Assembly (NCBI GenBank): GCA_050298595.1 | Contig: JBNKUM010000026.1 | Location: 1-58,550 of the forward strand | Origin: Gammaproteobacteria bacterium | GTDB lineage: Bacteria; Pseudomonadota; Gammaproteobacteria; GCA-001735895 | Direction of reading: 5' to 3' | Length of the DNA stretch: 58,550 nucleotides | Shown here: positions 1 through 58,550 of the stretch, piece after piece | Position numbering within the stretch: position 1 is the first letter of the stretch | Layout: every line of letters starts with the position of its first letter | Notes under the pieces: model-generated | Database searches by the model: none | What the model was told of the DNA's origin: nothing | What the model saw: only the letters and a program-made list of their open reading frames with translations | Made by a program: the position numbers and the translations under genes

Positions 1-136
1 TCTCGGGCACAGTCACTTACAAACAACCATGATTTATACCCATGTAAAACCTGATCATAAGAACGTGAGTAGTCCATTAGATAGACTTAAAAGTGATTAA
101 TATGACGTAAATCTGATCAGCGGCCAAGGAAGGCCA

Positions 137-210
137 ATGACCGCTCCTGGCACACCAGCGACATACATACATTTACCGGGAACGACAGCTTCAAGGAAGG
201 AGCCGTTCAC
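137..210. repeat. 74-bp structured direct repeat, copy 1
   Basis: atgaccgctcctggcac...gcgac...gaacgacagcttcaaggaaggagccgttcac aligns without gaps to 953-1026 and contains an internal inverted repeat gaacg/cgttc. Confidence 0.75.
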
Positions 211-290
211 ATCCTAACCGTCAATGCGAACTCTGACGGCAAAGTCATTCAAAACATCACGATATTTAAATTTACATTTTCCTTTATGTT

Positions 291-872
291 TCATCTAAAC
301 CTATCGCAATCGAGTTTTTTCCGAGCTTCTCTATCTTTTCTTTCAACCATATCCTGATTATAGGTATCACTAAACTCTCGATAATTAGACTGGTAATAGT
401 TCTTTTTCATATATCTCTTGTATTCCCTTTTACTTTTTGCCCCGCCGCTTAAGCTTTTTCTAAATTTATTAAGTGCTCTATTGTCTCTTTCTTTTCTGTT
501 CTGATCCTGTTTTTTCTTTTCCTCCCTTAACATCCTGTCTTTAGCCTTCGCATCTCGTATATTATGTGAATAATCCACCATCAATTTTCTACAAGCTTTG
601 CGATCTTTTTCCTCTTGTCTAGACCTGGCATCCGCATTCATACCAACGGGCCATTTCTTTTGTGATAACACATTTTTTTCAGTCTTTGGCTTTATGAATT
701 CCTTTATTTCTATTCGGTCAGTTTTAGAGGCATTCCCACAGGGTTCAGGCTGGTAAGCAACACTTCCCATTTTACCAATACATTTATACACTGTAGCTCC
801 TACTGCGTCAGACATAACAGCCGCACATGCGACAAATGCAATTACATATCTAGTGAGTCTTATCTGTTCCAC
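291..872 (-). CDS. Exported DUF4124-like protein with a basic coiled-coil C-terminus
   Basis: Signal-peptide-like YVIAFVACAAVMSDAVGA followed by VYKC..KMGSVAYQPEPC (DUF4124-type motif). Start placed at GTG 872 (AAAGGA upstream); ATG 893 is an alternative. The longer ORF-track start at 1022 runs through the repeat. Confidence 0.6.
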   Translation of the reverse strand: MEQIRLTRYVIAFVACAAVMSDAVGATVYKCIGKMGSVAYQPEPCGNASKTDRIEIKEFIKPKTEKNVLSQKKWPVGMNADARSRQEEKDRKACRKLMVDYSHNIRDAKAKDRMLREEKKKQDQNRKERDNRALNKFRKSLSGGAKSKREYKRYMKKNYYQSNYREFSDTYNQDMVERKDREARKKLDCDRFR

Positions 873-952
873 TCTAAATATCCTTTCTAACATGTTAATA
901 GAAATATTCCCTGTTAATAACTTGAGGCTTATTGATTCTAGCTTATTTCTGG

Positions 953-1026
953 ATGACCGTTTCTGGCACCTAAGCGACCTACAACTTCTGGTTTTGAATG
1001 ACCGCTTCCAGGAAAGAGTCATTCAC
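953..1026. repeat. 74-bp structured direct repeat, copy 2
   Basis: atgaccgtttctggcac...gcgac...gaatgaccgcttccaggaaagagtcattcac, with internal inverted repeat tgaatgac/gtcattca. Confidence 0.75.
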
Positions 1027-1051
1027 TTGCTGACCTTAAATGACTACTGAC

Positions 1052-1231
1052 GGTCCAGGCTGTGTGAAAACTATTTTTTAAATTTTTCAAGTGGAATATG
1101 CGGGCTTATATTAGGATCAATTTCGTGTGATTTGTGGTAATTGAGTTCTAAATAATCCTGAAAAATTATCCCGTAGTGGGAAATGTTTTTGGTGTCATCA
1201 AATTGAAGCGAGTTTTCACTCAGCCTGGACC
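1052..1231. mobile_element. MITE-like element with 21-bp terminal inverted repeats
   Basis: ggtccaggctgtgtgaaaact (1052-1072) and agttttcactcagcctggacc (1211-1231) are inverted repeats with one mismatch; the interior is AT-rich with no credible gene. Confidence 0.7.
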
Positions 1232-1244
1232 CAAAACGGAATTT

Positions 1245-1328
1245 CACTAACGATGGAATAAGGGGCCGCTGTAGTTTGGCGGTCCCAGCAAGCGTTTTCT
1301 ACTTGCGACCTTGATTGACTAGTCAGGC
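1245..1328 (-). other. Integron attC-like recombination site
   Basis: Minus strand: R'' GCCTGAC overlapping the stop codon, L'' AATCAAGG / L' CCTTATT with one extrahelical base, internal hairpins (ggggccgc/gcggtccc, gcaag/cttgc) and R' GTTAGTG. Confidence 0.7.
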
Positions 1329-1901
1329 TTTTGACCCAAGTCCTTTTGCTATAGCAATCCATTTCTCTCTTTGCTGTTGGCTCGAACCTCTGATTGGAGC
1401 GAACTCTGATATTTTCACGACTTTTATGCCACAAAACCCAAGAATTGTTCTTTTCATTTCGTTATGTCCAGGTCTGTGATATATCCAACGATAATACCAA
1501 GGTGGAGTATCCATAGTTACCATAAGGTGCGCGGTGCGTCCTAAAAGTAATTTATCCCAAAATTGAGAATTCACTCGATACTTAAACGCAAAACCTGGCA
1601 GGAAAACCCGATCGAAAAAACCTTTCAATAAAGCTGGCATAGCTCCCCACCAATTAGGATAAACAAAAACTATATGATTTGACCATAGGATAAGTTCTTG
1701 GGCTTTTGCTAAGTCAGGCTCAAGCTCCTGGATTTTATTGTAACCATTCCAGAGTATTGGGTCGAACTCTAACTCACCAAGTTGAAGCTCACGAACTTCT
1801 GAACCGCCTGCCTTTGCACTATCTATATACGCCTTGGATAATGAACCACAGAAACTATTTGTGTCGGGGTGTCCAAGAATGACGAGTATATTGCTTTTCA
1901 T
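1323..1901 (-). CDS. Flavodoxin-like NAD(P)H dehydrogenase (quinone), Flavodoxin_2/MdaB-KefF family; gene cassette
   Basis: ILVILGHPDTNSFC, VFVYPNWWGAMPALLKGFFDRV and TMDTPPWYY motifs; RBS AAGGAG; cassette begins ATTAGGC at 1914-1920. Confidence 0.9.
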   Translation of the reverse strand: MKSNILVILGHPDTNSFCGSLSKAYIDSAKAGGSEVRELQLGELEFDPILWNGYNKIQELEPDLAKAQELILWSNHIVFVYPNWWGAMPALLKGFFDRVFLPGFAFKYRVNSQFWDKLLLGRTAHLMVTMDTPPWYYRWIYHRPGHNEMKRTILGFCGIKVVKISEFAPIRGSSQQQREKWIAIAKGLGSKA

Positions 1902-2268
1902 TGCTTCTCCTTAGCCTAATAGCTCGAATGTGTGAAACGCACAAATATTGACTTATGTTGTATTATGTTCTCATTCATAGGTAAATTAATCAATAATCGC
2001 TCCTGGTACCTGCTTGCCTATTTCACCGCACAAACGAATGTCTGCTTTCAGACTAAATCAGAACTACTTTCTGAAACTGCCAGATTTTATCCAAACTTAT
2101 GCAATTCAAAATCAACAACCAGTTTTGTAACTGAATTATTATTTGAAATTTAAAATAAATAGCCTTCGTGTTCTCGGTAACTACTCGGCTCTAGCTTCGT
2201 CGGCTCTGGCATCCTGCTTTGCCCTAATCTTTGTTCGTCGTAGTTCAGTCTTTTTTCGATCTGGTTAC

Positions 2269-2514
2269 CTAGAGCAACTCGATCGAAGGATCTACGGTTC
2301 TTCTCAACTATTGTGCCAGAGTTGCTGGGTCATGCGGAAATAGCTATGCAGGGCGATCTGATGCATCTTATACGATGAAAGATAAACCATTTTCGTAAAT
2401 CCATCCGGATACTTGAACACTACCGGTAATGCTGCACATCAGGCTGCCAACCGTGCTGTACTTGCCATGCGTGACTAGTGCTCCGTAAGCGCGGTAAATG
2501 TACCTGTCTCCTTT
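2269..2514 (-). pseudogene. ndh: Frameshifted remnant of the 3' end of ndh
   Basis: Nucleotide homology to 23769-24013 at an offset of 21500; translation GDRYIYRAYGALVTHGKYSTVGSLMCSITGSVQVSGWI matches the C-terminus of intact NDH-2; contains indels. Confidence 0.85.
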
Positions 2515-2691
2515 CCAAATAGCAGTCATTTTAGAAATAATTATGTGCTTCCATAGTTGCATAGCGGCTTTTCTCAGGTTCGCAAAGGAGAGAAAGAACG
2601 ACCTTACCGTATCCACTACGATTGCCAATTGCCACCACCCTGTTACACTTCATGCCAAAATAACCTTTATAAAATCGGGAGTACTCAGTCT

Positions 2692-3360
2692 ATGAAAGCT
2701 ATGTTATCGATCTGTTTATTTGTTATTTCTACCTTCGTTTGGGCCGGTGATAGCCATGCATCCAGCGCCGTAAAGGGCATAGTACTTGAGACCATGGATG
2801 TACCGGGTTATACCTACCTGCGTCTCAAGACTAAAGACGGCGAGACCTGGGCGGCAGTTACGGCGGCTCAGGTTAAGAAAGATGCCGAAGTCACCATTAT
2901 AAACCCGTCAGTCATGAGTAACTTCGAGAGCAAGACGCTGAACAGGACTTTTCCGACAATTCTGTTCGGTACATTGGCCACCAGTGCAGCGGCAAAAGCG
3001 CCGGTTGCATCAACCACGCCTACCAATATTGGAGATACTACCGTCACCAGGGCCAGTGGTGCGATCGCGAAAACAGTGGTTGAAATCATTACTCATAGCG
3101 CTGAGCTTAAGGATAAACCTGTCCTGGTGCGCGGAAAAGTCGTCAAGTTCAATTCAGCAATTATGGGTAAGAATTGGCTTCATCTACGCGATGGCACGGG
3201 TTCAGAGGCAGAAAAAACAAACGATATTCTGGTGACAACTGAGGATGAAACCAATGTGGGAGATATTGTGGTGGTAAAAGGCACTATTCACACTGACAAG
3301 GATTTTGGCTCTGGCTATACCTATAAAGTGATCATAGAAGAAGCCACATTGCAAAAATAA
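2692..3360 (+). CDS. Exported NrfJ-like / OB-fold protein
   Basis: Signal peptide MKAMLSICLFVISTFVWA; ETMDVPGYTYLRL...ETWAAV N-domain; C-terminal OB fold (VRGKVVKFNSAIMGKNWLHLRDG...DKDFGSGYTY). Start moved to ATG 2692 (GGGAG upstream). Confidence 0.7.
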   Translation: MKAMLSICLFVISTFVWAGDSHASSAVKGIVLETMDVPGYTYLRLKTKDGETWAAVTAAQVKKDAEVTIINPSVMSNFESKTLNRTFPTILFGTLATSAAAKAPVASTTPTNIGDTTVTRASGAIAKTVVEIITHSAELKDKPVLVRGKVVKFNSAIMGKNWLHLRDGTGSEAEKTNDILVTTEDETNVGDIVVVKGTIHTDKDFGSGYTYKVIIEEATLQK

Positions 3361-3629
3361 AAGAATAGTTAAGCCAATCTATTCAACCAGCGAGTCGCCA
3401 GCCTTTGAGCTCCGGTTTGCTGGCATCACCTAAACACGACAGGCTCCTGGTCTCTGATATTTACCTTTAACGTTAACCTGAGCTCTTAAATGGTGGCTAA
3501 GGTCCCATTTATTTTTCAGCGTCGACCAGGTCGCTTGTATGGGTTCGAACACTATAGATTCCTCCACATTTTTGTTGCTGAAATATGTCGTGCTAGTACT
3601 GGGAGGTAGTCCGCCCATGCGTCTCAAAT

Positions 3630-4282
3630 CAAACCGGAATAAGAAATATTTATAGCAATAATCTTTTATAGGTCTTCCTTGTACGCGGGTGTTTTCGGAA
3701 TAGGGTTTAGTGATTAAACTTTTAAATAACCCATGTTAATCATCGAGCCATTGTTTATCACCTGTGAATATTGAGGAATATAGACAATGGTAGCTTCTTA
3801 ACTAATTGTAATTAAAGGGAAAAATATAAAATGAATACCTCTCGGTTTAAAACTAATTTATCGTGTAAATAACCGCTTAGAGAAATGTTTCGTGTGAATA
3901 TATAATTATTCAAATATCCAATAATCAGTATTCATTAAATCAATCTATTGGTGATAAATTTTATAATACCTTACTTTTTATGCAGGAAATAGAAGTAAAG
4001 AGTACATGTATAAATATTTCCAATTAGCCGTTACAACTATAACACTAGGGGCACAAATGTCGGTAATGTAACCATGATGGATTTGGTTTCTGGATAACTT
4101 CTTAATGGAAGACCAGGAATTGATCGATCACTATTTGATTCGATTGTTCCAGGAATCTGAAAGGATTGAAAACTTGTGAATTGGGATCGTGAATCGTTTA
4201 GGAATTGATCATTTTTAATCGGAAGTTGATTGGTAATGGACTAAAAATGCCTCATTTTAGTACAAAAGATGAGGAAGGAGTT
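3630..4282 (+). promoter_or_regulatory. AT-rich upstream regulatory region of the cytochrome operon
   Basis: Long AT-rich gap before a ~19 kb co-oriented gene run; direct repeat aggaattgatc at 4115 and 4200; RBS GAGGAAGGAG at 4271-4280. Confidence 0.4.
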
Positions 4283-4966
4283 ATGAAGCAGCTATTGAGT
4301 AAACACATTAAGCAAAAAGGGTTAATACTGAAACTGGGTTTTGCATCAATTAGTCTGGCAGTTTCTGGTACCACATTTGGCGGTACCATTGTGGGTTCAC
4401 CACATGATATGTCGGCGCAAGGTTGGTCTGGAGGCGAAATCTGTAAAGTTTGTCATACCCCGCATAACGCGCAAGATGGTGTTGTGCCTTTGTGGAACCA
4501 TACTGTCACAACCGCAGTGCACACGATGTATACCAGCCCGTCATTCGACGGATTAGCAACAAGAGCTGACGGTCCCACAGGGGCTAGTAAGCTGTGTTTA
4601 TCATGTCATGATGGGACGGTGGCTCCTGATTCGTTTGGAGGCGCAGTTGGTAATGCTGCGCTTCAAAACAGCAGGGCCATTTTTGGCACTGACTTGACCA
4701 ATGATCACCCCATCTCGTTCACCTATGATGATGCCCTCGCCATTGCTGATGGCGCATTGGCTATGCCATCAGCAGCGACAATGATCAATGTGGGTGAAGG
4801 TACTGATGCGGATAGTGGCACTCTTGCGGAAATGCTGGTACCAACCGGCGAGCTTCAGTGCAATTCATGTCATGATGTGCATAACAAGAAAACGATTACA
4901 GGCACTCCGTTGTTGCGAATAAGCAATGCAGATAGCGCCCTGTGTTTGACTTGTCACACCAAGTAG
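4283..4966 (+). CDS. OmcE-like tetraheme c-type cytochrome (putative nanowire subunit)
   Basis: Four CxxCH motifs in the OmcE order: SPHDMS..EICKVCHTPHNAQ..PLWN..LCLSCHDG..GTDLTNDHPISF..QCNSCHDVH..LLR..SALCLTCHTK at the C-terminus; signal-peptide-like N-terminus; strong RBS. Confidence 0.85.
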   Translation: MKQLLSKHIKQKGLILKLGFASISLAVSGTTFGGTIVGSPHDMSAQGWSGGEICKVCHTPHNAQDGVVPLWNHTVTTAVHTMYTSPSFDGLATRADGPTGASKLCLSCHDGTVAPDSFGGAVGNAALQNSRAIFGTDLTNDHPISFTYDDALAIADGALAMPSAATMINVGEGTDADSGTLAEMLVPTGELQCNSCHDVHNKKTITGTPLLRISNADSALCLTCHTK

Positions 4967-4979
4967 AAAATCCAGGCAG

Positions 4980-5015
4980 TCCCTCGTAGGAGCCAATCTG
5001 CTTCTGCGGGGGGGA
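4980..5015 (+). terminator. Stem-loop after the tetraheme gene (terminator or mRNA-stabilising hairpin)
   Basis: tccctcgtaggagc-caatct-gcttctgcgggggga with G-U pairs; no immediate U tract. Confidence 0.5.
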
Positions 5016-5115
5016 TCTAGTTCACGGAGTAGCAATGGCGTACAGATGCTTTTCCATTCTGCGCGAATGGGTTTTCTGCTTTCATTTATTTTCTCCCTTT
5101 TGAAGTAACTGATTT

Positions 5116-6228
5116 ATGACGATAATAAAAAACCGCAACTGGCAATTTGTTACTGACCTGTTTGCTTTGAGCACATTAATGATTCTGTTAGTCGGATGTG
5201 CGACAACACCAAAGGAGGAAGATGTTGGATTTATATTCTACCCACCGCTACCAAATCCACCGTTAATACAATATTTGCATACATTTTCTAGCCAAAACGA
5301 TGTGGGTGAAGAAATGGGCGGTTTCGCAAAATTTATAATCGGCGACGAGGAGGGCATGACGACTATCAACAAGCCATATGGAACGGCCATCCATGATGGA
5401 AAGATCTATGTCGTCGATACCAGAGGCGGCGGTTATGCAATATTTGATGTAAAGCAACAGGTATTTAGCTTTGTGATCGGGTCGGGAGGCGGGGTTCTCA
5501 GAAAGCCTATCAATATCGCCATAGATAAGGCAGGTAATAAATATATTACTGATACAGGGCGTGATCAGATCGTTGTGTTTGATGTTAACGACGAGTATCT
5601 GCGTGCATATGGGGTTGATGGTGAATTCAAGCCATCGGATGTTGCGTTATCCGGCAACCAGTTATTCGTATCAGACCTGCTGCATCACAACATTCATGTG
5701 CTCGACAAACAAAGCGGCAGGGAAATAACAACAATCTCATCTGTCGGTTCTGATATAGACCAACTCTTCCACCCGACCAATATCGATATCAAGGGTGATT
5801 ATCTCTACGTGGCAGACACCTCAAATGCTCGTATCCAGAAATTTACTCTGACTGGTGAGTACGTTGCAAGTATCGGAAAAATGGGGGTAAACCTGGGCGA
5901 ATTCGCAAGACCAAAAGGAGTGGCAGTTGATAATGAAAACCGAATTTATGTTGTAGATGCTGCATTTGAAAACATTCAGATCTTCAACGATGAAGGAAAA
6001 CTATTGTTATTTTTTGGGGCACCGGGGGTGGAGAAGGATAACATTAATTTACCAACGACAGTGGCAGTTGACTATGACAATGTGCAATATTTTCAGCGCT
6101 ATGCGGCACCGAAATTTCATCTTGAGTATGTGATTCTGGTGGCCAGCCAGTTTGGTAGTAACAAGGTAAATGCCTACGGATTTGGAAAGATGGAGGGAGT
6201 GGATTATTCATCACTGGGGAGAAACTGA
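5116..6228 (+). CDS. NHL-repeat six-bladed beta-propeller lipoprotein
   Basis: Lipobox LLVGC; FYPPLPNPPLIQYL; repeated P.G+A+D..G.+YV.D (e.g. FARPKGVAVDNENRIYVVDAAFENIQIF). Confidence 0.85.
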   Translation: MTIIKNRNWQFVTDLFALSTLMILLVGCATTPKEEDVGFIFYPPLPNPPLIQYLHTFSSQNDVGEEMGGFAKFIIGDEEGMTTINKPYGTAIHDGKIYVVDTRGGGYAIFDVKQQVFSFVIGSGGGVLRKPINIAIDKAGNKYITDTGRDQIVVFDVNDEYLRAYGVDGEFKPSDVALSGNQLFVSDLLHHNIHVLDKQSGREITTISSVGSDIDQLFHPTNIDIKGDYLYVADTSNARIQKFTLTGEYVASIGKMGVNLGEFARPKGVAVDNENRIYVVDAAFENIQIFNDEGKLLLFFGAPGVEKDNINLPTTVAVDYDNVQYFQRYAAPKFHLEYVILVASQFGSNKVNAYGFGKMEGVDYSSLGRN

Positions 6229-6367
6229 ATTGAAAGAAAAATCGGATATAAAAGCAGCCGTTTAGATGATTGGTTCTAGCTATATGCAAACGATGATATT
6301 GATAACGGTCAATTCTCAAATGGCATCAGTTCCATGGGGGAATCACAGAGATAGTGTAAAGGTGCTA

Positions 6368-8383
6368 ATGGAAAACAAATTTGGTGCATACCAGATATCT
6401 GAAATTGGTTGTGTTTGGATGGTCATTGTTTTTTTTATCATTGTTCCGTCTAAAAGTCATTGTGCAACCCTTGATGCATTTAAATTAACGGGTGTAGAGG
6501 GTTCAATCAGGCTGGGATATTCATTTACCGAAACAGATCTTACTCAGGTCGGAGGTACTGATATCAAAGAAAAGAGAAGTGGCATGGAGCAGGAATTCAA
6601 TATCAACGCGCAAGCTTACGTGTTTCATCCGAATCTATTAGAAATGGAACTGGGTGCGGGCTTTCTGGCTGGCCAGGATAAACATGAAAGCAACTCTGGC
6701 ACCTATGATAGCGAGAGTGAGTATTATGATTTCAGCGGGCGCTTTAATTTTTTGAAGAACAAACCGTATCCAGTAAGTTTATATTATGTCAAAAGTAGTC
6801 CGAAGCAGGCAGTAGGTGTGGCAGATAGTCTAAATATTAAATCAGAATTATATGGGCTGTCATCGTATCTTAGGTCACCTCTAGTAAACAGCCCTGTCAC
6901 ATTAAGATTTGATCATACCCAGAGTAAGGGGGAAAGCTCGTTATCGGTTGTCGATGACAGCAGTGATTCCCTGTTTTTGGGTATAGCTACAAACATAGGA
7001 AATGTTGGTAACGGGAGTATTGGCGTGAATAAAATATCGAAAACGTCGGGCAGTGGCAGTCATAACCTGCCTTTGCAGGTGTCCACAAATGACACTGAGT
7101 CTATAGATTGGAATGGTAAAGTCGCATTAGGTAGCGAGCGAAACCTCAGCATAAGCAATCACCTTCTTCTAAGTAGCAGCGAGCAAAATGTCGCTCCCAG
7201 TAGAGATCGGCTTACATTTTATAACCATATAGACTGGAAAATTGATGATGCCACTGAGACTTACAATACTTACAATTTTTCAAAAAATGAATATGACAAG
7301 GTGGAGTCTAAAAACCAGAATCTTGTTATCGGCTCAGTCCATCGATATGGAGAATGGATGACTTTTAGTGCATCTGTTGATACAGAAAATGAGGTAAATG
7401 ACGGCTTTAAAAGATCAAGTTCCAGTTTGAATGGTAGCGCTATAGCACAAATACAGGTAACTGACCGCTGGGCATCTTCACTTGGTTATTCAGCATTTTT
7501 CAGATCCAATAGTCAGTCAACTAATGAGTTGACTATCAGCGCTTTTGATGAAGCTCATACGTTTAGCGGTATCTCTTCCATTACACTGACACATGAATAT
7601 GTTATCTCCGGTAGTGTAAGCGTAAGCAATGAAACTCACTCACAGGATTATGTAGAAAATATTGACTATATTGTCATTACCGTGGGCTCGGAGACCAGAC
7701 TGGAGAGATTGATCTCTGGAAATATTGCTGATGGACAGACCGTATTAATCAGCTATGAATATGAAGCAGGTGGTACGTTTGACTTTGATGAAATTTATCA
7801 ATCTTTTAATATCCGCTATTCTTTAGACCGGCGCTATAATTTTTCGCTATTTTACTCGACCAATAAACAGATATACCAATCAGGTATACCAGTGCACTCA
7901 ATGAAATCTGTGCAGAATTACCGCGTGGGTATGGATGCACAGGTTCCTATTAATAAAACTGCAGATTTTGGTTGGAGGTTGGAATTCGAGAGACGTAATG
8001 AAGACCTAAATCCATTTACTCGCAGCTCTTTTGATCTTAATCTAAATTCATCGTTACCGTTTAACGCGGCATTTTTGAGCGTGAATACAGGGTATCAACA
8101 GGTAGACAATGAATTATCACCCAATGACATTCGTGAAACCTATTTATCGACCAATGTTTCTGCCAGGACTAGTCTGGGGGGGAGAGCAAGTTTTGAGTGG
8201 ATCTATAAAATAGACAAGGGGAGAGATACACCAAAGAACTCAAGCGACGCCAAGTTACGTTACGAATGGAAGAGAGGGCGCCTGGATTTTTCATTATCCG
8301 CCAGGCATACGAAAGAAGAGCAAGGTATTGCATCACGCGAAAACTCAATCGTCGAAGCAGCTCTAAGAAGGGATTTTAGATGA
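6368..8383 (+). CDS. Outer-membrane beta-barrel (porin-cytochrome conduit or export channel candidate)
   Basis: Signal-peptide-like segment, long alternating amphipathic beta strands rich in Y/F/S/N, C-terminal ..LRRDFR. Start moved to ATG 6368. Confidence 0.7.
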   Translation: MENKFGAYQISEIGCVWMVIVFFIIVPSKSHCATLDAFKLTGVEGSIRLGYSFTETDLTQVGGTDIKEKRSGMEQEFNINAQAYVFHPNLLEMELGAGFLAGQDKHESNSGTYDSESEYYDFSGRFNFLKNKPYPVSLYYVKSSPKQAVGVADSLNIKSELYGLSSYLRSPLVNSPVTLRFDHTQSKGESSLSVVDDSSDSLFLGIATNIGNVGNGSIGVNKISKTSGSGSHNLPLQVSTNDTESIDWNGKVALGSERNLSISNHLLLSSSEQNVAPSRDRLTFYNHIDWKIDDATETYNTYNFSKNEYDKVESKNQNLVIGSVHRYGEWMTFSASVDTENEVNDGFKRSSSSLNGSAIAQIQVTDRWASSLGYSAFFRSNSQSTNELTISAFDEAHTFSGISSITLTHEYVISGSVSVSNETHSQDYVENIDYIVITVGSETRLERLISGNIADGQTVLISYEYEAGGTFDFDEIYQSFNIRYSLDRRYNFSLFYSTNKQIYQSGIPVHSMKSVQNYRVGMDAQVPINKTADFGWRLEFERRNEDLNPFTRSSFDLNLNSSLPFNAAFLSVNTGYQQVDNELSPNDIRETYLSTNVSARTSLGGRASFEWIYKIDKGRDTPKNSSDAKLRYEWKRGRLDFSLSARHTKEEQGIASRENSIVEAALRRDFR

Positions 8384-9432
8384 GCCAGAGAAAAATTAAT
8401 TCTCTGTTGACTTGTTATATGCTGTTTGCTGTTTCGATACTACTTTGTTCCTGTGCAGGAAGCACTCAACCCAATGAAATTAACAATAAAAATGTCAGCA
8501 TAATATGGCCGCCGCCACCATCTAAACCTCGTATAGAGTATTTGGGCACGGTATCAAGCCCACAGGATCTAGAGATAAAAAGCGGATTTATGGGATTTCT
8601 AAAGGATCTGGCGTTTGGTGAGGAGGATAACGGTATGGTCCTCCCGATGGCGGCGATTTCGAATCAGTTTGGACAACTGTTTGTGGCAGATAGCGGAAAA
8701 AAAATAATACACAGGTTTGACAAGCTAAACGAAAAATATACCCCGATAAAAAGAGAGGGTGATAAGAAGTTTGCTTCACCGGTAGCTATGGCAACTGATA
8801 AAGCCGGAAATGTTTACGTAGTGGATTCTGATCTCGCAAGGGTTTTTGTGGTAGCGGTTAATGCAGACTACGCCGGTCAATTAGCGCTGGATGGCAACTT
8901 TATCAGACCCACTGGAATCGCTATAGATAAAGATAGTGGACAGATCTATGTTGTAGATACCGGAATACATGCTGTATACATCTTTAATAAGGATAATTCT
9001 TTAGTAAAAAAGTTCGGTACTCGCGGCACAGGAGATGGCGAATTTAATTTCCCTACCTATATATGGCAAAACCTTGAAGGCAGGTATCTCGTCACCGACA
9101 GTCTAAATTTTCGTATTCAAATATTTGATCGCTATGGTCGATACCTTTCGCAGTTTGGCAGTGCTGGAAATGCCACCGGTGACCTCGCCAGACCTAAAGG
9201 TGTAGCAGAAGATAGCCATGGGCATGTGTATGTCACAGATTCTCTATTCCATAATATACAGGTATTCGACGAATCTGGAGCATTCCTGTTGGATTTTGGT
9301 GTGCAAGGAACCAGTCCTGGTGAATTCTGGCTTCCTGTGGGGATTTTTATTAGTCAGGACGATAAGATATATGTCGCGGACTCTTATAATCATCGTATTC
9401 AGATGTTTCGATATATTGGTAAAGACTTATGA
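8380..9432 (+). CDS. NHL-repeat beta-propeller lipoprotein
   Basis: Lipobox LLCSC; WPPPPSKPRIEYL; GEFNFPT, DLARPKGVAEDSHGHVYVTDS and GEFWLPVGI repeats; ATGA overlaps at both ends. Confidence 0.85.
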   Translation: MSQRKINSLLTCYMLFAVSILLCSCAGSTQPNEINNKNVSIIWPPPPSKPRIEYLGTVSSPQDLEIKSGFMGFLKDLAFGEEDNGMVLPMAAISNQFGQLFVADSGKKIIHRFDKLNEKYTPIKREGDKKFASPVAMATDKAGNVYVVDSDLARVFVVAVNADYAGQLALDGNFIRPTGIAIDKDSGQIYVVDTGIHAVYIFNKDNSLVKKFGTRGTGDGEFNFPTYIWQNLEGRYLVTDSLNFRIQIFDRYGRYLSQFGSAGNATGDLARPKGVAEDSHGHVYVTDSLFHNIQVFDESGAFLLDFGVQGTSPGEFWLPVGIFISQDDKIYVADSYNHRIQMFRYIGKDL

Positions 9433-11123
9433 ATACCAGATGGCAAATATTTTATCTGATAATTGTATTTTTATTTACATTGTCTGATGCATATTCGGGT
9501 ATAGCGGCTAGCAAGCATAATTTGTCGGTCAGTGGCAGTGGCCCCATAAGAGCTTCGGGTGAGAGTGATATATGTATCTTTTGCCACTTACCGCATAATT
9601 TCAATCCAAGACAATCGATATGGAATCATGAAAAGACCGGAGGCTATTACACCCCCTATTCAAGTTCGACGGCAATATCATTTATCGGACAGCCTAATGG
9701 CACATCTGTTCTATGTCTGAGCTGTCATGATGGGACGATTGCGCTGGGCAATGTTATTAGCGAAGAAATGACGATTCCAATGCTGGGAGGCATAACTACT
9801 ATGCCTCAGGGGCCATCGGTTCTCGGTACAGATCTATCTGATGATCATCCAATTTCCTTCGCCTATACCTCAAGCATTGCAAACAGGAGGGATGATCTGG
9901 TTCATCCGTCAGAACTGACGGCTGCGGTTAAACTCGACAGGATGGGGCGTATGCAATGTACTTCCTGCCACGATCCACATAACGATAATAATGGAAAATT
10001 TCTCACGATGTCTAATCGTGCCGGATCACTTTGCCTGACTTGCCACAGAAATCTTAAAAACTGGATTCAGTCCTCGCATAGTACATCAGTTTCCAGGTGG
10101 GCAGGACAAGGAGTAAATCCATGGCCCGATAGTCAATGGACATCTGTGGCAGACAATGCCTGTGGAAATTGTCATAAAACGCATAACGCTGGCAAAGCGG
10201 AACGATTACTGAATTATTCTCAGGAAGAAGAGAACTGTCTGGTATGTCATAACGGTCAGCTTGCTAAGACCGATATATCAAATACATTAAGAAAGTTTTC
10301 TATACATCCGGTTCAGAAAACAACAGGGGTGCATGATCCTAAAGAAGGGGCCATTGTATCTTCGCGTCATGTAGAGTGCAGTGATTGCCATAATCCACAT
10401 GCTGTAAGTAACAGCAGTGGTTTACTGAGTGGTTCGCTAGTCGGTGTTCGAGGTGTTTCCATCGACGGGGTGGAGCTCTCATCGATTAATCATGAGTATG
10501 AATTATGTTTTCGCTGTCATAGTGATGGCTACAATAAGCCTCCATCCAGAACGCCAAGGCAAATTGAACAACTCAATGTGCGCGAGGAGTTTTTTTCAGG
10601 GAATCCTTCGTTCCACCCGATAGCAGCTGTGGGGAAAAATCAGAATGTACCAAGCCTGATTTCGCCGTATAACATAAACAGCATCATGGACTGTGGTGAT
10701 TGCCATGATAGTGACGATAGTGTGGCATCAGGTGGCAGCGGTGCGAATGGGCCGCATGGTTCTCGCTATGTCCCCATATTACAGAAAAGATATGAGACCC
10801 TGGACAATACTGTGGAAAGCTCAGCCACTTATGCGCTTTGTTATAAGTGTCATGAGCGGAGTAGTATTCTCAGTGATCAAAGCTTTAAGTCGCATCGGCT
10901 ACATATCGTAGATGAAAAAACCAGCTGTAACACATGTCATGATCCCCATGGCGTGAGTTATACACAGGGTAACTCGACGAATAACAGCAGTCTGATTAAT
11001 TTCGATATTACGATAGTAAAAGAGAATGCTATGAAAGATTTACGTTACGAATCGACAGGTCGATTTAGCGGTGTATGTTACTTAAGTTGCCATGGAAGTG
11101 ATCATTCTCCCAAAGCGTATTAA
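9429..11123 (+). CDS. Multiheme c-type cytochrome, 11 CxxCH + 1 CxxxCH, with an N-terminal OmcE-like module
   Basis: Manual motif count; signal peptide; SKHNLS..ICIFCHLPH..LCLSCHDG..GTDLSDDHPISF..CTSCHDPH..LCLTCH. Confidence 0.9.
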   Translation: MNTRWQIFYLIIVFLFTLSDAYSGIAASKHNLSVSGSGPIRASGESDICIFCHLPHNFNPRQSIWNHEKTGGYYTPYSSSTAISFIGQPNGTSVLCLSCHDGTIALGNVISEEMTIPMLGGITTMPQGPSVLGTDLSDDHPISFAYTSSIANRRDDLVHPSELTAAVKLDRMGRMQCTSCHDPHNDNNGKFLTMSNRAGSLCLTCHRNLKNWIQSSHSTSVSRWAGQGVNPWPDSQWTSVADNACGNCHKTHNAGKAERLLNYSQEEENCLVCHNGQLAKTDISNTLRKFSIHPVQKTTGVHDPKEGAIVSSRHVECSDCHNPHAVSNSSGLLSGSLVGVRGVSIDGVELSSINHEYELCFRCHSDGYNKPPSRTPRQIEQLNVREEFFSGNPSFHPIAAVGKNQNVPSLISPYNINSIMDCGDCHDSDDSVASGGSGANGPHGSRYVPILQKRYETLDNTVESSATYALCYKCHERSSILSDQSFKSHRLHIVDEKTSCNTCHDPHGVSYTQGNSTNNSSLINFDITIVKENAMKDLRYESTGRFSGVCYLSCHGSDHSPKAY

Positions 11124-11266
11124 TAATATATTAGGACACAATAGGTAGTATGAATATTTGCCAGCAAAGGTTGTTTGGGATGAATTATATAGTGACGATT
11201 TTATGAATTAGATTGTGGAAAATGCGAATCGAAAACTGAGTAATGTGGCTATGAAAAGGCCGATGA

Positions 11267-12331
11267 ATGCAAAACGATAATATGAACGTATGTGGATTAA
11301 ATACAAAAATAAAAAAAATATTAATATTCTTTGCATTTGGTATATCGATCACAATAAAAATACTTTGTTCATCATCGTACGCAGCAGCAACAAAAATGAG
11401 TGGAGATTTGCAGCAAGAGAAAAGCAGGGCAGAGAGTGAGTATGAGAATTTTTACTCCCTCGTAGGAGGTTTGGAAAATAGGGGTCGGGTTAATCCTCAT
11501 TGGGATAAGACTCGGTGTAATTCCTGTCATGAAAACGGAAAAACAATTCAGGATGCTGAGATGAGTATTAAGAATAAAGAGGAGTTATGTTACAGCTGTC
11601 ATGCTGAAGATGTGGTTCATAAATATATACATCCAACTGGAATATCGGTACCAGAAGAGTTCGAGAAACGTATTGAAAAAAATTGGCCTGAAAAATTGAA
11701 TCTTAGGAGAGAGGGGGAAATAACATGCTATACCTGCCATGATGTGCTGGATCAATGCCTTTCTGGTCGATCATACATGTCCAGAGCTAATCCAAAATTT
11801 CTAAAAGGTGCGCCATATGCTAAGCGTTATGATATTTGTTATAAGTGTCATGATTCATCAAAATATAGAAAGATGAATTCACATGAGCAGATAGATGAGA
11901 GCGGGAATCTGAAGCTGAATAAATGTCGTTTATGCCATATTGTTAAAGACGAAGGGTCAGTTAAAAAAGGTATCAGGCGTGATCTGAGTAAATATCCATT
12001 ACTGAAAAAACTGGAAAATGATCGCAATCTACTTTGTTTGCGTTGCCACAAAAAAATTGATCATCCAACAAGTGCGTTCAAATTCACATCAAGCAACAAG
12101 TATAGGCATTTCATAAAAATCACTGAAGAAAAAAAGGCAACACTAGAGCGGATGATTAAAAAAACAGGCATCGTTTTACCGCTGGAACCGGATACTGACA
12201 GAATTAACTGTGCTACTTGCCATCAGCCACATCAGCCGGGAGTATTTGAGCAAGGCGCACAGAGTAGGGACATACTTTCCCCAAAGAGAATGAGGGTAGC
12301 TAATATTTGTGATCAATGTCATGAAAAATAA
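11267..12331 (+). CDS. Octaheme c-type cytochrome
   Basis: Eight CxxCH (CNSCH, CYSCH, CYTCH, CYKCH, CRLCH, CLRCH, CATCH, CDQCH); N-terminal signal-like segment; start uncertain. Confidence 0.85.
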   Translation: MQNDNMNVCGLNTKIKKILIFFAFGISITIKILCSSSYAAATKMSGDLQQEKSRAESEYENFYSLVGGLENRGRVNPHWDKTRCNSCHENGKTIQDAEMSIKNKEELCYSCHAEDVVHKYIHPTGISVPEEFEKRIEKNWPEKLNLRREGEITCYTCHDVLDQCLSGRSYMSRANPKFLKGAPYAKRYDICYKCHDSSKYRKMNSHEQIDESGNLKLNKCRLCHIVKDEGSVKKGIRRDLSKYPLLKKLENDRNLLCLRCHKKIDHPTSAFKFTSSNKYRHFIKITEEKKATLERMIKKTGIVLPLEPDTDRINCATCHQPHQPGVFEQGAQSRDILSPKRMRVANICDQCHEK

Positions 12332-12360
12332 TACTGGCGTATAGGCGTGTATAGAAAGGT

Positions 12361-13503
12361 ATGAATAACTCAAAAACGACTATCACAATTAAAAAAATAA
12401 CGGGTATATCTTTGTTGCTGATTCTTTCTGTCTACTATTTAGAAGGATACACAGCAGATTTTGCGGATGATGAAGCCTGTTTGATGTGCCACAAATACAT
12501 TCGTATGGCACGCATTACGGAAGAGGGGGTTTTTCGTTCATATTATGTGCCTCCGAGCACATTTGCCAAGACGGTTCACAGAAACGTCCCATGTAGAGAT
12601 TGTCATAGCTATATTACGCAACTTCCCCATGAAAAAGTAGAGGAGGGAGTAAAGTGTGACAAGGAGTGCCACTCTAAGAATAACCCTGCAACCGGAAAAC
12701 CATTTAGTCATAAGGCTATATCCGATCTTTACTCTGAGAGTGTTCATGCAAGAGTCAAGAATGCAACCGGCCTTGATGCTGATAAGCCCTATTGTATAAC
12801 CTGTCATACAAACCCTGTCTATAACCCTTCAGAAGAGGTCCCTCCAAAGGAGATACTGGATCGCTGTGCGCTGTGTCATGAGAAGAGGGAGTTCGTTAAA
12901 CAGTGGTATTTTCACACCAGTAGAAGAGTTCTGGATGTTAAACGATCTGGTCAGGAAATTGTAGAAATTTGTACTCGCTGTCATGCAAACCAGGAATTAA
13001 TAGAGCGACACAAAAAAGCACATGATGCTGCAGGAGACCCGATGGGTGATAAGTTTCCAATAGCTGCAACGTCTTATAAGAATAGCTTTCATGGAAAGGT
13101 GACAAAGTACGGTATGGTCGGTGCAGCTACTTGCCTGGATTGTCATGCAGACAGTGATCAATATTACAAGAGTGTACATAAAATACTGCCATCAAGGAAT
13201 CCTGATTCTCCAATAAGTAAAGAAAATAGATTAAATACATGCCAGAAGTGCCATACAGGTGCCGATCAGAAATTTGATGTGGTCGATCCACATCCTTCGT
13301 TTGAAGAAGAACGTAACCCAATCTTACATGCGGGTGAAAAGATCTATAGCGTATTTGGAAATATCATAGTCTTTTGTTTGATTGGATTATCCTTGTTTGA
13401 GACTTTTGGAAGGCGTCGAGATGGAGCCGGATGGCGGCTTCGTATGGGTTCAACATGGTGGAATAAAAGTCGCAGAAAAAGGGATAGAAATATACCGAAG
13501 TAA
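12361..13503 (+). CDS. CbcA-like membrane-anchored multiheme cytochrome c (7 CxxCH + CxxxCH), copy 1
   Basis: Signal peptide, heme motifs, C-terminal TM helix VFGNIIVFCLIGLSLF and a basic tail; followed by a cytochrome b gene. Confidence 0.8.
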   Translation: MNNSKTTITIKKITGISLLLILSVYYLEGYTADFADDEACLMCHKYIRMARITEEGVFRSYYVPPSTFAKTVHRNVPCRDCHSYITQLPHEKVEEGVKCDKECHSKNNPATGKPFSHKAISDLYSESVHARVKNATGLDADKPYCITCHTNPVYNPSEEVPPKEILDRCALCHEKREFVKQWYFHTSRRVLDVKRSGQEIVEICTRCHANQELIERHKKAHDAAGDPMGDKFPIAATSYKNSFHGKVTKYGMVGAATCLDCHADSDQYYKSVHKILPSRNPDSPISKENRLNTCQKCHTGADQKFDVVDPHPSFEEERNPILHAGEKIYSVFGNIIVFCLIGLSLFETFGRRRDGAGWRLRMGSTWWNKSRRKRDRNIPK

Positions 13504-13574
13504 ATAAGAATTTAACTCAAACAACCAGGCAAAGATTTTAAATGTTGCCTGGCAATAAGAAGGTAGGAAGCTAA

Positions 13575-14528
13575 ATGAAGTTATCAGAAGAAGCAGAAAA
13601 GGTATTGCAGTTGTCCATGAGGCAACAGAACATTAAAGAGTTTGACAGGACTGAAATAGAAAGGCTAATCGGCCTTATCCCTGATGACAGGGTGTTTCTC
13701 TACAAGAATGTAATGTCCAATCCTATTGGGGATCTGCCACGGTATTCAATCCATATCAGAGTTCAACATCTACTTACATTTACTACTTTCCTGTTATTGG
13801 CTTTTACAGGTCTTCCCGTTCATTTTTTCGATGCGGTTTGGGCTAAACCATTCAGTCAATTACTTGGGGGAATAGATGTTACCCGAGTGATACACAGAAC
13901 ATTGGCTGCAATCATGATTGTAGGGATGGTTTACCATGTAATCACACTTGTTCTAGGAACGACGTTAAAACTCTTAAAGGGTACTTTCGATATCAGACGA
14001 ACAATACTTCCAAGATGGAAAGATCTTAAGGATATGCGCGAAGACATTCTGTATTTTTCTGGGAGGTCTCAAATGAGACCCGAAATGGATAAATTTATGT
14101 ATAAGCAAAAAATACACTATTTCGCTGCAGTATTTGGAAGTTGTGTGATGGTTGCGAGTGGGTCTTCCTTTCTTTATCCAGATATCTGGGCAAGCTATCT
14201 TCCTTATGGGTGGGCGCTTTATATGCAAAATATCATGCGTCTCGCACATTCGCATGAGGCCTTATTGGCACTGGTCGTCATTGCCTTCTGGCATTGGTAT
14301 AACGTTCACCTTGCACCTGGTCGTTTTCCAATGCAATGGACATTTCTATCGGGGAAAATTACACGTGAACATCAAATTGAGGAACACTTTCTTGAATATA
14401 TACGAAACCTGGTAGAGCTTCCTGAGGAAAGATCGATCCTTTTGGAACAATTAGCTGAGATGGAAAAGTATACGGATGGGGGGATGGGGCAGTATCGACA
14501 AACACCAGTTGCTTTAACGGAAGGGTAA
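13575..14528 (+). CDS. Di-heme cytochrome b membrane subunit (FdnI/HyaC/CbcB-like), copy 1
   Basis: RVQHLL..LLAFTGLP, IHRTLA, KFMYKQKIHYF and AHSHEALLALVVIAFWHWYNVH; four TM helices with His ligands. Confidence 0.85.
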   Translation: MKLSEEAEKVLQLSMRQQNIKEFDRTEIERLIGLIPDDRVFLYKNVMSNPIGDLPRYSIHIRVQHLLTFTTFLLLAFTGLPVHFFDAVWAKPFSQLLGGIDVTRVIHRTLAAIMIVGMVYHVITLVLGTTLKLLKGTFDIRRTILPRWKDLKDMREDILYFSGRSQMRPEMDKFMYKQKIHYFAAVFGSCVMVASGSSFLYPDIWASYLPYGWALYMQNIMRLAHSHEALLALVVIAFWHWYNVHLAPGRFPMQWTFLSGKITREHQIEEHFLEYIRNLVELPEERSILLEQLAEMEKYTDGGMGQYRQTPVALTEG

Positions 14529-14719
14529 ATTCCTTTGGTCAAAAAAAAATATCTTTGGCGTCAAGTTCTGTCTTATGCATCTCTACTTTTTGTGTTGAGC
14601 TGGACAATTTATTTTATCTATGTGTACGTAATGATTCTGTTTTGATGCAAGGCAATGCGAGTCTTTGTTATTACACCGAAAAGAAGTACAAATATTAAAG
14701 GGGTTGGAGTAGTTATTTT

Positions 14720-15751
14720 ATGCATGAAGTAACATCTTACGGAAATATTATTATTGCAACAGCAGTGGTGGTGATCGTTCTGTTTATGATCATGCTTGTT
14801 GTTGTAATTGATCACAAGGCGAGACTTAAAGAAAAAAAACGTGATGATATCTTTCATATATCAGGAGTAAAACGAAATCACCCTATCTGGTCGTATCTTA
14901 TTGGGTCATTTTTATTGATCGTAATATTAGGTGTGGCCATCCAGCTGATAGCTACCGTTTTGAATTATATTCCTGTGAACGAAAATAATAAACCTTCTGA
15001 GCTACTTGCTTCGCTAAAAAAGAAAAGCGTATTAGAAGATGCGAGGCATTTTCATAATCCAGCAAATACACTGGCTTTGGAAGGAAAAAAGAGTGTTTGT
15101 TATTACTGCCATGGTGACTTTCCCCACTTTCAGAAACGTATGATTCGTACCTTACTTAACATGCATACTCAATTCATTGGATGTATGACCTGTCATGCTA
15201 ATCCGGATAAGGCGGATGAAAACTTGATAACCCTAAAGTGGTTAAACTTTTCAGGGATAGAGGTTGAAGGCGGGCATTTCGGTGTTGATTATGATAAGGA
15301 TAGTGGTTACCTCGTCGATACCGATGACTTTTTCTCAAAGATAGTACCTTATCTAAACAATGATGGTAATGAACAATTGCTTGAGATTACTGAAGATGAT
15401 CCCATTGCGATAGATTTCGTCAAGGTACAGTCAACCTTACAGGGACAGAATAGAGAAGCGGTTAAAAAGAGTCTTCATCGTATGGTGCGCCCAAAAGGAC
15501 GGTTCTGTACGCGTTGTCACACCGAAAGAGCGAAAAGTTTCGTTCCATTTGAACAGCTGGGTTTCTCGGAAGAGAGAATTTACGACCTTACCAATTTGAA
15601 CATTATCGGGTTGGTAGAGAAGTATAAAGAGTTCTATATGCCGAATTTAATGAACAGGGAGATTGAGCCAATAAAAATAAATTTAAATGGTATTCCGGCT
15701 GAGAAAGAAAGGATATATCAAACTTTGCCTCAGCTTAAAAATGATGGCTAA
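14720..15751 (+). CDS. Membrane-anchored triheme cytochrome c, copy 1
   Basis: Two N-terminal TM helices; CYYCH, CMTCH, CTRCH; paralog of 18824-19735. Confidence 0.8.
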   Translation: MHEVTSYGNIIIATAVVVIVLFMIMLVVVIDHKARLKEKKRDDIFHISGVKRNHPIWSYLIGSFLLIVILGVAIQLIATVLNYIPVNENNKPSELLASLKKKSVLEDARHFHNPANTLALEGKKSVCYYCHGDFPHFQKRMIRTLLNMHTQFIGCMTCHANPDKADENLITLKWLNFSGIEVEGGHFGVDYDKDSGYLVDTDDFFSKIVPYLNNDGNEQLLEITEDDPIAIDFVKVQSTLQGQNREAVKKSLHRMVRPKGRFCTRCHTERAKSFVPFEQLGFSEERIYDLTNLNIIGLVEKYKEFYMPNLMNREIEPIKINLNGIPAEKERIYQTLPQLKNDG

Positions 15752-15906
15752 CCGCAGAGCAGAAAAACTGCTAAAGCTATAATGCTTCCTTATTCTCAGA
15801 GTTGGTTATATCAAGTCGACTAGTATAGTTAGTTTAATCAAATTATTAAGTATAGAAAGGATCTTATGGAGAGGATATATATGAAAACAAAGGAAATTAT
15901 CGTGCG

Positions 15907-16821
15907 ATGAATTTCCGTTTAGATCAGGTCGAAAATATTAATGCTACAGGCGAAAGCAGGTCAAGTGTACGCAAGACGTATTACGCGCTAATACTTTCAA
16001 TATTTCCCGGTTTGGGTCAGCACTACTCGGGTCATCTTATTCGAGGCATCTCATTATTTATCTTTCTGATAATTATTTCGTGGGTTGCGGCAATTATTTT
16101 TATGTATACGACATCTACGATCATCAGTGTGATCCTGCTGTCTATTCCTGTAGTTGTGTATGTATTAATAGGAATAGATGCTGTTTATTGTTCACTGAAC
16201 CAGAAAGAAATATACGTATTAAAGTGGTATAACAAAAATTGGATTTACATAGCAGTCATCATTGTTTTATTTTCCACAATAAATCCATTGATGGATACTC
16301 TGATAGGGAAACACATTGTTCGAGCATACCTTGTCTATACGAATAGTATGGCACCAACTGTATTAAAACATGATGTCATTGTTATAAACAAACTATCTGA
16401 ACCAGAAAGGAATGATATCGTATTAATAGAAATGAGCCAGGAGAATACAAAAGGTTCGATGTCAACAGTTATTGATAAGCAGATTTTAAGAAGAATTATT
16501 GCTATTCAAGGGGATGAACTCGAAATTCTAGGAAAGAAAATATATATCAATGGGGAAATATTCGAAAGTTCATTTGCCAGTTACGGTGAACAGCTTAGCC
16601 CCAACTATTATGTAACAAATGAATATCACTATGGCCCGATAGATGTACCCGAAAATACCTTCTTTGTATTGTCTGACGCAAGGCAATACAGTTTTGATAG
16701 TCGAGTGTTTGGGTTTGTTCCAAGAGCGCAAATCACAGGAATAGCGACAAAGATATTCTGGTCGTGGAATCGCGACGAAGGCCATTTTATATGGGGAAGA
16801 ACTGCAAAGAAAATAAATTGA
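15907..16821 (+). CDS. Signal peptidase I (S26) homologue with extra N-terminal TM helices and an atypical active site
   Basis: FPGLGQHY TM region; box B TNSMAPT; box D ILRRIIAIQGD where KR is expected; box E LSDARQYSFDSRVFG. Confidence 0.85.
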   Translation: MNFRLDQVENINATGESRSSVRKTYYALILSIFPGLGQHYSGHLIRGISLFIFLIIISWVAAIIFMYTTSTIISVILLSIPVVVYVLIGIDAVYCSLNQKEIYVLKWYNKNWIYIAVIIVLFSTINPLMDTLIGKHIVRAYLVYTNSMAPTVLKHDVIVINKLSEPERNDIVLIEMSQENTKGSMSTVIDKQILRRIIAIQGDELEILGKKIYINGEIFESSFASYGEQLSPNYYVTNEYHYGPIDVPENTFFVLSDARQYSFDSRVFGFVPRAQITGIATKIFWSWNRDEGHFIWGRTAKKIN

Positions 16822-16932
16822 TTAATTCTGTATGTATGCGGAAATGTTGATCAACTTCCAGTAGCAATGATGTGACAGAAATATTGACTATTTATACCAA
16901 TTTAAGAGATCCTGGAAAGGTAATTCATATCG

Positions 16933-17991
16933 ATGATGAATAAAATTAAAACCGTTCATGCCAGTATACTGCTGGTGCTGTTACTTATAACAACAAGTGC
17001 ATTGGCTGCTGATGAGCTTAATTGCGTCCTGTGTCACAAATTCAAAGGCTTGAGCAGAATTGATGAAGACGGAAACTTCAGGTTGTTCTATATCAATCAA
17101 AAATTGTATAAAAAGGGGCCGCATAAACGCATCCATTGCAAAGATTGTCATCAGGATATTGATAAAATTCCACACGATCCAGCCAGCAAAGTAGATTGCA
17201 CAGTTCAATGTCATCTTACTGAACCTTCTGGTAACGAGAAGTTTTCACACAAACCGGTTGCTGAAATACTCGAGAAAAGTATCCACGGAGAAAAAATTAA
17301 AGAGTCATCCAGTGTAGAACATCTAGAGGATTATCCATACTGCACAGATTGTCATGATCAACCATTGTATAGACCGTTGTCGTTTTTTAAAGGGCATGAG
17401 GCGGGTGTAACGGAGCGAGGTTTAAGTCGATGCAAGACCTGTCATAGAACCGGTGATTTCGCGGAAGATTTCTATGCTCATGTGACCTCCAGATTACAGA
17501 AGCTACGTGTAGGCAAGGAAATAGTAGGGGTGTGTGCAAAATGTCATGCAGACAAAAAATTTCAGCAAAGACATGGACTTCAAATCAATGTGGTTTCTTC
17601 ATATTGGGACACCTTCCATGGTAAAGCCACCTATTTTGGATCAGATGCCACACCTGACTGTATTGATTGCCATGTAGTGAGTGGTGAAAATGTACATTCA
17701 ATAGAAGGAAAGAAATCTGATACATCGGCTGTTAATAAAAATAATGTGGCCGCCACATGTAAAGCTTCTGAATGTCACTCAAATGCGGGTGATTATATCT
17801 CCAGTTATCAGGTTCACACGGATTATGAAGATCCAGATAAATATCCTATGCAATATTATCTATTGAAATTCTTTAAGTACCTGATGGCAGGGGTGATGTA
17901 TTTCTTTATCACAGTGATATTTCTTGAATTACTTAGACGCCTGTTCCCCAGCTATTCAATTTTTAAAAACAAGTTATCCGACTTACATTAG
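16933..17991 (+). CDS. CbcA-like membrane-anchored multiheme cytochrome c (6 CxxCH + CxxxCH + CxxxxCH), copy 2
   Basis: Signal peptide ..SALA; heme motifs; C-terminal TM helix; aligns by eye with 12361-13503. Confidence 0.8.
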   Translation: MMNKIKTVHASILLVLLLITTSALAADELNCVLCHKFKGLSRIDEDGNFRLFYINQKLYKKGPHKRIHCKDCHQDIDKIPHDPASKVDCTVQCHLTEPSGNEKFSHKPVAEILEKSIHGEKIKESSSVEHLEDYPYCTDCHDQPLYRPLSFFKGHEAGVTERGLSRCKTCHRTGDFAEDFYAHVTSRLQKLRVGKEIVGVCAKCHADKKFQQRHGLQINVVSSYWDTFHGKATYFGSDATPDCIDCHVVSGENVHSIEGKKSDTSAVNKNNVAATCKASECHSNAGDYISSYQVHTDYEDPDKYPMQYYLLKFFKYLMAGVMYFFITVIFLELLRRLFPSYSIFKNKLSDLH

Positions 17992-18012
17992 ATCCCGAGA
18001 AAGAGCTAAGGC

Positions 18013-18816
18013 ATGAGAAAATATAAAAAAATCGTATATCGAAATGAAAAACGCTATTTCTATCGATTTTCATTAATGCAAAGAGTACAGCATGTAGTTC
18101 TGTTTACAACGGTAATAATACTATCACTTACAGGATTCCCGTTACGCTACTTCGATCAGCCCTGGGCAAAACCACTGTATGAATTTTTTGGTGGGATACA
18201 TATAGCTCCATGGATACACCGTATAACTGGATTGATTTTACTTGGTTTGTTTTTGTTTCACACTGGGTACTGGCTCTATCTGTTCTTCAAATACAGGGTT
18301 GGAAGACTGATGCTCGAAAAGAGACTGTCAGTAATTAATTTTATTCGAGAGTTTTTCTCTATGGAGATGGTGCCCAACAAAAAGGATTTTTTTGATTTTA
18401 TTGCCATGTGGAAATACCTGTTGTTCATAAGCAGCGAGCGCCCTCAGTACGACCGTATGTCGTGGAAGGAAAAGTTTGACTATTTCGCGCCCTACTGGGG
18501 TATTCCAATTCTTGGGCCTGCGGGATTAGCTCTGTGGTACAGGGATGAGTTTACACAGTACGTACCAGGTATTGTTTTGAATGCATTTTACATTATGCAT
18601 ACTGACGAAGCACTGCTGGCTGTCATATTTATATTCTTTGTGCACTGGTACAACGTCCACTATTCACCAGAAAAATTTCCTATGGCTACGGTATTTTTAA
18701 CTGGCTATCTTAGTGAAAGTGAGATGATTCATGAACACTATGACGAATATACACGCATCATGAAAGAAGAAGGCCTTGAAAATGAAATTCATCCTCAACA
18801 TAAAAACGAGGCGTAG
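18013..18816 (+). CDS. Di-heme cytochrome b membrane subunit, copy 2
   Basis: RFSLMQRVQHVV..LTGFP, WIHRITG, WKEKFDYFA and MHTDEALLAVIFIFFVHWYNVH. Confidence 0.85.
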   Translation: MRKYKKIVYRNEKRYFYRFSLMQRVQHVVLFTTVIILSLTGFPLRYFDQPWAKPLYEFFGGIHIAPWIHRITGLILLGLFLFHTGYWLYLFFKYRVGRLMLEKRLSVINFIREFFSMEMVPNKKDFFDFIAMWKYLLFISSERPQYDRMSWKEKFDYFAPYWGIPILGPAGLALWYRDEFTQYVPGIVLNAFYIMHTDEALLAVIFIFFVHWYNVHYSPEKFPMATVFLTGYLSESEMIHEHYDEYTRIMKEEGLENEIHPQHKNEA

Positions 18817-18823
18817 CTAATAA

Positions 18824-19735
18824 ATGTTACATGTCATAAGAAAAATAATCAGGAATCTATATGTTATCGTCCTGATGATATTTACCCTCTGGTATGGTTA
18901 TATTCTGTATCCGATTATATTTGAACATTCTGCTGATCAGTCTAGTGCCGAAGTCGAGGATGATGACGTGGATGTATTTTTTGGTCAGGGAACAACCGAA
19001 GAAGAGAAGGAGTTTCTAAAATCACTAAAACAACAGCAAAATACCGAAACAACCGATCTCGGCTATATGGTTGTAGAAGAGCAATATGTGAAAGGACATT
19101 TCCATCATGTGGGGATGAAAGTTGAAACCGATTCATTCAGTGTATGTATCAGATGCCATGGTGCCGTCCCTCATGATATGGCAAAGTCAATTCGTGCTTT
19201 TCTGAATATGCACGCATTTTACATGGCCTGTGAAACCTGTCATGTACGTCCGATTGATGGTGAACCCAATATGGAATTTCGTTGGTATGATCAGGCAACG
19301 GGAATAACCATAGAAAATCCTGCGGGGTTGAATGCGCAGGATGAATCCATGTATGGAAACTACTCAGCAAAAATAGCACCGGGAAGAATGGATGAAAATG
19401 GGAAATTCAAATTAATCAATGGGACTAAAGAGCTTGAATTTGCAAAAAGATATCAAAGTGATGAGTCTAGATTGAATGATACTCAGAAATCAAAAATGAA
19501 AAAGATAATTCACAGGAAAGTCAATGAACAACCACTGCTTTGCGATGGGTGTCATACCACTGAAAATCAGCCATATTTACCATTTGAGCTATTGGGGTAT
19601 CCCAAACGACGACTGTACGAACTTACCAGTACAGAGGTTGTAGGTATGATTAAAAAATATCAACAATTTTATATTCCCAATATATTACATGGTGGTGAAA
19701 GCAGAAAAGAGAGTAATAAAGATCAGAACTTATGA
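18824..19735 (+). CDS. Membrane-anchored triheme cytochrome c, copy 2
   Basis: N-terminal TM helix; CIRCH, CETCH, CDGCH; HFHH..RAFLNMH..KYQQFYIPN shared with copy 1. Confidence 0.8.
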   Translation: MLHVIRKIIRNLYVIVLMIFTLWYGYILYPIIFEHSADQSSAEVEDDDVDVFFGQGTTEEEKEFLKSLKQQQNTETTDLGYMVVEEQYVKGHFHHVGMKVETDSFSVCIRCHGAVPHDMAKSIRAFLNMHAFYMACETCHVRPIDGEPNMEFRWYDQATGITIENPAGLNAQDESMYGNYSAKIAPGRMDENGKFKLINGTKELEFAKRYQSDESRLNDTQKSKMKKIIHRKVNEQPLLCDGCHTTENQPYLPFELLGYPKRRLYELTSTEVVGMIKKYQQFYIPNILHGGESRKESNKDQNL

Positions 19736-20712
19736 CTGTCAGAGTGAAGTCTTTAATGTATGAAGTAACAGGTGTAAGGAAGGTACTTAATAAGTACCTT
19801 TTTCTGCTGTTTATATTGTCAGGTCACATACAGGCGGCAGAGCCAGAGGTACCGCTCGTAAACTGCCAGAAGGTTATGGTTTTAGACGGCTCTCCAACTG
19901 GTCATATGAAAATGCCAACCGATGTTGCAGTGGATGATGAAGGGAAGATCTATGTTGTTGATAGCGCTAATCATCAGATACTGGTTTTTGCAGCGGATGG
20001 AAAGTATTTAATGGCTTTTGGTTCACAGGGGAAGCCTGGCGAGGTATTAAGTTATCCAGTAGGGATTACAACAACTTCGGATGGGCTTGTGCTGGTGGCT
20101 GATCGTGGTAATCAAAAGATCAGGATTTTTAATTCAGATGGTAGCTTGCAGAAAACTTTTGATACAAAGATTGAGGAGGGAAGATATACGCCTGTCGATG
20201 TGGCGGTTGACAGCGAAGGAAAGCGAATATTTGTTACAGCTTCAAAACCGTTTCACCAGATTATGGTGCTGGATGCGAATGGAAATCTGATATCGCGATG
20301 GGGTCAGGCGGGAAGTAATAAAGGTGAATTTCGCTTTCCGGCAACTATAGCTGTAAGCCCTGAAGATGATGAGATTTATCTGGTCGATGTTCTAAATACT
20401 CGAGTTCAGGCATTTGATATGAACGGAAGCTTTTTAGTTACCGTTGGTTCGTGGGGAGTTACCCCCGGAAAGTTATTTCGACCTAAGGGCGTAGCTGTTA
20501 TGAAAGATAATAGCATACTGGTAAGTGATAGTTATCTTGGTGTTGTACAGTTATATGATAGTGATACACGTTTTCGGGCAGTGCTGGGAGTTGATGGTAA
20601 AATTGCTCGTTTCAATACTCCAACAGGCCTGCAAGTGGATGATCGTAATAGAGTTTATATTGTAGAGACCATGGCTGATAGAGTAACTGTTTGTCAGTTG
20701 TCCCCATTATAA
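19732..20712 (+). CDS. NHL-repeat beta-propeller protein (exported, no lipobox)
   Basis: MPTDVAVDDEGKIYVVDSANHQI, GEFRFPATIAV and LFRPKGVAV; signal-like FLLFILSGHIQA. Confidence 0.85.
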   Translation: MTVRVKSLMYEVTGVRKVLNKYLFLLFILSGHIQAAEPEVPLVNCQKVMVLDGSPTGHMKMPTDVAVDDEGKIYVVDSANHQILVFAADGKYLMAFGSQGKPGEVLSYPVGITTTSDGLVLVADRGNQKIRIFNSDGSLQKTFDTKIEEGRYTPVDVAVDSEGKRIFVTASKPFHQIMVLDANGNLISRWGQAGSNKGEFRFPATIAVSPEDDEIYLVDVLNTRVQAFDMNGSFLVTVGSWGVTPGKLFRPKGVAVMKDNSILVSDSYLGVVQLYDSDTRFRAVLGVDGKIARFNTPTGLQVDDRNRVYIVETMADRVTVCQLSPL

Positions 20713-20713
20713 A

Positions 20714-23263
20714 ATGACTAACAAACGACGTATTTCAATATTACTGAGCTTGTTGTTAAAGCTTACTTTTGTTGTTTCGATTTTATTTTTACTAACGCCA
20801 AATGCACAGGCAGCACGCGTGGTAGAAGAAAAGCGAGAGTGCGCTACCTGCCATATCGCATGGATAGCCGATTTCAAAAAAAAAGAGGTCACAACTCTGG
20901 TTCCTTATAATCCACGTCCAAAGGTTGCAACAGGACGTCAGGATGTCGTCAGTACGGAGGCGATGTGTTTCTCCTGCCATGATGGATACGTCATGGATTC
21001 ACGTTTTCTATGGCAGGATGGAGGACATACCCATCCTGTAGGTGTGATCCCCTCAGATAGGGTCGACATACCTAAGGATGAAGACAAAACAATCTTCCCA
21101 CTCAACGATGATGGCAAAGTGTACTGTGGAACCTGTCACTCGGCGCACGGCGTCGAATGGGGAAGTAAACTGTCGCCAGTCTTCCTGCGTGCAGAGAATA
21201 TCAATTCATCCCTTTGTATGACCTGTCATGTTGATAGAAAAGATCAGCACGCTAATCATCCTCTGAACCGTAAAGTAAAAAATAATAACAAGAAGCTGGA
21301 ACAGATGGGTTCAAAATTTAAAGACACAGATCAAGTTATTTGCCAGAGTTGTCATAAGGTTCATGGAGCCAAAGAAGAAAAGCTATTAGTGGAGAAGAAT
21401 GAAAAATCGCAGTTGTGTGAGATTTGTCATCAGGATATTAAAAATGTAGATACTACGGGCTCTGGCCAACACTATAGTCACCCAGTTGACGTTATTCCAA
21501 AGGAAGTAAAAGTACCCAGTATATTTACTGAATCCGGATCAAAATTCGGACCTGACAAAGAGGTTATCTGTCAATCCTGCCATACGCCACATTTTGCACC
21601 ACCGGAAAATAAATTGTTGGTTCTGGATAGCGAACACCTTAAAGAGGGGATTTGTGTCAACTGCCACGAGAAGCAACGCAGCTTGCTTAACACGGGGCAT
21701 AACCTGCTCAGTGGCGATACGAAAGTAATGTCAGATTCTGAATTACCCAGTAGCAATTTAGGGGTCTGCGGTGTTTGCCATAACATCCACTCAGGAAAGG
21801 GGCCAAAGATGTGGGCGCGCGAATTACAGCCCGGTGGAGACAGAGTGGCTTCATTATGCCTCAGTTGCCACAGCGACGGTGCACCTGCTGAAAAATTCAC
21901 AGTTGGTGAATATAGCCATCCGGTGGGGAAATCGCTCAGTTCGGCAATCGACCCAGGTGTTCTCCCGCTCTTCACCTCGTCCGGGGTAAAAACCCATTCC
22001 ACCAAATACGGACGGGTTACCTGCCCAACATGCCATGATGTGCATGGCTCCGTCAGTCACATTAATCATTCATCATCAGCAGGAAGCAAACAGCCTGGAG
22101 GTGGTAAATATTTACGTAAAGGAGAGGATAATCTTTTGTTGCTGTGTGAGACATGCCATGCTGATAAATGGTCTATAGCCGAAACAAAACATGATTTGGA
22201 TATTAAAAAGGGTGACCCCATGCCTCTGGGTATCTGCGGCAACTGTCATCAGGTTCACAACGGTAATGGGCCACGTATGTGGGCAAGAGATGATGGTCTT
22301 AAAAAGAATGATTATGGTGCGCTGTGTAAAAGTTGTCATAAAAAAGGTGGCCTGGCAGAAAAGAAAACAACGGGATCCCATTCACATCCAATCGGTGTTT
22401 CAATTGAAAAAGCAGGTATAGATGTAACTCCCGAGGGATGGGTTTCCATCGAAGGGGGAGAAAAAACCACCAATGCAGCTGTGCTGCCATTGTATGATGA
22501 AAAAGAGGGTGTATCGCATAATAAAAATGGCGCTGTTTCCTGTCCTACTTGCCATGATCCTCATCGATGGACAAGCAAAAAGACAGATAAAAAAATGAGC
22601 GGCAAAAAGACGGATGAGGGTGATGCGACAAACAGTTTTTTACGTATTCCCACAGCACCTGATGGTGAATTGTGCGTCACCTGCCATACAGCAAAAGCCC
22701 CGATTCGTGCTACGGATCATGATCTTTCCGTCACTGTGCCAAAAGCGAAGAATGCCTTAGGTGAAGAACTGCATCAATCGGGTATATGTGGTCAATGCCA
22801 CGCCATCCACAATGCTGTGCAGGACCTTGCGCTATGGGGGCGACTGCCTGGACAGGCAGACAATGCTCCGGAAATGCTCTGTCGAAGTTGCCATGATGCA
22901 GGTGAAATCGCAGAGGCAAAGGTACCTAAGAAGGCATCTCATCCTGGTTACGTAATGGCCTGGGACGGAAGTCTGCGAGATGTTGATAAAAAGGGAATAA
23001 CCCATCTACCGGTCTTCTCCGAAAGTGGCCGTCAGGCTCTGACGGGGTATATTAGCTGCCCGACCTGTCATAATGTGCATCAATGGCGTCCCGATACAAA
23101 CGAGGCAGGAAGTGGTAAAAACGAGGAAGGAGACGTCTTTAGCAGCTTTCTTCGAACAGATTCTTCTGAAGGAATATTATGTGCGGATTGTCACGACCTG
23201 GATTCGATTTTTCGCTATAAATATTTCCACGGTATCGATTTCAAGAGCCAAAAAGAGAATTGA
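20714..23263 (+). CDS. 20-heme c-type cytochrome with tandem modules
   Basis: Twenty CxxCH by manual count; signal peptide ..PNAQA; repeated HP(V/I)G..C..CH..H..LR..LC..CH units. Confidence 0.9.
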   Translation: MTNKRRISILLSLLLKLTFVVSILFLLTPNAQAARVVEEKRECATCHIAWIADFKKKEVTTLVPYNPRPKVATGRQDVVSTEAMCFSCHDGYVMDSRFLWQDGGHTHPVGVIPSDRVDIPKDEDKTIFPLNDDGKVYCGTCHSAHGVEWGSKLSPVFLRAENINSSLCMTCHVDRKDQHANHPLNRKVKNNNKKLEQMGSKFKDTDQVICQSCHKVHGAKEEKLLVEKNEKSQLCEICHQDIKNVDTTGSGQHYSHPVDVIPKEVKVPSIFTESGSKFGPDKEVICQSCHTPHFAPPENKLLVLDSEHLKEGICVNCHEKQRSLLNTGHNLLSGDTKVMSDSELPSSNLGVCGVCHNIHSGKGPKMWARELQPGGDRVASLCLSCHSDGAPAEKFTVGEYSHPVGKSLSSAIDPGVLPLFTSSGVKTHSTKYGRVTCPTCHDVHGSVSHINHSSSAGSKQPGGGKYLRKGEDNLLLLCETCHADKWSIAETKHDLDIKKGDPMPLGICGNCHQVHNGNGPRMWARDDGLKKNDYGALCKSCHKKGGLAEKKTTGSHSHPIGVSIEKAGIDVTPEGWVSIEGGEKTTNAAVLPLYDEKEGVSHNKNGAVSCPTCHDPHRWTSKKTDKKMSGKKTDEGDATNSFLRIPTAPDGELCVTCHTAKAPIRATDHDLSVTVPKAKNALGEELHQSGICGQCHAIHNAVQDLALWGRLPGQADNAPEMLCRSCHDAGEIAEAKVPKKASHPGYVMAWDGSLRDVDKKGITHLPVFSESGRQALTGYISCPTCHNVHQWRPDTNEAGSGKNEEGDVFSSFLRTDSSEGILCADCHDLDSIFRYKYFHGIDFKSQKEN

Positions 23264-23344
23264 CCGACTTGCCGGGTCATTTCCCAATAGTCATCAATTG
23301 ACGGTCAAAGATCTGCTCAATGTTGAAAGGCTAAGAGCAATTAG

Positions 23345-23746
23345 ACCACTACAGAGGACGCAGAGAGCACGGAGGTTGTTTTTTAGAATTTAGAAAGTTA
23401 TTAGTGTACTGTCCTAAACTGTATGTAGATTATAGCGAGACGGGAAATAGTCATATGCAAGGCGTCATCCGCAGGGAATGGCATGCCCTTTTCAAGGATG
23501 AAAACGCAGCAGATGGCTGTTTCCCGTCTCGCCCGAAGGGAAGCCCCCAAATCCCCCAATCCGGCGTTGCAGTTCTTGACAAGGGAGGCGCCATTGCCTG
23601 CGAACTGCGTCTTGTCTTGGGAAATTTGGGGGCTTCTATAATCTACATACAGTTTAGGACAGTACACTAGTGTTTCAAAAACAGTCTATTGATCTTTAGG
23701 ATGGCTACTACAAGCTATCCTGTTTCTCTCTGTGTCCTCTGTGGTT
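23345..23746. repeat. Imperfect inverted repeat pair (acagaggac(g/a)cagagag type) enclosing the MITE
   Basis: accactacagaggacgcagagagcacggagg (~23345-23375) versus cctgtttctctctgtgtcctctgtggtt (~23719-23746). Confidence 0.5.
23402..23669. mobile_element. MITE with perfect 34-bp terminal inverted repeats and TA termini (IS630/Tc1-like target preference)
   Basis: tagtgtactgtcctaaactgtatgtagattatag (23402-23435) is the exact reverse complement of 23636-23669; the interior is also imperfectly palindromic; no transposase. Confidence 0.85.
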
Positions 23747-23768
23747 CAGTGTTTTTAGATCAGGTTAC

Positions 23769-25079
23769 CTAGTGCAGTTTGATTGAAGGATCTACGGTTC
23801 GTCTTAACCATTGTGCCAGAGTCATCAGGATCGTGCGGAAATAGCCATGCAGGGCGATCTGATGCATCTTATACAATGACAGGTAAACCGTTTTCGCAAT
23901 CCACCCTGATACTCGAACGCTACCCGTAATACTGCCCATCAGACTGCCAACCGTACTGTATTTGCCCAGCGTGACCAGTGCTCCGTAATCTCGGTAAATA
24001 TACTTATCGCCTTCGGTGGGTTTTCCTTTTAGCCGCTTCCTGATCTGTTTAGAAACAAAGGAGGCCTGTTGATGCGCAGCCTGTGCTCTGGGTGGAACCG
24101 AGCCATTACCCATTGGGCAGTCAGCACAATCACCGATTACAAAGATTCTGTCATCCATGGTAGAAACCAGATTCGGTTTGACTCTAATTTGATTGATACG
24201 GTTAGTTTCCAGACCAATCTCGGATAAAAATGCCGGTGCCTTAATGCCTGCTGCCCATACTTTTATGGAGGCGGGTATGAACTTCTCATCGCCGGTATAA
24301 ATACCATCCTGGGTTACCTTGTTTACCTGTGCTGACGTCATCACGGTGACGCCAAGGCTTTCCAGTTCAGCTGTAACTGCCAGAGATAGTTTCTCTGGCA
24401 ATGCGGGCAAAATACGAGGCGATGCGTCAATCACATGTATACGCATATGCTTGTCCGGTTCGATTTCATCGAGGCCATATTGCGCAAGCTGACGACTGGC
24501 CTGGTGTAGTTGCGCAGCCAGTTCTACCCCGGTCGCACCAGCACCCACAATGGCTACATCAAGTTCACCCTCTTTGATAGGTCCCTGTTGAGCATGAGCA
24601 CGAATCAACTTGTTAAGTAAGATGCGCTGGAATTTAACCGCCTGATGTTTATTGTCCAGCATCAAACAATGTTGCATAACGCCCTCTATGCCAAAATCAT
24701 TACCCAGGCTGCCCACTGAGATCACCAGCGTGTCATAGCTGAAACTACGTTCGGCAATTACCTCTTCGCCATCTTCATCAACCTCGGCCCCGAGTAAAAC
24801 TGTACGCTCTACTCGATCAATTGCGCTAACGGTTCCCAGACGAAACCTGAATCCATGCCAACGCGCCTGCGCCATGTATTCCAGTGCTATTTCACTCGGA
24901 TCGGTACTGCCAGAAGCCACCTGATGCAGCAGAGGTTTCCATATATGGGTGCGATTGGCATCGATGAGTGTCACTTCAGCGTGACCCCGCTTACCCAGTT
25001 TGTTACCCAGGCTGGTTGCCAGCTCAAGACCGGCAGCTCCGCCACCAACGACAACGATTTTATGCAGTGATGTAGTCAT
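23769..25079 (-). CDS. ndh: Type II NADH:quinone oxidoreductase
   Basis: IVVVGGGAAGLELA, HIWKPLLHQVA, IVGAGATGVELA, VWAAGI and VPPRAQAAHQQA motifs. Confidence 0.95.
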   Translation of the reverse strand: MTTSLHKIVVVGGGAAGLELATSLGNKLGKRGHAEVTLIDANRTHIWKPLLHQVASGSTDPSEIALEYMAQARWHGFRFRLGTVSAIDRVERTVLLGAEVDEDGEEVIAERSFSYDTLVISVGSLGNDFGIEGVMQHCLMLDNKHQAVKFQRILLNKLIRAHAQQGPIKEGELDVAIVGAGATGVELAAQLHQASRQLAQYGLDEIEPDKHMRIHVIDASPRILPALPEKLSLAVTAELESLGVTVMTSAQVNKVTQDGIYTGDEKFIPASIKVWAAGIKAPAFLSEIGLETNRINQIRVKPNLVSTMDDRIFVIGDCADCPMGNGSVPPRAQAAHQQASFVSKQIRKRLKGKPTEGDKYIYRDYGALVTLGKYSTVGSLMGSITGSVRVSGWIAKTVYLSLYKMHQIALHGYFRTILMTLAQWLRRTVDPSIKLH

Positions 25080-25195
25080 AATATTTTAAACTTCAGTAAG
25101 TGCCCGATAAGGTAAGTGTAGAGCATTATTCGGACTGATCTGGCAAGAGTTCATTGCGGATTTAGGTATCACCCTGAGTGCTCTGTGAATCACTA

Positions 25196-25927
25196 TCAAT
25201 CAGCAATCGGGTAGTGAGCTAGCACTACGGTGATATTGTCCCTGCCATAATTGTCCAGAGCCTCGCGTAGCAGGATTTGGCCAGCGGTCTCGACATCGTT
25301 TTCCTGGAGGATCGTGGCAATCTGTTGATCGCTCAGCTCCTTGTTAAGACCATCAGAACACAACAGATAAGTGTCACCCGGTCGGTTTTCACGGATTTCC
25401 ATCTCTACCTGTAAATCTTCAGCTGCTCCTATAGCCTGAGTGACGGCGTTGGTGAATATTGATCTGGCGGAATCATCCATTCCAGATTCTATTTCTTCCT
25501 CGTCGCTGTGATCACGGCTGATTTGTTTAAAAATGCCGTCACGCAGGCGATAGATGCGGCTGTCACCGGACCATATAGAGGCAATGTGGTGTTCTGAGGA
25601 TAGCAGGATGGCGACAGTGCTGCCGATAATGGTATTGCCCATTAGTTGCCCTTTGCTCCACAATTCCTGATTAATCTTCTCCAGAATTTGCCGGATTTTT
25701 TCGATACTACGGCCGGTCAGCGGTAAGGCCTTGAAATTGCTAAAATGATCAATGATCAGGCGACTGGCGAAATCACCTGCAGTATGCCCGCCCATGCCGT
25801 CGGCGGCGATCCAGAGCCGTTGTTCGGGAAGGGCCAGAAAAGCGTCTTCGTTATGATCGCGTATATGCCCCATGTGGGTAATGCCGAAGGAAGTCCAGGG
25901 GTGCGATGACGAGGTGGGTATGTGCAT
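25196..25927 (-). CDS. pppA: PP2C Ser/Thr phosphatase (T6SS PppA)
   Basis: THMGHIRDHNED, ADGMGGH, GDSRIY, LLCSDGL and DNITV; adjacent to tagF. Confidence 0.9.
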   Translation of the reverse strand: MHIPTSSSHPWTSFGITHMGHIRDHNEDAFLALPEQRLWIAADGMGGHTAGDFASRLIIDHFSNFKALPLTGRSIEKIRQILEKINQELWSKGQLMGNTIIGSTVAILLSSEHHIASIWSGDSRIYRLRDGIFKQISRDHSDEEEIESGMDDSARSIFTNAVTQAIGAAEDLQVEMEIRENRPGDTYLLCSDGLNKELSDQQIATILQENDVETAGQILLREALDNYGRDNITVVLAHYPIAD

Positions 25928-25938
25928 AGCTTTAAGCC

Positions 25939-26682
25939 TTACTGCCCAAACGGGTCGGAGTCGCTGTCACACCAACCCCATTGCTCCCAGTTGCCGTCGA
26001 GCAAAGCGGTGGTGCTATCTATAGGGGGTAGACCCTGGCAGATCAAGATCGATGGTTCTACTTCTTCGGAGCCATCAGTCCACCAGACGCTGTAAGCAAA
26101 ACTGCATTCGAGCAGTACTTTATGCAGCATTTCCGGCATCTGCATAAGCAGGTTCACTTCTGGGCTGATGCCCCAACGTAATGCCAGATGCTGGCTGTCA
26201 CTATTTCCTGCCTCCTGTTTTGTGTCTACGATCAAGTCATTTGTTTCCAGTTTGTTTAGTTGCTCTTTGAATTCTAGTATGTTGAAGTCATTCTCGAGCG
26301 TCCACTGAATGAGTTGCTCGGCGTGATCGAACCAGGCTTTATCGTCTAGCGCAAGTTTCAGGGGATTAGTGCCAGGTTCTTTTTTGCGACACAGGGTCAT
26401 GGGGAAATAGCGCCCTACGCGATCCACACTCGGCATGATTACGCCTTGCCAACAATGACCATTGCAGATTCCAGATGAAAGTGCGAATCGATAGATCGGG
26501 CTTGTGAGGTAGATGTCCAGCCAGTTTTCCCCTAATTGATTTTTGCTGGCATTGACCGCTTGCTGTAACCAGTCATCCCAGGGTTCAATAAAACTACGTG
26601 GGAGATTATGCTTAATAAAATCCCCCAGAACAGGAACTTTGCCGTAATAACCGGTGTTATGAGTTACAGTTTCTGTGGACAT
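25939..26682 (-). CDS. tagF: T6SS regulator TagF
   Basis: GYYGKVPVLGDF, WDDWLQ and MPSVDRVGRYFP. Confidence 0.9.
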   Translation of the reverse strand: MSTETVTHNTGYYGKVPVLGDFIKHNLPRSFIEPWDDWLQQAVNASKNQLGENWLDIYLTSPIYRFALSSGICNGHCWQGVIMPSVDRVGRYFPMTLCRKKEPGTNPLKLALDDKAWFDHAEQLIQWTLENDFNILEFKEQLNKLETNDLIVDTKQEAGNSDSQHLALRWGISPEVNLLMQMPEMLHKVLLECSFAYSVWWTDGSEEVEPSILICQGLPPIDSTTALLDGNWEQWGWCDSDSDPFGQ

Positions 26683-29600
26683 CTGAAATAGGTTAAATCA
26701 TTGAGTTTGAAGGGGTTGATTGCGCTGTTTGCGCGCAACTCAAACTTGACATTGCGTTTGCCGATCGAGAAGTCGAGCAGGAATTGTTCTGATCGGGCAC
26801 CACGTGTCATGGTTGCCTTGTCGAATAGTCTAAACAGTGCCCAGGGACTTTCAAAGCTCAGGCTGGAAGTCCTTCCCGGTAGCCGGGGAAGTAATTGCAA
26901 ATTGATTTGACCCGTTTTGGCGGGCCCCGGCCACGTCATGGGCGTGGCAACCACTGGACCATGGGCATAGCTAAGCTGCTGACCGTCGATGGTGAGATTG
27001 AGATGAGTAATCTCCGGGCTCATACTCCTGGGTTTCAGGCTAAAGCCCAGTGAGGGGGTCTGACTGCCCAAACTAAAAAAACTATTTTTGATGTTCTGGG
27101 CGCGTTTAAACTGACGCAGGGTGTTTTCGGATACACAGGCTTCTGAGTCGTCTTGCTGAACCCAGCGCCATGTTGGTTGAGAACGATCCACATTGGCCGC
27201 TAAATATTTATCAAAAAATTGATCTATCGTACCATTCGGTCCAAAAAATCGACCAAAATCCTCAGGCGTTATTTCCTGAACTTGCTTACGGTTAATCGGA
27301 TAACGATCAGCGATGGCGAGCTTATAAAATTCCAGTACACTGCTTTGCCAACTGTTCTGGATATGTTGACAAACATTACCCTGGATCAAGCTGGAGCTAT
27401 CACGAGTAATTGTCGTTAGCATCGAGTCCAGAGGGTAAGGATATTGTTTGGCGGTATTTTGCACTTTGCTCAGCACCTGACCGATTTGCCTGCGCTTGAC
27501 CTGCACCAGTTCTTCGCTACTGGTCAGTGTCAGAGAGGTTAGCTCCAGGTAAAGTTCATTGAGCAGTGAGATAAGTCCCTCTACAGGCGCTGGCGCCTCA
27601 CCGGATTGATGGACCAGTTTATTTAAATCATTGAAAGCGGTCGATACCCGGGCTGTGTCGAAGCGGCTTAATTCTTCTGGTGATTTATCCGTTAGCGAGG
27701 AGGTAAGGTTGCGCCAACGCTTTTTCACCGCATCCCAGGTTCCTCCAATCGGCCCACCAGGAGCCATTTGTTCGGTGCTCGGGTAGAGGTTGGTCTCCTT
27801 CTCAATCGCAGCAAGCAGTTGCAGTAAGGGTGACTGTTCAGAGGACAGGATACCCAGAACCTCGACAGAATGCTCAACGCTGGTGAAGGGCTGGATAGTC
27901 AAATCCGCCAAAAGCTGGCGCCAATGCAGGACAAAGTCATCCAGATAACGCCGATGCACAAGATGACGTAATTGCTGAAATTCATTGTCCGAGGTGAGGA
28001 TCTGGATATTTTCACCCAGTACCCAACTGGTATTTGCCAATTGCTGGATTAATTCTTCGCTTTTAGGCAGAAACAGCTGGTGATAACCCGAGTAGGTATA
28101 TAGCGTGTTGAGTCCCTCGTTGAGTGGTTTGCCGCTTTTGCGCTTAAATACCAGGGGGGCGCTGCGGCCTGCTGCATCACTGATTCGAAAGGGAGATGGA
28201 TCGTTTAGCATCAGTATTTTTTTAAGTTCAGCATATACTCTTTGATCCAGTGGAGTACTAGCCAGTGTGGTGCGAGCACGCTTGATCAGTGCTTCATCCA
28301 GAGCGCGAGGTAAGGGGGCGGGGCGAGCCTGGAACAGGCTCGCCAGGTGCCGGTCGAAAGACTTCCGCTGCGCAGGGTTGATTGAAATACTGGTCTTTCC
28401 GAATAAGTCTTTTGCTACCCAACTCTTAAAGCTATCACTGTTATAATGCTCGTCGTATTCAGGTTTCAGCATCAGATAAAATTTGAGCGCTGTAAAAAGT
28501 GTGTCCGAGTCGTGACCACTCCGACTAATATGTTGTTCCATTTGTGTCATCACGCTGGGCAGGAGCATCTCACGCAGTAGCTTCTCATAAAGTGAGGAAG
28601 TTGCCTGACCCAGTTTGTCATGTTGAGACAGGTTGAAGTCCCAATTAATGGTGCTAGAGTCGGTCTCGTCTATACCTGTAAGTGATCGTGCCTTGTCAAG
28701 AATCGGCAGGACTGCAACAGGGTCCCATTGGCCCGAAGGTAACGCCTGTAGTTGCTGCTTTAACTCTGCCGCCTGTTGCTGAACCAGGTCGATGTAACTA
28801 CTGTTATTGACATAGGCATTAATCAACAGGACAGATATCAAAAGAAACAGGATGAATATTCCACCAAATGCACCATAGCGCATGAGTTTTATTCGCTGCT
28901 CTATCTTCGGGTCGCTACCCACTAATCCAGATTCAGTGAATATCACGTCACTAAGAAGCTTGTTGATGAAGAAACTTTTACCACTTCCAGCCGGAGGTGC
29001 AACGAGCTGTCGGTCAACACCAAAATTGGAGGCCAGAGAACCCATGATTCGATCGATGGGTGAGCCTTCCTGGGTGGCACTGGTGAAATATAGACCGCGT
29101 AAGAGTACCGGTTGATGAAACTTGCTGAGGTCGAAGATCTGTTTGACAAAGTGGGATATGGTTCCCTTTAACGCGCTGAACTGCTGTGGAAAGGTGTAGA
29201 TTGCCTCGCGTCGTTGACGATTGCGTTGACCTTCCAGTTTCTGCAGTATCTGGCTGTGAAGTCGTTGCTCTAACATGGAGAATTCGTCGTCAAGCCACTC
29301 CGAGTTATCCGACAGAGATGTTTCCAGATCGAAGGTGGCGCCCCACACCTGAGCCCTGTCGTTCTGGTTCAGTTCATCGAAAAACTCCATGAAACCATGC
29401 ACTAGATCGAATTTTGTAAACAGAATATAGATCGGTATCCTTACACCCAGTTGCTCGTATAGCTCCTGAATTCGGCTACGGATAGCCTGCGCATGGGCGA
29501 GGTGCTCCTCGCTGGTTTGTGCCATCAGATCTGAGATGCTGATCGCTACCATCGCGCCGTTGACAGGCCGCCGTCGACGGTACTTTTTTAGCAGGCTGAG

Positions 29601-30227
29601 AAATCCCAGCCAGCCCTGGCGATCAAGTTCCTGATGACTGTCCTGAGTGGCGTATCGACCGGCAGTATCCAGAAGCACCGCGTCTTCAGCAAACCACCAG
29701 TCACAATTGCGGGTGCCGCCTATTCCCTTGATCGCCGACTTGCCAAATTCCTCCTCCAGCGCAAACTTAAGATTGGAGTTTTTCAGCAGGGTGGTTTTGC
29801 CACAGCCTGGAGGGCCAATGATGATGTACCAGGGTAATTGATAAAGAAACTGGTGGTTTCCACCACCCAGTCTAGCCTTTTTCAACCCGGCCATGGCCTG
29901 TTCCATTTTCTCCTTGAGGGTCTCTAATTCTTCCTGGGAGAGTTGTTCATCAGGGCTGAGGGCTGGCATTTCTTTCGTTTGGGCGGAAATGCTGGCTATC
30001 ATCTCGCTGTTGCGCCGCCTGGCGCGCCAAAACAGAACAATGCGACTTATTGCCCAGATCAGAAATAAGATGCCGATGGCTATGAGTCTGTGTGATTCCT
30101 CTTCCAGTGGCTGGCTCTGGCCGAAGCCAAATAGTGGTCCCAGGTACCAGATGAACAATGCTATAGCTATGACGCCTAACAGCGTGATCAACCATCTTTG
30201 TTTTATTAATGTAATAATTTTTTTCAT
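26664..30227 (-). CDS. tssM: T6SS membrane-complex protein TssM/IcmF
   Basis: LYQLPWYIIIGPPGCGKTT, GTRNCDWWF, LDTAGRY, RGLYFTSATQEGSPID; WALFRL near the C-terminus. Confidence 0.95.
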   Translation of the reverse strand: MKKIITLIKQRWLITLLGVIAIALFIWYLGPLFGFGQSQPLEEESHRLIAIGILFLIWAISRIVLFWRARRRNSEMIASISAQTKEMPALSPDEQLSQEELETLKEKMEQAMAGLKKARLGGGNHQFLYQLPWYIIIGPPGCGKTTLLKNSNLKFALEEEFGKSAIKGIGGTRNCDWWFAEDAVLLDTAGRYATQDSHQELDRQGWLGFLSLLKKYRRRRPVNGAMVAISISDLMAQTSEEHLAHAQAIRSRIQELYEQLGVRIPIYILFTKFDLVHGFMEFFDELNQNDRAQVWGATFDLETSLSDNSEWLDDEFSMLEQRLHSQILQKLEGQRNRQRREAIYTFPQQFSALKGTISHFVKQIFDLSKFHQPVLLRGLYFTSATQEGSPIDRIMGSLASNFGVDRQLVAPPAGSGKSFFINKLLSDVIFTESGLVGSDPKIEQRIKLMRYGAFGGIFILFLLISVLLINAYVNNSSYIDLVQQQAAELKQQLQALPSGQWDPVAVLPILDKARSLTGIDETDSSTINWDFNLSQHDKLGQATSSLYEKLLREMLLPSVMTQMEQHISRSGHDSDTLFTALKFYLMLKPEYDEHYNSDSFKSWVAKDLFGKTSISINPAQRKSFDRHLASLFQARPAPLPRALDEALIKRARTTLASTPLDQRVYAELKKILMLNDPSPFRISDAAGRSAPLVFKRKSGKPLNEGLNTLYTYSGYHQLFLPKSEELIQQLANTSWVLGENIQILTSDNEFQQLRHLVHRRYLDDFVLHWRQLLADLTIQPFTSVEHSVEVLGILSSEQSPLLQLLAAIEKETNLYPSTEQMAPGGPIGGTWDAVKKRWRNLTSSLTDKSPEELSRFDTARVSTAFNDLNKLVHQSGEAPAPVEGLISLLNELYLELTSLTLTSSEELVQVKRRQIGQVLSKVQNTAKQYPYPLDSMLTTITRDSSSLIQGNVCQHIQNSWQSSVLEFYKLAIADRYPINRKQVQEITPEDFGRFFGPNGTIDQFFDKYLAANVDRSQPTWRWVQQDDSEACVSENTLRQFKRAQNIKNSFFSLGSQTPSLGFSLKPRSMSPEITHLNLTIDGQQLSYAHGPVVATPMTWPGPAKTGQINLQLLPRLPGRTSSLSFESPWALFRLFDKATMTRGARSEQFLLDFSIGKRNVKFELRANSAINPFKLNDLTYFRCPQKL

Positions 30228-30229
30228 GG

Positions 30230-31537
30230 CTACTGGATCAGTATGACTTCAACCCGGCGGTTTTTCGCTTTACCTGCACGGGTTTCGTTGGATGAGACTG
30301 GCTCCAGGTCAGCCCGGCCTTCGGTAGAAATCTGCCTGGGATTGATCAGGTTCTGACGGATGATTGTGGCAACAGCGTCCGCACGGGATTTGGACAGCGC
30401 CCAATTGGAAGGGAAACGGGCAGTGTGAATGGGATCGCTATCGGAGTGACCAATGACCCGGATCGCACCGGGTAGCTTATTGAGTTGTTTGGTAATCTGC
30501 TGCAGTAACGGTATCACGCTGCTTTGAATGGTGGCGCTGCCGGATCTGAAAAGGCTGTCACCTGGAATCACCACCTTGCTGAGACCGGATTGTCCCGTGA
30601 CCTGAACCTTGTTTTGCTCGATCTCGGCGGCGAGTAACAGGCTCAGGGATGGTTGCTTGAGAGGTGCGCTGATCGTTACTGGAGAAGCAGGAGTATCGTT
30701 GCGATAAGTTGGCGCTTCCATCGTGAATATAGCGGCATATACCGGATCCGACTTTTGGTTGAGACTGTTGAGCAACAGCAAAAATAACAGTGTTAGCAGT
30801 GCGCTTGCGACGGTACCTAGAACCCAGAGTGGGATTGCCCGAATAACCGGATTTTGAATATCCCTCACTCCCTGCCAATGGGGAGAGAGAGTATGCTCAA
30901 CGGGTTCCCGAACTTTATCCAGTTGTTGATAGAGCCATTCACGAATTGCCTGCAATTTGTCTTTACCGTCTCTGGCAATCCGATAGCGTCCTTCGAAACC
31001 CAGAGACAGGCAAAGATACATCAATTCTAACAATTCGCGATTGCGGGTAGGGGTTTCGGCAAGGGATTTGAGCATGGTAAAGAATCGTTCACCACCGGAA
31101 ATCTCCTGGTGAAAACTGCTCAACAAACTCTTTTGTGCCCAACCGCTGTCGCTACCCCATGGGGTGTTTAAAACCGCCTCATCTATTGCGGTGCAGAGTA
31201 TATAGCGGGCAGTATGAACCGTTTGCTGGTCGATCCCGTCAGTCAATGCCTGTTTTTGAAACTGATGAATCTCATTGGTGATCAATTCGCTAAGACTAGC
31301 TGTGTCGACCTGGTCAGGAAAAGTGCTGAGACGAGTCAGCAGTGCCAACAGTCCGGAAGCAGCGTGCTCCAGAGGGTTGAGATGGCCCAGATGATGAAGT
31401 CTTACGGGGCCATCAGATGGCCGTGGTTTAGGTCGATCAGGAGGCTTGTGCAAATCCGTACGGCGGCCGCCGGGTATGGGTTTAACGACCGTGTGGTCAT
31501 TGAATTCAGGAGCTGAGAAGGGATCATCTGGGTCCAT
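30230..31537 (-). CDS. tssL: T6SS TssL/DotU fused to an OmpA/MotB peptidoglycan-binding domain
   Basis: ARYILCTAIDEAV, GGERFF, YLCLSLGFEGRY; TM helix; GHSD..SNWALSKSRA..NRRVEV. Confidence 0.93.
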   Translation of the reverse strand: MDPDDPFSAPEFNDHTVVKPIPGGRRTDLHKPPDRPKPRPSDGPVRLHHLGHLNPLEHAASGLLALLTRLSTFPDQVDTASLSELITNEIHQFQKQALTDGIDQQTVHTARYILCTAIDEAVLNTPWGSDSGWAQKSLLSSFHQEISGGERFFTMLKSLAETPTRNRELLELMYLCLSLGFEGRYRIARDGKDKLQAIREWLYQQLDKVREPVEHTLSPHWQGVRDIQNPVIRAIPLWVLGTVASALLTLLFLLLLNSLNQKSDPVYAAIFTMEAPTYRNDTPASPVTISAPLKQPSLSLLLAAEIEQNKVQVTGQSGLSKVVIPGDSLFRSGSATIQSSVIPLLQQITKQLNKLPGAIRVIGHSDSDPIHTARFPSNWALSKSRADAVATIIRQNLINPRQISTEGRADLEPVSSNETRAGKAKNRRVEVILIQ

Positions 31538-31684
31538 GGCTATTGTCCAGGGTGATTCTTTGAGTGAGGTGACCTGATATTGGATAGTTTTGACTTAGCA
31601 GTGAATCGACTGCCTGAAGGGAGGGGGTCGATATGGCGAAAAGCTGCCCACCTCTGATTCGATGAAGGAATAGATGAAGCATAG

Positions 31685-33031
31685 TCATACCGACATTCCC
31701 TTGATCGCCCAAAACTCCAGCTCCATTTCAGGATAATCACCAGAAAAGAACATGGCAAAAGAGCCAGTTTCTTCCACACCTTTCCAGATTTCATTGTGTT
31801 TATCCAGTTCAAAATAAGTGAATTCAGAATGAAACGGAATCTGCCGTGGCGCGACCGGCAATGGTCGAATGGGAATGCCGGGCAAGTGAGATTTAACTAA
31901 CTGAGACAGTTGATCCTTACTGGCAATTGTGGTTTGGCGTGTAATCTGGCTTTGTAATTTATCTACTGAAATCTGTGCTTTAATTGCTAGCACAAATTGT
32001 GCAGATTTGATTAATTGCTTTTCGAACACAATGGCGGTGTACACACCTCGAGGATGTTTGACAAGTTCGATAGCAACAGCTGGTTTATCCAGTGCCCAAT
32101 CGAGCGAGATCCGAATTGAGCGTATCAGATCGCTAAAGCTGCGACTCAGATCCTGGTGGTTATAGGCGGGATAATCGTCAGGACGTCTCCGTTCGCTGGT
32201 GATCGTGGCCAGCTCACCAGCCATTTGCACCAGTATGCTGTAGAGTGTTTCAGGATGTAGTGTTGTGGTTTGCATCAGATGCTTGAATAGCGGTTCGTAT
32301 TGATTGACACACTGCAGCAGCAGGAAACCAACAAATTCACCAACACCGCCAGCACCAGGTGAGCCCAGGCTGCTGGCCAGTTCTTCTCCACGGTGGTGCA
32401 ACAATCCCTGAATATCTCTTATGCTATCGGTTAACCGTTGGGAGCCAATGCAATGCAAACAGGTGGGAATAAACTGTTCGTCTAGTACCACCATGTCATC
32501 AGCGCGGCGTTCGACCAAGCGGGCGACAGGGATTGTGGCGAAAGCCCCCTTGTCCTGGCTGTCGAGACGAATACGGGTGGCCAGAGAACCAGTTTCGATC
32601 ACTGCTTCAGCGGAGTTAGATTCGGTGTGCTGGTCATGAATGGAGAGCTCCTGGCGTATATAACGGCTTAAACCCTGGTCAGATTCGGCATTGCTGACAT
32701 CAATGCCAGTACTCGTTTCGAGCAGCAGGGCGAGCTCAAGCGTTTCATTTTTATGTTGCGGTTGAATTTCGAGGGGTGGAGGTAGCGGATGATTATCGGG
32801 CATATTGAAAGGTGTGCCGTCAGGAAAAACACCACTACAGCTTTTGATGGCAAATTTACCAAGTGAGAGTTTCTGGGTATCGATTTCGAGTCGTGTGATC
32901 CCCCAGGAGTAGGGGTGAAGTCCGCCACAGCGATCCTCAATCCAGCCACGAAAATGTCTTCCCTGCTGCTGGAAATGCTGTGGACGAAGAAACATTCCTT
33001 GAGTCCAGATAACCGGATTACGCCATGACAT
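31685..33031 (-). CDS. tssK: T6SS baseplate TssK
   Basis: VIWTQGMFLRPQHFQQQ, HPETLY, LPVAPRQIPFH and LEFWAIK. Confidence 0.95.
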   Translation of the reverse strand: MSWRNPVIWTQGMFLRPQHFQQQGRHFRGWIEDRCGGLHPYSWGITRLEIDTQKLSLGKFAIKSCSGVFPDGTPFNMPDNHPLPPPLEIQPQHKNETLELALLLETSTGIDVSNAESDQGLSRYIRQELSIHDQHTESNSAEAVIETGSLATRIRLDSQDKGAFATIPVARLVERRADDMVVLDEQFIPTCLHCIGSQRLTDSIRDIQGLLHHRGEELASSLGSPGAGGVGEFVGFLLLQCVNQYEPLFKHLMQTTTLHPETLYSILVQMAGELATITSERRRPDDYPAYNHQDLSRSFSDLIRSIRISLDWALDKPAVAIELVKHPRGVYTAIVFEKQLIKSAQFVLAIKAQISVDKLQSQITRQTTIASKDQLSQLVKSHLPGIPIRPLPVAPRQIPFHSEFTYFELDKHNEIWKGVEETGSFAMFFSGDYPEMELEFWAIKGMSV

Positions 33032-33076
33032 CTTACTCCTACTCCTTTTGGGTGAAATTTAATGGATGTTATTTTG

Positions 33077-33559
33077 TTACTCAGCTCGAATTGATACCGA
33101 CAACCTATCCAGTTGAATAATCAAATTGGTAACGCGCTCCACGGGGATAGGGACGGCCGCCTTCCAGGTCGCTTGATCAATGTTACGGAACGCGGCGATG
33201 ACTGCCAGGTACTGAGTATCCGCTGTCGGTGTTCGGGTGTAAAGTTTTTTGCCCCCCGGCATCATACTGAATTCTTCGCGGTAAATCAGATCATCCCCAA
33301 AAGTGGCAGCTTCTTCATTGTAGAGAGGGAAAAAATCGGTAGTATTGAAGGCACCGAGGTTTTTAAGTTCGTATAAGCGCACAACTATGGGTGAAGATCG
33401 GCCTTCACCATCCGGGTTGATAACATCGGTGGCGAGAATTTGAGCGTTGATGATGGTTGCAGGTGCTGCCGGCGGATCCTTACTAAAACAGGCGCTAATA
33501 AGTAACGTCATCAATAGAAAGGTAAAAAGTGTGATTGGTCGGGATAGTTGTTTGTTCAC
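33077..33559 (-). CDS. tssJ: T6SS lipoprotein TssJ
   Basis: Lipobox LISAC; INPDGEGRSSPIVVRLYEL; AVIAAFRNIDQATW. Confidence 0.93.
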   Translation of the reverse strand: MNKQLSRPITLFTFLLMTLLISACFSKDPPAAPATIINAQILATDVINPDGEGRSSPIVVRLYELKNLGAFNTTDFFPLYNEEAATFGDDLIYREEFSMMPGGKKLYTRTPTADTQYLAVIAAFRNIDQATWKAAVPIPVERVTNLIIQLDRLSVSIRAE

Positions 33560-33573
33560 TTTGTGCTCATCGG

Positions 33574-35025
33574 TTATTTTTTTGTTTTTCGCAATTGATC
33601 ATCATAAGCCCTGGCGAAGGCACGACCAAACAGGTGGTTGAAGTCGTCATGGGCCTCTTTTTCAATCTCACTGTAAAGATCCTGGAATAGATCCCACAGC
33701 ATGGCCTGTTTGTGTATCGGTATCTTGACGCTGATAGGGCTTTTTGTTTGCAGGCGCTGCTCAAGATGCTCTGGATTAAACCTCTTTAGCACGTCGTGAA
33801 GTGCCGAGCGCATTCCGGCCATAACCGCTATTTCATGAGCGCCAATGTCACTGAAGGCCTCGTCTATCGCTTCTTTAGCCGGCATATAGGCTTCGCCTAT
33901 AGGGGAGAGCATTTTTATGAGTGATTCTTGTGCCGACGGAGAAAACTTAAGGGGGTTGTTTCTACGCCCATGGACAATAGTAACATCCAGTCCTAGCTCA
34001 TTTTTGATTCTCGACCTTGCCCATAGTACCTGGATGGCTCCTTGCAATGAACAGCTCAATAGTTGGCCAATGAGATAAAAGCTGTTCGCATTAAGGGTGC
34101 TGGCGAGACTACTATTTTCAATACCGGCCCCTTTTAGAAAGTTATGGATATGTTCCAGTTCAACTTCTGTGCTGGAAGTTGAGGGTGGTTGTTGCTCAGG
34201 TTTCCGGGGTAGCGTGGCCGGTGTTTCATGTTGATTTAATAAATGTTTTTTATCTTCGCTGGTGGGCTCGATTTCAGCAAAGGGATCTTTGGTATTAGTG
34301 TTTGCTATATAATTGTCGGCCCCCATTTCATCAGATTTCACAAAAGAGTCGAGAAAGCTGAAGTCATCGGCGTCGTTATAGTTTTTTGCTTTCTGGTCTA
34401 GCCGATCTTCTTTATCTTCTTTTGTGGGCTCGATATCGGCAAAAAGATCAGTGTTATCAAGGTTTGTCAGGTCTTTGTCGGGTGATATTGGGCCCGAGTT
34501 CCGAATAGATTTGAGAAAGCTGAGATCTTCGGTGTCATGATAGTTTTGTTCTTTCTGCTCCAGCAGATCTTCCTTCTCTGCAACAATATTGGCAAATGGA
34601 TCCTCTAATGCAGAGTCGAGTTTATCGATATCCTTGAGCAGAGAATTCGGGTTTTCATAGCCCTCTGTGTAGCTGAGATCCTGTGAGGCAGCATGCTCAC
34701 TCTGATTAGTGATCGATACTTTGATCTCGTAGTCTCCTAATATCAGTAAGTCGTTGTTATTAAGTTTGGTGCTTTGACCGTTAACCAGCATCTTATTGGT
34801 ATGGTTTATAGCGATACCATTGGTGCTGGTGTCTGTGATGTAATAACCATCAGCGCGATATTCGACTTCTGCATGTTTGCCTGATACGACATTTTCGGGA
34901 TCAATTAAAACCAGTGAGTTGCCTTTTCGGCGGCCGATAGAAATACGCTCATGCCCGACACTAATAGAGGCTGGTATAGGCGGTGGGGCCCCTTTGTAAG
35001 ATGTAACGGTTAGAGTTAAAAGCAT
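33574..35025 (-). CDS. tagH: T6SS FHA-domain protein Fha/TagH
   Basis: FHA motifs IGR..VSGKHA..DTSTNG; C-terminal NNPLKFS..HEIA..LFGRAFARAY; acidic repeat linker. Confidence 0.9.
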   Translation of the reverse strand: MLLTLTVTSYKGAPPPIPASISVGHERISIGRRKGNSLVLIDPENVVSGKHAEVEYRADGYYITDTSTNGIAINHTNKMLVNGQSTKLNNNDLLILGDYEIKVSITNQSEHAASQDLSYTEGYENPNSLLKDIDKLDSALEDPFANIVAEKEDLLEQKEQNYHDTEDLSFLKSIRNSGPISPDKDLTNLDNTDLFADIEPTKEDKEDRLDQKAKNYNDADDFSFLDSFVKSDEMGADNYIANTNTKDPFAEIEPTSEDKKHLLNQHETPATLPRKPEQQPPSTSSTEVELEHIHNFLKGAGIENSSLASTLNANSFYLIGQLLSCSLQGAIQVLWARSRIKNELGLDVTIVHGRRNNPLKFSPSAQESLIKMLSPIGEAYMPAKEAIDEAFSDIGAHEIAVMAGMRSALHDVLKRFNPEHLEQRLQTKSPISVKIPIHKQAMLWDLFQDLYSEIEKEAHDDFNHLFGRAFARAYDDQLRKTKK

Positions 35026-35589
35026 GTCAAAGGCCTTATCACCAGGTATAAATGCACTTTTTTCAGCTCCATTATTCTAGTAGGTTTTCCATGGTCAGCT
35101 TAGAATACTAGAAAAATTCAGGACTGTTAACAATTAATACAATAAATATTGCCTGATGATTTAATTGCTGGATAGAGCGGCTTTGGCTCTTTAATCAGGG
35201 AAAAGATGAAGTTAGGCCTTACAATCTGTAAGGCTGAGCATCAGTGGCGTAGGGTGGCGTCAATCAACAGAGAAATTAGTATTGCCGCCACAGGGGATAT
35301 GTAGTATAAAAAGGCTGGTTTTGAAAAAGGCGCCACACTGTTAGATAAAGGCCTGGAATTATGGTTTATATCTTCAATTTTATGGTATCTCGACTGGGTT
35401 ATGAGCATTGCCTGCCAGTCCGTATACTTGCTTTAATGGAAAAACTAGATCAATAGGAAATTGGTATTTTACTAAATATTTAGCACTAGTGAGGGTGTAT
35501 TCGATTTAGCTGATCGACCCAGAATTACAACTATTTACAGTCAACCTAAGAGAGCAGAATGGTTGGCGTAACCAAATTGGAGTTGTATT

Positions 35590-36633
35590 GTGACGAACCT
35601 GGATCCTGGACAGTTTCTTGAGGAGATCTCAACAGAATCGCCGTGCGGGGAAGATCTTGAGTATGATCCTGAATTTGGCGAAATGGAAAGGTCGGCTCAG
35701 GGCAAACCTGAACAACAGATTGGTGATACCTTAATTCCAACAGAAGAGGCGGATTGGCTTGCTGTTAAAGCCAGGGCAACTTCTCTGTTCAAACGCACTA
35801 AAGATCTTCGTGTCGCCGTTTACCTGACTCGTTCATTATTACATACAGAAGGCCTGCCCGGTTTAAGGGATGGCCTAAGACTGATTCAAGGCTTATTGGA
35901 AAACTATTGGGACAGTGTGCATCCACAACTCGACCCCGCCGACAATAACGATCCAACCTTACGTATAAACACGCTAACCACGCTTTACGACCCAGAGACT
36001 GTATTACACAGTTTACGCGAAGCAATACTGGTTAATTCACCACTGCTTGGTCGATTCAGTCTTCGTGATATTTTAATTACTTTGGGCAAGCTGACCCTCC
36101 CGGCCAGTTCTGATGAAAAAGCCGTTGAGATTTCCACCATAAATGCTGCATTTATGGATGCCCCACTGGATGATCTACAAAACACTGCTGACGCTATCCA
36201 TCAGTCTATTGAGTGTGTTTCAGCGATCGAATCACAACTCATGGATAAGGTTGGTTCCAAGCAGATGGGTGATTTCAGTACACTGTTGAATTTGTTAAGG
36301 GAGGCGCAGCATATTATGACTGAACATTTAACTCAGCGAGGTGCCAGTACTGGTGAAGCTAAAGCTTCATCTGAAGTGGTTAATGAAGCACCCGGTACCC
36401 AGGCATCCGTTCAGTCGTTCCCTAACGCGATAAATACCCAGGAAGATGTGATCAGGGTATTAGACATGGCATGTGAATACTTTAAACGTCATGAACCATC
36501 GAGTCCCGTACCACTGTTACTACAGCGTGCCAAACGTCTGGTAGCTAAGGACTTTATGGAAATCCTGAGAGATCTGACACCTGCCGGTGTAACACAGGCT
36601 GAGGAGATTAGTGGAGTGCCCCATCAGAAATAG
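35590..36633 (+). CDS. tssA: T6SS TssA (ImpA N-terminal domain)
   Basis: PCGEDLEYDPEF, TKDLRV, YWDSVHP and HEPSSPVPLLLQRA. Confidence 0.93.
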   Translation: MTNLDPGQFLEEISTESPCGEDLEYDPEFGEMERSAQGKPEQQIGDTLIPTEEADWLAVKARATSLFKRTKDLRVAVYLTRSLLHTEGLPGLRDGLRLIQGLLENYWDSVHPQLDPADNNDPTLRINTLTTLYDPETVLHSLREAILVNSPLLGRFSLRDILITLGKLTLPASSDEKAVEISTINAAFMDAPLDDLQNTADAIHQSIECVSAIESQLMDKVGSKQMGDFSTLLNLLREAQHIMTEHLTQRGASTGEAKASSEVVNEAPGTQASVQSFPNAINTQEDVIRVLDMACEYFKRHEPSSPVPLLLQRAKRLVAKDFMEILRDLTPAGVTQAEEISGVPHQK

Positions 36634-36730
36634 AAAATAATTCAGCAACGAGGGATGGAGTACCATACTGTAGTGTTGTAATGAATGGACTGCATCATTT
36701 ACGGGTTTATAAAATTTAAGGAGATGAATT

Positions 36731-37273
36731 GTGGCAAAAGCAAGTAGTCAAAAATTTATAGCACGAAACCGTGCTCCTCGCGTGCAAATAGAATATGACG
36801 TAGAAGTCTATGGTGCGGAAAAGAAGGTGCAGTTACCTTTCGTTATGGGGGTAATGTCGGATCTTTCTGGTAAACAGGATCCGGACAACCCGCTACCACC
36901 AGTCGCTGATCGCAAATATCTGGAAATTGATGTTGATAATTTCGATGAGCGTATGAAGGCAATGAAACCGCGAGCTGGATTTCAGGTGCCCAATACATTG
37001 ACAGGCGAGGGCAATATCAGCGTTGATATCACCTTCGAAAGCATGGATGATTTTTCGCCCGCTGCCATTGCACGCAAAGTCGATGTGCTAAATAAGTTGT
37101 TACAGGCACGCACGCAACTTTCCAATCTGGTTACTTATATGGATGGTAAAACCGGTGCAGAGGAGTTAATTGCAAAAGCGATTGCTGATCCAGCACTATT
37201 AGAGGCACTCGTGTCCGCGCCAAACGCTAATGGGGAAGACGCAGCCGAGACACAGAAGGAAGAGGAGAAATAA
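36731..37273 (+). CDS. tssB: T6SS sheath small subunit TssB
   Basis: SSQKFIARNRAPRVQIEYDVE..LPFVMGVMSDLSG. Confidence 0.96.
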   Translation: MAKASSQKFIARNRAPRVQIEYDVEVYGAEKKVQLPFVMGVMSDLSGKQDPDNPLPPVADRKYLEIDVDNFDERMKAMKPRAGFQVPNTLTGEGNISVDITFESMDDFSPAAIARKVDVLNKLLQARTQLSNLVTYMDGKTGAEELIAKAIADPALLEALVSAPNANGEDAAETQKEEEK

Positions 37274-37276
37274 GAG

Positions 37277-38773
37277 ATGGCTGAAACTGAAACTGAAGCA
37301 CAGGTCGCACCTGAATCTGAAACTCTGGAAGCGAGCGATTTTAGCGCGCTACTTGATAAAGAGTTCAAGCCCAAGTCAGATCGTTCGAAAAAAGCGGTTG
37401 AAGAAGCAGTCAGGACACTTGCCGAGCAGGCGTTGCAATATACCAGCCTGATTTCAACGGACGTGATGGAGTCGATCGAGTCAATGATTGCTGAGATCGA
37501 TAAACAACTGAGCGATCAAATTAACCTCATCATGCATAATGAAGAATTCCAGAAACTCGAGGGTGCCTGGAGAGGGTTGCATCACCTGGTCAATAACACT
37601 GAAACGGATGAGATGCTGAAAATTCGTGTGTTGAATATTTCAAAAAAAGATCTGCACAAAACCCTGAAAAGTTATAAGGGTACAGCCTGGGACCAAAGTC
37701 CGATCTTCAAAAAACTTTACGAGGAAGAATATGGCCAGTTTGGTGGAGAGCCTTATGGCTGTCTGGTGGGTGATTATTACTTTGATCACAGCCCACCAGA
37801 TGTTGAGTTGCTTGGGCAGATTGCACAAATTTCATCCGCTGCGCATGCGCCATTTATAGCTGCAGCAGCACCTACTCTAATGCAAATGGATAGCTGGCAG
37901 GAGTTGAGTAATCCACGTGATTTAACCAAGATCTTTACTACGCCTGAATATGCGGCATGGCGTTCATTGCGCGAATCGGAAGATGCGCGCTACCTTGGTC
38001 TGGCAATGCCCCGTTTTCTTTCTCGCCTGCCATATGGGGCCAAAACGAATCCGGTTGAAGAGTTTAATTTTGAGGAAGAAACCGAGGGGGCTGATAGTAG
38101 TAAATATACATGGGCTAATTCGGCTTATGCAATGGCAGTCAATATCAACCGCTCTTTTAAAATGTATGGCTGGTGTTCGCGTATTCGCGGTATTGAGTCT
38201 GGTGGTTTAGTTGAAGAACTGCCGACACATACCTTCCCCACCGATGATGGTGGTGTTGATATGAAATGCCCAACAGAGATTGCCATAAGTGATCGCCGTG
38301 AGGCGGAGCTGGCAAAGAATGGATTTATGCCGCTGCTGCACAAAAAAAATGCAGATGTCGCCGCCTTCATTGGTGCTCAGTCACTGCAGAAACCAGCCGA
38401 ATACGACGATCCAGATGCGACAGCTAATGCCAATCTGTCAGCGCGTTTGCCATACCTGTTTGCTACTTGCCGATTTGCGCATTACCTGAAGTGTATTGTG
38501 CGTGACAAGATTGGCTCATTTAAGGAACGTGAGGATATGCAAAAGTGGCTACAGGCCTGGATTATGAATTACGTCGATGGCGATCCGCAGCACTCCAGTG
38601 AAGATGTTAAAGCGCGTAAACCGCTGGCCGCTGCTGAAGTTGTTGTAGAGGAGGTAGAGGGCAATCCGGGGTACTATACCTCAAAGTTTTTTCTACGACC
38701 GCATTATCAGCTGGAAGGACTTACCGTGTCGTTGAGGCTGGTGTCCAAGCTGCCGTCAGTAAAGGGCAGTTAA
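37277..38773 (+). CDS. tssC: T6SS sheath large subunit TssC
   Basis: FQKLEGAWRGL, YEEEYGQFGGEP, KCPTEIAISDRRE and LRPHYQLEGLTVSLRLV. Confidence 0.97.
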   Translation: MAETETEAQVAPESETLEASDFSALLDKEFKPKSDRSKKAVEEAVRTLAEQALQYTSLISTDVMESIESMIAEIDKQLSDQINLIMHNEEFQKLEGAWRGLHHLVNNTETDEMLKIRVLNISKKDLHKTLKSYKGTAWDQSPIFKKLYEEEYGQFGGEPYGCLVGDYYFDHSPPDVELLGQIAQISSAAHAPFIAAAAPTLMQMDSWQELSNPRDLTKIFTTPEYAAWRSLRESEDARYLGLAMPRFLSRLPYGAKTNPVEEFNFEEETEGADSSKYTWANSAYAMAVNINRSFKMYGWCSRIRGIESGGLVEELPTHTFPTDDGGVDMKCPTEIAISDRREAELAKNGFMPLLHKKNADVAAFIGAQSLQKPAEYDDPDATANANLSARLPYLFATCRFAHYLKCIVRDKIGSFKEREDMQKWLQAWIMNYVDGDPQHSSEDVKARKPLAAAEVVVEEVEGNPGYYTSKFFLRPHYQLEGLTVSLRLVSKLPSVKGS

Positions 38774-38954
38774 AGAAGTGTTTCAGGATGTGTGCATTGT
38801 CGTTAAACATGAAGACGGTGAAGAAATTGAGTCTTAAAGCAGTCATGTAACCACGGTTGTACATAAAAATGGGGCTGAGTGTTATCGTGATGTTTAACAG
38901 CAATGCTCAGTGAAACGAGTGGTAAGTAATCAATTTTTGAGAAAGGAGATTATC

Positions 38955-39440
38955 ATGGCTGTAGATATGTTTATAAAAATCGATGATATAGAAGGTGAGT
39001 CTGTAGATGATGTGCATGCAGGTGAGATAGATGTATTGTCGTGGAGTTGGGGGATGTCGCAATCAGGTACTACACATAGTGGGCCAGGTGGTGGTGCTGG
39101 CAAGGTCAACGTACAGGACCTCTCATTTACCCACTATGTTGATAAGGCTTCAGCCAATCTAATGAAGATGTGCTGTAATGGCAAGCATTTTGAAGAGGCC
39201 ACATTAGTGGTGCGTAAGGCTGGGGAAACACCCCTTGAATACATGATTATCACAATGAAGGGCGGTCTGATTTCTTCGGTGTCCACCGGAGGCTCTGGTG
39301 GTGAGGATCGGATAACGGAGAATGTCACTTTAAATTTCTCTGAATTCAAGACTGAGTATGTACCACAGATGGCCGATGGTTCTGGTGATGCCTCAGTCAT
39401 TGTTGGCTGGAACATTGCAAATAACGTGGATGCATCCTGA
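38955..39440 (+). CDS. hcp: T6SS tube protein Hcp
   Basis: MAVDMFIKIDDIEGES..H..EIDVLSWSWG..ENVTLNF; RBS AAGGAG supports ATG 38955. Confidence 0.96.
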   Translation: MAVDMFIKIDDIEGESVDDVHAGEIDVLSWSWGMSQSGTTHSGPGGGAGKVNVQDLSFTHYVDKASANLMKMCCNGKHFEEATLVVRKAGETPLEYMIITMKGGLISSVSTGGSGGEDRITENVTLNFSEFKTEYVPQMADGSGDASVIVGWNIANNVDAS

Positions 39441-39464
39441 CACATTTTTTTATGCCTGTTAACT

Positions 39465-39492
39465 CCAGGGCGCCTCATCAGAAGTGCCCTGG
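39465..39492 (+). terminator. Hairpin downstream of hcp
   Basis: ccagggcgc..gtgccctgg stem; no clear U tract. Confidence 0.4.
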
Positions 39493-39623
39493 CTAAAGCT
39501 CAAATTCCATAGGCTTATGCGGGGATTTGAAAGTGAGGCAGAGTGTATTTGAATATTTGTTATCAGAATGCTGTCGAATTATTTCCACGTCAGCAAAATC
39601 CACGGTGAAATAATGGGGATGTT

Positions 39624-40478
39624 ATGGATGCGCAGGAGAGCCTATCACAAGGCGAACTGGAAGAAACGCTACTTCAGTTACAGGCAACAGTGCGCAGCGA
39701 TCCTTCCAATGTTAAACATAGAGTATTTTTGTTTCAACTGCTCACAGTAATGGGGCAGTGGGATCGTGCTTTGACTCAGCTTAATGTTGCGGGTGAACTG
39801 GATGCCAGTACTTTAGCGATGGTACAGACCTATCGGGAGGCCTTACTCTGTGAAGGTTTGAGGGCAGATGTCTTTGCCGGTAAGCGTTCGCCAGTTGTTT
39901 TTGGTAAGCCTGAACAATGGATAGCACTATTACTAGAGTCACTGAGCTTAATGGCTGACGGGCAATATGCTAAATCGCAGGACGTCAGAAACCAGGCTTT
40001 CGAGCTGGCACCAGCAACCTCTGGCGTCATTGGAGACCCTGCGAGCCCGGATAGCGAAGCGTTTGAGTGGATTGCTGATGCTGATACTCGAATGGGGCCA
40101 GTGCTCGAAGCCATCATAAATGGCAGATATTACTGGGTTCCATTTAATCGTATACAGTCCATAAATATAGAAGCGCCTGAAGATGTGCGGGATATGGTGT
40201 GGATGCCTGCCTATTTCACCTGGGCTAATGGGGGAGAAACAGTAGGTTTGATACCCACCCGTTATCCCGGTTCTGAGGTGAGTGAAGATAAGCTGATTCG
40301 CATTGCACGCAAAACCATATGGCAGGAGCTGGATAACGGTGTTTATCAGGGCATGGGACAGCGTATGTTAACAACGGATGTGGGTGAGTACCCGTTAATG
40401 GACTTGCGTATGATCACATTAAATTCAGAGGCAGACGAAACAACAGATTTCAGCGTTTCAGAAGAGATAGAACCCTAA
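39624..40478 (+). CDS. tagJ: T6SS accessory TagJ/ImpE
   Basis: RVFLFQLL..WDRALTQL, FEWIADADTRMGPVLE, YYWVPF and IPTRYP. Confidence 0.92.
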   Translation: MDAQESLSQGELEETLLQLQATVRSDPSNVKHRVFLFQLLTVMGQWDRALTQLNVAGELDASTLAMVQTYREALLCEGLRADVFAGKRSPVVFGKPEQWIALLLESLSLMADGQYAKSQDVRNQAFELAPATSGVIGDPASPDSEAFEWIADADTRMGPVLEAIINGRYYWVPFNRIQSINIEAPEDVRDMVWMPAYFTWANGGETVGLIPTRYPGSEVSEDKLIRIARKTIWQELDNGVYQGMGQRMLTTDVGEYPLMDLRMITLNSEADETTDFSVSEEIEP

Positions 40479-40503
40479 TGGCTGACACTAATGGCTGTAC
40501 GTA

Positions 40504-41013
40504 ATGGCCAAACTACGCAATCAGGACCAATTACATTCGTCTTTGCTTGATCGGCTCGTTGATGATGAGCCCGATAAAAAAACAGAGCCTAAAGATAAAC
40601 GCGGAATATCACAGGCAAAACTGCGCGAATCGGTGTTGCGTGATTTGAACTGGTTATTTAACACCAGCAATTTGAGCACAGTTCAGGATCTTGAAAACTA
40701 TCCAGAGGTGGCTAATTCGGTTCTCAATTATGGCATGCCCGATTTTACCGGGCATACAATTTCTGGTGTCGATGTGCCTGAAATCGAACGTCTGTTACGC
40801 CAGGTGATATCTGACTTTGAGCCACGCATTCTTCGTCGCAGCATCAGAATTAAGCTCAACGTGAATGAACAGCTGATGAATCATAATGCTATGTCTTTTG
40901 ATATTGAAGGCGAGTTGTGGGCACACCCGCTACCACTGCAAGTTTTTTTGAAAACCGAACTTGATTTAGATGTTGGTGAAATAAAAGTTTTAGATTACTC
41001 CGGCTCTATATAA
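40504..41013 (+). CDS. tssE: T6SS baseplate TssE (gp25-like)
   Basis: SLLDRL, VLRDLNWLFNT, SVLNYGMPD and FEPR. Confidence 0.94.
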   Translation: MAKLRNQDQLHSSLLDRLVDDEPDKKTEPKDKRGISQAKLRESVLRDLNWLFNTSNLSTVQDLENYPEVANSVLNYGMPDFTGHTISGVDVPEIERLLRQVISDFEPRILRRSIRIKLNVNEQLMNHNAMSFDIEGELWAHPLPLQVFLKTELDLDVGEIKVLDYSGSI

Positions 41014-41038
41014 ATGAGAAATATAATGGAAGCATTTA

Positions 41039-42916
41039 ATGGACCCTAGATTGCTCAAGTATTATAACTCTGAACTGCATTTTATGCGTGAAATGGGCGG
41101 AGAGTTCGCCAAACAGTTTCCTAAAATTGCAGGCAGGTTAGGGCTTGATGGGTTCGAGTGTAGTGACCCCTATGTAGAACGCCTGCTGGAAGGTTTCGGG
41201 TTTTTAGCGGCGCGCATTCAACTTAAACTTGATGCAGAATTCCCCTCCTTTACCCAGCATCTACTGGAGATGGTGTATCCACATTATTTAGCACCAACGC
41301 CTTCCATGACCGTAGTAAAGTTACAACCGGATTTAAGCGAAGGTGCATTGGCTGAGGGTTTTACGGTACCACGACAGAGTGCTTTGCGTAGCCTGATTGG
41401 AAAAGGCGAACAAACCCCCTGTGAATTCCGAACCTCGCATGAGGTTACCTTATGGCCGCTGGAGATAACTGAAGCGGAATACGTTACCAATACGCAGGCT
41501 TTACCTAACATAAACGAGCCACATTTACCGACACCCAAAGCAGGCTTTCGTTTACGGCTGTGTACAACGGCGGGGCTAAGGTTTGAAAATTTATCACTTG
41601 ATCATCTTCCGCTGTATTTGCATGGAAGTGATGAAATTCCAATGCATATGTATGAACAGATACTGGCAAATAGTGTTGCGTTGGTTCTGCGTTCAACTTC
41701 TGACTCAAACCCCTGGCAAAAGGTTATAGATCGAAGTCACATAAAACGTGCAGGCTTCAATGAAAACGAGGCAATGTTACCGTACGGTGCACAATCTTTT
41801 AGTGGGTATCGTCTGCTGCATGAATATTTTGCATATCCTGAGGGTTTTCTGTTTGTTGATTTATCCGGTCTGGGTGAAGCCGTGAGTCAATGCACTGACA
41901 ATGAGCTGGAACTCTTCATTTTAATGAATCAAATTAATCCAGTGCTGGAACATAAAATTGATGTCTCGGCGTTTGACATGTTTTGTACAACCGCCATCAA
42001 TCTGTTTCCCAAGCGAGCCGACCGCATACATCTTAATAGCAGAGAAAATGAGTATCATGTGGTTCCCGATCTTACCCGTCCTATGGATTTTGAGGTCTAT
42101 CAGGTAAGCGCTGTGGTTGGTCATGGTACAGGGGAAAACAGGCAACAGGAATTTCTGCCGTTTTACTCTTCTGATGAAACCAGTTTTCGCGCAGAAAGTA
42201 GTGCTTATTACACTATACGTCGTGAATCACGGTTGTTATCTGTACGCCAGAAACGTTATGGACCTCGTTCAAATTATGTCGGCAGTGAGGTCTTTGTCTC
42301 CATTGTCGATGCAGCTGAAGCGCCTTATTCCACAGAACTGCGCCAGCTTGCTGTTACAACATTATGTACCAATCGGGATTTACCCTTGCATATGCCGGTA
42401 GGTACAGGCAAGACTGACTTTACACTGGAGTCTGGCGCACCAGTAGAATCCATTCGATGCATTTGTGCGCCGAGTAAACCCAAGCCTTCCTATGCAGAAG
42501 GTGATACTGCCTGGCGATTAATCAGCCATTTATCACTGAATTATCTTTCTCTGGTTGATTCTGACGAACAAAAAGGCGCTGCTGCATTACGAGAAATACT
42601 TAAGTTATACGGTTATATCACTGAAGCGCATATCGAAAAACAAATTGAAGGCGTGTTATCGATTACAACTATTCCTGTCACAAGGCGCATGCCACTCGAC
42701 GGCCCCATCACATTTGGCCGAGGACTGGAAGTAACAGTGACGATGGATGAGGCCGCTTTTGAGGGCACGGGTTGCTTTTTATTAGGCGCAATACTAGAAA
42801 ACTTTTTTGCAAAATCTGTTTCTATCAATTCGTTTACGGAAACGGTTATTAAGACAGACAGGCGTGGGGAGATAATGCGATGGCCCGTAAGAATCGGCCG
42901 CAAGCAGGTGTTATAG
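41039..42916 (+). CDS. tssF: T6SS baseplate TssF
   Basis: YYNSELHFMRE..FPKIAGRL..DPYVERLLEGF; WRLISHLSLNYLSL; SINSF. Confidence 0.96.
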   Translation: MDPRLLKYYNSELHFMREMGGEFAKQFPKIAGRLGLDGFECSDPYVERLLEGFGFLAARIQLKLDAEFPSFTQHLLEMVYPHYLAPTPSMTVVKLQPDLSEGALAEGFTVPRQSALRSLIGKGEQTPCEFRTSHEVTLWPLEITEAEYVTNTQALPNINEPHLPTPKAGFRLRLCTTAGLRFENLSLDHLPLYLHGSDEIPMHMYEQILANSVALVLRSTSDSNPWQKVIDRSHIKRAGFNENEAMLPYGAQSFSGYRLLHEYFAYPEGFLFVDLSGLGEAVSQCTDNELELFILMNQINPVLEHKIDVSAFDMFCTTAINLFPKRADRIHLNSRENEYHVVPDLTRPMDFEVYQVSAVVGHGTGENRQQEFLPFYSSDETSFRAESSAYYTIRRESRLLSVRQKRYGPRSNYVGSEVFVSIVDAAEAPYSTELRQLAVTTLCTNRDLPLHMPVGTGKTDFTLESGAPVESIRCICAPSKPKPSYAEGDTAWRLISHLSLNYLSLVDSDEQKGAAALREILKLYGYITEAHIEKQIEGVLSITTIPVTRRMPLDGPITFGRGLEVTVTMDEAAFEGTGCFLLGAILENFFAKSVSINSFTETVIKTDRRGEIMRWPVRIGRKQVL

Positions 42917-44001
42917 CGCCGCGAACAAAAACAGCTGATGTTAAGCTAACAGGCACTAAAACGTCTGACAGTCATGTTGCTGAAATTGCTGCGTTGGAAA
43001 AACTTCTGCAACAGCAACCTTATAAATTTGGTTTTTATCAGGTGCTTCGGCGTTTTGAATGTCTCTATCCTGATCAACCAAAAATTGGTACATCATTACG
43101 ACCTGTTAATGATGTATTACGGCTTGTTCAAGAGCCCTCAATGGCATTTTCTCCAGCTACACTGAACTCTTTTAAAATTTCCAGGAAGGGGCCTGGCAAA
43201 GAGAAGCAACCGTCAAAACTGGCGGTTAACTTTTTTGGCCTGTTGGGGCCAAATGGACCGCTGCCGCTCCACCTCACTGAGTTTGCGCGAGACCGTTTAC
43301 GTAATGATGAAGATCCGACCTTCAGTGAATTTCTCAATATATTTAATCACCGTATGTTGTCTTTGTTTTATCGATCCTGGGCGAGTGCACAACCGACAGT
43401 TAATTTTGATCGACCGCAAGAGGACAGGTTTCGTACCTATACTGGCGCTCTGTTTGGTCTTGGAATGCCCTCTTTTTGTGACCGGGATGAAGTTCCTGAT
43501 CGAGTAAAGCTGCATTTTGCCGGCAGATTGTCATCACAAAATCGGAACGTCGAAGGCCTTGTAGTGATGATCAGAAGTTTCTTTAACATACCGGTTGAGA
43601 TTGAACAGTTTGTAGGTGAGTGGATGCAGATTCCTGATGACTGTTACTGCTACCTTGGTGAATCACCGGAAATGGGGACCTTAGGGGAAAGCATTGTCAT
43701 CGGTGACCAGGTTTGGGAATGCCAGCAGAAATTTCGTCTTATTCTTGGGCCCTTAAATATTGATGAATATGAACGATTTTTACCCGGACGAGAAAGTGGT
43801 AAACGGCTGCGAGCGATGGTTCGAAATTATGTTGGCGATAGTATGAACTGGGATGTAAATCTGGTTTTAAAACATGAAAAAGTGACACCCGCTAAGTTAG
43901 GTGAAAACGATTTGCTCGGCTGGAACACCTGGCTAGGTGATCGAATCAGTAATGATGATGCCAACGATCTGTTACTGGAACCAATGAGTGCCATGATCTA
44001 A
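42880..44001 (+). CDS. tssG: T6SS baseplate TssG
   Basis: FGFYQVLR, FFGLLGPNGPLPLHLTE, FLNIFNHRMLSLFYRSW and LGWNTWLG. Confidence 0.94.
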   Translation: MARKNRPQAGVIAPRTKTADVKLTGTKTSDSHVAEIAALEKLLQQQPYKFGFYQVLRRFECLYPDQPKIGTSLRPVNDVLRLVQEPSMAFSPATLNSFKISRKGPGKEKQPSKLAVNFFGLLGPNGPLPLHLTEFARDRLRNDEDPTFSEFLNIFNHRMLSLFYRSWASAQPTVNFDRPQEDRFRTYTGALFGLGMPSFCDRDEVPDRVKLHFAGRLSSQNRNVEGLVVMIRSFFNIPVEIEQFVGEWMQIPDDCYCYLGESPEMGTLGESIVIGDQVWECQQKFRLILGPLNIDEYERFLPGRESGKRLRAMVRNYVGDSMNWDVNLVLKHEKVTPAKLGENDLLGWNTWLGDRISNDDANDLLLEPMSAMI

Positions 44002-44049
44002 CGTATATCACTTAGATAATTTTAAAAAAATGTTATAGGGAGTTAGTCA

Positions 44050-46821
44050 ATGTCAGAAATTAATCGTGTTTCATTATTTGGTAAGCTCAACGAAATAGCA
44101 TATAAGGGAATTGAGAGTGCCACCGTGTTCTGTAAAATGCGCGGCAATCCCTATGTTGAACTGGTGCACTGGCTAAATCAGATTCTGCAATTACAGGACT
44201 CGGATTTACACCGCATCATCAAACAGTTCAATCTGGATCCGTCACACCTGGCCAGGGACTTTACCGCTGCGCTGGATAAATTGCCGCGCGGCTCCACTTC
44301 CATTTCTGATCTGTCCTCTCATGTCGAAGAAGCCGTGGAACGAGGCTGGGTCTACAGTACGTTAATGTTTGGTGAGTCACAGGTACGTACCGGACACCTG
44401 ATTGTCGGCATCCTGAAAACACCAGGACTACGCAACGCCTTGCCGGCAATCTCAAAGGAATTTGAAAAAGTTAAGATTGACACCCTTACCGAACGGTTTG
44501 ATGAGGTGGTCGGCGGGTCGCCAGAAGACCGGATGAGTGCTACCGATGGTTTTCAGATCGGCGGTGGGGCGGCTCCGGGTGAGGCCAGTGGAGCAATGCC
44601 TCCGGCGCAAATGGGTAAGCAGGAAGCATTGCAGCAGTTTTCGGTAGATTTAACTGACAAGGCTCGCAAAGGAGAGCTCGATCCTATCGTTGGACGTGAT
44701 GGCGAAATTCGTCAGATTGTCGATATCCTGATGCGTAGAAGGCAAAACAATCCGATACTCACCGGTGAGGCGGGTGTGGGTAAAACCGCCGTGGTAGAAG
44801 GTTTCGCACTACGCATTGCATCTGGCGATGTGCCACCAGCGCTCAAGGATGTTACCCTGCGTAACCTCGACATCGGACTGTTACAGGCTGGTGCCAGCAT
44901 GAAAGGCGAATTTGAACAACGTTTGCGGCAGGTTATCGAAGAAGTTCAGGCATCAGCTAAACCCATCATCCTGTTTATCGATGAGGCCCATACCTTGATC
45001 GGAGCTGGCGGGGCGGCAGGTACCGGTGACGCGGCGAACCTGCTTAAACCTGCACTGGCACGTGGCACTCTGCGCACAGTTGCCGCCACCACCTGGGCGG
45101 AGTACAAGAAATATTTCGAAAAAGATCCGGCGCTTACGCGGCGTTTTCAGGTGATTCAGGTGGACGAACCCAGCGAAGAAAAAGCCATATTGATGATGCG
45201 AGGTATGGCATCAACCATGGAAAACCATCACCGGGTTCAGGTTCTGGATGAGGCACTGGAAGCTTCAGTTCGTTTATCCCATCGCTATATCCCTGCTCGT
45301 CAGTTGCCGGATAAATCGGTCAGCTTACTGGATACTGCCTGCGCCCGTGTGGCTGTAAGCCAGCATGCCGTGCCCGCTGAAGTCGATGATACACGACGTA
45401 GAATCGAGGCCTTGCAAACGGAACTCGAGATTATCGAGCGTGAAAAAACCGTGGGTGTAGACACTGTCGCACGGGAAGAATTGGTGAATAATAAACTTGA
45501 GGAAGAGAATGCCCGTCTCGAGCTGCTGGATCAGCGCTGGAATTCGGAGAAGGAACTGGTGCAGCAGATTCTGGATATTCGCAGTCAGTTGCGCGGACAG
45601 CTGGGTAAGGTAGAAGGTACCGAGAGCGAGCTGGAGAAGGCCGCAGACACGGTTGCCGAAACTGTATCGGTAGACACTGGCGGTAGTGCAGATGATCCTG
45701 TTGAGCAAGTTGAAGAGCTGTCACCTGAACAGCGTAAAGACCTGTTGCAAACACTTCAGGGTCTGCAGGAACAGCTCTCAGAATTGCAGGGGGAACTGCC
45801 GTTAATCCTGGCCAGCGTAGACGGACAGGCCGTGGCCTCGGTGGTGGCCGACTGGACCGGTATTCCGGTTGGACGCATGGTCAAGAACGAGGCTGAGGCA
45901 GTGCTCAAACTTGGTGAAACCCTGAACCAGCGAGTTATTGGTCAGCGCCATGCTCTGGATATCATCGCCCGGCGCGTTCAGACTTCCAGAGCACGTCTCG
46001 ATAATCCCAACAAACCCATTGGTGTTTTCCTGTTGTGTGGCCCTTCAGGTGTCGGTAAAACGGAAACCGGACTCGCACTGGCCGAGTCGCTGTATGGCGG
46101 TGAACAGAATGTAATTACCATCAACATGAGCGAATTCCAGGAAGCACACTCCGTCTCCACACTCAAAGGTTCACCTCCGGGATATGTGGGTTACGGTGAG
46201 GGGGGCATTCTTACCGAAGCCGTGCGGCGTAAACCCTATAGTGTGGTGCTGCTGGATGAGATAGAAAAGGCGCATCCCGATGTGCACGAAATCTTTTTCC
46301 AGATCTTCGACAAGGGCTGGATGGAAGACGCCGAAGGCCGCTATATTGACTTCAAGAATACATTGATATTGCTTACCTCCAATGTCGGTACCGATCTCAT
46401 CATGAGCATGTGTAAGGATCCAGAGTTGATGCCCGAACCGGAAGGGATAACCAAAGCGTTGCATGAGCCGCTATTAAAAGTTTTCCCCGCCGCCTTACTG
46501 GGACGTCTGGTCGTTATTCCCTATTACCCACTTAGTGATGAAGTGATGCACCTGATCATCAAATTGCAACTGGGACGTATCGAGAAACGCATCGCCGAGA
46601 ATCACGATATTCCGTTTGGCTATGATGATGAAGTCATCAATGTCATTGCTGAACGCTGTGGTGAAGTCGAGAGCGGTGCACGGGTAGTGGACGCGATATT
46701 GACCAATACCGTATTGCCTAAAATCAGTCAGGAATTTCTCATCCGAATGATGCAAGGGGAGAAGATTGAGCGGGTGCAGGTGAGTATTGAAGATGGAGAA
46801 TTTAGATATGGGTTTGAGTGA
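44050..46821 (+). CDS. tssH: T6SS AAA+ ATPase ClpV/TssH
   Basis: RRRQNNPILTGEAGVGKT, LLQAGASMKGEFE, GPSGVGKTE and GSPPGYVGYGEGG. Confidence 0.97.
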   Translation: MSEINRVSLFGKLNEIAYKGIESATVFCKMRGNPYVELVHWLNQILQLQDSDLHRIIKQFNLDPSHLARDFTAALDKLPRGSTSISDLSSHVEEAVERGWVYSTLMFGESQVRTGHLIVGILKTPGLRNALPAISKEFEKVKIDTLTERFDEVVGGSPEDRMSATDGFQIGGGAAPGEASGAMPPAQMGKQEALQQFSVDLTDKARKGELDPIVGRDGEIRQIVDILMRRRQNNPILTGEAGVGKTAVVEGFALRIASGDVPPALKDVTLRNLDIGLLQAGASMKGEFEQRLRQVIEEVQASAKPIILFIDEAHTLIGAGGAAGTGDAANLLKPALARGTLRTVAATTWAEYKKYFEKDPALTRRFQVIQVDEPSEEKAILMMRGMASTMENHHRVQVLDEALEASVRLSHRYIPARQLPDKSVSLLDTACARVAVSQHAVPAEVDDTRRRIEALQTELEIIEREKTVGVDTVAREELVNNKLEEENARLELLDQRWNSEKELVQQILDIRSQLRGQLGKVEGTESELEKAADTVAETVSVDTGGSADDPVEQVEELSPEQRKDLLQTLQGLQEQLSELQGELPLILASVDGQAVASVVADWTGIPVGRMVKNEAEAVLKLGETLNQRVIGQRHALDIIARRVQTSRARLDNPNKPIGVFLLCGPSGVGKTETGLALAESLYGGEQNVITINMSEFQEAHSVSTLKGSPPGYVGYGEGGILTEAVRRKPYSVVLLDEIEKAHPDVHEIFFQIFDKGWMEDAEGRYIDFKNTLILLTSNVGTDLIMSMCKDPELMPEPEGITKALHEPLLKVFPAALLGRLVVIPYYPLSDEVMHLIIKLQLGRIEKRIAENHDIPFGYDDEVINVIAERCGEVESGARVVDAILTNTVLPKISQEFLIRMMQGEKIERVQVSIEDGEFRYGFE

Positions 46822-46904
46822 TTAGATAATTATTTTGGAGGGTTGGACGAATTTTAGTCGAGTCTGCCCCATTGATTGCATTAGCAGAACTTGAGGACAT
46901 ATAA

Positions 46905-47948
46905 ATGACATGGGTAAACTTGGTTGTAGGGACTTACTCTGTACAGACGCTAGATATTGCTAATTGGTCTATAAATCAACGCATATCAGTATTGACTGAA
47001 TGTCTTACTAAGCTGGAACAATATCGTACAGAAAGGATGCAGAAGGACGAGGAATGGCGATGGCAAGATTATAGCGGGCGCGCGAGCATGATACTTGTTG
47101 CTCCAGAGTACATGTTTACAGCAAAAAACTTTCAGCTATGTTTTATCTCAGATTTAAAAAGTAATCGGTTCCTTGAAAAGGATGAAAGGGATAATGTTGT
47201 TGCAGCGCTACAAAAGATAAGCTCACGCTACGGATCACAGTTGGTGTTTGCTCCTGGGTCTATTGCATTCAGACAGAAGCTCTCATCCATTGCGATAGAC
47301 AGACTGGAAAAGGTCTCACTGGCCAAAACACATATAGAGACAGCAGCGACACATCTACAAAAAAGGCAATACCCAAGTTTGACTGGTGATGCCTACCTCG
47401 ACAAAACGTTAGCAAGTGATTTAGCGGGGCATGCTCCTCAAACGCCCAGAGAAAAGCTACAGCAATTGCATAAAGCAGGGACGGATACCACCGGAACCTA
47501 TTATCTTGCTGACAACGCTATGTATCTGTTCAATAGAGGCAGAATCATTGCCAGTTACACCAAGCGAGCTGATTTTCATGAAAGACTTCCTGATGCGCCG
47601 GCCAATACCATCTTCATACCTGGAATCAAGCCTGGACGTGCAACGGTAGGTGCAATCAACTTTGGGATTGAGATCTGCTTTGATCATGCAAACGGTGTCC
47701 TGAAGAGCACCCCTTCAGGCACGGGTGTGCTACCAAGTATTCATTTGCTGTGTTCAGCATCTGTCGGTAATGATACCAGTTCTGTCCTGGTTCGTGAGGG
47801 GGGGTATCTGATACATGCGTCGAGTGACGAGAGCGAAACAGTTATTCGGCGCAAGATGAGTGGTGCATGGCAAGATGCCATGGAAAAACAAACGCCAATT
47901 GCAAAAGGAGGTAAGCTGAAGCTGGGAACCATTGAGCTGAATATATGA
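46905..47948 (+). CDS. Divergent carbon-nitrogen hydrolase (nitrilase-superfamily-like) protein
   Basis: Putative Glu-Lys-Cys triad: LVAPEYMF, NAMYLFN..YTKRADF, FGIEICFDH; RBS GAGGA. Confidence 0.6.
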   Translation: MTWVNLVVGTYSVQTLDIANWSINQRISVLTECLTKLEQYRTERMQKDEEWRWQDYSGRASMILVAPEYMFTAKNFQLCFISDLKSNRFLEKDERDNVVAALQKISSRYGSQLVFAPGSIAFRQKLSSIAIDRLEKVSLAKTHIETAATHLQKRQYPSLTGDAYLDKTLASDLAGHAPQTPREKLQQLHKAGTDTTGTYYLADNAMYLFNRGRIIASYTKRADFHERLPDAPANTIFIPGIKPGRATVGAINFGIEICFDHANGVLKSTPSGTGVLPSIHLLCSASVGNDTSSVLVREGGYLIHASSDESETVIRRKMSGAWQDAMEKQTPIAKGGKLKLGTIELNI

Positions 47949-47960
47949 ATATAGCCAGCC

Positions 47961-48441
47961 AGGGTGCATTCCATGTACCAAAATCAACATTGGAGAATGG
48001 CTGAACATGATGTTTGGATTAACTTGGTTGGACATGCTGAAATGTCATGGTGCGTAGAACGCACCCTACGGATAATGAATTATGGATGATTTTTAACTAT
48101 GTCTAAGTTACCAAACAATGCGCTGCCGATTTACAACGTAATGACTGGATGAGTGCATCAAAGCGCAAACGAAATGAATCGACACTTTGGCAACGACGTT
48201 TTTGGGGACATCAAATTCGCGATGATCGAGATTATGAAAAACATATCGATTACCTGCATTACAATCCGGTTAAACATGGCCTGGTAAAAAACGTGAAGGA
48301 TTGGCGGTATTCGACATATCATCGGTATCATCGTAATGGTGTATACGATGAAAACTGGGGCGCTGATGAAGTCCTGGTTATGGATGAGGTATTTAGTGAA
48401 TAAATGAGATGAGTGCAATGGGCGCGTAAAACGCACTCTAC
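47961..48441. repeat. GTAG-family REP copies flanking the RAYT remnant
   Basis: agggtgcattccatgtacca (47961-47980), ggtgcgtagaacgcaccctac (48049-48069) and ggcgcgtaaaacgcactctac (48421-48441): short palindromes ending in CTAC/GTAG. Confidence 0.65.
48149..48403 (+). pseudogene. Truncated REP-associated tyrosine transposase (RAYT), C-terminal half only
   Basis: LWQRRFWGHQIRDDRDYEKHIDYLHYNPVKHGLV..DWRYST; the N-terminal HUH (PDHLH) region is absent. Confidence 0.85.
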
Positions 48442-48451
48442 AGGAAAAATC

Positions 48452-48649
48452 ATGCCTGCAAACAATGACGACCCGCAATCAGCCTATACCGTGCATGAAC
48501 ACGATGGTCGCTATGAAGTATGTGCCGCTTCGGGTCGAGTCATTATGGTTTGTAACGATGAGAGTAGCGCTGCTCACTATGCGTCTTTATTGAATGAAGC
48601 GCACAAAGCAGGTTATAAAATGGGGTATAGGGATGGCCAGAACAGATAG
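48452..48649 (+). CDS. Small hypothetical protein
   Basis: ORF MPANNDDPQSAYTV..GYKMGYRDG with AGGA upstream; no family recognised. Confidence 0.5.
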   Translation: MPANNDDPQSAYTVHEHDGRYEVCAASGRVIMVCNDESSAAHYASLLNEAHKAGYKMGYRDGQNR

Positions 48650-48705
48650 CGCGGGCTAGAGTTTTGGGGGAGGTCAGGTGTTGAGAATGGTGAAAATTAA
48701 GGTTT

Positions 48706-48993
48706 TTAACCCTTGCCAGGCTCAAACTTTAAACAAAACAGGTCGTCAGAGGAGTAAATGTAATAACCATCAGCTGCACCATCGCCATCGATTATAACCG
48801 CTTTGGTATTGCCAGACATTGCGCCCGCCTTAGCCTTAACACCCATGCCAGCTTCGGGTACCTTGTGTTCTCGTACGTATTTTTTCCAGCGGACTTTGTC
48901 GGCGATATCTATCTTGGTTTTAGAATCTGCCGCATGCTGAAGCATTTTTAAAAAATCATGATACTCAATTTCGATGATGCGCGGTTGAATCAT
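48706..48993 (-). CDS. Hypothetical protein (95 aa)
   Basis: ORF with AAGGGA upstream and natural-looking composition; no family recognised. Confidence 0.6.
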   Translation of the reverse strand: MIQPRIIEIEYHDFLKMLQHAADSKTKIDIADKVRWKKYVREHKVPEAGMGVKAKAGAMSGNTKAVIIDGDGAADGYYIYSSDDLFCLKFEPGKG

Positions 48994-49331
48994 AATAATC
49001 CCTTAGCCAATTATTTAAAACACAAGTTATTGTAAGAAAATGAAGAGCTTATACCAATTTCATCAGGAAATCATTGATTTACACGCACTTTATTATCTGA
49101 TTTTATAACTTAAACAGGTGAATGATATATCCGCTTTAATGGGGTCATATTAAGCTTTGATATTTACAGTCTCTGTTATAGACTTAGGGTCGAGTCCGGG
49201 ATATATGTAGAGGCTATGGATGCCACATGAAGGGATTGCGCAAAGTGGCAGGAGCGAATGTTTCTTTGCGTTCGCAAACACTTTCTATGAAATGATTTTC
49301 AGGAGTGGACCAAAGGTAATGAAGGATTACT

Positions 49332-51620
49332 ATGCCTAAACTGGAAGCAACACAAGCGAACCGATCGATTGTGGTGACATCCCCACTGGGTGAGGATGTA
49401 TTGCTATTCCACAGCATGAACGTCAACGAGAAATTAGGGCGTTTGTTTCAGTTTGACCTGGATTTACTCAGTAACGACCCCGAGATCAAGCTGCAGGATA
49501 TTCTTGCGCAAAACGTTACCGTACGTTATTTACGTCCTGATGGCGAATACCGCTATTTCAATGGTTTTGTAAATCAGTTTAGCCAGGCTGGTACACACGG
49601 TAACTTATTTGTCTATCGGGCTACACTACGGCCCTGGTTCTGGTTTCTCACGCGCACTGCAGACTGCCGCATTTTTCAGAATAAAACCGTTCCTGACATC
49701 ATCAAAGAGGTATTTCGCGATAAAGGCTTCAGTGATTTTGAAGATGCCTTAAGCGGCAGCTACCGCGAGTGGGAAAATTGTGTTCAATATAGAGAAACGG
49801 ATTTTAATTTTGTCAGCCGACTGATGGAACAGGAAGGCATGTACTACTTTTTCAAACACGAAGACGGTAAACATACGCTGGTATTATCGGATTCTACAAG
49901 CGCGCATGAAACCGTGCCAGGTTATGAAGAAGTACCGTATTATCCGCCGGAAGAGAGCGAACGGCGTGAGCGCGATCATATTTCCGACTGGTCGTTAAAT
50001 CAAAGCATTCAGCCGGGTGTTTATGCACTCAATGATTTTGATTTTAAAAAACCAAAAGCTAATCTCGAAGTTAAATCATCTAACCCCCGTGAACATGACA
50101 AGGCTGATTTTGAAATCTATGACTATCCCGGCGAATACCGTGAGAGTAGCGAGGGTGATGCATATGTACGTGCACGTTTAGAAGAGTTGCAGGCCCAGTA
50201 TGAAGAAGTGCAGGGGCAGGGTAATGTTGCTGGGCTGAGTGCGGGGTGTTTATTCAAACTTACCAATTATCCACGTGAAGACCAGAATCGGGAATACCTG
50301 GTGACCGCCGCCAATTACAATCTGGGGCCACAGGAATACGAGTCGGCTTTTAGCGGTGGTAGTGGATCAAATTTTTCCTGCGGTATAACTGCTATCGATA
50401 AACAACAGGCATACCGCGCGCTGCGCATTACACCAAAACCAATCGTGCAGGGTCCACAAACCGCCATTGTGGTTGGTAAAGCGGGTGAAGAAATCTGGAC
50501 CGATAAATATGGCCGTGTCAAAGTGCAGTTTCACTGGGATCGTTACGGTGAAGAGAATGAAAACAGCTCATGCTGGGTACGCGTTTCCCAGCCATGGGCT
50601 GGTAAAAACTGGGGTGCAGTGGCCATACCTCGCATTGGTCAGGAGGTGATCGTCTCGTTTAGAGAAGGCGATCCTGACAATCCCATTATTACTGGCCGCG
50701 TATATAACGATGACAACATGCCTCCTTATGAATTACCTGCGAATGCAACACAATCAGGCGTTAAAACCAGAAGTTCTAAAGGAGGTGGTCCCGACAATTT
50801 CAATGAAGTACGTTTCGAAGATAAAAAAGGCAGTGAAGAAGTTTATATCCATGCCGAAAAAGACCAGAACAATGTCGTAGAAAATAATGAAACTACGTCA
50901 GTCGGCAATGATCGCTCAGAAACCGTAGGAAATGACGAAACCATTTCTATAGGCAACAATCGAACCGAAGACGTTGGTAACGACGAGTCCATAACAATTG
51001 GTAACGACCAAACGATATCAATTGGCAACAATCGAACCGAGACCGTCGGTACTGATGAAACTATTAGCATTGGCAGTAATCGCACTGAATCTGTAGGCGC
51101 CGATGAGACAGTGACCATCGGCAGTAATCGATCCGTCACTATCGGCAGTAGCAAAACCGAAACCATCAGCATCAACAAAGCTGAAACCATCGGCGTCGCA
51201 AAAGAGCTAACCATCGGTGGTGCTTACCAGGTCACTGTCGGTGCGGCGATGAACGAAACCGTAGGTGGCTTAAAAGCTGAAGAAATAGGTGCAGTAAAAT
51301 CGGTTAACGTGGGTGCAAATAGTAGTGAGAATGTAGGTGGCAATAAATCAGTCGATGCCGGTGGCAATATAGCGGAAAGTGCGGGCAAGGATGTGAGCAT
51401 TTCTTCGGGTAAGAAGATGTCACTCACTGCCGGTGATGATTTTGCGATCAAAGGTAGCAAGAAAGGAGTGATCGATATTGCCGATGAATTAAGCATCAAA
51501 TGTGGTAAGGCGACCATTGTGTTAAAAAAGAATGGCGACATTACCATCAATGGTAAAAAAATCACCATGAAAGGTTCAGGTGATGTCATTATAAAAGGGA
51601 AGAAGATTTTGCAAAATTAA
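49332..51620 (+). CDS. vgrG: T6SS spike VgrG with gp5-like C-terminal beta-helix repeats
   Basis: VQYRETDFNFVSRLMEQEG, GPQTAIVVG, GRVKVQFHWD, PRIGQEV, HAEKD; (I/V)GN(D/N)xTxx 8-residue repeats. Confidence 0.97.
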   Translation: MPKLEATQANRSIVVTSPLGEDVLLFHSMNVNEKLGRLFQFDLDLLSNDPEIKLQDILAQNVTVRYLRPDGEYRYFNGFVNQFSQAGTHGNLFVYRATLRPWFWFLTRTADCRIFQNKTVPDIIKEVFRDKGFSDFEDALSGSYREWENCVQYRETDFNFVSRLMEQEGMYYFFKHEDGKHTLVLSDSTSAHETVPGYEEVPYYPPEESERRERDHISDWSLNQSIQPGVYALNDFDFKKPKANLEVKSSNPREHDKADFEIYDYPGEYRESSEGDAYVRARLEELQAQYEEVQGQGNVAGLSAGCLFKLTNYPREDQNREYLVTAANYNLGPQEYESAFSGGSGSNFSCGITAIDKQQAYRALRITPKPIVQGPQTAIVVGKAGEEIWTDKYGRVKVQFHWDRYGEENENSSCWVRVSQPWAGKNWGAVAIPRIGQEVIVSFREGDPDNPIITGRVYNDDNMPPYELPANATQSGVKTRSSKGGGPDNFNEVRFEDKKGSEEVYIHAEKDQNNVVENNETTSVGNDRSETVGNDETISIGNNRTEDVGNDESITIGNDQTISIGNNRTETVGTDETISIGSNRTESVGADETVTIGSNRSVTIGSSKTETISINKAETIGVAKELTIGGAYQVTVGAAMNETVGGLKAEEIGAVKSVNVGANSSENVGGNKSVDAGGNIAESAGKDVSISSGKKMSLTAGDDFAIKGSKKGVIDIADELSIKCGKATIVLKKNGDITINGKKITMKGSGDVIIKGKKILQN

Positions 51621-51650
51621 CAGCTTCATTAAACTGTATCAGGCAAAACT

Positions 51651-52133
51651 ATGAAACTACAGAGTGAAAAAAAACCACCAATAAAAAAAGCGGCCAGAAA
51701 TAAAAAAATTGATAATGTAGTTATTGGTCTGTTACTAGGGATTAATGAGCTCGGTCAGCCCCTGGTAGCATACTCGGGTAATCCCGATGAAACGGCCAGG
51801 ATTGCTCGTAGTTCGGCTCAGTTGACAACAAAAGATACTGGTTGTGAAGTGGCTCTGCTGTTTGAAGGTGGTGACCCAAAACGTCCACTTGTCATCGGCA
51901 AAATCCAGCAAACCAGTAAAACCACCGGTCAAGATAAGGACGAGCCAGTAAATATTGCCGAACTTGATGGTGAATCTATCGTGTTATCCGCGAGACAAAA
52001 TATTACCCTGAAATGTGGCAAGGCAAGCATCACCTTAACCAAAGCTGGTAAGGTTCTGGTACGTGGTACCTATCTGCTCAATCGTTCCTCCGGCGTTAAT
52101 CGCATTAAGGGCGGTTCCGTGCAAATCAACTGA
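51651..52133 (+). CDS. DUF6484-like T6SS-associated protein
   Basis: VALLFEGGDPKRPLVIG and ITLKCGKASITLTKAGKV..SSGVNRIKGGSVQIN; position after vgrG. Confidence 0.75.
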   Translation: MKLQSEKKPPIKKAARNKKIDNVVIGLLLGINELGQPLVAYSGNPDETARIARSSAQLTTKDTGCEVALLFEGGDPKRPLVIGKIQQTSKTTGQDKDEPVNIAELDGESIVLSARQNITLKCGKASITLTKAGKVLVRGTYLLNRSSGVNRIKGGSVQIN

Positions 52134-52327
52134 ATCCGGACCATCTAAAAGGAAATGTTATGACCGATATCTGGAACATCATTGAGTCCTGGCTTAGCGA
52201 GATTTACAACCAGTCTCATCTTCGAGCCACTGTTAAACGAATGCTTGTTGGGTGGCTACGTCAATTGTATTTCCCGGTTAAATATCCTTTGTGTATGACC
52301 AGATTGAGCTACCAGGGCTAAGCGCGC

Positions 52328-53446
52328 ATGGAATTGCTCAACGCAACCAACATGATAGCTGGCTATACCATGGGTATGAAACCCAGCGGCCGTGAAATGC
52401 TGGTGGTTGCGGTCAAGGGTACCTTCAATATTCCCTCCAACCCCGGTGAGGAACCCAGGTTGGCGGAGCAACAAAGGCCGCTAATCGAGGCCGATACCTT
52501 CACCGGGGAACCCGGTTTTTCCGCGCCCGTTTACGAAGTCGACTATGCCCCGATTAAGCACCGCTGTGACGTGCTGTTCAACGGTTACGCCTATGCCCCG
52601 AAAGGAAAACCCGCGAGCAAGGTGCAGGTGGGTATCAAGCTGGCACAAATGACCAAGAGCTTCAATGTGCTGGGCAAGCGCCTTTGGGAAGCGGGTGTAA
52701 CCGGTATTGGCCCTGGCTATCCCGGACTGTTTGAGCGCATGCCCATTTCCTACGACAATGCCTATGGCGGTAACGACAATTTTCTTAAGGATGAATCCAG
52801 ACATAGCGCCTATATGCCTAACCCCGTGGGTAAAGGATATCATCGCGAGCTGGCCAATGATCTGGTTGACCAGACACCTATGCCCAATACAGAGGCATTG
52901 AAAGACCCTGTCACAAGACCCTATGCCAATTACCAGCCCATGTCGTTCGGTCCGCTAGGGCGAGGGTGGCAGGAGCGCCTGAAATACGCAGGCACCTATG
53001 ACGATGACTGGGTCGACAATACCTTTCCGTTTTTGCCTGCCGATTTTGATGAACGTTACTACCAGGCTGCACCGGCGGATCAGCAGATTGACTATCCTTG
53101 CGGAGGTGAAGAAATCATGCTGGTTAATCTATCACCTTCTGGACGTTGTCACTTCAGATTACCCACCCTTGAGGTGCCCGTTGTGTTTTTCAAAAAGAAA
53201 GGGGGTAGAGTTGAGACCACGGCAGTTATCGACACCATCGTGCTTGAACCGGAGAAGAATATATTCACGCTGACCTGGCGCGCTCAGATTGATTTGCGCA
53301 AAAATATCTTCGAAATCCCGCAGGTACTGGTCGGTAAGCAGTCACGTGCATGGTGGCGTGCGCGTGAACTGGGTAAGACATATTACCCTTCTCTATCAAG
53401 ATTAGTTAAATCCAAACAAGCGGAATCTTCGGAGGAAGATGCATGA
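52328..53446 (+). CDS. DUF2169 T6SS adaptor/chaperone
   Basis: LVVAVKGTF, DYAPIKHRCDV, NAYGG, NPVGKG, YAGTYDDDW..PFLPADFDERYYQAAPADQQ. Confidence 0.9.
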   Translation: MELLNATNMIAGYTMGMKPSGREMLVVAVKGTFNIPSNPGEEPRLAEQQRPLIEADTFTGEPGFSAPVYEVDYAPIKHRCDVLFNGYAYAPKGKPASKVQVGIKLAQMTKSFNVLGKRLWEAGVTGIGPGYPGLFERMPISYDNAYGGNDNFLKDESRHSAYMPNPVGKGYHRELANDLVDQTPMPNTEALKDPVTRPYANYQPMSFGPLGRGWQERLKYAGTYDDDWVDNTFPFLPADFDERYYQAAPADQQIDYPCGGEEIMLVNLSPSGRCHFRLPTLEVPVVFFKKKGGRVETTAVIDTIVLEPEKNIFTLTWRAQIDLRKNIFEIPQVLVGKQSRAWWRARELGKTYYPSLSRLVKSKQAESSEEDA

Positions 53447-54486
53447 ATGTCATGCCACTCGCAATCGGTAGCTATGGTCTGGTGACCGGCGTGGGACTGG
53501 ATGCTCCCTCAAGCTGTGCGGCGATTCGTTGTGCCATTGACAACTTTCAGGAAACCCGCTTTATGGATTCTGGCGGTGAATGGATACTAGCCAGTGAAGT
53601 ACCGCTGGAACAACCCTGGCGAGGCAAGACCAAGCTGATCAAGATGCTTGCAAGCGCCGTCAGAGAATGTCTGGCAGGCGATGCAAAGGTGAAGCCTGAG
53701 GCAACACCGCTGTTGCTTTGTTTAGCGGAACCAGATCGCGCCGGGCGGGTGATAGACGATGACGACCGGTTTTTCCACGAGTTGTGCGCAGAGCTGGAGG
53801 TTGAATTCCACGCAAAATCCCGTGTGATCCCGCAGGGGCACGTGAGTTTCGCTACGGCACTATTACGCGCTCGCAGTCTGATACAGGAAGGAGTGGCAGC
53901 GCAAGTACTGGTCGCAGGTGTCGATAGCTTACTGGTGGGGTCGACTCTGGCTCATTACGAAGAGCATGAAAGACTGCTGACCAGTCAGAACTCCAATGGA
54001 TTTATTCCGGGTGAGGCGGCGGGAGCAGTGCTGGTGCAAGCTTCTGGAAATAGCTCAAATTCACAGTTACTTTGTTTGGGTATAGGTTACGGCAACGAAC
54101 AATCCACGGTCTATGCCGAAGATATTCCCTTGCGTGGGGACGGAATGTCTCAGGCAATACGCAATGCGTTATCGGAAGCTGGTTGTGATATGGGAGCGAC
54201 AGACTTTCGTATAACCGATATCTCAGGTGAACAATATGCGTTTAAAGAAGCAGCGCTGGCACTTTTGCGTGTACTGAGGCAACGAAAAGTGTTTTACGAT
54301 CTCTGGCACCCCGCAGACTGTGTCGGTGAAGTCGGTGCAGCTATTGGCCCAGTAATATTGAGTGTACTGCTTGCGGCCATGCACAAAGGCTATAGCCCCG
54401 GTAATAATGTGCTCGCCCATTTTGCAAACGACGAGGGAAAACGTGCCGCTATGGTGCTGAGTTATCAAGCTGTGGGGGGTAACTGA
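53443..54486 (+). CDS. Thiolase-fold / beta-ketoacyl-synthase-like T6SS accessory (PRK06147-like)
   Basis: GLVTGVGL..SCAAIRC, AGVDS, GFIPGEAAGA and HPADCVGEVGAA; usual position between DUF2169 and DUF4150. Confidence 0.85.
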   Translation: MNVMPLAIGSYGLVTGVGLDAPSSCAAIRCAIDNFQETRFMDSGGEWILASEVPLEQPWRGKTKLIKMLASAVRECLAGDAKVKPEATPLLLCLAEPDRAGRVIDDDDRFFHELCAELEVEFHAKSRVIPQGHVSFATALLRARSLIQEGVAAQVLVAGVDSLLVGSTLAHYEEHERLLTSQNSNGFIPGEAAGAVLVQASGNSSNSQLLCLGIGYGNEQSTVYAEDIPLRGDGMSQAIRNALSEAGCDMGATDFRITDISGEQYAFKEAALALLRVLRQRKVFYDLWHPADCVGEVGAAIGPVILSVLLAAMHKGYSPGNNVLAHFANDEGKRAAMVLSYQAVGGN

Positions 54487-55469
54487 TGGCTAATGCGGTT
54501 TTTGCCAATGGTCGAGAAATTTCCTGCAAAGCTGCTGCAGGTAAAACCATTTGTGCCATGCCGGATGTTTGTTTTACGCCTCCAGAGAATCCCGCAACTC
54601 CACCAGGTGTGCCTGTTCCTTATCCAAATACGGGCATGGCTTCTGATACTACAGATGGTAGTAAAAAAGTAAAAATATCGGGTGAAGAAGTTGGCTTAAA
54701 AAACAAATCAAGTTTTAAGAAAAGCATGGGTGATGAAGCTGGGGCAGCGGCTAAGAAAGGCGTGATCACTAGTAAGAACAAGGGCAAGGTTTTTTTTGAG
54801 TCGTGGTCGATGGATGTAAAGATTGAGGGGAGGAATGCAGTACGTAGTATGGATATGACTACAAATAATCACGCAAGCACACCAGGTGACACACCACCAA
54901 TGGTTTATACTGATGGAGTGTCTCCTCCAAGTAGCGCTGAGGGGTGTGAAGCTGCTGCAAATAATGCAGACAAGGCTGACGATTTAGGCCCTAAAAAAGG
55001 TAAGATGAAAGACAAGGATGGAAATGAAATTGAGTATGATACTGTACCAGCCGGTGGCCAATTTGTTCCAGATGGAGGCTTTCCTGCCTTACCAGGCAGG
55101 TCTCAGTCTGGGCTCAATATGATGTCACATAGTAGTGTTCCAGCACGCGATTGCAGACAAGGCACTAAACGAGGTGGCATGTCTGGTGGACAAGGTGGTG
55201 GTGTAGCTTGTCCTGGTCAAAAATTTGCTGTACGAAAGGCAGGCCATGCTGAAGTAAAGATGATTGAGGATATTTTAGTTGGTCGAGTTCCTGGCAAGCT
55301 TACTAAAAATGCCTATAAACCCAAAGGAACTCTATATTTAACTGTAAAAAGAAAAGAAATATGTTGCAGTTGTCAGAAAGCCATTAAATGTGCAGAGGAG
55401 CAAGGCATTAGGTTTGTTTATTGTGATGACAATGAGGGCAAGAAAACTAGCAAAAAGGATTGCGAGTGA
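54486..55469 (+). CDS. DUF4150 (PAAR-like) protein with a C-terminal putative zinc-dependent deaminase toxin domain
   Basis: N-terminus PDVCFTPP..PVPYPN..GDEAG..SWSMDVKIEG..TTNNH; C-terminus GHAEVKMIE...TLYLTV..EICCSCQ (HxE...CxxC). Confidence 0.8.
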   Translation: MANAVFANGREISCKAAAGKTICAMPDVCFTPPENPATPPGVPVPYPNTGMASDTTDGSKKVKISGEEVGLKNKSSFKKSMGDEAGAAAKKGVITSKNKGKVFFESWSMDVKIEGRNAVRSMDMTTNNHASTPGDTPPMVYTDGVSPPSSAEGCEAAANNADKADDLGPKKGKMKDKDGNEIEYDTVPAGGQFVPDGGFPALPGRSQSGLNMMSHSSVPARDCRQGTKRGGMSGGQGGGVACPGQKFAVRKAGHAEVKMIEDILVGRVPGKLTKNAYKPKGTLYLTVKRKEICCSCQKAIKCAEEQGIRFVYCDDNEGKKTSKKDCE

Positions 55470-55497
55470 TAGATAAATAAAATCAGAAGGTATAATA

Positions 55498-56172
55498 ATG
55501 ATTCCATCTTATGTAAGTGCGAGTTTAACCGATAAAGATAAAATAAACCATGAATGGAGTGATTGGGATCCATATGAGCTTATTCCAGATGCGGATGCAG
55601 ACACTATAAAGGCTTTAAGTTCTGTATCTCTCTCTGGAATGCTAAGTTTTGTAATTGGGTGCTTAGAATGGGTAACTTATCGCTGCTCATATGATAATGA
55701 ATACACCTTACCTTTTGAGTATATCGAGGCATTTTGGGTTTATGTTGCAGGAATAGAAGATGCAATTCCTGAAGAAGTAACTGATGATGACAGATGGGAA
55801 GGGCCCTTAGATGGGCCAATTAATTTATTGATAGGAAAGTTTTATTCTACAATTCAAACATTCGAATTTGGTGGCTCGCCAGTAGAAGCAGCTTTTTCGG
55901 CCAAAGTAGCGTTGCATGTGTTGTATGACTCTGAGCCATTTTTATTATGGCAATCTGAAGTGTTAAAGAGGCTTAATAAATACTCTCCTAGCGACGGCTC
56001 AGAAGAAGACTTCAATCCAGTTGTGCAGCAAATATTAAATCAAGATCTGGATTACATGCCAGATCAAGTAAATGAGCGGGTTAAAGAAATGCTGATGAAG
56101 ATAGATTATAAGTCAAATAGGTTTTTAGCTGGTATTGGTGATCAGTTGTTAGAGTATGCAGCAAAATTATAA
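55498..56172 (+). CDS. Putative cognate immunity protein
   Basis: Acidic, helical-looking, AT-rich ORF directly after the toxin; no signal peptide. Confidence 0.65.
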   Translation: MIPSYVSASLTDKDKINHEWSDWDPYELIPDADADTIKALSSVSLSGMLSFVIGCLEWVTYRCSYDNEYTLPFEYIEAFWVYVAGIEDAIPEEVTDDDRWEGPLDGPINLLIGKFYSTIQTFEFGGSPVEAAFSAKVALHVLYDSEPFLLWQSEVLKRLNKYSPSDGSEEDFNPVVQQILNQDLDYMPDQVNERVKEMLMKIDYKSNRFLAGIGDQLLEYAAKL

Positions 56173-56340
56173 AATATAAAATAGGTGTTAGGAATCGAAG
56201 GGGGGATGGTAACTCTTAACGTATGATCTTAATAGTCCTTTTTTCAAAATAACTGGGGTCAGATACAGATTAATCGATACAATCTGACAGGAATAATTGG
56301 GGTCTGAGAAGAATGGCACTTACTTAAGACTTGATGCACT

Positions 56341-56475
56341 GTCATTACGAGGACGCCTGCATGGACGCAGGTGGTAGGGTAACGCAGGAGCAGTTACCGA
56401 GCTTGCGACGCGGTAATCTACTAAAAGTGGCGTCATGCCGTTGAGATTGCCACGTCGCGCACTCCTCGCAATGAC
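56341..56475. repeat. REPIN-like inverted repeat pair with a 47-bp nested insertion
   Basis: Left arm gtcattacgagga+gcttgcgacgcggtaatct (interrupted by 56354-56400) pairs with right arm agattgccacgtcgcgcactcctcgcaatgac. Confidence 0.65.
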
Positions 56476-56588
56476 GAATTCTTTTAGCTTTGAGCTTAAG
56501 TAAGCACCATTCGGGTCTGAGAATAAACACCCATCTTTTTCTTTTATTCGATTAACAGGATGCAGATTTTCTATTAGGAGGATTGGTA

Positions 56589-57476
56589 ATGCCATATTGG
56601 GGTGTGGACAGCAGCTGGTATCCGGTGTATGCAAATGTCCGCGTGCCGGACAATTTACGAAGGCCTGATGAGTCCGGTCATGTAGAAGAGTCTCTATTCG
56701 ATTATGTAACCCGTCGAGCGGGGCGTGCGCCTGAATTTTGGGGGCGCTACCTTAATGACAATCATCCTCAATCCCGTCTCAGACCCGATGAGCCACAGTA
56801 TCTTTTTGATCGCGATTGTCGACTTGCGCTTGTTTTTAACGGCATTCGCACTCAACCACCGGCGGCGGAGAGAAGCAGGCAGGCTGGTGTATCAGCTGCA
56901 GAGAGAGCCATTTTGCAGGCGAACCAGTACAATATTCAGTTTCCCTCACGAGTACGCATCTATCTTGATCTCGAAGGCTGGACTGTAACTCCCGACTTTC
57001 TGGAAGGCTGGTGGGCCGTGATGCACGCGTCTCAATATGCAGGTGCTGGTGGGCTTTACGGACGGGGTGCAGAAACTCGTCTACGTCATAGAAGCCGAAG
57101 CCATCTACGGGATCACAGTCATCGACCCTATAGCAGAGGTTGGTCCAGACAAGTTATAACAGCTGAGGACAGGATTGAGGAACAACAAATGGATAGTCTT
57201 CTCGATGACCTGGCATCTGGACGAAGCTCAGATGCTTACTCCATCTATATCTGGTCAAATACTCCTCGACGTTATGATCGAACCCGCGATACGCCATCGA
57301 ATGCTGAAATCATTCCGAGCACTTTCGGTGCAGTCGGACCTGTGGGTTCAATGCTGACACGAACTGTTATTTGGCAATACCGCTTCGGCGCATTCTGGGA
57401 GAGAGGGGCTGATGGTGGTACGGTTGATCTCGATCTTGCCCTTGATGCGGCTTACCAAAATATGTGGAGCGGCTGA
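56589..57476 (+). CDS. DUF1906 / GH25-like glycoside hydrolase (putative peptidoglycan hydrolase)
   Basis: WGVDS, FWGRYL, IYLDLE, IWQY and DLDLA motifs of the GH25-like barrel; RBS AGGAGG. Confidence 0.7.
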   Translation: MPYWGVDSSWYPVYANVRVPDNLRRPDESGHVEESLFDYVTRRAGRAPEFWGRYLNDNHPQSRLRPDEPQYLFDRDCRLALVFNGIRTQPPAAERSRQAGVSAAERAILQANQYNIQFPSRVRIYLDLEGWTVTPDFLEGWWAVMHASQYAGAGGLYGRGAETRLRHRSRSHLRDHSHRPYSRGWSRQVITAEDRIEEQQMDSLLDDLASGRSSDAYSIYIWSNTPRRYDRTRDTPSNAEIIPSTFGAVGPVGSMLTRTVIWQYRFGAFWERGADGGTVDLDLALDAAYQNMWSG

Positions 57477-58550
57477 TGACAAAGGTCATCCCCCTCATCA
57501 TCGACCAGCACGCTGAAGAAGCTGCCATTTTATGGTTGCAGAGAGATAGCGCTGTACATGAGCCGCATTATTCTCTTAAGGATCTTGCCAAACTGGATGA
57601 TCGTGTAGATGCGCATATCGATGGCTTACGCATTGCAGGTGATTATGGTTGGGAAATCTGCGAGAAGAATCTTGCATTCAAGGAAGCCGGTGAGGTATTT
57701 GCTGCTGCCGTGCTGGCTTTGGAAGGCAATAGCGCTGAAAGATTGCAGACTGTTTATCGCGTCGTTGAATCTGAACCGGAAACCGCGCGCGGAATGATTT
57801 CTGCACTGGGCTGGGTGAAGCCAGGTCATCTGGGCGGGAAGGTCAGCGGTCTGTTTGAGTCCAAAGATCCGCTTTGGCGCAGAATAGGCCTGGCGGCTTG
57901 TTCAATACACCGGGTCGACCCTGGTAAAAACCTGATTATGGGGCTGGAGGATGACTCTGGTGAGGTCAGGGCGAGGGCGGCGAGGACTGCGGGTGAGTTA
58001 GGTCGTACTGATCTCAAGACCCACCTTCTGCCAGCATTAACCGATGAGAATGAAGCCGTTCGGTTATGGTCGGCCTGGTCGGCGGTGTTGTTGGGGGATC
58101 GAGGGAGTGCGGTGCGATATTTGAGTGATCTCCTCCTTCACGGCGGTAAGGGATTGAATGTGGGGCTAAAAGTCCTGATTCGTTCGCTTGATCTTTCCCA
58201 GTCTAAATTGCTATTGGGCGAGGTGGTTCGTAACCCTGATACGTTGCGTCTCGCCATACAAGGTGTTGGCAATACCGGCGATCCTGAGTACATACCGTGG
58301 TTAATCAAACAAATGGAAGATCCGCAACACGCACGGGTTGCTGGTGAAGCGTTCACCAGTATCACTGGTGTGGATATCGCCTATGATGATTTGGAGGGTG
58401 AGTGGCCTAATGGGTTTGAAGCCGGCCCCAGTGAAGCCCCCGACGATGACAATGTTGCGATGGATGAAGATGAAGACCTGCCATGGCCTGACCAGGAGTT
58501 GATCACTGACTGGTGGCGGAGACAAGGCCAGGCGTTCCAGGCGGGGCAAC
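57476..58550 (+). CDS. TIGR02270-family HEAT-repeat T6SS-associated protein (3' end outside the window)
   Basis: Read manually from ATG 57476, which overlaps the previous TGA: MTKVIPLIIDQHAEEAAILWLQR..LDDRVDAHIDGLRIAG..ARVAGEAFTSITGVD..DEDEDLPWPD. Absent from the ORF track because it has no stop in the window. Confidence 0.85.
   Translation, partial: MTKVIPLIIDQHAEEAAILWLQRDSAVHEPHYSLKDLAKLDDRVDAHIDGLRIAGDYGWEICEKNLAFKEAGEVFAAAVLALEGNSAERLQTVYRVVESEPETARGMISALGWVKPGHLGGKVSGLFESKDPLWRRIGLAACSIHRVDPGKNLIMGLEDDSGEVRARAARTAGELGRTDLKTHLLPALTDENEAVRLWSAWSAVLLGDRGSAVRYLSDLLLHGGKGLNVGLKVLIRSLDLSQSKLLLGEVVRNPDTLRLAIQGVGNTGDPEYIPWLIKQMEDPQHARVAGEAFTSITGVDIAYDDLEGEWPNGFEAGPSEAPDDDNVAMDEDEDLPWPDQELITDWWRRQGQAFQAGQ

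Follow-up and report, generated by a model that had tools for sequence, protein, structure and literature searches.

Does a single gammaproteobacterial locus encode an entire route for electrons between the quinone pool and a cytochrome wire on the cell surface, and is such a route of a new kind? The question was raised by a sequence-only reading of the 58,550-nucleotide stretch of DNA analysed here (contig JBNKUM010000026.1, hereafter the window), which proposed that one locus holds the whole path in an architecture different from those known. The features of the locus and its borders are as follows.

2240..2513, - strand: left repeat arm, a degenerate copy of the 3' end of ndh (60% amino acid match to Ndh residues 356-435, three stop codons)
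2692..3360, + strand: secreted 222-aa protein, signal-peptide-like N-terminus, family unassigned
4283..4966, + strand: OmcE homologue, tetrahaem candidate nanowire subunit (PDB 7tfs, E 2.4e-24; 9yuq, E 1.9e-24)
5116..6228, + strand: NHL beta-propeller, probable lipoprotein (LLVGC lipobox, by eye; PF01436, E 1.7e-17)
6266..8383, + strand: large outer-membrane beta-barrel, 705 aa, with a conserved inserted domain at about residues 423-500 (AF2, Foldseek, VIA)
8380..9432, + strand: NHL beta-propeller, probable lipoprotein (PF01436, E 4.7e-27)
9429..11123, + strand: 12-haem cytochrome (11 CxxCH, one CX3CH), an OmcE-like unit (residues ~6-207) plus an 8-haem tail
11267..12331, + strand: secreted 8-haem cytochrome (8 CxxCH, signal peptide)
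12361..13503, + strand: CbcA-like 8-haem cytochrome, module 1 (7 CxxCH, one CX3CH; signal peptide; C-terminal hydrophobic segment 328-346)
13575..14528, + strand: CbcB-like cytochrome b, module 1 (PF01292, 28.0 bits; formate dehydrogenase gamma, E 2e-8)
14720..15751, + strand: membrane-anchored trihaem cytochrome, module 1 (3 CxxCH; hydrophobic segments 10-28 and 60-78)
15907..16821, + strand: S26 signal-peptidase homologue with a polytopic N-terminal extension (TIGR02227, 110.5 bits, cut-off 47)
16933..17991, + strand: CbcA-like 8-haem cytochrome, module 2 (6 CxxCH, one CX3CH, one CX4CH; C-terminal hydrophobic segment 316-334)
18013..18816, + strand: CbcB-like cytochrome b, module 2 (PF01292, 26.2 bits)
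18824..19735, + strand: membrane-anchored trihaem cytochrome, module 2 (3 CxxCH; N-terminal hydrophobic segment)
19732..20712, + strand: third NHL beta-propeller, signal peptide without lipobox (N-terminus by eye; PF01436, E 5.8e-31)
20714..23263, + strand: secreted 20-haem cytochrome (20 CxxCH; six doubled-CxxCH stretches, E 5.8e-39)
23741..24013, - strand: right repeat arm, within the 3' end of the intact ndh (23769-25079; DNA comparison)

Positions 2692-23263 hold 16 co-oriented genes on the + strand (ORF listing), the number to which the parts named in the sequence-only reading also sum, although it had counted 15. Its tally of eight c-type cytochromes with 62 CxxCH and four non-canonical motifs agreed exactly with our motif count per ORF (4, 11, 8, 7, 3, 6, 3, and 20 CxxCH, together with three CX3CH and one CX4CH). 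The clustering of these genes is well above chance expectation, and the gene order was found again in dozens of genomes. The protein at 2692-3360 had been called NrfJ-like, a label that we dropped because Pfam, NCBIfam, and the PDB returned no significant match (an OB-fold match was insignificant, E 0.0094). Its homologues (33-45% identical) adjoin OmcE clusters in loci L010, L025, L027, and L075.

The structures matched by the tetrahaem protein are OmcE of G. sulfurreducens (7tfs) and the OmcE bundle of D. soudanensis (9yuq; Petersen et al., mBio 2026, PMC13712944). Its ORF is open from TTG 4205, and the start with a signal-peptide-like sequence is, by eye, ATG 4283. The four CxxCH motifs and His67, His87, His168, and His226 are kept at 98-100% in 45 sequences of the homologue, and all eight conserved haem-ligand positions are present here.

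The claim of an outer-membrane beta-barrel was confirmed by modelling. The protein has no Pfam family match, and its AF2 model is an all-beta barrel of approximately 28-30 long strands (pLDDT 82.7), whose matches are limited to large outer-membrane barrels (Foldseek, VIA). The top Foldseek match was MtrB (6r2q_B, E 7.6e-10, TMq 0.41). VIA gave Z 15-18 for many outer-membrane barrels and the longest alignment for MtrB (Z 16.3 over 450 residues), whose score ties with those of TonB receptors, LptD, and ushers. Among the listed invariant barrel columns, 14 of 41 fall at residues 429-503. The three NHL propellers that had been proposed all match PF01436; the second overlaps the barrel gene and the 12-haem gene by 4 bases at each end, and the third is probably soluble in the periplasm.

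The 12-haem cytochrome is 35% identical to the OmcE homologue (E 1e-27). The OmcE profile covers its residues 6-207 (iE 1.1e-48), and the profile of the 12-haem family spans the whole 7tfs chain (E 2e-48). The haem-motif pattern is invariant in 44 sequences, and full-length orthologues with 11 CxxCH were retrieved from 43 of 55 related loci (L004-L058), while most of the other 12 stop short of the gene. This family extends to Geobacteraceae (Geotalea sp. SG265, 33% identity at full length, E 1e-81). The haem-free AF2 model was poor (pLDDT 54.7). Since a complete OmcE-like unit heads this conserved protein, its sequence makes it a candidate for the barrel-threading base or anchor of a wire. The secreted 8-haem cytochrome, which has only sub-threshold similarity to the DmsE family (47.7 bits, cut-off 192.2), is probably periplasmic. 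The 20-haem protein gave repeated matches to the OmcE profile, all confined to the profile's last dihaem part, and has orthologues with 20 haems in Thiodiazotropha MAGs (56-60% identical); it is a candidate periplasm-spanning wire. The localisation of these 8-, 12-, and 20-haem proteins follows signal peptides judged by eye.

Downstream are two paralogous three-gene modules, 29% (CbcA-like), 34% (CbcB-like), and 31% (trihaem) identical to each other. In both, the 8-haem protein bears a signal peptide as well as a C-terminal helix, and the next gene encodes a cytochrome b resembling PF01292; the two cytochromes b of the sequence-only reading were recovered in this way, slightly below the Pfam cut-off of 30.1. 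The nearest Atlas cluster to the first is a PF01292/DUF4405 protein (score 0.95). The layout, as opposed to compared sequences, matches that described for CbcBA (GSU0593/GSU0594) of G. sulfurreducens, i.e., a periplasm-exposed multihaem cytochrome c with a C-terminal helix, then a 4-TM formate-dehydrogenase-gamma-like cytochrome b (10.1101/2021.04.15.440034). The island modules differ in having 8 haem motifs where 7 are given for CbcBA, in the anchored trihaem cytochrome as an extra third subunit, and in copy number (two here, three in Thiodiazotropha MAGs). Unlike in Geobacter cbcBA, neither a sigma-54 site nor a BccR-type regulator was found. The S26 homologue had been read as a peptidase homologue, and the family assignment stands, but the catalytic Lys is replaced by Arg ("LRRI" opposite "aKRl" and "vKRi" of solved signal peptidases) while the Ser is kept; all four orthologues share this Arg. 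Among the PDB sequence matches of the island protein were SipA (4n31) and LepA (4k8w), signal-peptidase-like pilus assembly proteins of Streptococcus pyogenes. These, like SipW of B. subtilis, are S26-fold proteins encoded in operons for fibres or surface structures; the island protein would be another such case and a possible assembly factor. It differs from them in that only the Lys is changed, in its long polytopic N-terminal part, and in going with the second Cbc-like module: it is confined to the long, Thiodiazotropha-type form of the cluster and is not a general companion of OmcE.

Each compartment has its candidate parts (two b/c modules for the inner membrane, secreted multihaem cytochromes, a barrel with lipoprotein propellers, and the OmcE homologue), and to this extent the idea of a whole-path locus held. 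The claim of a different architecture did not. The first six structural genes, encoding the OmcE homologue, two NHL propeller lipoproteins, the barrel, and the 12-haem and 8-haem cytochromes, are the minimal omcE nanowire cluster published for Desulfuromonadia, the "smallest cluster" in the text of PMC13712944. Because this outer half matches, the core of the locus was already described, and since the same text lists Pseudomonadota clusters, the OmcE core is not a new architecture. There, OmcE homologues with a barrel and a propeller lipoprotein are reported predominantly from Thermodesulfobacteriota and Pseudomonadota. The Desulfuromonadia cluster and ours share a tetrahaem OmcE with conserved ligands, the large barrel, two beta-propeller lipoproteins, and two multihaem cytochromes, and the 12-haem family occurs on both sides. 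Ours differs in its sulfur-oxidising gammaproteobacterial host, its lack of glycosylation genes, its insertion-like setting, and the same-orientation extras downstream, namely the two Cbc-like modules, the S26 homologue, the third NHL propeller, and the 20-haem cytochrome. Compared with the known OmcE-type machine, the island is richer but not of a new kind, because it consists of the Geobacter-type OmcE set already described plus two inner-membrane quinone modules.

Gammaproteobacteria also have a related cluster, described in 2022 as uet of Ca. Tenderia electrophaga/Tenderiales (10.1101/2022.05.06.490989). By description, not by sequence, its tetrahaem UetA, 28-strand UetC, NHL proteins UetH and UetI, and 11-CxxCH UetJ correspond to our outer genes. 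In addition, uet contains a PPIase, a cupredoxin, and three c7 trihaems, and no cytochrome b module adjoins it; the island lacks those genes and has Cbc-like modules instead. With MtrCAB/MtoAB it shares the broad principle of a large barrel traversed by a cytochrome, and MtrB is the top Foldseek match of its barrel, but neither in the window nor in the genome did any MtrB_PioB or DmsE/MtrA match exceed its cut-off. The reported lack of MtrA/MtrB/CymA-like genes was borne out, as no Mtr-type gene passed the curated cut-offs in either.

The genes are bracketed by an imperfect 275-bp direct repeat with arms of 84% DNA identity (230/275), and their GC content is 0.413 against 0.473 in the right flank. 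No integrase or other mobility gene was detected in the island (ORF list, Pfam), and no clean empty site was seen because the neighbours of ndh differ on both sides in congeners. We consider it likely that 2514-23740 is an acquired island whose genes specify an outer-surface cytochrome system of the OmcE type, linked to the quinone pool. The flanking ndh shares 95-97% identity with its counterparts in three genomes of the same genus, in agreement with the proposed gammaproteobacterial, non-Geobacterales host; among named organisms, Ca. Thiodiazotropha comes closest (63-66%). With dsrA, RuBisCO, and two ccoN genes (cbb3 oxidases), the host is a sulfur-oxidising autotrophic gammaproteobacterium. 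A binning or assembly artefact that placed a foreign contig or island in this genome is very improbable. It could account for the island having a lower GC content than the remainder of the contig and for a 99.7% identical copy of approximately 1055-18380 on a 22.6-kb contig assigned to a Chitinispirillaceae MAG. However, the island is physically joined on the 58.5-kb contig to both ndh and a T6SS locus; a 65,057-base contig is also recorded in the protein collection for each of the Ndh, ClpV-like, TssC-like, and 20-haem proteins; and every island protein has its closest relatives in Gammaproteobacteria. The short island-only contig is the likelier mis-binned one.

We infer a path in which the two inner-membrane modules, each a 4-TM cytochrome b with an 8-haem cytochrome c held by its C-terminal helix and an anchored trihaem cytochrome, would trade electrons with quinone/quinol. 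The secreted 8-haem and 20-haem cytochromes may cross the periplasm together with the soluble NHL propeller. Outer-membrane passage would be through the barrel flanked by the two NHL lipoproteins, with the 8-haem tail of the 12-haem cytochrome through or against it and the OmcE-like head outside, upon which the tetrahaem homologue would polymerise. That all the cytochromes are instead periplasmic and serve a soluble-substrate reductase is the least probable reading, and hardly credible: weak, sub-threshold similarity to models of NrfB/NrfH and of octahaem tetrathionate reductase is set against a dedicated large barrel, lipoprotein propellers, and OmcE homologue conserved together, and no catalytic subunit or family passed the cut-offs in Pfam and NCBIfam. 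A porin-cytochrome conduit without a wire, whose OmcE homologue would dock on the 12-haem protein as a monomeric or oligomeric surface cytochrome and form no micrometre filament, seems unlikely. In PMC13712944, tetrahaem OmcE-like genes are "widely distributed", not all products necessarily polymerise, loops vary strongly among homologues, and the set was filtered for those "potentially capable" of assembly; in the literature consulted, no demonstration of a filament was found outside Desulfuromonadia and archaea. Nevertheless, the full set of four distal His is present, the N-terminal one among them, as is the barrel and propeller context used there as a nanowire criterion, and barrel-adjacent four-haem homologues are 33-56% identical to ours across sampled phyla (BLASTP).

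As to the direction of flow in this OmcE-type system, nothing in the sequence sets one, as had been said from the outset. Outward transfer to minerals, partners, or electrodes is slightly favoured; OmcE and CbcBA were characterised in outward metal reduction (PMC12307469; 10.1101/2021.04.15.440034), and two or three quinone modules would be superfluous for uptake to an oxidase. Inward flow is possible but doubtful. Solid donors (Fe(II)/FeS minerals, cathodes, partner cells) would then feed the periplasm and the cbb3 oxidases, or reversed Cbc-like modules would supply the quinone pool for autotrophy. This fits the metabolism of the host, the electron uptake proposed for uet, whose expression is reported to vary with electrode potential (10.1101/2022.05.06.490989), and the reverse-running CbcBA proposed in Seep-SRB2 (PMC10553843). 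Three congeners (G002, G007, and G013) also have a uet-like gene order, with small trihaem genes.

The distribution of the system is patchy. Full-length 12-haem orthologues were found in 4 of 14 genomes of the genus, in none of 65 other genomes of the family, and in 8 of 300 genomes drawn evenly from the class. The orthologues of the three congeners belong to the different, uet-like variant (36-39% identity), whereas those of Thiodiazotropha are 61-67% identical. A locus labelled Rhodoferax ferrireducens (L018) suggests that the homologous cluster also occurs in a culturable carrier. No description of the long form was found in the literature searched, which for PMC13712944 means its text. Three Ca. 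Thiodiazotropha MAG loci carry the long form: each has the outer genes and module 1, together with the S26 homologue and the beginning of module 2. The two Thiodiazotropha loci examined in full have three modules each, the third NHL propeller, and the 20-haem protein, and a single-module form occurs in five further gammaproteobacterial loci.

The island (2514–23740) is a real, conserved, and probably transferable locus for extracellular electron transfer of the OmcE type. Its 16 ORFs (2692–23263) all lie in one orientation on the forward strand, and three pairs of neighbours overlap by four bases (8380/8383, 9429/9432, and 19732/19735). The sequence-only reading had counted 15 genes, a figure at odds with its own parts list, which sums to 16. 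Eight ORFs encode c-type cytochromes with 4, 11, 8, 7, 3, 6, 3, and 20 CxxCH motifs, and three CX3CH and one CX4CH motifs were also found among them. This per-ORF count reproduced the totals of 62 canonical and four non-canonical motifs reported earlier. Searches against Pfam and NCBIfam yielded only generic multihaem domains for these cytochromes and recovered the three NHL propellers that had been proposed. They returned no family for the 705-aa barrel protein or for the 222-aa product of the first gene (2692–3360), whose former label "NrfJ-like" is unsupported by Pfam, NCBIfam, and PDB searches. An Rfam scan of positions 1–26000 gave zero matches, and the number of sites in a promoter and terminator scan was not above that in shuffled sequence.

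The four-haem protein matched OmcE of G. sulfurreducens (7tfs, E 2.4e-24) in a PDB sequence search, as well as 9yuq (218 residues, 16 chains; E 1.9e-24), which we take to be the OmcE bundle of D. soudanensis. Its four CxxCH motifs and His67, His87, His168, and His226 (ORF numbering) were 98–100% conserved in 45 four-haem sequences (the window protein and 44 relatives at related loci), so that the ligand set expected in omcE clusters, i.e., a tetrahaem protein with four CxxCH and four more histidines, is complete. [quoted passage not shown] The smallest omcE cluster of Desulfuromonadia, as presented by Petersen et al. (mBio 2026, PMC13712944), consists of OmcE, a large barrel, two propeller lipoproteins, and two multihaem cytochromes. 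The outer half of the island has the same gene content, and its OmcE homologue is a candidate filament subunit. Likewise, a preprint on Ca. Tenderia (10.1101/2022.05.06.490989) describes the uet cluster, proposed for electron uptake, as made up of the tetrahaem UetA, the 28-strand barrel UetC, the NHL proteins UetH and UetI, and UetJ with 11 CxxCH. By gene content compared with that text, the outer half has the same cast (tetrahaem protein, barrel, two NHL proteins, and an 11-CxxCH cytochrome), a likeness of described composition. On the other hand, the PPIase, c7 trihaems, and cupredoxin of uet have no counterpart in the window according to Pfam and NCBIfam. Since both the smallest omcE cluster and the uet cluster have already been described, the "different architecture" formerly claimed is untenable for the outer half, which is of an already known kind, with its core in print.

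The Methylobacter extracellular electron-transfer cluster (PMC13322032) was ruled out as a relative because it is Mtr-like, and PCC3 of iron oxidisers (PMC5566968) has far bigger cytochromes and a membrane protein with five transmembrane helices, unlike the system in the window. A peat preprint (10.64898/2026.05.27.727921) holds a single mention of OmcE-like cytochromes. Upstream of the related cluster L007 (G044:C12), an extra OmcE-like gene (218 aa, five CxxCH) precedes the four-haem gene and resembles the 5-haem "leaky" OmcE-like class treated in PMC13712944.

The barrel assignment (6266–8383) was borne out by AF2, Foldseek, and VIA, all of which point to a large beta-barrel as the predicted fold. 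The AF2 model, built with an alignment of 20 sequences, is all-beta (pLDDT 82.7), with ~28–30 long strands. Foldseek placed MtrB (6r2q_B) first (E 7.6e-10, TMq 0.41), followed by TonB-dependent receptors and LptD, and VIA gave tied Z values of 15–18 for receptors, MtrB, and pilus ushers, the longest alignment (450 residues, Z 16.3) being that with MtrB. All structural matches were outer-membrane barrels. Given this order and these ties, the 705-aa protein as modelled is a large outer-membrane barrel that belongs to no solved family. The pair that defines MtrAB/MtoAB, an MtrB_PioB porin with a DmsE/MtrA decahaem cytochrome, was not found. Specifically, the best genome-wide scores were 19.8 bits for PF11854 (MtrB_PioB; cut-off 23) and 48.4 bits for TIGR03508 (DmsE/MtrA family; cut-off 192.2), which extends the reported absence of Mtr-type genes to the whole genome at profile cut-offs. 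Within the barrel, 14 of the 41 listed invariant columns sit at residues 429–503, inside an inserted segment (~423–500) to which distant matches in Planctomycetota are also limited. This segment, which may form a plug or an outer loop, is the most conserved stretch of a barrel that otherwise evolves fast. Its similarity to a model of phage tail tubes is weak and sub-threshold (E 4.3e-5; 23.1 bits, cut-off 60).

The 12-haem protein (9429–11123) carries an OmcE-like head. Residues ~6–207 align to the whole OmcE homologue (35% identity, E 1e-27), the family profile covers the entire 7tfs chain (E 2e-48, stronger than the match of the 4-haem protein itself), and the OmcE-family HMM finds one complete unit (iE 1.1e-48), in which an N-terminal His, four CxxCH, and three more His are invariant in 44 sequences. 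The same HMM matched the 8- and 20-haem proteins repeatedly, only with the last dihaem part; the 20-haem protein was thereby ruled out as a string of whole OmcE units. A haem-free AF2 model of the 12-haem protein was poor (pLDDT 54.7). When queried against 1.84 billion representatives, its family profile retrieved 2199 clusters at E <= 1e-30, the best 150 of them all below 1e-99, and the 10 cluster representatives looked up included a full-length homologue from Geotalea sp. SG265 (Geobacteraceae; 33% identity, E 1e-81). In genus g4 of the host's taxonomic family, 11 of 61 genomes matched the profile at E <= 1e-40. Eight of these matches were limited to the first ~350 profile positions, in frames of 700–860 aa, two fell in short frames, and one covered the middle of the profile (an example of a partial match is G063:C43:27334-28617). 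By sequence, the g4 frames look like another, longer cytochrome family bearing an OmcE-like head.

The mounting of wires on the cell is treated as an open question of the field in the discussion of PMC13712944, which seeks an OmcE-like "anchor" cytochrome. The sole candidate considered there sits outside the operon; as anchor and filament subunits typically co-evolve, the authors judge this hypothesis less likely. From its place in the operon and its co-conservation, we infer that the 12-haem protein is a candidate wire base. Its OmcE-like head would lie outside the cell, where it may start or anchor the polymer via the same His-to-haem contact that joins one subunit to the next. The 8-haem tail would lie in or on the barrel and may thread it. 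Strictly conserved and bearing an OmcE head, it is a testable candidate for the mounting of wires and, if the proposal is true, would answer the anchor question as raised in that discussion.

The inner half contains two modules, each formed by three cytochromes: one with eight haems, a signal peptide, and a hydrophobic helix at the C terminus (residues 328–346 in module 1 and 316–334 in module 2), a cytochrome b with four His-containing hydrophobic stretches (judged by eye), and a trihaem protein anchored at its N terminus. According to the CbcBA preprint (10.1101/2021.04.15.440034), CbcA is a periplasmic multihaem cytochrome c with a C-terminal helix and CbcB a dihaem cytochrome b with four transmembrane helices. 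The leading gene pair of each module shares this layout, a helix-anchored multihaem cytochrome c adjoining a four-helix cytochrome b, and is CbcBA-like in that sense; the similarity of the two cytochromes b to PF01292 (formate-dehydrogenase-gamma type) reached 28.0 and 26.2 bits, slightly below the cut-off of 30.1. The modules differ from the two-gene CbcBA unit in having eight haem motifs where CbcA has seven haems, in their extra trihaem subunit, and in the absence of the BccR/sigma-54 context. No regulator gene was found within the island in the ORF list or with Pfam, and the sigma-54 motif was not enriched (one match, with a mismatch and away from promoter positions; 4.4 expected by chance). 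Paralogues from modules 1 and 2 are 29–34% identical, whereas orthologues in Ca. Thiodiazotropha MAGs are 59–83% identical to the window genes, and the duplication is therefore old.

Between the modules' genes lies an S26 homologue (15907–16821; PF10502 E 2.6e-29; TIGR02227 110.5 bits, cut-off 47). The catalytic residues of signal peptidase I form a Ser-Lys dyad. The nucleophile Ser is present in the homologue ("NSMAPT"; box "SMxPT"), and "LRRI" stands opposite "aKRl"/"vKRi" of solved signal peptidases, placing Arg at the catalytic Lys of the "KR" box, so that the dyad is incomplete. This Lys-to-Arg change is found in all four sequences (window and three orthologues). PDB matches include the signal-peptidase-like pilus proteins SipA and LepA, which act as chaperones, and the homologue may be a pseudo-peptidase acting as an assembly chaperone. 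Besides the window and L003, a short island-only contig 99.7% identical to window positions ~1055–18380, the homologue occurs at only 3 of 55 loci, each a Thiodiazotropha-type cluster with several modules. Hence it does not serve OmcE assembly in general.

A pattern scan based on the barrel alignment, with one genome per species, recovered 56 loci. BLASTP of their ORFs against the window proteins showed that the order OmcE, NHL, barrel, NHL, 12-haem recurs among them. Carriers were labelled Gammaproteobacteria, Rhodoferax and other Burkholderiales, Phycisphaerae/Planctomycetota, and Binatia; L018, under the label Rhodoferax ferrireducens, suggests a culturable carrier of the core. Full-length 12-haem orthologues, each with 11 CxxCH, were present at 43 of 55 loci (L004–L058), and most of the remaining 12 stop short of the gene. 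Within the stretches examined, three Ca. Thiodiazotropha MAGs (L004, L005, and L007; two from a lucinid clam) have the outer genes together with module 1, the S26 homologue, and the beginning of module 2. The two that were followed further each carry a 20-haem protein, the third NHL propeller, and Cbc-like modules in three copies, with differing flanks and no adjacent ndh. Five gammaproteobacterial loci have a single module (L008, L015, L020, L023, and L031), four of which also carry the third NHL propeller and a 9–15-haem protein; in L020 the contig ends after the third NHL gene. No description of the long form was found in the main text of the literature available to us, including papers on Thiodiazotropha. 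Thus, the form in sulfur-oxidising gammaproteobacteria, which joins the OmcE core to a 20-haem protein, an S26 homologue with the Lys-to-Arg change, and two or three Cbc-like modules of three subunits each, is a variant that we have not found in print.

The host genome encodes dsrA, RuBisCO, and two ccoN genes. The ndh gene adjacent to the island is 95–97% identical to that of three genomes of the same genus, and among named organisms it is closest to Ca. Thiodiazotropha (63–66%). GC content is 0.413 in the island and 0.473 in the right flank, and a 275-bp direct repeat (84% identity) that corresponds to the 3' end of ndh brackets the island, the left copy having stop codons. Full-length 12-haem orthologues were found in 4 of 14 genomes of the genus, none of 65 others of the family, and 8 of 300 in an even draw of the class. 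The three congeners with this gene carry a uet-like variant (NHL, OmcE, two trihaems, barrel, NHL, and 11-haem) at just 36–39% identity; therefore, the window copy is a xenologue, nearest to the Thiodiazotropha type. No integrase was found within the island, nor a clean empty site in congeners, where ndh has different neighbours to its left and right. One further gene bears on the left boundary:

1323–1901, reverse strand, flavodoxin-fold NAD(P)H:quinone oxidoreductase-like gene (PF02525, E 1.6e-38), directly left of the ndh remnant

This gene is also on L003, and the transferred block may therefore start at ~1032 instead of 2514. L003 itself is filed under a Chitinispirillaceae MAG, which raises the question of which contig is misplaced. 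The window links the island to ndh and to a T6SS locus, which argues that the short contig, not the window, is the mis-binned one. The record of Ndh, a T6SS ATPase-like protein, and the 20-haem protein on a contig of 65 kb argues for the same. The T6SS locus occupies 25196–47948 and beyond, much of the remaining contig, with genes for a PP2C phosphatase, TagF, TssM/IcmF, DotU-OmpA, TssK-like VasE, an FHA protein, ImpA, the VipA/VipB sheath, and Hcp.

To our knowledge, cytochrome nanowires have been studied almost solely in Geobacter-type metal reducers. In the window, the same outer machine comes as a single, probably transferable block that includes its own quinone modules. Its host is a chemolithoautotrophic sulfur oxidiser, and close copies are present in MAGs of Ca. 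Thiodiazotropha, symbionts of lucinid clams. Outward flow would fit the role of OmcE and CbcBA in Geobacter, and inward flow would suit an autotrophic host and has uet as a precedent; the sequence sets neither direction. If active, the island would offer such bacteria an electron sink besides O2 or nitrate, or a source besides sulfide, with relevance to sulfur and iron cycling in sediment and to symbiont physiology. The two or three diverged Cbc-like modules of the long form may adapt the wire to distinct ranges of redox potential. Jointly, a 12-haem base of an OmcE wire, redox tuning by the Cbc-like modules, and an S26 assembly chaperone make up a reading that we regard as rather doubtful. 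If all three were true, sulfur-oxidising, symbiont-type bacteria would have a two-way electrical link to minerals or other cells.

The window's own genome (G000) also contains further very large frames of 2101, 1181, 1100, and 890 aa (C91 19692–24779, C5 9909–12644, C74 6031–8154, and C103 39470–45913), with many sub-threshold matches to decahaem families. Therefore, the island is not the sole multihaem system of this genome.

Follow-up and report, generated by a model that had tools for sequence, protein, structure and literature searches.

What does a tetrahaem cytochrome gene at the head of a long run of redox genes encode in a gammaproteobacterium: is its product the subunit of an OmcE-type filament, and is the surrounding DNA laid out so that this subunit is made in excess over the proteins encoded behind it? 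The question is raised by a contig (JBNKUM010000026.1, assembly GCA_050298595.1) whose positions 1 to 58,550 form the stretch of DNA analysed here, referred to below as the window. A preliminary description, made from the letters alone, had read the gene as an omcE homologue placed first in its run, with a very strong ribosome binding site and a stable hairpin without a U tract behind it, and had proposed that this layout over-produces a major filament subunit.

The filament of OmcE (GSU0618) from Geobacter sulfurreducens was reportedly described by Wang et al. in Nat Microbiol in 2022, with its structure deposited as PDB 7TFS. In the OmcE filament, one haem per subunit is completed by a histidine of the neighbouring subunit, according to three sources (PMC9473688, PMC12954529, PMC13712944). 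OmcS is likewise an insulated haem wire with histidine coordination across subunits, but it carries six haems and, according to PMC9473688, resembles OmcE in neither sequence nor fold. The OmcE of Desulfuromonas soudanensis WTL (DSOUD_2954) forms bundled, anti-parallel nanowires, according to PMC13712944. The name of PDB entry 9YUQ and the 16 chains it contains suggest that it is probably this protein.

Family membership of the tetrahaem cytochrome

The product of the gene, P0001, has four CxxCH motifs and neither a CxxxCH nor a CxxxxCH motif. Reading from the N-terminus it contains HDMS, CKVCHTPHNA, PLWN, CLSCHDG, GTDLTNDHP, CNSCHDVH, LLR and SALCLTCH; the OmcE motif series given in the preliminary description is thus present in full and in the order stated. 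The protein ends CH-TK-stop, which places the final haem motif at the C-terminal end, as had also been claimed. In shape the N-terminus, MKQLLSKHIKQKGLILKLGFASISLAVSGTTFG, resembles a Sec signal, and the AlphaFold2 model has a helix at residues 2-28. A putative Sec signal peptide would span residues 1-33, with GTIVGSPHD as the probable beginning of the mature protein, a cleavage site placed from the sequence and the alignment.

Comparison with PDB sequences by phmmer returned 7tfs_A (E = 1.7e-24, query residues 16-227 against 5-232 of a 232-residue chain) and 9yuq_N (E = 1.4e-24, query residues 34-227 against 20-218 of 218), the latter a 218-aa ‘putative multiheme cytochrome c’ from an entry with 16 chains. 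The next match after these two entries stood at E = 0.17. Pfam and NCBIfam recognised generic multihaem domains only (Paired_CXXCH_1 and Cytochrome_C7). An AlphaFold2 model built with 130 homologues reached a pLDDT of 83.1, and a Foldseek search with it gave 7tfs (E = 4.1e-8, TM 0.52/0.58, 33% identity) as the sole match at E <= 0.001 among seven at E <= 10. The TM-score is only moderate because P0001 consists mostly of loops. The identity proposed in the preliminary description is borne out by these searches, and it is strongly supported that P0001 is a true OmcE-family protein.

Conservation at the haem sites points the same way. In both a 26- and a 130-homologue alignment, H41, C54, C57, H58, H61, C105, C108, H109, H142, C193, C196, H197, H200, C221, C224 and H225 are invariant. 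Four of these residues, H41, H61, H142 and H200, are histidines outside the haem motifs, and they are the candidate distal ligands. The cross-subunit histidine of OmcE is not named in the parts of PMC11936953 and PMC12954529 available. Its loss, which the preliminary description had put forward as evidence against an OmcE, is not seen, since all four candidates are retained. All stand-alone members of the 26-sequence alignment and both solved chains end two residues past the last haem histidine. A dimer prediction from two copies of residues 34-227 (alignment A2), run without haems, gave no usable result (score 0.00, mark 0.42) and counts neither way.

Set against G. sulfurreducens OmcE, P0001 therefore shares the four CxxCH motifs in one order, four distal histidines, an N-terminal HD(L/M)S arm, a C-terminus two residues past haem 4 and a set of helper genes. 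It differs in its loops (TM 0.52-0.58) and in its host, a sulfur-oxidising gammaproteobacterium. A further difference is that no glycosyltransferase block comes behind the cluster; its place is taken by cytochrome b modules and a signal peptidase, with a type VI secretion system (T6SS) beyond them. The D. soudanensis protein, if it is 9YUQ, matches P0001 at the E-value given above over residues 34-227; there too the cluster is minimal and has no glycosylation genes.

The helper genes, their recurrence and the host

The positions of the gene, its signals and the genes that follow are collected in Table 1. As the preliminary description had it, omcE heads the run: the stretch 5' of it (3361-4282, some 920 nt) is non-coding. 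According to Petersen et al. (2026, PMC13712944), a minimal omcE cluster consists of OmcE, two beta-propeller lipoproteins, a large beta-barrel and two multihaem cytochromes. The propellers, the barrel and two adjacent multihaem cytochromes are all found in the window, and the locus is a clean, complete instance of this published cluster. The lipoboxes of the two propeller proteins were identified by eye in their sequences. The barrel stop overlaps the NHL2 start by 4 nt, and the NHL2 stop overlaps the start of the 564-aa cytochrome by the same length. The first ~207 residues of that cytochrome form a full OmcE-like module.

Table 1. Positions of the features discussed, in window coordinates
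Feature	Position	Strand	Details
Sigma-70-like promoter match	3878..3906	+	TAGAGA-17-TATAAT, 10/12; ~375 nt upstream of start; weak
Shine-Dalgarno region	4271-4280	+	GAGGAAGGAG; directly 5' of ATG 4283
omcE-type tetrahaem cytochrome gene	4283..4966	+	product 227 aa, P0001
Main stem-loop	4981..5012	+	13 bp; arms 4981-4993 and 5000-5012; loop CAATCT; -23.4 kcal/mol
Second hairpin, intrinsic-terminator-like	5053..5081 (stem 5053-5071)	+	7 bp; -7.0 kcal/mol; 34 nt before NHL1 start
NHL beta-propeller lipoprotein (NHL1)	5116..6228	+	NHL E = 1.7e-17; lipobox LLVGC
Large outer-membrane beta-barrel	6368..8383	+	671 aa from ATG 6368; ORF open from 6266 (671-705 aa)
Second NHL beta-propeller lipoprotein (NHL2)	8380..9432	+	NHL E = 4.7e-27; lipobox LLCSC
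564-aa cytochrome	9429..11123	+	11 CxxCH + 1 CxxxCH
354-aa cytochrome	11267..12331	+	8 CxxCH; completes the pair of multihaem cytochromes in the minimal cluster
Further redox genes, one strand	12361..23263	+	
Two multihaem/cytochrome b/cytochrome c triads	12361-15751 and 16933-19735	+	
Signal peptidase I	15907-16821	+	
Third NHL propeller	19732-20712	+	
849-aa cytochrome	within 12361..23263	+	20 CxxCH

The barrel matches no Pfam family. Its AlphaFold2 model (pLDDT 86.1) has ~30 long strands, and its best PDB match is MtrB (6r2q_B, E = 1.3e-10, TM 0.44/0.45), followed by TonB-dependent receptors, LptD and ushers. The MtrCAB complex (PDB 6R2Q) is thus comparable in that its MtrB is structurally the closest barrel in the PDB and a multihaem cytochrome is encoded adjacent. 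In contrast to MtrB, the window barrel has more strands and an inserted domain, and its partner cytochrome is OmcE-headed rather than an MtrA-type decahaem protein. An extracellular electron transfer cluster of Methylobacter (PMC13322032) was considered as a counterpart and rejected, as it is MtrAB-type and hence different from this omcE cluster.

When the window proteins were compared with the ORFs of 79 genome loci, the full order OmcE, NHL, barrel, NHL, 564-aa cytochrome recurred in nine, labelled Acidobacteriota, Aminicenantes, Phycisphaerae, deltaproteobacterium, Rhodoferax and, for the locus L001, Chitinispirillaceae. An NHL gene directly follows OmcE in 23 of the 79, including those of Malonomonas rubra and Desulfuromusa. 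Given this recurrence, the subunit-first arrangement is the normal order for omcE clusters and no peculiarity of the window. The 564-aa cytochrome type is kept in the clusters of relatives (E down to 1e-159), and the triads and the large cytochrome accompany an OmcE homologue also in an Ectothiorhodospiraceae locus (L003). OmcE clusters occur in five phyla, Pseudomonadota among them, according to Petersen et al. (PMC13712944).

Among 40 relatives searched for P0001 homologues at E <= 1e-15, three of the 13 same-genus genomes had one, at only 42-47% identity, and none was found in the other 27. The cytochrome cluster has a G+C content of 41%; elsewhere in the window it is 47%. The patchy, low-identity homologues within the genus and the lower G+C together give a hint of horizontal acquisition of the cluster.

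The host assignment needed correction in one respect. The L001 contig, from a metagenome-assembled genome (MAG) labelled Chitinispirillaceae, is 99.68% identical to the window over 13.9 kb, which would suggest a Fibrobacterota host. This label was rejected for the host, as RpoB, the tetranucleotide profile and the T6SS gene set disagree with it. RpoB of the window's genome (G000) is 77% identical to that of Candidatus Thiodiazotropha (G006) and 74% to that of a Chromatiales MAG (G002), against 54% to that of the Chitinispirillaceae MAG. The tetranucleotide profile of the contig is typical of its own genome (rank 49 of 73), and a T6SS gene set including TssJ, TssL and TssM fills the rest of the window. 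On these three grounds L001 is probably mis-binned. Genes for a RuBisCO large subunit and for DsrA, above the curated cut-off, are likewise present in the genome. In view of all these observations, the host is most likely an autotrophic sulfur-oxidising gammaproteobacterium.

Translation signals and the hairpin spacer

The start of omcE is taken at 4283. The gene caller had chosen an upstream ATG at 4247 (a 239-aa record), which has a weak Shine-Dalgarno (SD) energy of -3.0; the downstream codon is preferred because some homologues begin at a methionine aligned with it (MKQ/MNL...). The SD duplex at 4283 reaches -8.5 kcal/mol with an anti-SD assumed canonical, since the 16S 3' tail was not found in the assembly. 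Of the 15 genes in the cytochrome cluster, omcE thereby has the strongest site; NHL1 reaches only -0.5 and the barrel -1.0. Among 2648 crudely called starts of the genome, 6.5% have an SD as strong or stronger. The ribosome binding site is thus strong, as first described, but not extreme.

Promoter searches gave little. The weak sigma-70-like match listed in Table 1 lies in a region where ten promoter-like sites were found against 17.5 expected from shuffles, which is not above chance. A sigma-54 search (TGGCAC-N5-TTGCW, two mismatches) returned 25 sites over the whole window, where 32.8 would be expected, and the non-coding stretch 3361-4282 held no site. On the + strand of the spacer behind omcE (4967-5115), a scan for sigma-70-type promoters found none.

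This spacer between omcE and NHL1 is 149 nt long and contains two hairpins. The main stem is followed by GGATCTAG and has no U tract, in line with the preliminary description, which however overlooked the second hairpin. That one is followed by TTTTCTGCTTTC, with the U-rich tail TTTTCTGCTT 3' of the stem. The two differ in strength: the main stem is stable and U-less, and the U-tailed hairpin is weak. Folding of 4960-5120 gave z = -4.09, and none of 200 shuffles folded as well. The 13-bp stem occurs once in the genome. A REP-like repeat was rejected as an identity for the spacer, which has no genome match longer than 18 nt beyond itself, and Rfam on 3300-5300 gave chance-level hits only, at E = 0.28 and 0.69 and with scores well short of the gathering cut-offs. 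As the gap from the U tract to NHL1 is short and the spacer holds no promoter-like site, the helper genes probably need read-through.

The same junction was compared across 159 loci (79 genome, 80 metagenome), which yielded 43 omcE-to-NHL junctions. Six near-duplicates and one junction without a findable start were left out, giving 36 that are non-redundant, and same-length coding windows from the NHL gene served as controls (n = 68; Fisher test). A hairpin of <= -12 kcal/mol with at least five T in eight was present in 19/36 junctions and 6/68 controls (p = 1.4e-6), and any hairpin of <= -18 kcal/mol in 23/36 and 20/68 (p = 9e-4). With the T tract ignored, hairpins of <= -12 kcal/mol do not discriminate (31/36 against 42/68). 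Only the stronger or U-tailed classes separate junctions from coding controls. The spacers have a median of 161.5 nt, the longest being 523 nt.

Loci of Malonomonas and Desulfuromusa have textbook terminators after omcE. The window's closest relatives with DNA carry very stable U-less stems (L083, -23.4 kcal/mol; L084 and L002, -34 and -37 kcal/mol). In L083, whose protein is 70% identical, loop and flanks have diverged from those of the window, but a 13-bp stem of identical energy is kept: all five changes in it are one-sided and preserve the pairing. This conservation is only suggestive, as it comes from a single relative and includes no double compensatory change.

Across 33 non-redundant junctions in which both starts could be located, with start codons picked by a crude rule and the anti-SD assumed, omcE had a stronger SD than the NHL gene at 22 junctions and a weaker one at 10 (Wilcoxon p = 0.005; medians -6.7 and -3.7). 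The SD contrast is thus general in such loci. Over-production of the subunit through this layout, as first proposed, may follow; the support it draws is comparative, from the enrichment of hairpins and the SD contrast. A literature search for monocistronic transcription of omcE found no description of an omcE transcript. For omcS, which encodes an unrelated wire, monocistronic transcripts occur beside omcS-omcT co-transcripts, according to PMC2680965; this mixture parallels a read-through model and offers a precedent for partial termination behind a nanowire subunit gene.

A similar logic is familiar from pilus and fimbrial operons. In those of pilA, papA and fimA, the major subunit gene comes first and has strong translation signals, and a hairpin or terminator lowers expression of the assembly genes downstream. 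The likeness to the omcE cluster is one of operon logic alone, the proteins and secretion routes being unrelated.

A probable filament subunit, its proposed excess and what they may mean

The reading preferred here is that P0001, from gene 4283-4966, serves as the major subunit of an OmcE-type filament and is over-produced relative to its platform through its SD and the hairpin spacer, and we hold this to be reasonably probable. P0001 would be exported by Sec and receive four c-type haems. If the two solved OmcE filaments are a guide, the subunits would stack head-to-tail outside the cell, and one haem in each might likewise be completed by the neighbour's histidine. The two propeller lipoproteins, the MtrB-like barrel and the OmcE-headed 12-haem cytochrome would form an outer-membrane pore or anchor and feed in electrons, with the two cytochrome b modules downstream providing a link to the quinone pool.

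In expression, omcE would be set apart by the strongest SD of the cluster and the two-hairpin spacer, whereas the helpers, with weak SDs and overlapping codons, look like a tightly coupled, read-through-dependent unit. Most transcripts would probably end, or be stabilised, at the hairpins, and a minority reading through would leave many subunits per assembly machine. What the sequences show is the protein family, the make-up of the cluster and, statistically, a recurrent spacer design; that the subunit polymerises, how partial termination weighs against stabilisation of the mRNA, and which way electrons flow is what we infer.

An OmcE-family protein might also function without polymerising, as a soluble or surface tetrahaem cytochrome that exchanges electrons with the barrel-cytochrome complex. 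P0001 has more than 7000 relatives in a sequence search, and OmcE-like tetrahaem genes are widespread; according to PMC13712944, not all of them need form wires, and genomic context is used to narrow down the nanowire candidates. The gene in the window has, however, exactly the context used there, and its eight axial ligands, N-terminal histidine arm and free CHxK C-terminus match both solved filaments. A non-polymerising role is regarded as unlikely.

Two further alternatives concern the spacer rather than the protein. If the hairpins were a full stop, omcE would be monocistronic, the helpers would have a promoter of their own and the ratio would be set by two promoters. The long spacers of many relatives leave room for such a promoter, and strong U-tailed terminators are common in the junctions, but in the window the NHL1 ATG comes just 34 nt after the U tract, and on the + strand between the genes the sigma-70-type scan found no site; this arrangement seems decidedly improbable. 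It could also be that stem-loop and strong ribosome binding site are incidental and carry no regulatory meaning, as might be expected of a ribosome binding site unexceptional at the top 6.5% and of hairpins that reach -12 kcal/mol in 42 of the 68 coding controls. Against this stand the enrichment of U-tailed and very stable hairpins after omcE across phyla, the z-score of the spacer and the persistence of the stem in L083 despite a divergent loop and flanks, and chance appears very improbable indeed.

Beyond the preferred reading of an over-produced filament subunit, a wider one can be put together, which is offered tentatively and is rather doubtful as a whole. It joins a stoichiometry device, a stabilising U-less stem, a wire of sulfur oxidisers and separate proteins for base and tip. 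In it, the strong ribosome binding site and the hairpin or terminator would serve OmcE clusters of different phyla as a conserved means of setting stoichiometry, one that evolved in parallel with pilin and fimbrial operons. The U-less stems of the gammaproteobacterial loci (window, L083, L084 and L002; -23 to -37 kcal/mol) would mainly stabilise mRNA 3' ends rather than terminate transcription. The wire, fed by the two cytochrome b modules, might couple sulfur oxidation to distant extracellular acceptors or partners, or take electrons up. The 564-aa OmcE-headed cytochrome could be the base of the filament, and an orphan five-haem paralogue might sit at its tip or be a ‘leaky’ form of the subunit.

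The protein family, the filament and the cluster type are already in print (7TFS, 2022; PMC13712944, 2026). What is added here is modest: a cross-phylum hairpin/terminator rule, a host assignment that corrects the label of L001, and the context of a sulfur oxidiser. Solved OmcE wires come from two Desulfuromonadia only, and the locus adds an autotrophic sulfur-oxidising gammaproteobacterium. In such an organism, electron transfer over long distances would connect the cycling of sulfur and carbon with minerals or with partner cells. That a terminator-like hairpin recurs behind the gene for the subunit in several phyla amounts to a simple, testable rule; it could show how the ratio of subunit to machine is set, and it could help to annotate the polymerising OmcE-like gene within a genome.

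OmcE-like proteins beyond the filament subunit

The N-terminal part of the 564-aa cytochrome encoded in the cluster forms a complete OmcE-like module. Over the aligned head it shares 35% identity with P0001, the tetrahaem OmcE-type protein of the window (BLASTP E = 5e-28), and retains 16 of 16 haem-binding residues. Beyond the point where OmcE stops, the protein continues with 8 further haem motifs, and it is conserved across clusters from many phyla, with E values down to 1e-159. PMC13712944 describes OmcE operons as encoding no anchor or tip candidate.

The same genome (G000) encodes an orphan OmcE paralogue, P0122, in which an inserted fifth CxxCH (CLGCH) follows the NDHP motif. The surroundings of its gene contain neither an NHL nor a barrel gene. 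P0122 agrees with the five-haem OmcE-like class proposed as a 'leaky' wire family in PMC13712944 (section 9).

Features of the cytochrome run, the T6SS gene set and the orphan paralogue
Feature	Position	Description
564-aa cytochrome	9429-11123	OmcE-like head about 9501-10049
Exact 11-nt direct repeat AGGAATTGATC	4115-4125 and 4200-4210	two copies in the omcE upstream leader, spaced by 85 nt
Signal peptidase I gene	15907-16821	within the cytochrome run
Two similar triads	12361-15751 and 16933-19735	multihaem cytochrome, formate-dehydrogenase-gamma-type cytochrome b, small cytochrome c
P0122, orphan OmcE paralogue	G000:C24:148563-149222 (= L081:1447-2106)	43% identity
T6SS set	25196-56172	TssA, B, C, E, F, G, J, K, L, M; ClpV, Hcp, VgrG, FHA, PP2C, TagF, DUF2169
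PAAR-like toxin-domain protein	54486-55469	part of the T6SS gene set

Sequences flanking omcE

The direct repeat in the omcE leader may be a regulator-binding site. The 920-nt region upstream of omcE contains no sigma-54 match. On the 3' side, the spacers after the omcE homologues of two Chromatiales relatives, L084 and L002, hold very stable stems of ~15 bp (-34 and -37 kcal/mol) that lack a U tract, as in the window. In most other phyla, by contrast, the hairpin after omcE is a classical U-tailed terminator.

Neighbouring redox and processing genes

The two triads look like quinol-linked inner-membrane modules, and both are also present next to an OmcE homologue of L003, a locus from Ectothiorhodospiraceae. 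The genome has three LepB-type genes, and the signal peptidase I gene is among them; a counterpart adjoining OmcE homologues was not found among 79 genome loci. The peptidase encoded here is a candidate enzyme that may be dedicated to processing exported cytochromes. The window also carries a complete T6SS gene set.

Origin of the cluster

A 13.9-kb stretch of L001, a contig in a MAG labelled Chitinispirillaceae, is 99.68% identical to window positions 1055-14963, and the RpoB proteins of that MAG and of the window's genome share only 54% identity. Mis-binning in that MAG is the most likely explanation, with a very recent transfer as the alternative. For the cluster itself, the lower G+C content (41% at 3400-23300 against 47% in the remaining window, 23700-58550) and the finding of homologues in just 3 of 13 genomes from the same genus, with 42-47% identity, hint that it was acquired horizontally.

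Follow-up and report, generated by a model that had tools for sequence, protein, structure and literature searches.

What does a gene annotated as signal peptidase I do inside a cytochrome cluster when its catalytic base is missing? The export, heme loading and assembly of very large multiheme cytochromes and filaments are largely an open question. In the window (the whole 58,550-nt stretch of gammaproteobacterial contig JBNKUM010000026.1 analysed here), a 19-kb same-strand cytochrome cluster includes an S26 gene on the forward strand (15907-16821) that encodes a 304-residue protein, and databases annotate members of its family as ‘signal peptidase I’. A first-pass annotation had described this open reading frame as an S26 homologue that keeps the nucleophile serine, has arginine in place of the catalytic lysine and carries an altered box E, a description confirmed here by profiles, alignments and superposition. 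It had also offered two roles, a pseudo-peptidase that acts as a chaperone and a maturase of altered specificity, which fared differently.

The protein scored 102.7 bits against PF10502 (cut-off 22.9) and 110.5 bits against TIGR02227 (cut-off 47). Its AlphaFold model, built from a 62-row alignment, has a pLDDT of 82.6 and superposes on E. coli LepB (1T7D) with a Z-score of 18.0 and an rmsd of 2.6 Å over 148 residues, model residues 137-304 matching chain residues 80-323; superposition with SipA gave a Z-score of 16.8. Residues 22-134 (15970-16308) make up a putative membrane domain with a PGLGQxY helical hairpin and three transmembrane helices (44-67, 71-97 and 111-134) predicted from secondary structure and hydropathy. 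The S26 domain follows at residues 137-304 (16315-16818), and positive-inside loops would place it in the periplasm. The start codon overlaps the TGA (ATGA) of a 14-codon open reading frame (15866-15910) with a purine-rich stretch upstream, and translation of the S26 gene is possibly coupled to it.

At the active site, S147 (codon AGT, 16345-16347) of the motif TNSMAP corresponds to LepB Ser90 and aligns opposite the alanine of the SpsB nucleophile mutant 4WVG. R195 (codon AGA, 16489-16491) of ILRRII occupies the position of LepB Lys145, and aligned to the catalytic lysine of four solved signal peptidases: those of E. faecalis (4ME8, VAKRLI) and B. anthracis (4NV4, YVKRII), S. aureus SpsB (4WVH, YVKRVI) and E. 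coli LepB (9NLO, DYIKRAVG). Box E (SDARQYSFDSR, 16672-16704), with the motif LSDARQYSFDSR at S256, has S256 (codon TCT at 16672) for Gly272 and A258 for Asn274, and keeps D257, R259, D264, S265 and R266 as well as S262, the equivalent of LepB Ser278. The window copy thus has the fold and profile of an active S26A peptidase with Ser90 and Ser278, and lacks Lys145 and Gly272. In LepB, Lys145 is the deprotonated base and Gly272 is free of a side chain to make room for it, according to the available text of PMC4049620, PMC12984324 and PMC12067869; a side chain of whatever kind at position 272 collides with Lys145, a constraint released in the dead homologue SipA (PMC4049620, available text). The first-pass annotation had asked whether the nearby lysine of DKQIL could stand in for the base. 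This residue, K191 (16477-16479), lies ahead of strand 192-199, four residues before R195; its site is lysine in two of 137 family members and has changed 28 times by parsimony, so it is no family-wide substitute base. A sequencing error at R195 can be excluded because an independently deposited contig (L001; 54 differences in 17,738 positions, one of them in the 915 nt of the S26 gene) has the same Arg codon, and arginine is found in 43 of 62 aligned sequences.

We pooled 178 family sequences, of which 137 were non-redundant at 90%. This set omits two sequences near-identical to the query (L001 and P0001), the frameshifted L036, three fragments (L056, L057 and L059), three non-members (P0062, L060 and L061) and P0066, whose box B alignment is doubtful. 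The family is a discrete group: four of 1.84 billion representatives score 228-301 bits, the next scores 143 bits, and the family is monophyletic with respect to six of its next relatives (support 100/100; 44-row tree). Had all homologues retained the Lys-Arg pair, R195 would have been a private mutation or an error, as the first-pass annotation recognized; they do not. Arginine is the commonest residue at the base site (80 of 137), followed by Lys (32), Ser (9), Gly (8), Asn (5) and one each of Val, Ala and Tyr. The nucleophile site has Ser in 108 members, Gly in 18, Ala in seven and Thr in four, while at the Ser278 site Gly (64 members) and Ser (63) are about equally common. Only 29 of the 137 keep both Ser and Lys, and 23 keep Ser, Lys, Gly and Ser together; this family-wide loss of the base supports the pseudo-peptidase reading. 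Several subclades lack both Ser and Lys, and a betaproteobacterial clade that adjoins CcsA/ResB retains both. Among the 80 Arg members, the nucleophile is Ser in 69 and Ala, Gly or Thr in 11.

M148, R196, D257 and S265 are invariant across the 137 members. Parsimony on a 105-row tree, inferred with the motif columns removed, counted nine changes at the Ser90 site, 10 at Lys145, 12 at Gly272 and 16 at Ser278, and 0-2 at each of M148, R196, D257, R259, D264, S265 and R266. The Gly272 site bears a side chain in 63 of 86 non-Lys members versus one of 19 Lys members, a phylogenetically non-independent comparison in which Fisher's p overstates the coupling; only two to three phylogenetically independent pairs exist for the coupling of Ser with Arg or Lys and of Lys with Gly272. 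A single loss of lysine was rejected (AU p 0.00048). Members with Lys branch from among members with Arg, which points either to repeated loss of lysine or to an ancestral arginine with lysine regained. The arginine is encoded by all six codons across the family, a sign that the residue has been kept while its codon drifted. In the wider PGLG-hairpin S26 group (P0067-P0212), the nucleophile is Ala in 31 of 146 sequences and the base is not Lys in 35 of 146; by alignment, Ser and Lys are both present in 77 of 146 more distant PGLG-type representatives. That group probably holds many pseudo-peptidases that match the S26 profile. Since it is often degenerate, the loss of the dyad could have a cause other than a job specific to cytochromes. 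A search of the ESM Atlas returned S26 clusters alone.

Copies without the lysine remain under purifying selection. Nei-Gojobori dN/dS (residues 22-300; non-independent pairs with dS < 1.5 and dN < 0.25) had a median of 0.105 and a maximum of 0.205 in 34 non-Lys pairs, and a median of 0.156 in 117 Ser/Lys pairs. Values were 0.03-0.08 for copies that lack both residues, including Gly/Gly and Gly/Asn types, and were similar for the membrane and periplasmic domains. These pairs exclude the window's own lineage, for which no partner was close enough; the relatives L034/L035 and L032/L038 gave 0.10 and 0.13, respectively. The reading frame is intact in all complete copies except one, on an error-rich contig (L036). 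Positions at which the family is conserved and the outgroup is not fall in the transmembrane helices (the Y51 site, S58, W59, A62, M66, P81, and T124, N126, P127, M129, D130 and G134), at R139 and along the C-terminal strand (K282, F284, N288 and T299). The cleft-lining positions M148, V152, I158, L173 and L194 remain hydrophobic, though variable, and cleft sites 141, 143, 152 and 194 each changed 14-22 times on the 105-row tree. Two cysteines near the cytoplasmic side, Cys33 (80-100%) and Cys95 (79-89%), are conserved in the family, and the window copy has Phe33.

The genes around the S26 gene, all on the forward strand, include a candidate filament protein, the UetA-like, OmcE-like tetraheme cytochrome at 4283-4966 (phmmer E 1.7e-24 to 7TFS and 1.4e-24 to 9YUQ), whose start was reassigned from 4205, the choice of the ORF caller, to an ATG at 4283 with a Shine-Dalgarno site. 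It is followed by an NHL beta-propeller lipoprotein (5116-6228, Pfam), a 705-residue probable outer-membrane beta-barrel (6266-8383; named from position and sequence pattern, with no Pfam match) and a second NHL beta-propeller lipoprotein (8380-9432, Pfam). Next, heme motifs and homology identify a UetJ-like undecaheme cytochrome (9429-11123) with an OmcE-like N-terminal domain (residues 21-207; E 1.2e-22 to 7TFS for the N-terminal 190 residues), which could be a barrel-anchored nucleator for a tetraheme filament, and heme motifs an octaheme cytochrome (11267-12331). The S26 gene itself lies between two paralogous inner-membrane modules. Module A (12361-15751) comprises a 7-heme cytochrome (12361-13503), a cytochrome b (13575-14528) and a membrane-anchored triheme protein (14720-15751); module B (16933-19735) comprises a cytochrome with six CxxCH motifs (16933-17991), a cytochrome b (18013-18816) and a triheme protein (18824-19735). 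A third NHL beta-propeller (19732-20712, Pfam) and a 20-heme cytochrome (20714-23263, heme motifs), the last gene of the same-strand cluster, complete the set, with a terminator-like hairpin 3′ of the latter (23697-23722). A promoter scan found 24 sites, fewer than the 36.9 in shuffled sequence, and is uninformative.

Further afield, a tandem OB-fold-like secreted protein is encoded upstream of the cluster (2557-3360), with homologues beside the clusters of L004, L044 and L047; shorter relatives follow the 20-heme gene in L002, L003, L032 and L038. A large type VI secretion cluster occupies 25196-56172 (TagF, TssM/L/K/J, TagH, TssA/B/C and Hcp by profile) and continues, by inspection, with ClpV, VgrG, a PAAR-like gene with a C-terminal extension and then a possible immunity gene.

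By gene list, not by sequence, the window cluster shares the tetraheme, the beta-barrel (an inferred label), two NHL proteins and the undecaheme with the Uet cluster of Ca. Tenderia and Gallionella, as described in the available text of bioRxiv 10.1101/2022.05.06.490989 and PMC10734462; CcsAB lies nearby in loci related to the window, as in Uet. Unlike Uet as presented there, the window has no PPIase UetB, c7 trihemes UetDEG or cupredoxin UetF among its ORFs of at least 90 aa across 2557-23263, and adds the octaheme, the two cytochrome b modules, the 20-heme protein and the S26 gene. The word ‘peptidase’ occurs nowhere in the available main texts of these two reports. The cluster does not match the description of PCC3/PCC4 in the available text of PMC5566968.

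A scan of GTDB found, in 48 genomes, 59 family loci (31 gammaproteobacterial, 18 betaproteobacterial and 10 other or unranked, as classed by record title). The carriers are sulfur- and iron-oxidising bacteria, among them Sideroxydans-, Sulfuricella- and Thiobacillus-type genomes. The contigs of L001 and L033 are labelled Chitinispirillaceae while nearly all relatives are proteobacterial, possibly through mis-binning or transfer. The tie to cytochrome clusters suggested by the window is upheld in other genomes: of 60 genes scored, 44 lie within 5 kb of an ORF carrying three or more CxxCH motifs (13 of 16 Ser/Lys copies and 31 of 44 others; raw counts with no random-gene baseline), and 40 of the 48 genomes have at least one multiheme-linked locus. 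No multiheme neighbour was seen in the flanks examined of the other 16 genes. Among the eight genomes without a linked locus, four (L008, L009, L012 and L026) share upstream genes on truncated contigs, one (L056) is a fragment and three (L015, L020 and L027) have long flanks and no multiheme neighbour, and are real exceptions. Eight unlinked full-length copies, all without an intact dyad, are second paralogues in genomes that also hold a linked copy. In four genomes (L037 and L041-L043) the sole copy recovered has Gly at the base site, and each adjoins cytochrome genes.

Gene order varies by lineage, and no one neighbour is common to all loci. The gene may lie between or beside cytochrome b modules, form tandem Ser/Arg and Gly/Gly pairs before module B, converge on CcsA/ResB with 11- and 24-heme genes (in Betaproteobacteria) or diverge from octaheme and beta-propeller genes. 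The tandem paralogues occur directly before module B in L005, L011 and L031, L041-L043 retaining the Gly type alone; such pairs may form a heterodimer or serve one module each. In L005, L011, L037 and L041-L043, two U32 peptidases, an SCP2 protein and a radical SAM gene stand upstream of the S26 gene beside the cytochrome b module, and presumably resemble the anaerobic ubiquinone genes ubiUVT. A third paralogous 6-heme/cytochrome b/triheme module follows module B in L032, L034 and L035. L019 (6302-10906) and similar betaproteobacterial loci carry a run made up of a lipoprotein-like ORF of 279 aa and genes for a protein of 580 aa, a monoheme cytochrome c and a protein of 190 aa, followed by a Ser/Lys member; the run converges on CcsA/ResB and has no Pfam match except for the cytochrome. 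The 580-aa neighbour was considered as a porin, matched no family and is left as a hypothetical protein. Cytochrome genes split by frameshifts in L003, L017 and L036 are probably assembly errors.

Several known S26 proteins offer comparisons. TraF/TrhF, suggested by the first-pass annotation, can be set aside: the protein scored 40.9 bits against TIGR02771 (cut-off 100.25), a profile search found no conjugation genes among the flanking ORFs of the window, and a plasmid collection held no full-length relative. SipW is an ER-type S26 peptidase with a His base, and His occupies the base position in none of the 137 family members. With LepB and SpsB (MEROPS S26A; 1T7D, 1B12 and 4WVG) the window protein shares the fold, the Ser position, Met91, Arg146, the Asp, Arg and DSR of box E, and membrane anchoring. 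It differs from them in Lys145 (Arg), Gly272 (Ser) and Asn274 (Ala), in its PGLG hairpin and three transmembrane helices where they have one or two, and in a restricted, cluster-linked distribution. S. pyogenes SipA (4N31; PMC4049620) likewise combines an S26 fold with no working dyad, a released Gly272 constraint and a place in a surface-structure cluster; in the available text of that report, it binds peptide, and pili do not polymerise without it. However, SipA has Asp/Gly at the dyad, one transmembrane helix, a sortase pilus locus and a Gram-positive host, whereas in the window family many members retain Ser, some have the Ser/Lys dyad intact, and the genes accompany those for heme proteins. 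Monophyly with respect to PGLG-type S26 outgroups indicates that the family represents a dyad loss independent of SipA; it would work like SipA from outside the SipA group, and falls outside the definition of an active signal peptidase I. S. aureus SpsA is another inactive paralogue without catalytic residues, but is described as dispensable, lacks both residues and has no cytochrome link, as far as the available text of PMC12445088 goes. In ANME archaea, a conserved signal peptidase gene stands beside CcmF2 and giant cytochromes (PMC9012536, available text); the likeness, which is one of gene context alone, lies in adjoining a dedicated heme lyase and giant multiheme cytochromes, and the difference in that this peptidase is archaeal and taken as active by its authors. 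Dead signal peptidase paralogues and a peptidase gene beside giant cytochromes are therefore already known. PMC9226611 mentions signal peptidase in a SignalP footnote alone, and our literature search, which covered main texts outside most subscription journals, found no description of a bacterial, cytochrome-cluster-linked, three-helix S26 family with a dispensable dyad.

The cluster's own signal peptides bear on what the protein might act upon. Cleavage sites assigned by eye, with no predictor, are AYS↓G (11-heme), ALA↓A (module B), AQA↓A (20-heme) and TFG↓G (tetraheme), small-x-Ala or similar. In the 20-24-heme family, 19 of 25 rows had a recognisable cleavage motif, each with Ala at -1; at -3, all 13 Lys-linked rows have Ala and the six non-Lys rows have Ala, Val, Ser or Thr. 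These peptides look like ordinary LepB substrates that would not require a special peptidase, which is evidence against an altered-specificity maturase. That proposal had invoked unusually long signal peptides; with the tetraheme start moved to 4283, they are merely modestly long, at about 23-40 aa by eye.

The S26 protein is likely to be non-catalytic yet functional. Its lysine has been lost and its gene kept beside cytochrome clusters, so it probably helps to build cytochromes rather than to cut them. As a complete mechanism, we propose, with a probability of roughly 0.45, that it is a catalytically dead inner-membrane maturation or assembly factor for a Uet-like multiheme-cytochrome system, its topology, inactivity, peptide binding and client being what we infer. 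The three helices would anchor the protein in the inner membrane with the S26 domain in the periplasm, where the shallow retained cleft and the family-specific membrane surface would grip the signal-peptide or N-terminal segment of the cluster's pre-cytochromes. These would be held at the membrane during heme attachment and partner assembly, with cleavage left to housekeeping LepB, much as SipA does for streptococcal pilins; the betaproteobacterial Ser/Lys members may still cut as well. We favour a holdase or assembly factor because the fold and hydrophobic cleft are retained, linkage persists across rearrangements, heme-attachment genes lie alongside, and SipA and the ANME peptidase offer precedents. 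Linkage across differing gene orders, together with CcsA/ResB adjacency, is also easier to reconcile with a general role in maturation than with a single fixed partner. Against a fully dead site stands the retention of Ser in most Arg members, more than such a site might need.

The residues that most distinguish the family are found in its membrane domain and its C-terminal strand, not in the cleft, and this pattern would fit a scaffold subunit equally well. The protein could be a non-catalytic, stoichiometric subunit of the 7-heme/cytochrome b/triheme modules, bound through its transmembrane face, with the cleft incidental; we regard this as credible, though unlikely. Besides the placement in the window, where modules A and B flank the gene, all 13 window-clade copies that could be located adjoin module A, module B or both, and six further Gly-type copies directly precede module B. 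The polar transmembrane residues S58, T124, N126 and D130, with W59, M66 and P81, are 93-100% conserved in the family and at most 32% in the outgroup. However, no module is found in the flanks of Chromatiales-type loci (L010, L022, L025, L028-L030 and L052) or of L004 and L006, and in betaproteobacterial loci some 9-10 kb separate the gene from the module, which is on the opposite strand. Among proteins of 567-2000 aa, no fusion of the family domain was found at E 1e-20 or better, which is weak evidence against a subunit. Co-folding of the S26 protein with module A (cytochrome b, triheme and 7-heme C-terminus) gave 0.40, 0.00 and 0.00 in three runs, evidence neither way.

A more elaborate and quite improbable proposal is a dedicated signal-peptide trap, a chaperone derived from a dead signal peptidase, that would time the maturation of the giant (11-24 heme) cytochromes and prime OmcE-type nanowire assembly. 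The base would have been lost early (Lys to Arg), the protein kept for binding, and a working Ser/Lys pair would have reappeared in the betaproteobacterial lineage; regain is suggested by the arginine on branches around the Lys members and the rejection of a single loss.

The abundance of serine opposite arginine raises the question of whether a Ser-Arg pair still works, slowly or with altered specificity, as a dedicated maturase of which the betaproteobacterial Ser/Lys members would be the ordinary active versions. Serine is present in every cluster-linked Arg copy among intact loci, the arginine has outlasted synonymous drift, and the ANME peptidase (PMC9012536, available text) is a precedent for a cluster-linked enzyme. 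Three features of the family nevertheless make such an enzyme decidedly improbable: the window clade has Ser or Ala for Gly272, Ala for Asn274 and often Gly at the Ser278 site, 11 Arg members have Ala, Gly or Thr at the nucleophile site, and the substrates carry ordinary LepB sites. Arginine, with a pKa of about 13, is moreover a very poor general base and no stand-in for lysine at neutral pH; the literature searched held no Lys-to-Arg data for the signal peptidase base.

The main idea of the first-pass annotation, a SipA-like chaperone specific to polymerisation of the OmcE-like tetraheme filament, perhaps with the OmcE-like domain of the undecaheme as nucleator, is doubtful at best. It is consistent with the same-strand OmcE homologue, with an undecaheme gene within 10 kb of the S26 gene in about 18 loci and with the close structural match to SipA. 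But a stand-alone OmcE-like tetraheme was found in just two of the fetched loci (L004 and L038), a count that leaves out window-type loci since there the gene is about 11 kb upstream, outside the scored 10-kb flank. No OmcE-like gene lies in the flanks of module-B-type and Chromatiales-type loci, and we know of no requirement for such a factor by Geobacter omcE. The Uet description, in its available text, has no peptidase either. Finally, a decaying remnant, private mutation or sequencing error, to which the gene's G+C of 0.36 and faster divergence (about 50% identity versus 60-80% for its neighbours) might point, is very improbable given the prevalence of arginine across the family, frames intact in all but L036, dN/dS of about 0.1 and the same codon in L001.

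A dead signal peptidase serving as an assembly factor is known from SipA, so the surprise is limited. The S26 family, mis-annotated as ‘signal peptidase I’, is a conserved candidate accessory factor for a Uet-like electron-uptake system of chemolithotrophs. Its natural variants (Ser/Lys, Ser/Arg, Ser/Ser, Gly/Gly and Gly/Asn), found in the same setting, offer a ready-made panel for telling cutting apart from binding. Should the protein prove to be a signal-peptide trap that primes nanowire assembly, the family would be a missing part for making such wires in other hosts.
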